DNA from: Raillietiella orientalis
Lineage: Eukaryota
Assembly: GCA_036172245.1 (NCBI GenBank)
Contig: JAYWIR010000070.1
Location: 420,529 to 440,528, forward strand
Reading direction: 5' to 3'
Length of the DNA stretch: 20,000 nt
In this document: one piece after another, positions 1-20,000 of the stretch
Layout of the letters: every line of letters starts with the position of its first letter
Position numbering within the stretch: the first letter of the stretch is position 1
Position numbers and translations under genes: made by a program
Notes under the pieces: generated by a model
What the model was told of the DNA's origin: nothing
Database searches by the model: none
Seen by the model: the letters and a program-made list of their open reading frames with translations, nothing else

Positions 1-1506
1 GCAAGTGAAACTTGCCTTCCAGGAACGGGCCGATCGCCGTCTCGACTTTTTGGAGGCAGCTGGACCACGCTTCCGCAGGTGAGTAGTCCCCCAACAGCAC
101 ATCAAGGTACTTCAGGCACCTCGCCGTGGGTATCCCCAGACGGACCAAGTCCTGCTGCCCTGCCCACGCCGCACCTACTGGCACCACCGACGACTTCGCC
201 CTGTTGACCTGCAGTCCGGTCCCGCGGATGAGCAGATCGAAGAAGTCTCCGACCGCCTTCGCCGGGGTGGACATAGGTAACAGAAGCAGAAGGTCGTCGG
301 CATAGGCTGCTACGGCGGGCGTGCCGGGACACGAGCTCGGCAAGGAGGCCAAAGGCACCCTGTAGGCCTTCAGCACCAACTCAAAGTAGGTGCTGAAGAG
401 CAGGGGACTGAGGCTATCACCCTGCCTGGTGCCCCGCCGCACCGGCACGCCATACAACTTCTGAATACTGAAAGAGATGGAGATAATCGCATTCCGCCAG
501 CAAGAGCGCAGGTAGGTAATCAAGGAGGGTGGGAAGCCCATGCGACTTAGGAGCTCCAACAAAAGCTCCTGGTCAACACAGTCGAACGCCTTATGGAGAT
601 CGACTGCGAGCGCTAAGGCCCCCTTCCCCGCCCGGGAGTCCATTCCCTGCCCTGCTGGCGGCCCCAAAGTGGGGTTGCCGATTTTTCCTTTCTTTTCCTT
701 TTGACACCTCTGCGGGTGCATCCATGTGCTCGCGAAGAAGAGGTTGGCATCCATACTTCGCCCGGGAACATCATATGTCTGCTCCGGGCTAATAATGGAT
801 TCTGCCTCCTGCCCCAGACGCGAAGCCGATAGCCCGGCAACCAACTTGGCGTCCGTATTCACAATCGTGATCGGACGCCAGTTGTTCAAATTCCTAAGGT
901 CTCCCCCTTTCGGAAGGAGCCTCACTCTGGCTGACCGAAACGAGGCGGGAACATCGCTTCGTCTCGGATCAGCCTTGTCAGCTGAAGCAGCAGGGGTGCC
1001 AGCTCTTCCGCGAAGCTCTGATAGAACTCCGCGGGCAAGCCGTCTTCCCCTGGAGCTTTCCGCCTCTTGAGCCTTTTGATACCGGCGAGAATTTCGGCTG
1101 TGGTAAAAGGCTCATCGAGGCTTAACGACTTCTCCTCCCCTATTGCCGCGGCACCATCCAAAAGCAAGAGCCGAGAGGCATCTTGATCCGGAAGCGCCCT
1201 GGCGTAAAGGGAGGAATAATAACTCCGCACGAGATGCCGTACCGACGCCGGGGACGAACATTCCCGGCCCTGGTCGTCCAGCAAGCTGGCCGACCCGGAT
1301 TGCCAGGCTTGGCGTTCGTCCCCGGCACGGTACTCGGCCAGGCGACGGACATTAGGGGTTCTCTCGTACCTACGAGCCTGTAAATAGGCCCGATGGTTGC
1401 GAGCACCCTCGCCGAATCCGGGGGGCAGGCGATCCAGGAGGAACTGCTTGCAGAACTCCCGGACCGATTCCTTAAAAAGGTCCCAGTCCTGGAGATTCCG
1501 GAGCGT
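1..1506 (-). mobile_element. E1: L1/Tx1-like LINE, outermost host; only the ORF2 linker-RT part is visible and it runs off the left edge
   Basis: Minus-strand translation gives TLRNLQDWDLFK...KRRKAPGEDGLP...NWRPI...DLHKAFD...RQGDSLSPLLF...YADD. Similarity to E3 stops at ~1506, where the E2 5' UTR begins (junction uncertain, ~1497-1507). Confidence 0.92.
1..1506 (-). pseudogene. E1 ORF2 fragment (EN-RT linker and reverse transcriptase)
   Basis: One 1-nt deletion near 957 (IRDE|GDVPASF). Otherwise open to the window edge, with YADD intact at 293..304. Interrupted upstream by E2. Confidence 0.9.
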
Positions 1507-1510
1507 CGAG

Positions 1511-1533
1511 CGGACGTGTCTTTTCGTTGCTCC
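1511..1533 (+). promoter_or_regulatory. Conserved 5'-terminal motif CGGACGTG-N10-GCTCC (candidate internal promoter)
   Basis: The same two boxes occur at the 5' ends of E4 and E3 in otherwise dissimilar UTRs. Function is inferred. Confidence 0.55.
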
Positions 1534-1588
1534 TGAGTTCCATTTCCGTTGGTGCTTGTGCGTGGTGTGGGTGGAGGATTAGGCAGAA

Positions 1589-3232
1589 ATGCCTGATACC
1601 ACCACCGGTGAGGATCCGGGGGCGATGACCTCATTGCCCCTTGAGCAGATGGAGGTGGAGGCTCCCGCATCAGTGGAGGCACCCGCCAGCACGGATGCGC
1701 CCCCGGCCCTACCCAGGGCTTGGAACGCCGTGGCTGCGGCACCTACGCCAGCGGCTATGGCGGAAATGCGCGCTTACCTGGAGGAAAGGTATAACCCACC
1801 CCTCCTATATAAGGTAGGCGGTTTATATTCTTCCGAGAACACGCGCGCCTTTTCGCAGGCGATGCGCGTTCTCGGTGTACAGAAAGAGGAGCTTCTGGCT
1901 ATGTCCGTCAGAAGCGGGGGTCAATTTGTGGAAGTTATCTGCAAGGAGGCAACTCTTGCGCAAAGACTTCTGCGAACCCCCGTAATTATGGGCAGCCGGA
2001 GGCTTCTCCCCATTACTGAAGACCGGTCGGTGATCATTCACCTGACCGGTATCACGTTCCCGATGACGAAGGAGGCCGTCCGGAACGAATTAGAAAAATC
2101 TGCAACTGTCCACGCGCTGTGGGGAAAGCCTACTCGTTTTGTCGATTACGACGGGGTGCTTGGCGGCCTGGGTGCAGCGCGAGTGACGGTTCGCGAAGGA
2201 TGTGAGTTTCCCCACAAACTCAGCGTCAACGGTGAATCCGTTGACGTGTGGTACGTGGGGGAACCCAAGTATTGCGGCTGCTGCAGCAGCTTCGGTCACC
2301 TTAAAATGAGGTGTCCGAGCGTGCAGTGCCAGCAATGCAAACAAGCGGGGCACACCCGTCTGGTGTGCCCCCAAAACACAGTCCGCGTAGTGTCCGCGAA
2401 AAACGCGAGAATGCGCGCGGCTAAAAAGAGAAAGAAGCTGGCAACTCGTGCTGCTGCTAAGGAGGTCACATCCGCCACCAAGGCGAAGGCCAGCCCCGAG
2501 ACCCCGGCGAAAACCGCCGAAAAGGTCGAGGGCGAGGGTCAAGAGCCAGGGTGGCAGAAGGTCGACCCCAAGAAAAACTCCCATAAGAAGGGAAAGAACG
2601 TGGCGAAACGGAGCGAAACCGCTCTGCGTCGCGAAAAAATTAAAAGCTGCTGCGTCGTTGTAGAGCGGATTCCCGCCATCGACGAATGCGGCGCTAAAGA
2701 ACTCGCTGCTGCCCCTGCTCAACCCTCCGTTGACAAAGTCAACAAGGAGGGGAGCGAGGCGGCGGCGTCCGTCATCGAGCCCACGCTCGATGACGTCGCC
2801 TTCGAGCGCGCCGCGGAGGAGCTGGCTGCCTCGCTGCAGCCGGTTGCCCCCAAGGCTGGCAAGAAGGCCGTCAGGCGTCCGGCTTCCCCTCAAGAGTCGG
2901 CCACTTTCGACCCCGAGGTGAAGGCTGGAAACACAGCATCCATCTCCGCGGCACCCCGCAAAAAGGCAGGACGAAAGTCCACAATGCTCCGGAAGATCGT
3001 CTCCCCCGACGAAGGGGAAGAGATGGCTTCCGGTAGCGAAGGTGCCATGAGCGTGGGAAACTCCCGGGACCCGTCGCCCGAGAGAATTCCACGCTCGGAC
3101 ACGGAGGGGATGGTGAGGATGGAGGACGAACAGGTACCCCAGGCGCCTGAAGAGGCCTCCGTCCTCGTACCGATGGACCTGTCCTACACCTGCCCCGCGG
3201 CAGGTGCCGCGACGCCACTTTCCCAGCCATAA
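1589..3232 (+). CDS. E2 ORF1p, gag-like nucleic-acid-binding protein with two CCHC zinc knuckles (547 aa, intact)
   Basis: CGCCSSFGHLKMRC and CQQCKQAGHTRLVC (CX2CX4HX4C), basic low-complexity C-terminus, located directly upstream of the endonuclease ORF. Confidence 0.9.
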   Translation: MPDTTTGEDPGAMTSLPLEQMEVEAPASVEAPASTDAPPALPRAWNAVAAAPTPAAMAEMRAYLEERYNPPLLYKVGGLYSSENTRAFSQAMRVLGVQKEELLAMSVRSGGQFVEVICKEATLAQRLLRTPVIMGSRRLLPITEDRSVIIHLTGITFPMTKEAVRNELEKSATVHALWGKPTRFVDYDGVLGGLGAARVTVREGCEFPHKLSVNGESVDVWYVGEPKYCGCCSSFGHLKMRCPSVQCQQCKQAGHTRLVCPQNTVRVVSAKNARMRAAKKRKKLATRAAAKEVTSATKAKASPETPAKTAEKVEGEGQEPGWQKVDPKKNSHKKGKNVAKRSETALRREKIKSCCVVVERIPAIDECGAKELAAAPAQPSVDKVNKEGSEAAASVIEPTLDDVAFERAAEELAASLQPVAPKAGKKAVRRPASPQESATFDPEVKAGNTASISAAPRKKAGRKSTMLRKIVSPDEGEEMASGSEGAMSVGNSRDPSPERIPRSDTEGMVRMEDEQVPQAPEEASVLVPMDLSYTCPAAGAATPLSQP

Positions 3233-4118
3233 TGCCGGGAATCGCCTCTCCCCGTCGTCTTCTGATCACCTGTTGGAACGTGAACGGGCTAAGCGACGAC
3301 GGCAAGAGGCGTGACGTGGCCGCCACCCTGGCATCCTCCGACCTGGTGCTGCTGCAGGAGATCCATGTGATCTCCGCAGATCAAGCCCGGGAGATCGAAC
3401 GGATCTCGGATGGGCGGCTGTTGTGGCGTTGCGGCACCTCGAAATCAAGCGGTGTCGCCTTCCTGCTTCGGCCAGCCATCGAGACCGCAATAAAGGACGT
3501 TCGGTTCGATGACGCAGGTCGCGTCGGTCAGCTGACTCTCAGCTGGTCCGACTCTATCAACCTGGTCGTCACCAACCTATACGCTCCTAGCGGAAACAAC
3601 GCGTTGAGGGCGAAGGCAAGAAGGGAATTCTACCTTGCCCTGAGACGCGATTGGCTGACCGATGCAGGAGTTCGCAAAGCGGACCTGATTGCAGGTGATT
3701 TCAACCTGCGCCTGCTTTCAGGTGCGCCGGATACACTGAACAACCGCGTCAAAGAGTTGGGCGCAGAAATGAACGCGCGCAACTTGTTGGCCGGGGACAC
3801 GGCCATGGAAAGCAGCATCGATCACGTGTACCTTGACCAGCACCTATGATCTCGGGTGGGCAGGCGCGTAAAGGTACCATCCGAGCTGTCGGACCATGGT
3901 CGGATCATGTTCAAATGCGTCCGCGCGACAAGGGCCCCCCCTCGTCAGCGTGGCGTCTGCCAGGGGACTGGCTGAAGTTTCCCGACGCAATGGAGCACCT
4001 CCGCGAGTTTATTCGGAGCTTCAGGATGCAGACACTTCAGGACTGGGACCGCTTCAAGCGGTCGGTCCAGGAGTTTTGCGACCAGTTCCCCCTGCATCGC
4101 CTACCTGAGGGATTTGGG
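3232..4118 (+). pseudogene. E2 ORF2 N-terminal part (APE endonuclease and start of linker)
   Basis: WNVNG, LQE, NLYAP, GDFN, SIDH and SDH motifs. In-frame TGA at 3847..3849 and a frameshift near 3912. ATG overlaps the ORF1 stop (TAATG). Confidence 0.9.
4107..4118 (+). repeat. Target-site duplication of E3, left copy GAGGGATTTGGG
   Basis: Matches GAGGGAGTTGGG at 15617..15628 (11/12). Joining the flanks gives LPEGFG-KGAHNEKAYL, homologous to LPPGFGEGARNHRAYL in E1 and E3. Confidence 0.8.
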
Positions 4119-4336
4119 GTGTCCACCTGGGTACTCCCGTGGCGTTTATTGTATAAAACTCTACAAGAAAACGTGGTACAAGGCCCCACTAACGGCCACA
4201 CAACACCGGACCTGCCGGGACGCCGGGACGCAGCCCAGCGTGACGCTCTTCGCCAGTGGAGGGGGATGGGGATCAAAACAAAATTAAAAAATGAAAATAA
4301 AGGAAAACAAAAAGAGTTTGGAGGGAGGGGAAAGAA
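4119..4336 (-). terminator. E3 3' UTR: T-rich tract, stem-loops, AATAAA plus terminal hairpin
   Basis: Element sense ends AATAAA-CGCCACGGGAGTACCCAGGTG-GACAC and then the TSD. No poly(A). Confidence 0.7.
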
Positions 4337-7300
4337 TCACGTTCCACTTAGAGGAGGGTCCAACCCTCGCAGGATGCCCTCCAGGTCCATCTTCATGCTT
4401 CCCAGATGGGGCCATCTCGCTGCTCTCCGCATGAAGCAGACCGCATACGGGATGACATCCCTCACGTTGGCATCCACTTCTTCGTCGCGAATGTCGCTCC
4501 ATGCCGCCACGATGCCCCGGATATAGCAGAGGGCTGGGAGGGCTGCGGCAGGCTGCAGGGCGTCACGCACGAAGAGGGGCCGAAGAACGTCTCTGGGCGC
4601 TCTGCTTGTTGGGAGCCCGAAGGTCGTCCCGAACCGTTCCCACAGGGGACGGAGGGCAGCACAGTCAACTAGTAGGTGGGGAAGCGATTTGTGCTCTCCA
4701 CACCTTGCACACTCAGGCCTTACACTCCCCCGCATCCAGTGGAAGCGGCGCGCGTTGCAGGGTAGACCCCAGTGCAACAGTAGCAGCCCCGACTCTTGCC
4801 ACTTCAGGGGGAGAAGCCTGGATCCTATCAGATTGGGGGCCACTTGAGGTCATCCGTCGGGATGCCGAGCAGCTCGCCCCATCGACGAAGTCCACGAGGA
4901 AGGGTACTCGGGGTCGTGGCATCCGCCAGTTCTCCCATGGTCCAACCGCTCATCTTCTTCTCCTTGCCTGCAATTCGGCAGGAGACTTGCCACTTTGGCT
5001 TGCGGCTGCTTGTTAAAGCCCTTCGGAGAAAGGGCAGGGTCGAAGCTAGAGGGGTGATCTCCGCCCACGTGCTCCTGGCGGGACACTCCAGAGTAGTCCG
5101 CAGTGTGCAGCGGGCGTTGGGGCCGAATCGCAGGCGGTTCCAGTCCGGGGAAGTCTGGAGGTTCAACTTGGCCCACGTCGCAACTGATTCCTCCAGCCAG
5201 GCGAAGAAGTTGGCGGGGCCGCATACCGTCCAGCCGTTGTTTCTGACCAGGGCTTCCATGCGCCCAAGAAAAGGCCACATCTTCTCACCTTCCTGCCGGA
5301 GCACAGGAGGTACGACGCGAGTCCTTGCGTCCTGGACACACGGCTGGCGAGGATTCGGGCCGGAATGCACCAAGGGGTGCTCCATGACTTTGCTGCGATG
5401 GCGAGGGTGCGCCATCGCAGCTGTATTTCCAGGCGCTTTAGCGTCAGGAGGCCGAGACCGCCGTCCCGACGAGGAGCGCATAAATCATCCAGAGGCACAC
5501 GTGGCCTCCCGCTGCCCCAGAGGGCGATGCGGAGTATGTCTTTTGTCCTCTTTTTAATGTCACGGTGGACGGGGCACACAAAAAGCAGGGAACGGAGGAT
5601 GGAAGCCGCGAAGGCGTTCCACACCGCGGCCCGTTCCGGCAGAAGGAACTTGCATTCCAGGAACGGGCCGATTGCCAACTCTACCTTCTCGAGACGACCT
5701 GACCAGGCTTCTGCGAGGCAGAAGTCCCCCAACGGGACACCCAGGTACTTCAGGTACCTGGCCGTTGGGATCCCCAAGCGGATCCAGTCAGGCCGTCCGA
5801 CCCACGTCGCACCCACCGGTACGACCGACGACTTCGCCTTGTTTACCCGCAGTCCAGTCCCACGACTTAGCAGATCGAAGAAATCCTCGACTGCGGCTTC
5901 CGAGGCGGACATGGGCAGCATGAGCAGAAGATCGACGGCGTATGCTGCAACGGCAAGCGTGCCGGGGCACGAGCTGGGCAGGGCAGCCAAAGTCACCCTG
6001 TACGCTCTCAGCACCAACTCAAAGTAGGTGCTGAAGAGCAGGGGACTGAGGCTATCGCCCTGCCGTATGCCCCGCCGCACCTGCACGCCGAACACCTGTT
6101 GGCTGGAAAAGACGATGTTGACAATGGCATTGCGCCAGCATGAGCGCAGGTAGGAGAGAACGGAGCTTGGGAAGCCCATGCGACCCTGGAGCTCCAACAG
6201 TAGCTCCAGGTCTACGCAGTCGAACGCCTTGTGGAGATCGACCGCGATCGCTAGGGCTCCCTTCCCAGCCCGGGTATCTATTCCCAGCCCACCTGGCGGT
6301 TCCAAAGTGGGGTTGCCAATCTTTCCCCCTGTGTCGTTCAGGCAGCGCTGCACATGGAACCATGTGCTCTCGAAGAACAGGTTGGCATCCATACTTCGCC
6401 CGGGAACAGCGTACGTCTGCTCCGGGCTAATTATGGAGTCTGCCACCTGTCCTAGACGCAAAGCCCACAGTCCAGCGATCAGCTTGGCGTCCGTATTCAC
6501 GATTGTGATCGGACGCCAATTGCCCAAGAATCTCAGGTCTCCTCCCTTCGGGAGGAGCCTCACACGGGCTGACCGAAACGAGGCGGGAACGTCGCCTTCG
6601 TCTCGGATCAGCCCGGTCAACTGAAGCACCAGGGGTGCCAGCTCTGCCGCGAAACATTGAAAGAATTCCGCAGGCAGGCCGTCTTACCCTGGCGCCTTTC
6701 GCCTCTTGAGCCTTTTAAAACCGGCGAGAATTTCACCGGTAGAAAAAGGCTCGTCGAGGCTGATCTTCTCCTCTTCCCCTATTGCCGGGGCTCCATCCGA
6801 AAGCAGGAGCCGCGAGGCGTTCCGCTCTGGGGGTGCCCTAGCGTAGAAAGAGGAGTAATAACGTCGCACGAGGTGCCTGATCGCGGGTGGTGCGGATCGC
6901 TCCCGGCCCTGGTCGTCCAGCAAGCTGGCCGACCCGGATTGCCAGGCTTGGCGTTCGGCCCCGGCTCGATATTCCGCGAGGCGACGGACATTCGGGGTCC
7001 TCTCGTACCGGCGGGCCTGTAGATAAGCCCGATGGTTCCGAGCCCCCTCCCCGAATCCGGGGGGCAGGCGGTGCAGGGGAAACTCCTCGCAGAACTCGCG
7101 GAACGAGGCCTTGAAGAGGTCCCAGTCTTGGAGACTGCGGAGGGTGACACCTCTTAGGATTTCGCGAAGGTGTTCTTTCGCACCTGTGAGCTGCGTCCAG
7201 TCCCCAGGCAGCCGCCACGCCCTGGACGGGGGTCCTTTGTCGCGCGGGCAAACCTCGGCGATGATCCTGGAATGGTTCGACAGCGTCGACGCAACTTTTC

Positions 7301-7754
7301 CCCGTTTGCAAACCCGCGAGCACAGGTCGACATCCAGGAAGAAGTGGTCGATGCTGCGGTCCATTCCCTCCGCGTCTGCCAACAAGTTGCGCGTGCGCAT
7401 GGCAGCGCAAAACTCGTTGGCCGTGCGTTCTTGTGCTTCGGGCTCACCTGACAGCAGACGGAGATTGAAGTCTCCAGCTATCAGGTGTGCCTTCCGCACA
7501 TTCGTGTCGGCCAGCCAATCGCGCTTCAAGGTTTCCAGCAGCCTGGTACGGTCGCTGTATCCCCCTTTTCCGCTCGGGGCGTACACGTTCGTGACGATCA
7601 ATTCGATCGAGTCGGACCAGCTGAGAATCAGCTGACCGACCCTACCGTCGTTATCGAAGCGTACGCCCTTCACGGCAGCGTCGATGGCCGGCTTGACGAA
7701 GAACGCGACCCAGCAGGTGTTGCGGGCGCCGCATCGCCAATACAGTCGACCCCC
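4337..7754 (-). pseudogene. E3 ORF2 (endonuclease remainder, RT, CCHC)
   Basis: ORF-track pieces 6684..7988, 5163..6629, 4828..5481 and 4337..4843 chain together. TAA at 6684..6686, frameshifts near 5270 and 4838, catalytic motif mutated to YAVD (5931..5942). Confidence 0.92.
7742..7754 (+). repeat. Target-site duplication of E4, left copy ACAGTCGACCCCC
   Basis: Identical 13-mer at 13579..13591. Excision restores EIEAIAGGRLYWRC in frame on the minus strand. Confidence 0.93.
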
Positions 7755-7763
7755 TCCATTGTT

Positions 7764-7785
7764 CGGACGTGCATTCTTGCGCTCC
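7764..7785 (+). promoter_or_regulatory. Conserved 5'-terminal motif CGGACGTG-N9-GCTCC
   Basis: Starts at +10 from the TSD-defined 5' end. Shared with E2 and E3. Confidence 0.55.
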
Positions 7786-7844
7786 GTCTTTGGTGCTTCT
7801 TTGCGGTTGTTCCTTTTGGGTGCGGTGGGATTTTTCATTTGGAA

Positions 7845-9782
7845 ATGAAGCCAGTGCCCGCAGAAATGGAGGTGGAGGAATCCCCCTGCGCCGCAGGACC
7901 TTCTTCGGGAGGAGCGGAAGCCTCCACCGATCGTCCCTCGCCTCCAGCGAGAAGTTTTGCCGCCGTTGCTAAGGCAGCGGCGGCTCACGGAGCCCCACCC
8001 GACGAGGCAGAGCTGCGGGCGTACGCCGCGAGCGGCTACAACCCCCCTCTGGCCTACAAGGTCAGTGCCGCGTACCGGGATGGGACGGGCAACCAGCTCT
8101 GGAGCGAGCTAGAACGCGTAGGGGTCCGAGAGGACGATCTCCTGGCAATTATGCCAGTGAGCGCGGTAGGCCATTGGGAGGTGCACTGCAAGGATGCAGC
8201 CCTCGTCCAGCGCCTACTGCGAACCCCCCTGAACATCAGGGGTAAGGAGGTCGTCCCCTCGGCCCTGGATCAATCGTTCGTGGTCCAGCTCTCGGGAATT
8301 AGGCCGAGAATAACGGACCGCGACATCATTGTTGCACTCGAGGCGTTCGCCACAGTGCACGCGATGTGGAGGCGCGCGAACCCGATCGATAAAGTCCCGC
8401 GCCTCTCCTGCGGACTTGCGACGGCGCGCGTCACCATGGACGACCGGAGGCTCATGCCTTCGCAGATCCTCCTCGGTGACGTCGTCGTCTATCTCCGGTT
8501 TGCCGGGCAAACCCCCGCTTGCGGCAACTGCGGGAAGGAGGGCCACCGTCCGCGGAAGTGCCCAACACGCAGTTGCCGATACTGTAAGCTGCTCGGCCAC
8601 TCGATTAACGAGTGCGCCGAGCTGAAACGAAAGAGGAGGGCGAGAAACCCCCCCGCAACATCGCCGTCCGCGCCGACTCCATCCGCCCCGTCGTCGGGGA
8701 AGAAATCAGGCGCGAACGAGCATTCTCAGCGGAGAAGTGAAAAGTCCGCTTGCGCGGGCGATTCTTGGAGCAATGCTCCACAAAAACCCGCGCGAAAGGA
8801 CAAGGAGCTCCTCCAGGCTGCTTCAGTAAAGCCCCGAGCGACCCAGCCCGCCGATAACATCGGGCAGGCTGCAAAAATAGCACCGCCGCTTCCGTCCGCT
8901 CTCGCTCCGGAGCGAAATAGCGGTGGCACGCCCGGGAAGACCACCGGAGCGTCGAAAAAGGGGTCGCGCGCCCCTTTGCCCGCGACAGGCAAGCCGGCCA
9001 CGGCGGGCCGAACGCCAGCAAAGGCTGAAAAGCCTCGCGCGACACCCGAGAATCCCGCCACTGTGCCCGCACCTCCCGGTAAGGAGGTGCAGAAGGCAGA
9101 CGTGGCGAAGGAGACACTGGCCTCAGTCGCCGTATCCGAGGCCTTGGAAAGGATGCGAAGGACCCTGGAAGCCCTCGCGCCCAACCGGGGCAAACAGGAA
9201 GGCGGCGAGGATGGCTGGACCTTCGTCGGGGGAAAGAAGGAGCGCAAACCGCGCGATCCTTCCCACTTCCCGATCCAAAAGGTAGGCGGGGTGAAGAGGC
9301 AACCCCGCGCGCCCAGAAAGGCGCAAGGACAAGCCTCTGCTGCCGCCGCGCGCGCCGCCGCAAACACCCGCGGCGAGAGGGGAGCTGCCGAAGCCGTGAC
9401 CCCGAAAGGGGGATCGGCGACGAAGGCACCCTCGAAGAGTGCTGGACCAGCTCCGGGCTGCCAGCAAACAAAGAGGCAGGCGAAACGCCCGCCGCCGCGC
9501 GCGCGCAATTCGGACTCCGAGGTGGAGTCCGAGGGCAGCGCTAAGGCTCGCCAAGCCCCGGTCAAGGCCAGGGCTGCGCGCAAGCCAAAACTTGCCAGGC
9601 AAGAGCCTGATGCCGGGAACGGTTCCCGATGCTCCTCGGAGCCCGAGGCAATGGTCCTCGACTCGACCAAGCCGGCCGCGAGCGGCGCGGCGGGGACAGG
9701 AAGCGCTTGCGCTACCTCATCCGCCGTGCTCCCGGCTGATGCCTCGCCGGACGGGGCGAGGAACGCACCTCCATGTCCGTAG
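7845..9782 (+). CDS. E4 ORF1p with two CCHC zinc knuckles (645 aa, intact)
   Basis: The first ATG inside the element is 7845; the track start at 7485 lies in host E3 sequence. CGNCGKEGHRPRKC and CRYCKLLGHSINEC; YNPPLAYKV is homologous to E2 and E3 ORF1. Confidence 0.88.
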   Translation: MKPVPAEMEVEESPCAAGPSSGGAEASTDRPSPPARSFAAVAKAAAAHGAPPDEAELRAYAASGYNPPLAYKVSAAYRDGTGNQLWSELERVGVREDDLLAIMPVSAVGHWEVHCKDAALVQRLLRTPLNIRGKEVVPSALDQSFVVQLSGIRPRITDRDIIVALEAFATVHAMWRRANPIDKVPRLSCGLATARVTMDDRRLMPSQILLGDVVVYLRFAGQTPACGNCGKEGHRPRKCPTRSCRYCKLLGHSINECAELKRKRRARNPPATSPSAPTPSAPSSGKKSGANEHSQRRSEKSACAGDSWSNAPQKPARKDKELLQAASVKPRATQPADNIGQAAKIAPPLPSALAPERNSGGTPGKTTGASKKGSRAPLPATGKPATAGRTPAKAEKPRATPENPATVPAPPGKEVQKADVAKETLASVAVSEALERMRRTLEALAPNRGKQEGGEDGWTFVGGKKERKPRDPSHFPIQKVGGVKRQPRAPRKAQGQASAAAARAAANTRGERGAAEAVTPKGGSATKAPSKSAGPAPGCQQTKRQAKRPPPRARNSDSEVESEGSAKARQAPVKARAARKPKLARQEPDAGNGSRCSSEPEAMVLDSTKPAASGAAGTGSACATSSAVLPADASPDGARNAPPCP

Positions 9783-9787
9783 CAGCA

Positions 9788-12700
9788 ATGCGCGGTCTCG
9801 CTTCTTCCCGTCGCGTCCGAGTGGCCTGTTGGAACGTCAACGGGCTGCAGGACAACGAGAAGAGGCGATTGGTTGCCAACGTCTTGCGCGACTTCGATCT
9901 GGCCCTGCTGCAGGAGATTCACGCACTCTCCGAGCAGCAAGCGGCCGATCTGCAAGTTCGCGCAGGCGGGACGCTCCATTGGAGGTCAGGCTCCCAGAAT
10001 ACCTGCGGAGTCGCATTCCTTGTCCGGGGCAGGGTGGCGGGAGCGGTGCGGAGCGTTTGTTTCGACGAGGAAGGTCGTGTGGGCCAACTTGTTCTCAAGT
10101 GGTCCGAATCGATCAACCTTGTCGTCACGAACGTGTACGCGCCGAGCGGCTCCGCGCGTCACACCGAGAAACTGGAGTTTTTCGAGAGACTGCGCGACCG
10201 CTGGCTCAGCAACTCCGGCCCCGACGTGGCTCACCTCGTAGCCGGGGACTTCAACGTCCACGCGCTATCGGAGGAGTCTCACCGTCGCCGGGAGAAACGG
10301 CTGGTGAACGAGGTGTGCGCGTCGGTGCACGCCTCGAATTTGCTGGCCGACGATCCCGGAATGCGTGCTTTGCCGGACCATGTGTTCCTCGACGATCACC
10401 TGCATTGCCGGGTGGGTCGAAGAGGTCCCGTGCCGTCCGAGCTTTCCGACCACTACAGGCTGGAGTTTGAGCTACTCCCGTCTGGCAAGGGCCCACCGAC
10501 GAACGTCTGGAGGTTGCCGGCCGACTGGTTGAGAAATCCGGTGGCTGCGGAGCACCTCCGCCAGCATCTTCGGACCTTTGCCGTTCGAGAGCTCGTGGAC
10601 TGGGACGATCTGAAAAGATCGGTCCGCGAGTTCTGCAGCCGGTTCCCCTTGCGCCTGCTTCACCGTGGCTTCGAAGAAGGCGTGGCCAACAGCAGAGAGT
10701 TTCTGCAGGCCCGCCAATTCTTCCGATGCCCGGACGTCCGGTACCTTGCGGAGTACAAGGCCAAGGCCGAGCGCCAGGTCTAGCAGTCAGGAGTAGCTTG
10801 TCTGCTCGACGACCAGGGCCTGGAGTGCTCGGGCGCGGCCGAAGTTCGCCGCCTCCTAAAGCGCTATTACTCCTTGTTGTACGCTAGGAAGCCGACGGAA
10901 CGCAGTCTCTCGGAGCTGCTTCTGCCGGCGGATTCCCCGGCGGTCGACGAGGAGGAACGCGCCACTCTTGACTTGCCCTTCACGGCGGAAGAAGTGTCTT
11001 CCGCCATAGCGGGCCTCAAGAAGCGCAAGGCGCCAGGTGAGGATGGTCTGCCTGCGGAGTTCTTCCAGTGCTTCGCGGCGGAACTCATCCCTTTGGTACT
11101 GAGGCTTTCTGCGCTGATGCGAGAGACGGGCAATGTCCCGGCCTCGTTTCGCTCAGCAAGGGTGCGTCTGTTGCCGAAAGGCGGAGACATGCGCCATTGA
11201 AGCAACTGGCGTCCCATCACCTTGGTGAATGCGGACGTCAAGTTGTTCTCCAGGCTGTGGGTCGCGCGCCTGGGCAGGATCGCTGGATCCGTGGTAAGTC
11301 CGGAGCAGTCTTACGCTGTTCCCGGGCGGTCCATGGAGGCGAACCTGTTCTTCGCGCGCACGTGGCTCGAACTGCAACGCTGCGTGGCGCACGACAGCCA
11401 GGCAACCGCGTCTGCGGCTGCCGAGGCTAGGCGTAGCTGCATTCGGCCTGGGGAAGCGCCGGGTGCCTTGGCGGTCGCGGTCGATCTCCGCAAGGCGTTC
11501 GATTGCGTAAATCAGGATCTCCTGCTGGAGCTCCTGGAACGCCTCGGTCTCCCGGTGCACCTCGTGGCGTATTTGCGCGCTTGCTGGCGCCACGCGCTCA
11601 TTTCCATCTCTTTTAGCGGCTGCCACGTGTACGGCGTGCCGGTGCGGCGGGACATCAGGCAGGGCGACAGCTTAAGCCCGTTGCTCTTCAGCATCTTCTT
11701 TGAGTTGGTGCTGAGGGCGTACAGGCTGACGCTGGCCAACCTGCCGAGCTCTTGTCCAGGAACGCCGTCCGTGGCGGCCTATGCTGACGACCTGCTCCTC
11801 CTCTTACCCATGACCACCCCGGCATCCAGTCTCGAGGAGTTCTTCGAGCTGATTCGCCGGGGAGCGGGCATGAGCGTAAACCGGAGCAAGAGCGTGGTCG
11901 TACCTATTGGTGCGGCGTGGGAGGGGCAGTCCGACTGGATCCGCCTGGGGATCCCGACCGCTTCCTCCGTGCAATATCTGGGCGCTTCGCTGGGGAACAT
12001 CAGCCCAATGGAAGTGTGGTCGGACTGCCTTCGGAAGGCTTCGAATGCCCTGAGCCCGTTCCACCATGGCAGGTTCGTCCTGCCGGAGCGGGCCACGATA
12101 TGGAACACATTCGTTGCCCCTCTCTTGCGCCCCCAGCTTTTTGTTTGCCCGCCCCCCTACTCGGCCAAGCTCCAGGCGCACAGCCTGTTAAGGAACGCTC
12201 TTTGGGGACCTGCGAGGTCCAGGATCCGCCTCAAAGACTTGGCGGCTCCGCGTCGGGATGCTGGCTTAGGCATCCTGACGCTGGAGAGAATCGAGCTGCA
12301 GGTGCAGCTTCGGATGTTGGCCCTGTGCGCCAACCTTTGGTCCACTCCGTGGTGCGCTCCCGCGCGCCTGCTTCTGCGGCGCTGCACAGGCAGCGATGGA
12401 CTTCTGTCGCTGCGGCCGCACACGGAGCGCGCCACGAGAAGCTTCGGTTCCCCCTTGAAACCGCTGTATCGGCTCCTGGAAGCCCAGGGATGGATCTCCT
12501 GCCGCCCAACGAACTTTCAAGCCTGGCGGCAGGAACCGTTGCATGGCTGGGCAAAGCACCAGGATGTTTCCCTCCTGGAACTCCGTTGCGCTCACCTCTC
12601 CCCGTATTGCACGGTGGATGAGGTGTGCAACAGCCAGGAGAAGTGGACCCGCCTGGCCGTCACCCCCCTCGAAGACGCACTGTCAGCCCTCAGGGCAAGA

Positions 12701-13350
12701 GATGACAGTTGCGAACCGGCGAGATGGGAGGTCGCCTGCACCATCGCAGGAACAACGCGACCTATTGGCGGCTGGAAGACTTGCGAGCTGGCGGACGCCG
12801 CCACGCCTCGCCACGTTCCGAAGGGACTCCTTCGGTGGAGCGAACACTTAAGTGTGCCCCCCGAAGAACTTGTGGTCCCTCCCTCTTGTCTGAACACTTC
12901 TGTGTTCCCCCTTTCGTGGAAGCAGGATGTGATTATGCTGGTGCATTGGGGTTTTCACTCCAACCAGCGCACGAACCTTGTTTCCGGGGGAGTCGTCTCC
13001 CCAAACTGTAAGCGGTGCGGGGAAGTGGAAACGCTCTCGCACCTGCTCCTGGACTGTGGTGCCCTTCTAGGACTCTGGCGGAGGCTGGCCTCAGCTCTCC
13101 TGCACCAGGGGGACACCGCGAGGGAGTTGATGCGCCGCTTCTTCACGCCAGGCGGCCTGTCATTGGGTGCTGTCGTTGCAACCGTGTGTTGCACCCGCGC
13201 CATCGCAAGGCCCACCGAGAGTTGGAGAAGCTGGCCATCCTTCGTCAGCCCACCGGATTAGCCAGCGCAAACATGTCGTCGGCTGCCCAGTGGGCCCATC
13301 TGCCACAGGGCGTAAGGAGAGAGATCGCCGGCATCCATCGCCGGTTTTGA
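9788..13350 (+). pseudogene. E4 ORF2: APE endonuclease, reverse transcriptase, C-terminal CCHC; three lesions
   Basis: One frame with TAG at 10781..10783 and TGA at 11198..11200. YADD at 11780..11791; CKRC...HLLLDC. Frameshift near 13205, after which AAQWAHL...EIAGI matches the E3 and E5 C-termini. Alternative ATG at 9773. Confidence 0.92.
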
Positions 13351-13578
13351 AAGGAAGGAACGGATTTACCAAAGACCCCTGTCCCCTGCCCTCCAGATTT
13401 TTCTTTTATTTTTTTATATAGTAGTGTGTTTGTGGTCCCTTCCCTCCCGTTCCGGACTTTCGGCATACCGACCTGCGTGTCGGGGATCCCACCCCCTTCG
13501 TCTCTTGTTTTCCCCTTTGTCCGGGAACCCTGTTCCCGGATAGTTTATAATAAACGCCCCGGCGCACCCGGGTGACAA
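13351..13578 (+). terminator. E4 3' UTR: T-rich tract, perfect 9-bp hairpin, AATAAA plus terminal hairpin
   Basis: TCCGGGAAC-CCT-GTTCCCGGA at 13520..13540; AATAAA at 13549..13554; CGCCCCGGCGCACCCGGGTG at 13555..13574; ACAA and then the TSD. Confidence 0.72.
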
Positions 13579-13591
13579 ACAGTCGACCCCC
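13579..13591 (+). repeat. Target-site duplication of E4, right copy
   Basis: ACAGTCGACCCCC, identical to 7742..7754. Confidence 0.93.
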
Positions 13592-13768
13592 CGCGATCGC
13601 CTCGATCTCCTGGACGTCTGCCGAGGTGATCACGTGGATCTCCTGCAGCAGGGCCAGGTCGAAGTCACGCAGGGTGTCGGCCGTATCTCGTCTGTTGCCG
13701 TCGTCGCGCAGCCCGTTGACGTTCCAACTGGCCACGCGGATTCGACGGCGACAGGCGAGCCCAGGTGT
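13579..13768 (-). pseudogene. E3 ORF2 N-terminus (endonuclease WNVNG...LQE); start codon position reads ACA
   Basis: TPGLACRRRIRVASWNVNGLRDD...LLQEIH...IAGGRL aligns with E2 MPGIASPRRLLITCWNVNG. Confidence 0.88.
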
Positions 13769-15519
13769 TATTCCTGGGAAATCGGCTGTGCGGCGTCCGC
13801 CATCTGTTGGGGCGGGACGCTAGGTGGAGGAGGAGGGACAGGTGCCTCTAGCACCTGGTCACCCTATTCCATCGGTGACGGCGCGTCGGGCGGGTCACCC
13901 TCCGGTGGGGTCGCGCCTACCTGCTGGCCCTTCTCCATAGGGGTGGGCTCCTCAGGGTCCGCGACGACAGGGGGGATTTCGACCCCCTGCTCACCCTCCT
14001 TCATGGGGGTGTCGTGCTCGACGGCTTCCGCGCGTGGGAGCTCCCCCTCCGGGATTCCCACGCTGCCGGCGACTTCCTGCTTCTCCTCCTCGCTCGTGGA
14101 GGGGAGGCGCTTCCTCTGCTTTTGGGAGTTGCGTCCCGTCTTCCGGGTGGGTGCCTCCGAGGAGGAGGATGCACTTCCGGCCCCCAGTTCTAACTCACCT
14201 GCGGGGGCCTTCTTTACTGGAGCCGGGCTTCGCACGGCCTTGCGCGAGGGGTTCTCACGCTCAGCCAGCGTGGCTGCGAGCTCCTCCGCCGCCTTCGCGA
14301 AGGCGGCGTCCTCGCCGGCGGCGAGCGCGTCGCGCGTCTTACCCTCTGTGCAAACAGAGGGTTCGACGTCGCGAACCTCGGGCGCGGCGGAAAAGGCGAG
14401 GGGAGGCTCGTCGCTCCGGGTGGCAGCCTCGGGAACGCTGATGCGCTCCAGTGCTACCGAGCACTCGCGGAGAGTTTGAGATCGCGGACCAGGTTTTTTC
14501 GCCTTCGCGACCGTGTTTTTCTCCGCCTTTTCTTGTGAACCCTTTTTGGGTTCTTTTGTGGCCTTTACCAGCTTCCATCCTTCTTCCTCGCCCGCGTCTT
14601 TCGCTGTTTTTTCCGCCGCCGCCTGGGTTGGAGGAGGAGGAGAAGGCTGCTGGGGCCGGCCATTCTCGCGATGAGGTCTTTCGACCTTATTCATCTTTTT
14701 CGCCTGTGCCTTTTTAACAGCAGGTGGCACAGGGGTGGGGCGTTTAGGGCACACATGACGGACGTGTCCCTTTTCCCCGCACAAGTGGCACTCGATATTC
14801 GGGCACCGCATGCGCACATGCCGTACTGCATCGCAGTAGCCACAATAGCGGGGTTTTCCCACGTACCAGAGGTCGACGGGCTTCTTCCCGACCTCCAGTT
14901 TGTGGGGTAACCCAGCACCCTCGTTCACAGTGACACGCGCTGCTGCCTGGCCACCAAAGAGGCTGTTATAGCTATCAAAAATGGTTGGCTTAGGCCACAG
15001 CGCGTGCACATCTCCGTATTTCCTCTATTCCGCGTTCACCGCAGAGCGCGTCATGCGGTTCGTGATCCCCGTTAGATGGACCACTACGGAGCGGTCCATG
15101 CTAACGGATAGGATCTTTCGGCCAGCCACATTCAGCGGGGTGTTGATGAGGCGCTGCGCTAGGGCTACGTCTTTGCAGACGACCTCCACGCGTTGCCCCC
15201 CGCTGAGTACGGCGAGGCCGTCAAGATCCTCCTCACGCACGGGGAATTCCTGTAGTGCCTTGCTAAAGGCACGCGCGGTGCGACCGTCGAACAGGTTTCC
15301 CACCTTATAAACCAGGGATGGTTTATATCCGGAGGCCCTGTAGGCCGCTTGCTCAGCCAAGGTTTCCGCGCTCGGCGCGGCGACCATGGCGCTCCAGCTC
15401 CTCGTCTTGGGCGACGAGGGCGATTCCGGGGCGGGTGCCCCTGATTCTGTAGGTCGTGGGAGGGGGCTAGCCTCCCTCACGCCTACCTCCATCGTGGTGT
15501 CCTCTGGCAGCGATGCCAT
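13768..15519 (-). pseudogene. E3 ORF1 with two CCHC knuckles and two in-frame stops
   Basis: ATG at 15519. TAG at 15025..15027 and 13864..13866 in the same frame. Natural end AQPISQE* resembles E2 ATPLSQP*. CGYCDAVRHVRMRC and CHLCGEKGHVRHVC. Confidence 0.88.
13850..14012 (-). repeat. Degenerate 66-bp (22-aa) tandem repeat in the E3 ORF1 C-terminus
   Basis: TPMKEGEQGV / TPMEKGQQV / SPME*GDQV, with ATGs at 14004, 13938 and 13872, exactly 66 nt apart. Confidence 0.75.
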
Positions 15520-15583
15520 CGGACACCAACGATGTGAAAAAGCACACACTGAACCAAAAAGCCGCTTTCCGCTGCTCGTTCGC

Positions 15584-15606
15584 GGAGCGCCGGAAAAACA
15601 CGTCCG
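15584..15606 (-). promoter_or_regulatory. Conserved 5'-terminal motif CGGACGTG-N10-GCTCC
   Basis: Starts at +11 from the TSD-defined E3 5' end (15616). Confidence 0.55.
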
Positions 15607-15616
15607 CTCTCGAGGA

Positions 15617-15628
15617 GAGGGAGTTGGG
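15617..15628 (+). repeat. Target-site duplication of E3, right copy GAGGGAGTTGGG
   Basis: 11/12 match to 4107..4118. Confidence 0.8.
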
Positions 15629-16351
15629 AAGGGGGCTCATAACGAAAAAGCTTATCTATAGGAACGTCGTAACGCGAGAACCATCAACTTCCGTCGCCTG
15701 GCCGACTACAAAGCCGAGGCTGAGAGCCAAGCTTGGAAGTCCGGACCACACACCCTGCTGGACAGCCAGGACCGCAAACACTCGTCCCCGTCAGCGATTC
15801 GACACATGGTGAGAAAATTTTATTCCTTTCTATATGCCAGGTCTCCTCTCAAGCAGGACGCCTCGCGACTGTTGCTCCCGGAAGGAGCCCCGGTCATAGG
15901 GGAGGAAAAGAAAGAATGCCTCGACGAGCCATTTGAAAACGATGAAATCGTCACCGCGATGAAAGGGCTAAAGAAAAGAAAGGCACCAGGAGAGAAAGGC
16001 TTGCCCGCGGAGTTTTCTCAAGGCTTCGCGGCAGAGTTAACCCCTTTGGTGCACAGATTGACACAGCTGATCCTGGAAGAAGGCGATGTTCCCGCCTCGT
16101 TCCGGTCAGCTAGGATGAGGCTCCTTCCTAAGGGAGGAGACCTCCTTAAGCAGACATACGCTGTTCCTAGGCGAAGTATGGAGGCTCACATGTTCCTCGC
16201 CAGCACATGGTTCTATACGCAAAAAGAAAGTAAAGAACGCAAGGGATCTCTCGGTTACCTCCATTTAAGAGTGACAGCTGGTCAGAATGGGAAAAGCCTA
16301 GCGGGTAAAGGTGCCCTAGCGATCGCAGTCGATCTTCATAAAGCGTTCGAT
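15617..16351 (+). pseudogene. E2 ORF2 middle part (linker to RT motif DLHKAFD), interrupted by E5
   Basis: KGAHNEKAYL*...KKRKAPGEKGLP...LLPKGGDL^QTYAVP...VDLHKAFD. TAG at 15659..15661 and a ~108-nt in-frame deletion near 16145. Confidence 0.87.
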
Positions 16352-16568
16352 TTTCACCAGGATTTCGCCAGGGCGTTAATTGTTTAATAAACCTCTACAA
16401 AGACGTGCAATCGCTGGACCATTGCTCCAGCCACGAAGGAAGAAACACAGAGCCTGCCGGGTCACCGGTTCGCAGATCGGTACGGTCCACCACGGCAGCA
16501 AGAGGAAGGAGGAAAAACAAGAAACAAAACAAAAACGAAAACAAAAGTTACGAGGGTAAGGAAAGGGA
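16352..16568 (-). terminator. E5 3' UTR with T-rich tract, stem-loops, AATTAA plus terminal hairpin
   Basis: Element sense ends AATTAA-CGCCCTGGCGAAATCCTGGTG followed by only 2-4 A. Confidence 0.68.
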
Positions 16569-19500
16569 TCACAGTTGCTGGTGGGGCCTTTGCATCCTTT
16601 GCAGGATGCCGGCAAGCTCCTTCTGTATTCCTGGATCCAGGTGGGGCCATCGAGACGCCCTCCTTAGGAACTCGAAGGCTGGCTGGATGGCACCCTGGTG
16701 GCATTGTCCTCCCGTAGCCTTGCTCTAGGCGCTGACGATCCGGCGTAGGCAGCACAAAGCTGCTAACGAGGCCGCAGGCCGAAGGGCGTCGGCAACGAAG
16801 AGGGCTTTCAGAGCGTCCCTGGGGTTGCCGCAGGGGATTCCGATGCCCGCGGCAAAGCCGAACCAAAGGGGTCGAAGGGCAACACAATCCACTAGAAGGT
16901 GGGGGAGGGACTCCCGTTCCCCGCACCTTACACAATTGGGATCCACCGCTCCCCAGGTCCAGTGGTGTCGACGAACGTTGCAGGGGAGTACCCAGTGCTG
17001 AAACAGGAATGCCGACTCTTGCCATTTTAAGAAGAGGGTGGAGGTGTTCATTAGTACCGGGGGCTACTTCAAACCATCAATGGGAACGTCGAGCAGCAAG
17101 CCACAGCATAGAAGTCCATGGGAAGGCGTACTAGGGGTGGCAGCGAAAGTCAGCTGACCTTTCTTCCACTATCCTATCTACTTCTCCTTCCCGAAGATTG
17201 TTACTGTAACCTCCCACTTCGCCGAAACATCGCTGTCCAGATCTTCCATTAGGGAGGGCAGCGCAGCAGCGAGGGGGTTCTTCCTGCCCACGCTCTTTTC
17301 TTTGGATCCGCCAGGATGTCGCAGAGCGTGCAACTTCTGTAACCCGCAAACAGGAACCTTCGTTCCTGTTGGGAGGGTTGCATGCCGAACTGTCCCCACG
17401 TTCGAACGGTTTCCTGCAACCAGGCACTACCGTTCAAAGGGCGACAGGTGACCAATCCTGGGTTTTCCCGGTACAGCGCAGCCACCCTCCGTAGCTGGAG
17501 TCCGCATCGGTTGACGCGACGATGGAGTAGAAGAAACGACGTCAGTCCCGTCTTGCCAGTGGCTTGCTGGAGAAGGAGACGTGCAGGGACGCACCAACAG
17601 GTGTACCACAACTCTGGAACCAGTGCCGAAATTCGGAACTGGAGCTGAAGCTTCAGCCGCTCCAGCGTCAGGAGGCTTAGACCACCGTCCTGACGAGGAG
17701 CACACAAGTCCTTTAAGCGGACTCGGGCCCTCCTGTTGCCCCAAAGGGCGATACGAAAGATGTCCTTCGTCCGATTTTTAATTCTCTCTGTGGGGGCAAA
17801 CAAAAAGCAGCAAGCGGAGGAGAGGAGCCGCGAACGTGTTCCAAACTGCGGCCCGTTCAGGCAGGGAAAACCTGCTGCCTCGGAACGAACCGATCGCCGT
17901 CTCGACTTTTTGGAGGGAGCCCGACCACACTTCCGCAGGGGAGTAGTCCCCCAACGGCAGACCAATGTTTTTGAAGTACGTCACCGTGGAGATCCCCAAA
18001 CGGACCCAGTCCTGCTTCCCTGCCCACGCCGCACCGAATGGCAATACGGACGACTTCTCCCTGTTCACCGTAAGTCCGGTTCCCCGATGCAGCAGGTCCA
18101 ACAATTCCTCGACCGATGCAGCCGGGATGGACATAGGGAGCAGCAGCAGAAGGTCGTGCGCGTACGCTAAAACGGCCGGCGTATCGGCACAGTCGTGCGG
18201 CAGGTGCGTCAGAGTCTCCCTGTACGTTCTCAGTACCAACTCAAAGTAGGTGCTGAAGAGGAAGGGGAACAGACTGTCTCCCTGCCGGATCCCACGCCGC
18301 ACCGGCACGTCGTGCACAATCTGCCCGCTGAAAGAAACGTTGATTAGCGCGTCGCGCCAGCAGGAGCGCACATAGGCCACTAATAAGGCCAGGAAGCCAA
18401 GCGTTCCAGAATCTCCAGAAGGAGATTCTGGTCGACGCAATCGAATGCTTTCCGCAAGTCGATTGCGACCGCAAGGGCTGCCTCTCCCACCCGACCATCC
18501 AATCCCTTGCCGGCGCACGCACGGGAATTCCGGCTGCGCACCAAGCTTCTTTCATGTTGGAGCTCGAACCAGGTGGAAGCGTGGAACAGCTTCGCCTCCA
18601 TGCTTCGCCCGGGAACAGCATATGACTGTTTCCGGCTTCAGAAGATGTTGGCAACCCGTCCTAGACGCTCTGCCAAAAGCTTAGTCAGCAGCTTGACGTC
18701 CGCATTCACTACTGTGATAAGACGTCAGTTGTTCATGCTCCTCAGATCTCCTCCCTTAGGGAGAAGCCGCACCTTTGCCGAACGAAACGAGGCGAGAACG
18801 TCACCTGTCTCGCGTATCAGCAAGGTGAGTTGCTGTACCAAGGAAGAAAGGTCAGCCGCGAAAGTTTGGTAAAACTCCGCGGGCAGGCCGTCCTCCCTTG
18901 GAGCCTTTCGCTTCTTGAGTTTTACGATGGCCGAGAGGATCTCGTCCATCGTGAAAGGCTCGTCGAGGGTCTTTCTCTCCTTCTCCCGATCGCTGGAGAG
19001 CCTACCGGAATCATAGGTCGTGAGACGTTCCTCTCGAAAGGTGCCCTAGCATACAGGGAGGAGTAGTAACTTCGCAGCATGCCGCGGATTTAAGCAAGTG
19101 CCGAGTGCTCCTGGCCCTCATCGTCCTGCAAGCTTGCCGATCCGGACTGCCAGGCTTGCCTCTCGGCTCCCGCTTTGTATTCCGCCAGCCTGCGGATGTC
19201 GGGGGTCCTGACGAAACGACGGGCCTGCAGGTAGGCTTGTTCGATACGAACCGCGGTCCAAAAACCCGTAGATAGGCGGTGCAGAGGGAACTGTTCGCAG
19301 AACTCCTGGACCGACCGCTTGAAGCGGTCCCAATCCTGGAGTGTCCGCAGCCTGAAGTTCCGTATGAACGTGCGGAGATGCTCCGCCGCGTTCGGAAGCT
19401 TCAGCCAGTTTCCTGGGAGACGCCACGCCGACAAGGGGGGGCCCCTGTCGCGCGGATGGATCTCGACGACTAGCGGGCGATGGTCGGACAGCTCGCACGG

Positions 19501-20000
19501 TAACTTGCCGCGCTTGCCCACGCGAATGCACAGGTGCTTGTCAAGAAACACGTGGTCAATGCTGTCTTCCATCCCCGGTGCAATGGCCAACCAATTTCAG
19601 GTATGCACCGCAATGCACACCTCGTTGACCAGGTCACGCTCGGCATTCTGCCCATCTGGTTTCAGGCGAACGTTGAAATCGCCTGCAACCAGATGCGCAT
19701 TGCGCACGCCTGCTTTGGTCAGCCAGTCTCGCCGGAAGGCAAGGAAAAACTCTTTCCTCGCCCTCCTGGTCATCACGACCACGCCGTTCGGTGCGTACAC
19801 GTTCGTAACGATCAGATCGATCGAGTCGGACCACCTGAGAGTCAGCTGGCCGACACGACCGTGATCGTCAAACCGCACGCCCCGAGCCGCGGCCTCGACG
19901 GCTGTCCGGAGCAGGTAGGCGACACCGCAACTTTTCGCTCTCCCACACCTGTACCATAGCCGCCCTCAGGAGATCCGTTCGATCCCTGACGCTCGTAAAG
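16569..20000 (-). pseudogene. E5 ORF2, heavily disrupted
   Basis: NVYAP, GDFN, SIDH, SDH, KAFD, QGD, YAHD (18153..18164), CVRC...HLLVDC. About 13 stops and frameshifts by manual translation. Confidence 0.9.

Follow-up and report, generated by a model that had tools for sequence, protein, structure and literature searches.

Closest described systems

The L1-clade LINEs Zepp (Chlorella and Coccomyxa) and ZeppL (Chlamydomonas and relatives) nest into earlier copies of themselves and form near-pure clusters. Zepp carries poly(A) tails, and in several green algae it is clusters of such self-nesting LINEs that define the centromeres. Tx1L of Xenopus and other Tx1-clade LINEs, which encode an apurinic-like endonuclease (APE), a reverse transcriptase (RT) and a CCHC-type ORF1 protein, lie inside another mobile element, and Tx1-type elements have one defined target sequence. 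In Drosophila, several LINE lineages (HeT-A, TART and TAHRE) have a chromosomal niche in common, and their arrays contain no other DNA; these arrays are located at chromosome ends and run head-to-tail, in one orientation.

ZeppL clusters are reported to be bound by CENH3 (bioRxiv 10.1101/2025.03.28.645958), and a single genome can harbor several families of ZeppL according to PMC8226300. Furthermore, human L1 elements in transcribed genes are more often antisense than sense, a bias described as arising at insertion through transcription-coupled repair (PMC5717806). This bias is statistical and relative to host genes; it is neither a rule nor aimed at other L1s.

Map of the window

The stretch of DNA analyzed here (the window, 20 kb in all) is covered over 100% of its length by five related, nested LINE copies (E1 to E5) encoding an endonuclease and a reverse transcriptase. 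The map was built by tblastn of the ORF1 and ORF2 products of E4 against the window (21 HSPs) and by reading of the junctions. A previous reading of this DNA from sequence alone had proposed a self-nesting LINE family with four insertions and no non-element DNA; the tblastn map and the junctions bear out the nesting, and the element pieces tile the window and leave nothing else. Searches for tRNA and Rfam families in the 20-kb window gave no hits, and the sole tandem array (34 nt) lies within a 3' UTR. A genome or a region saturated with this LINE clade would be expected to have the same appearance within 20 kb.

E1, the outermost copy, occupies positions 1-1506 on the minus strand and retains ORF2 codons ~270-770 with one frameshift (tblastn; RVT_1, E=6e-21). 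Its 3' part leaves the window at the left end, and its 5' part must be placed beyond the right end. The 5' part of E2 (1507-4118, plus strand) carries ORF1 and ORF2 codons 1 to ~298. Its continuation (15617-16351, plus strand) carries codons ~298-577, a single HSP running in one frame over the join after un-nesting, and stops abruptly against the 3' end of E5. E3 is likewise split, with a 3' part at 4119-7754 (minus strand; 3' UTR from 4119 to ~4508, then ORF2 codons ~67-1145) and a 5' part at 13579-15616 (minus strand; ORF2 codons 1 to ~67, ORF1 and a complete 5' end). The innermost and most intact copy is E4, which is complete (7755-13578, plus strand, 5824 nt). E5 (16352-20000, minus strand) comprises the 3' UTR and ORF2 codons ~66-1144 and leaves the window at the right end; with seven stops and at least four frameshifts, it is the most decayed copy. 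From E1 to E5, the strands alternate (-,+,-,+,-), and the copies lie one within another instead of in tandem. This differs from the head-to-tail, single-orientation arrays of HeT-A, TART and TAHRE.

Coding capacity and ends of the elements

In E4, a 5' UTR of ~90 nt precedes an open ORF1 (7845-9782, 645 aa); ORF2 (9773-13261, 1162 codons) is interrupted by two stops in frame, at positions 10781 and 11198, and the 3' UTR of ~317 nt lacks poly(A). Its ORF2 encodes an APE and an RT, and a CX2CX7HX4C motif at the C-terminus is present in all three copies in which this end is visible (E3, E4 and E5). The apurinic-like endonuclease domain is N-terminal (PF03372, E=1.9e-16, residues 20-227 of E4 ORF2) and is also found in E2, and the RT of E4 matches RVT_1 with E=3e-20. 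Exo_endo_phos matches range from E=2e-13 to 2e-17 and RVT_1 matches from E=4e-20 to 6e-21. The top match of the RT among solved structures is human L1 ORF2p (1.2e-12), but R2 comes next (2.3e-11), so that an affinity to L1-type enzymes is tentative. The closest named proteins are plant L1-type proteins combining APE, RT and zf-RVT, with 24-25% identity; the zf-RVT profile itself matches ORF2 at E=0.012, below the Pfam cut-off. An Atlas cluster with the name 'Transposon TX1' came up with a score of 0.88 and is no more than a lead.

ORF1 of E2 (1589-3232) contains two CCHC knuckles, and its stop overlaps the start of ORF2 (TAATG at 3230-3234). ORF1 of E3 has one stop and also two CCHC knuckles, so that two CX2CX4HX4C knuckles are found in all three ORF1s. 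A Pfam search of ORF1 gave no significant match. A structural model of ORF1 with a mean pLDDT of only 56.7 matched tandem-RRM proteins (Foldseek E=3.9e-5, TM 0.22-0.36); this low-confidence model suggests a probable tandem RRM-like region besides the two knuckles, a combination that would correspond to a type I ORF1p. From these domains, the builders of the cluster are best explained as one clade of APE-type non-LTR retrotransposons of the L1 superfamily (in the broad sense), with two ORFs each.

The 5' ends are complete in the three copies where they are visible (E2, E3 and E4) and all share CGGACGTG, located at 1511-1518 in E2 (plus strand) and at 15599-15606 in E3 (minus strand). No 5'-truncated insert was found in the window. 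At the other end, alignments delineate a 3' terminal motif in E4 (13549-13578, plus strand), AATAAACGCC..GG..CC.GGTGACAA, which also forms the terminus of E3 and of E5, both on the minus strand (at 4119 and 16352, respectively). None of these three visible 3' ends has an A tail; they all finish in ..GGTG(A/G)A(C)A, without a run of A. A hairpin predicted within this motif was no better than in shuffled sequence (z -0.90, -1.50 and +0.25).

Junctions and order of insertion

Two of the nestings are delimited by target-site duplications (TSDs) of the type produced by target-primed reverse transcription. E4 is flanked within E3 by two identical copies (13/13 bp) of ACAGTCGACCCCC, at 7742-7754 and 13579-13591. 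E3 is flanked within E2 by GAGGGATTTGGG (4107-4118) and GAGGGAGTTGGG (15617-15628), which match over 11 of 12 bp. After removal of the insert and of one TSD copy, a single frame carries the alignment of E3 ORF2 to E4 ORF2 through codons 8-925, and that of E2 ORF2 through codons 225-577. The frame restoration and TSDs claimed by the sequence-only reading for two nestings are thus found again, as are the element ends that it had seen adjoining a broken host ORF at the other two (1506/1507 and 16351/16352). At the first of these, the homology of E1 to E3 stops at 1506, exactly where the 5' terminal motif of E2 starts. At the second, ..AVDLHKAFD is the last part of E2 ORF2 before its interruption at 16351, precisely where the 3' terminal motif of E5 lies. 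We infer the nestings of E2 in E1 and of E5 in E2 from one junction each, their far sides lying outside the window. The nesting as such is secure against chance, and the order of insertion runs from E1 to E2, then to E3 and E5, then to E4.

Divergence of the copies

Nucleotide identity among the five copies is 65-81%, dS is 0.6-1.9 and dN/dS is 0.19-0.50. These dS and dN/dS values indicate that five separately evolving lineages are gathered in one 20-kb stretch, and the same figures led us to reject the possibility that the copies are decayed descendants of one element. The highest identity is between E1 and E3, up to 81% over 1.5 kb. Hosts and their direct inserts share 69-71% (E1/E2), ~70% over a long segment (E2/E3), 68-70% (E3/E4) and 70% (E2/E5). 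Public data contain two further lineages, neither of which exceeds 71% amino-acid identity with a copy of the window, and at least 726 related contigs in one public run cover all 30 bins of the window. Among the metagenome, genome and viral contigs scanned, none carried a locus belonging to this clade.

A possible regional cluster, and what else could produce the nesting

We give an even chance to the reading in which the window is part of a Zepp/ZeppL-like cluster, built by one L1-superfamily clade that is drawn to a region and not to a DNA site. The self-nesting fits a clade whose copies gather in those of its relatives, a behavior already published for Zepp and ZeppL, as described in PMC8226300 and PMC3446292. 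The likeness is one of cluster architecture. GC content is 61% in Zepp, as given in PMC3446292, and 56-67% per kb in the window. According to PMC8226300, 5'-truncated 3' ends make up most of the Zepp arrays, whereas all three visible 5' ends of the window are full length. ZeppL copies were counted as near-full-length above 8 kb, one insertion of 8334 bp being described (bioRxiv 10.1101/2025.03.28.645958), compared with 5.8 kb here. Moreover, the elements of the window lack the poly(A) tails of Zepp. The anatomy, event order, TSDs and lineage divergence are shown directly. On our best reading, the structure would be of a known kind, here in a lineage only ~25% identical to any named protein, without poly(A) and with full-length 5' ends.

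Such a cluster would grow as new copies, made by target-primed reverse transcription, enter older ones in succession, with a target duplication of 12-13 bp at every insertion. The attraction would most likely be a regional property, for example the chromatin carried by such clusters, which by analogy with Zepp and ZeppL might be centromeric.

The target sites bear directly on this point. The four targets are ACAGTCGACCCCC, GAGGGA(T/G)TTGGG, ..GCGTTCGAT| and ..CCGGAGCGT|, and they share no motif. They lie at host ORF2 codons ~67, ~270, ~298 and ~577 of 1162 (numbered from the E4 Met). The earlier figures were 62, 265, 293 and 570 of ~1190. Four targets at four codons without a shared motif rule out the site specificity of Tx1-type elements, which have one defined target. 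Since no sequence is common to the four targets, any targeting would be regional and not site-specific.

The lack of a common motif also suits a passive pile-up, in which older copies are hit at random in a region or genome rich in this clade, or insertions are purged elsewhere, orientation and position being due to chance. Each of the four inserts lies on the strand opposite to that of its direct host, as the sequence-only reading had noticed, which with n=4 gives p = 0.0625 one-sided (the 1/16 of its own caveat) and 0.125 two-sided. The range of the four positions gives p = 0.058. Both the two-sided orientation value and the position range fit chance, and the coverage of all window bins by at least 726 contigs of one public run indicates that the clade is multi-copy. 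However, five lineages with no other repeat class or unique DNA exceed, in qualitative terms, the usual repeat graveyard. Hence, we consider this explanation possible but rather unlikely.

An active rule was the earlier proposal: the elements would recognize their own relatives and enter them only in antisense orientation, at sites in the 5' half of ORF2, either to gain a safe harbor or to disable competitors. The four antisense insertions at codons ~67-577 and the three full-length 5' ends agree with it, as does a test for the placement of every insert in the first half of ORF2 (p = 0.008), although this region was defined after the data had been seen. The antisense pattern was also picked after looking, in the same four events, and reaches only 0.0625 one-sided. 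Moreover, the hosts offer an endonuclease or an RNA neither a common target nor a homologous position, and an identity of 65-81% between copies would be a poor footing for a homology-guided mechanism. Among the titles listed by full-text literature searches, none described such an antisense self-insertion rule. We therefore regard the rule as improbable. The same low weight goes to its full form, in which a LINE clade of at least five lineages recognizes relatives, integrates at full length and strictly antisense in the central part of the host and builds obligate inverted nests. The 'disabling competitors' and 'safe harbor' roles are speculation.

The strict strand alternation is most likely due to chance or, at most, to a moderate bias. 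The junctions suggest that reverse transcription was primed in all four events from the sense (non-template) strand of the host copy, which is the direction predicted by the transcription-coupled repair model. By analogy with human L1, a plausible source of a bias would be that insertion intermediates are removed when they lie on the transcribed strand of a host copy that is expressed.

A very improbable alternative is survivorship: both orientations would occur, the sense nestings, being direct repeats, would recombine into single chimeric copies, and mainly the antisense ones would stay visible. The general behavior of direct versus inverted repeats would favor such a loss, and long homologous stretches exist (up to 81% over 1.5 kb between E1 and E3), but direct host-insert pairs are only 65-71% identical, which is low for homologous recombination, and the window contains no chimeric copy. 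Finally, mis-joined repeats making the nesting partly unreal are hardly credible, even in a wholly repetitive region where junctions 1506/1507 and 16351/16352 lack a second side in the window, because two junction pairs have TSDs and restored host frames and the two remaining breaks coincide precisely with conserved termini of the elements, unlike random mis-joins.

Significance for LINE biology

Taken as part of a regional, Zepp/ZeppL-like cluster, the window is a clean and well-resolved example of nesting, not a new mechanism. If the strand alternation were a rule, it would represent a new kind of retrotransposon target choice and readily supply double-stranded RNA. Obligate inverted nests, if true, could channel such double-stranded RNA into silencing or serve to mark a domain of the chromosome. 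The clade described here differs by its ends (no poly(A), full-length insertions) and by the coexistence of several lineages. The same architecture in such a divergent clade would make self-nesting either convergent or much older than previously thought.

Nested organization of the window

GC content ranges from 0.56 to 0.67 per kb across the window and the CpG observed/expected ratio from 0.88 to 1.02, indicating no CpG depletion. Stop-to-stop ORFs with apurinic-type endonuclease (APE) and reverse-transcriptase (RT) domains are found on both strands. Six of the 13 long ORF translations of the window have Pfam matches (two Exo_endo_phos and four RVT_1, one RVT_1 being below the curated cut-off); the other seven have none. 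E4, the most intact copy, was chosen as reference. A tblastn search of its ORF1 (7845-9782) and ORF2 (9773-13261; 1162 codons, two in-frame stops) against the window gave 21 HSPs, corresponding to five related LINE copies on alternating strands: E1 (1-1506, minus), E2 (1507-4118 and 15617-16351, plus), E3 (4119-7754 and 13579-15616, minus), E4 (7755-13578, plus) and E5 (16352-20000, minus). Pieces of these copies tile all 20,000 bases, and no tRNA or Rfam family was found in the 20-kb window, in agreement with the sequence-only reading, which saw no non-element DNA. The sole tandem array of the window (34 nt) lies within the E5 3' UTR. The second piece of E2 (15629-16351) has a GC content of 52%, against 58-63% in all other pieces, and is open in one frame for 241 codons despite this low GC.

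The nesting itself is certain. E4 is flanked by a perfect 13/13 target-site duplication (TSD; ACAGTCGACCCCC, 7742-7754 and 13579-13591), and E3, which contains E4 and extends on the minus strand from 4119 to 15616, by an 11/12 duplication (GAGGGATTTGGG at 4107-4118 versus GAGGGAGTTGGG at 15617-15628). Without the insert and one TSD copy, the E3 ORF2 follows the E4 ORF2 in one frame over codons 8-925, and that of E2 over codons 225-577; by eye, the E2 peptide ..LPEGFG / KGAHNEKAYL.. is colinear with ..LPPGFG / EGARNHRAYL.. of E3. The two nestings that had been proposed from duplications are thus borne out, with their host frames restored. The two others are visible on one side each. Homology of E1 to its closest relative, E3, ends at 1506, directly past which lies the 5' motif CGGACGTG common to E2, E3 and E4. 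Furthermore, the E2 ORF2 is interrupted after AVDLHKAFD at 16351, and the 3' motif common to E3, E4 and E5 terminates at the base that follows. Since in both cases the host break meets a conserved element terminus, the insertions of E2 in E1 and of E5 in E2, also recognized earlier from single junctions, are well motivated. The host ORF2 was struck at codons ~67, ~270, ~298 and ~577 of 1162 (E4 numbering), close to the positions first estimated. E1 and E5 are not two halves of one element, as both span ORF2 codons ~270-770. Twin priming or inversion as the origin of the strand alternation is likewise ruled out, because neighbouring pieces come from different lineages.

Element anatomy

All three visible ORF1s encode two CX2CX4HX4C knuckles. 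The region ahead of the knuckles, modelled with AlphaFold from three sequences, gave a poor model (mean pLDDT 56.7), for which Foldseek ranks tandem-RRM proteins first (E=3.9e-5, TM 0.22-0.36); an RRM-like fold in ORF1 may therefore be taken as a lead. ORF2 encodes an APE, an RT and a C-terminal CX2CX7HX4C motif. The two ORFs overlap by TAATG in E2 (3230-3234), where stop and start have one base in common, and by 10 nt in E4 (9773-9782), where the ORF2 ATG lies 7 nt ahead of the ORF1 stop in a different frame. These overlaps suggest that ORF2 could be translated by termination-reinitiation.

The three visible 5' ends, those of E2 (1507-1518), E3 (15599-15616) and E4 (7755-7771), are full length, with CGGACGTG about 4-10 nt from the terminus; the bases ahead of it are variable, and in E3 and E4 the terminus begins with TCC. 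The window contains no 5'-truncated insert, and such a lack of 5' truncation is unusual among LINEs. The 3' ends of E3, E4 and E5 all terminate at AATAAACGCC..GG..CC.GGTG(A/G)A(C)A. None of these three visible 3' ends carries an A tail, whereas the LINE Zepp has a poly(A) tail. A 3'-terminal hairpin is not claimed as a structure since it folds at the level of shuffled sequence, with no gain in stability (z of -0.90, -1.50 and +0.25), and its pairs are invariant among copies, though the sequence is conserved. The duplications, together with the intact ends, establish that insertion took place by ordinary target-primed reverse transcription.

Divergence and decay of the five copies

DNA identity among E1-E5 is 65-81%. 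Single-frame RT stretches have a dS of 0.6-1.9 and a dN/dS of 0.19-0.50, the shortest comparisons covering 55-89 codons. These values show divergence of the copies as functional lineages before insertion, and E1-E5 are thus five lineages rather than five decayed copies. Their lesions amount to two stops and no frameshift in E4, two stops and two frameshifts in E3, two stops and one frameshift in E2, no stop and one frameshift in E1, and seven stops and at least four frameshifts in E5. By nesting order E5 is younger than its host E2, yet it is more decayed (conditional binomial p = 0.04). Hence, E5 may have been copied from a source that was already defective or may have been mobilised in trans.

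Relatives in public data

Word-index protein searches gave two matches in the first run, one of them close (the public protein P0001, 59% identity), and 11 in the second, all at 30% identity or less. An exhaustive profile search collected 32,839 RT relatives at E<=0.001, among which only P0001 (619 aa) and P0004 (132 aa) are close; they are 66-71% identical to the best-matching copy in the window and represent at least two further lineages of the same clade. Another protein, P0003, was ruled out as a close relative, its high score being due to internal repeats in a protein of another family. The clade is scarcely represented among public proteins. Of the named relatives, plant proteins combining APE, RT and zf-RVT match best (24-25% identity); among solved structures, human L1 ORF2p ranks first (1.2e-12), closely followed by R2 (2.3e-11). 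From these matches, the element can be assigned only to the L1 superfamily in its wide sense, not narrowed to Zepp or Tx1. The metagenome contig scan, with 203 pattern matches, yielded six loci, all with only 25-26% identity, which were set aside as a different family. No relative was found among 125 pattern matches in the genome contig scan or 136 in the viral contig scan, and the Atlas clusters found with P0001 are generic RVT_1 only.

The sequencing-run search returned one run, X1 (DNA), with a word share of 0.10, and listed no RNA run with window sequence. In X1, 726 contigs match the window, covering all its parts at 80-99+% identity; by identity band they number 25, 96, 169 and 436, with 25 at 99% or above and 436 below 90%. 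The clade is therefore multi-copy, with diverse members, in at least one data set besides the window. The junction and loose-end matches listed are mostly cross-matches between paralogous copies. Some AT-rich loose ends among the matches listed probably belong to other organisms whose DNA matches the A-rich 3' UTR tracts.

Insertion pattern and targeting

The sequence-only reading held that the family targets its own relatives under an antisense rule, as a safe harbour or by disabling competitors. Its self-nesting part stands (four nestings, TSDs, restored frames); the rules drawn from this nesting, for orientation and for position, are not certain. All four nestings are antisense (one-sided p = 0.0625; p = 0.125 when an all-sense outcome is counted as equally reportable). 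The four sites cover 26% of the element (p = 0.058 for four uniform points), and p is 0.008 for 'first half of ORF2', a region picked post hoc. No common sequence was found among the four target sites. Of the three 3'-side targets known, two contain or adjoin TCGA (7746-7749 and 13583-13586 in the E4 TSD; 16347-16350, adjoining the E5 3' end), a tetranucleotide with a window-wide frequency of about one in 198 nt; this post hoc observation could reflect a weak endonuclease preference or chance.

What has to be explained is the meeting of five lineages in one place, for which the published Zepp/ZeppL model is the best fit. Zepp and ZeppL belong to the L1 clade; they 'target existing copies' and are organized as one centromeric cluster on each chromosome (PMC8226300; PMC3446292), ZeppL clusters being 51-320 kb long and ~60% ZeppL (PMC9940879). 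One preprint reports centromeric histone on ZeppL clusters, even on one new insertion (bioRxiv 10.1101/2025.03.28.645958), and a later one terms elements of this kind centrophilic (bioRxiv 10.64898/2025.12.07.692804). Since this model fits best, we favour regional targeting, probably chromatin-based, and give it about an even chance. Its main rival, a passive pile-up of insertions in a region saturated with LINEs, is possible and less probable. The window differs from Zepp and ZeppL in several respects: Zepp arrays consist mostly of 5'-truncated 3' ends (PMC8226300), whereas the three visible 5' ends here are full length; ZeppL exceeds 8 kb in the preprint cited for the histone (bioRxiv 10.1101/2025.03.28.645958), against 5.8 kb here; and several deeply diverged lineages share a single nest.

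If the antisense excess is real, its nearest known cause would be the bias that human L1 shows, at the stage of insertion, against the sense orientation within transcribed genes (PMC5717806). In all four events the priming nick lies on the non-template strand of the host copy, which would match the prediction of this bias model. A weaker possible source of such an excess is that inverted nestings survive better than direct ones.

Overall, the observation of nested LINE copies is confirmed, and the window adds a very divergent new case to a structural type already known, the self-nesting LINE cluster.

Follow-up and report, generated by a model that had tools for sequence, protein, structure and literature searches.

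Antisense insertion of LINEs has already been given a published, transcription-linked cause in the case of human L1. Servant, Streva and Deininger (2017; PMC5717806) describe how nicks in the coding strand of transcribed DNA lead to antisense L1 inserts, and in their account the bias arises at insertion and not through later selection, with TCR-NER, not recognition of R-loops, as its cause. A second comparison is with Zepp and ZeppL of green algae (PMC3446292, PMC8226300), L1 clusters in which GC-rich LINEs accumulate nested in their own kind, and whose Zepp arrays consist, in the account of Craig et al. (PMC8226300), mostly of 5′-truncated 3′ ends. Antisense self-nesting of LINEs was not encountered among the papers listed by the literature search. 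A Paramecium preprint that came up there deals with Helitrons.

The locus analysed here, a 20-kb stretch of DNA referred to in full as the window, shares with the human L1 bias (PMC5717806) the geometry of a coding-strand nick and an antisense insert. It differs in that the bias described there concerns host genes and many de novo insertions, whereas the targets here are LINE copies and four events are read from sequence alone. With Zepp and ZeppL (PMC3446292, PMC8226300), compared by their described features, it shares nesting of the copies in their own kind, here five copies, four deep, occupying the whole 20-kb window, and a high GC content (61% for Zepp, 58–63% for the copies here). In contrast to the mostly 5′-truncated arrays (PMC8226300), all three visible 5′ ends in the window, those of copies E2, E3 and E4, are full length and reach a conserved 5′ terminus (E2 if its end is set at 1497).

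A tblastn map resolved the whole window into five diverged copies of a single APE+RT LINE lineage, about 45–78% identical in amino acid sequence and 65–80% in DNA, the identity between insert and host being 65–71% over long alignments. The copies form a nest four deep, E1(-) > E2(+) > E3(-) > E4(+), with E5(-) also inserted in E2, as follows:

1–1506, minus strand: E1, the outermost copy, linker and part of the RT (from the tblastn map)
1507–4118, plus strand: 5′ part of E2, with 5′ UTR, ORF1, endonuclease and linker, ending at the target-site duplication (TSD) copy 4107–4118
1589–3232, plus strand: ORF1 of E2, open
4119–7754, minus strand: 3′ part of E3, with the rest of the endonuclease, linker, RT, C-terminal CCHC region and 3′ UTR; 3′ end at 4119
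7755–13578, plus strand: E4, full-length (5824 bp), innermost and least decayed
7845–9782, plus strand: ORF1 of E4, open
9773–13261, plus strand: ORF2 of E4, with two in-frame stops and zero frameshifts
13579–15616, minus strand: 5′ part of E3, with 5′ UTR, ORF1 and start of the endonuclease; 5′ end at 15616
15617–16351, plus strand: continuation of E2, with the E3 TSD copy 15617–15628, linker and start of the RT up to ...VDLHKAFD
16352–20000, minus strand: E5, with 3′ UTR, C-terminal region, RT, linker and part of the endonuclease; 3′ end at 16352

Once un-nested, E4 measures 5824 bp and E3 5661 bp. E1, which carries one frameshift and is 78% identical to E3 in amino acid sequence over the RT, is cut short on its 3′ side by the edge of the window, and the rest of it, towards the 5′ end, presumably lies past the 3′ end of E2, outside the window. 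E5 is heavily decayed (seven stops and four frame changes), and its 5′ part is likewise off the window.

The encoded proteins carry an apurinic-type endonuclease N-terminal to the RT within one ORF, the arrangement of APE-type non-LTR elements. Pfam searches identified PF03372 (E=2.1e-17) and PF00078 (E=4.1e-20) in E4, and PF00078 (E=1.2e-19) in E3. Two CCHC knuckles are present in ORF1, and a CX2CX7HX4C motif follows the RT in the translation, where PF13966 scored 19.2 bits (E=0.002), short of its cut-off of 27.5 bits. Among solved structures in the PDB, L1 ORF2p proteins ranked as the best relatives (E=1.2e-12), with R2 close behind (2.3e-11); the ESM Atlas neighbours had the RVT_1+zf-RVT architecture, and the RT shared no more than 41% identity with any named protein. 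The lineage is poorly sampled and appears, by the PDB ranking, to be L1-like. It resembles L1/Tx1-type LINEs in the APE and RT and the ORF1 zinc knuckles, with a candidate zf-RVT-like motif at the C-terminus, and differs from them in its 3′ ends, which have a defined terminus and no poly(A) tail.

Relatives in the contig collections were distant. The metagenome_contigs scan returned 157 relatives in 401 stretches, the best 80 of which were only 23–34% identical; the genome_contigs scan found relatives in two of 47 stretches (25–26% identity), and none of the 127 stretches of the viral_contigs scan contained one. Close matches in protein searches amounted to two fragments, P0001 and P0003. Since the three collection scans yielded no close relatives, the number of events could not be enlarged beyond the window.

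The four flanking strings reported in the original prediction were all located at their junctions in the sequence, which read as follows:

7742–7754 and 13579–13591, plus strand: TSD of E4, ACAGTCGACCCCC, 13/13 identical, around E4 (7755–13578)
4107–4118 (3′ side) and 15617–15628 (5′ side), minus strand: TSD of E3, CCCAAATCCCTC / CCCAACTCCCTC, 11/12 identical, around E3 (4119–15616)
16340–16351, minus strand: 3′ junction of E5, ATCGAACGCTTT, immediately past the 3′ end of E5
1494–1506, plus strand: 5′ junction of E2, GATTCCGGAGCGT, immediately before the 5′ end of E2

Both sides are proven for E4 in E3 and for E3 in E2; E5 in E2 shows its 3′ junction and E2 in E1 its 5′ junction, the opposite sides lying outside the window, and the E2-in-E1 junction also falls outside the interval considered originally (4107–16352). 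Removal of the inserts restored a continuous reading frame in E2 (...HRLPEGFG/KGAHNEKAYL) and in E3 (...EIEAIAGGRL/YWRCG). As in LINEs, the inserts are flanked by TSDs (13/13 and 11/12) and lack terminal repeats; no LTR-like repeats were present among the repeat families found in the window. Twin priming or recombination as the source of the inversions was rejected on the ground that E3 and E4 are each a whole, separate element with a TSD on either side.

At 80% likeness or more, comparison of the window with the DNA run X1 (share 0.12), the one run listed as carrying this sequence and with no RNA run in that listing, gave 726 contig pieces, 25 of them at 99% or above and 96 at 95–99%. The 15 of 40 X1 joints that were inspected were mostly switches between paralogous copies (e.g. 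5638 to 1, 11246 to 18622), and no empty site for E3 or E4 was found among them. One X1 joint, 703 to 13398, has 34 T-rich letters between its two parts and might represent a truncated tail of the E4 type within an RT of the E1 type; as the strand of this joint was not given, it was left out of the event count.

The element termini are conserved at both ends. A 5′ motif, TCC/CGGACGTG, is common to all three visible 5′ ends (E2, E3 and E4), which in E2 requires a 5′ end at 1497; with the preferred end at 1507 the TCC motif falls within E1, and the first few bases of E2 are missing. At the 3′ side, an AATAAA-like signal and a CGCC..GGTG element are found in all three visible ends:

13549–13578, plus strand: 3′ terminus of E4, conserved, with AATAAA, then a short stem (CGCC..GG / CC..GGTG) and no A tail
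4119–4152, minus strand: equivalent 3′ terminus of E3
16352–16385, minus strand: equivalent 3′ terminus of E5

The poly(A) or A-rich tail of the L1 superfamily is absent from all three, whose 3′ ends (...GGTGACAA, ...GGTGGACAC and ...GGTGAAA) abut the TSD or host directly.

All four inserts lie antisense to their hosts. The original prediction held that the priming nick is always on the host sense strand, and its reasoning is correct in that, under target-primed reverse transcription (TPRT), an antisense insert means that the host sense strand was the primer. The antisense orientation is therefore real as an observation in four of four events, but as a rule it is unproven: the one-sided probability of such a run by chance is p=0.0625 (1/16), the two-sided one 0.125 (1/8), and with n=4 the run is within easy reach of chance. 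A replication-fork (lagging-strand) bias was rejected as an explanation, since a fork model predicts one absolute orientation and the orientations here alternate (-,+,-,+,-). All four insertion sites are in ORF2, at different places (approximately residues 69, 274, 298 and 577 in E4 numbering). Two of them are about 24 residues apart, a spacing with an estimated chance of about 0.14 that was rejected as evidence of clustering, and a codon-phase pattern of the nicks was likewise rejected (phases 1, 0, 0).

The predicted lack of a target consensus was borne out at the three nick sites available, which share no motif. When the TSDs were anchored at the nick, one of 12 columns was identical in all three sites, with approximately 0.75 expected. 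Furthermore, the longest complementarity between insert tail and target was 5 nt in each of three events, a length that 243, 282 and 262 out of 500 shuffles also attained; pairing of the tail with the target was accordingly rejected, being no better than in shuffled sequence.

We consider it somewhat probable that five diverged APE/RT LINE copies make up the window, nested four deep through ordinary TPRT, the antisense run not being shown to be a rule. Each copy would have been placed by an endonuclease that makes two nicks with a 12–13 bp stagger and has little or no sequence preference; reverse transcription would start at the element's own 3′ terminus, guided neither by an A tail nor by target pairing, and would copy the RNA through to its 5′ end. 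The targets would be other copies because the whole neighbourhood consists of such copies, be it a graveyard of LINEs or a Zepp-like cluster that targets itself, and we infer that chance produced the run of orientations. Some observations point the other way: four of four inserts are antisense and in ORF2, in recent full-length hosts, a direction that fits a targeted strand-specific process, and two of three usable nick sites are locally G-rich on the sense strand (40-nt GC-skew percentiles 0.87 and 0.91). None of these is significant individually.

Among the alternatives, a true antisense bias generated by transcription of the host copy together with a repair filter is unlikely but survives best. 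Template-strand intermediates would stall RNA polymerase II and be excised by transcription-coupled repair, and maturation of coding-strand nicks only would leave antisense inserts. The mechanism has been demonstrated for human L1 in genes (PMC5717806), the orientation agrees in all four events, and the hosts E2 and E3 are full-length and retain 5′ ends of their own, so that they may have been under transcription when struck. Against this, the events number four, and transcription of the copies, past or present, has to be assumed.

It is very doubtful that integration of this lineage is confined to transcribed copies of its own relatives, and there to the non-template strand, through recognition of R-loops or of the transcription complex and with no reading of sequence. 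If this were true, every new insert would have to nest antisense in whichever active copy is youngest, each insertion would disable a competitor's ORF2, and self-targeted clusters would grow.

Highly unlikely, in our judgement, is the R-loop model proper, in which the endonuclease prefers the strand displaced by the host transcript or by homologous incoming RNA, so that the sense strand is nicked and the insert comes to lie antisense. The orientation of all four inserts and the absence of a common motif agree with it, and two of the three usable nick sites adjoin runs of G in the sense strand of the host (GGATTTGGG^AAGGGGG and GCGGGGGGTCGACTGT^). R-loop-prone DNA, however, carries G-clusters on the non-template strand, and such composition was not found on the host sense strand by whole-strand skew, G-runs or site percentiles. 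Sense-strand GC skew is 0.002–0.048, and G-runs are rarer than C-runs there (84 vs 122 for runs of at least four; 22 vs 36 for at least five). Around the three sites used (E2 in E1 was left out, its window overrunning the visible host), skew is unremarkable both in 40-nt windows (percentiles 0.87, 0.91 and 0.26) and at 100–400 nt (0.08–0.83). Moreover, invasion by homologous RNA is improbable because the insert–host identity of only 65–71% is too low. The features examined do not favour R-loop- or transcription-guided nicking, and four events are too few to decide the matter.

Hardly credible is a weak strand-asymmetric feature of sequence or composition, commoner on LINE sense strands, that would set orientation through base composition and not transcription. 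The sense strands do show A/T asymmetry in places (AT skew up to +0.39, in ORF1 of E4), and two of three insert-sense TSD ends are C-rich (GACCCCC, ATCCCTC); yet the three nick sites lack a common motif, and G-runs, the sole feature present at two sites, are rarer on sense strands, from which a bias in the other direction would be expected. Least credible of all is unbiased insertion followed by loss of sense nests through direct-repeat recombination, or their under-representation in assemblies: deletion is readier between direct than inverted repeats, but at only 65–80% DNA identity the copies have diverged too far for homologous recombination to be efficient or for an assembly to collapse them.

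The window gives no new mechanism. As it stands, it documents an L1-like lineage whose termini are defined and tail-less and whose nested inserts are full-length, a record useful for repeat annotation. If a strict antisense rule held genome-wide, it would provide a natural example of LINE targeting guided by structure or transcription, and a growth mechanism for self-targeting LINE clusters such as the algal centromeric ones.

Five copies of one non-LTR retrotransposon (LINE) lineage, E1 to E5, fill all 20 kb of the window. Stop-to-stop translation revealed three kinds of product that recur in sets, an ORF1 protein that carries a pair of CCHC knuckles, an apurinic-type endonuclease and a reverse transcriptase (RT) with a C-terminal CX2CX7HX4C motif, and many direct and inverted repeats of 70–89% identity connect distant parts of the window. 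Pfam domains were recognized in the innermost copy, E4 (Exo_endo_phos, E=2.1e-17; RVT_1, E=4.1e-20), and in its host E3 (RVT_1, E=1.2e-19). Copy boundaries were set from the junction sequences and from mapping the pieces onto the window with tblastn:

Copies of the lineage in the window (tblastn map and junctions)
1–1506, minus strand: E1
1507–4118, resuming at 15617–16351, plus strand: E2
4119–7754, resuming at 13579–15616, minus strand: E3
7755–13578, plus strand: E4
16352 to beyond 20000, minus strand: E5

Protein identity among the copies is approximately 45–78%, and DNA identity 65–71% over long alignments (up to 78% in short stretches), values so low that E1–E5 represent different families of one lineage rather than recent daughters of one another.

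The junction sequences quoted in the original prediction were all found in place. E4 is flanked by a perfect 13-bp target-site duplication (7742–7754 and 13579–13591), and E3 by a 12-bp duplication whose two copies differ at one position (4107–4118 and 15617–15628). Removal of the insert and one duplication copy left a continuous frame in E3 (...EIEAIAGGRL/YWRCG; slash, joint) and in E2 (...HRLPEGFG/KGAHNEKAYL), in agreement with the other copies. The conserved 3' terminus of E5 adjoins the RT of E2 at 16351/16352, and the conserved 5' terminus of E2 adjoins the linker of E1 at about 1506/1507; these two insertions are only half proven because the far junction of each lies outside the window. 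All four inserts, two of them fully and two half proven, run antisense to their hosts (p=1/16 one-sided, 1/8 two-sided; p=1/4 for the two fully proven events taken alone). As correctly reasoned beforehand, the primer strand in target-primed reverse transcription (TPRT) becomes continuous with the cDNA, and thus antisense inserts imply that the host sense strand was nicked, at the following sites:

Nick sites (^) on the host sense strand
E4 in E3: GTCGACTGT^ATTGGC
E3 in E2: GGATTTGGG^AAGGGGG
E5 in E2: GCGTTCGAT^
E2 in E1: CCGGAATC^TCCAGG, provided that the duplication is 13 bp

The absence of a target consensus, also proposed originally, was borne out as far as three known sites allow: none is visible, since only one of 12 nick-anchored columns is common to them, against approximately 0.75 expected. 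The insertions lie at different places in ORF2 (residues ~69, 274, 298 and 577, E4 numbering), and the codon phases of the nick sites are 1, 0 and 0. Comparison of each insert's final 40 nt with 30 nt of the primer strand revealed no tail/target complementarity beyond that of shuffled sequences, the longest run being 5 nt every time and equalled by 243, 282 and 262 of 500 shuffles.

The orientation most likely reflects TPRT of the ordinary kind, with weak sequence specificity, in a neighbourhood made up only of LINEs, a reading that we consider probable and in which chance allows the antisense run. A transcription-coupled filter is an unlikely but reasoned alternative, as the same geometry has been published for human L1: in the account of Servant et al. 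(2017, PMC5717806), a coding-strand nick in a transcribed unit yields an antisense LINE, and the antisense bias in genes originates at insertion, is lost in cells lacking transcription-coupled repair and is attributed by the authors to removal of template-strand intermediates. If the bias is real, such a filter is better founded than the R-loop recognition originally put forward to explain sense-strand nicking, which we regard as improbable. R-loop-prone DNA has G-clusters on the non-template strand, whereas the sense strands here lack G-skew (GC skew 0.002–0.048) and contain fewer G-runs than C-runs (84 vs 122 for runs of at least 4; 22 vs 36 for at least 5). Local GC skew at the three usable sites fell at percentiles 0.87, 0.91 and 0.26 in 40-nt windows and at 0.08–0.83 over 100–400 nt, E2-in-E1 being left out because its window ran off the visible host. 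Homologous incoming RNA, already doubted in the original prediction, is implausible as the source of an R-loop with insert and host DNA only 65–71% identical. A strand-asymmetric preference of the endonuclease ranks lower again, and loss of sense-oriented nests after insertion is the most doubtful of these causes. A replication-fork bias would give a single absolute orientation and is contradicted by the alternating orientations observed.

Zepp and ZeppL of green algae are known self-nesting LINE clusters (PMC3446292, PMC8226300); compared by description only, their arrays are depicted as mostly 5'-truncated, in contrast to the full-length nests in the window. A literature search, judged from its listings, returned nothing on antisense self-nesting of LINEs.

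Within a library representing ~15 billion proteins, the only close proteins were two metagenome fragments, P0001 (51–70% identical to the window copies) and P0003 (48–71%), followed by matches of 27–41% identity from a charophyte, a turtle and a pseudoscorpion. The E4 RT (11201–13261) gave only four matches at E<=1e-30 in this library, two metagenome fragments ~60% identical and two others at 27% and 41%; the lineage is very thinly sampled. Contig scans of metagenomes (best 80 of 157 relatives), prokaryote genomes and viruses returned only LINEs of 23–34% identity or nothing. The DNA sequencing run X1 contained 726 related pieces of at least 80% likeness, 121 of them at least 95%, and the joints of its contigs, among those listed, were mostly paralogue-to-paralogue switches. 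One X1 contig joins 703 (E1-like RT) to 13398 (E4-like 3' UTR) through 34 T-rich letters, the joint being given without its strand, and might represent a 5'-truncated E4-like copy in an E1-like RT elsewhere. Each 3' UTR carries a T-rich, microsatellite-like sense-strand tract (13396–13425, plus; 4270–4330, minus; 16500–16555, minus), and X1 contigs leave the window at these tracts, where their loose ends (4281, 4315 and 13415) are AT-rich.

The best solved relative of the RT was L1 ORF2p (E=1.2e-12), slightly ahead of R2 (2.3e-11). The zf-RVT match scored below the Pfam cut-off; the Atlas neighbours have RVT_1 and zf-RVT, and the ORF1 knuckles weakly resemble retroviral nucleocapsid (E about 0.01). 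From this ranking of relatives and domains we call the lineage L1-like, although the A tail, an L1 criterion, is absent from it.

E4 is the least decayed copy, with an open ORF1 and an ORF2 carrying two in-frame stops and no frameshift, which fits its innermost position. Its ORFs overlap by 10 nt (9773–9782) in different frames, the ORF2 ATG lying at 9773 and the ORF1 stop at 9780–9782. E2 retains an open ORF1, and its ORF2 is interrupted by 2 stops and a single frame change along 577 residues. E5, more decayed than its host E2 though necessarily younger, has 7 in-frame stops, together with 4 changes of frame, across ~1050 aligned residues. The source of E5 may already have been defective and mobilized in trans. 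CpG observed/expected is 0.88–1.01 in all five copies, values that give no hint of methylation-driven CpG decay even in this repeat-only context.

E4 measures 5824 bp and the un-nested E3 5661 bp. The motif CGGACGTG near the start is common to the three visible 5' ends (7755, 15616 and ~1507); TCC opens E3 and E4, and opens E2 only with its 5' end placed at 1497, not 1507. E2, E3 and E4 are essentially full length, because the conserved 5' terminus is present in all three. LINEs are commonly 5'-truncated, and full-length insertion in three of three visible 5' ends is unusual among them. The three visible 3' ends are likewise conserved:

Conserved 3' termini
13549–13578, plus strand: E4
4119–4152, minus strand: E3
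16352–16385, minus strand: E5

Each contains an AATAAA-like hexamer 24–27 nt before the 3' end and, after it, a short stem (CGCC..GG / CC..GGTG) whose six pairs are all invariant, so that covariation evidence for it is nil. The hexamer resembles a cleavage/polyadenylation signal, yet the DNA copies carry no A tail, and the three 3' ends adjoin the duplication or host directly. From this anatomy, reverse transcription seems to be initiated from a defined terminus recognized by the protein; the lineage would then combine a 'stringent' LINE style with 12–13-bp staggered nicking.
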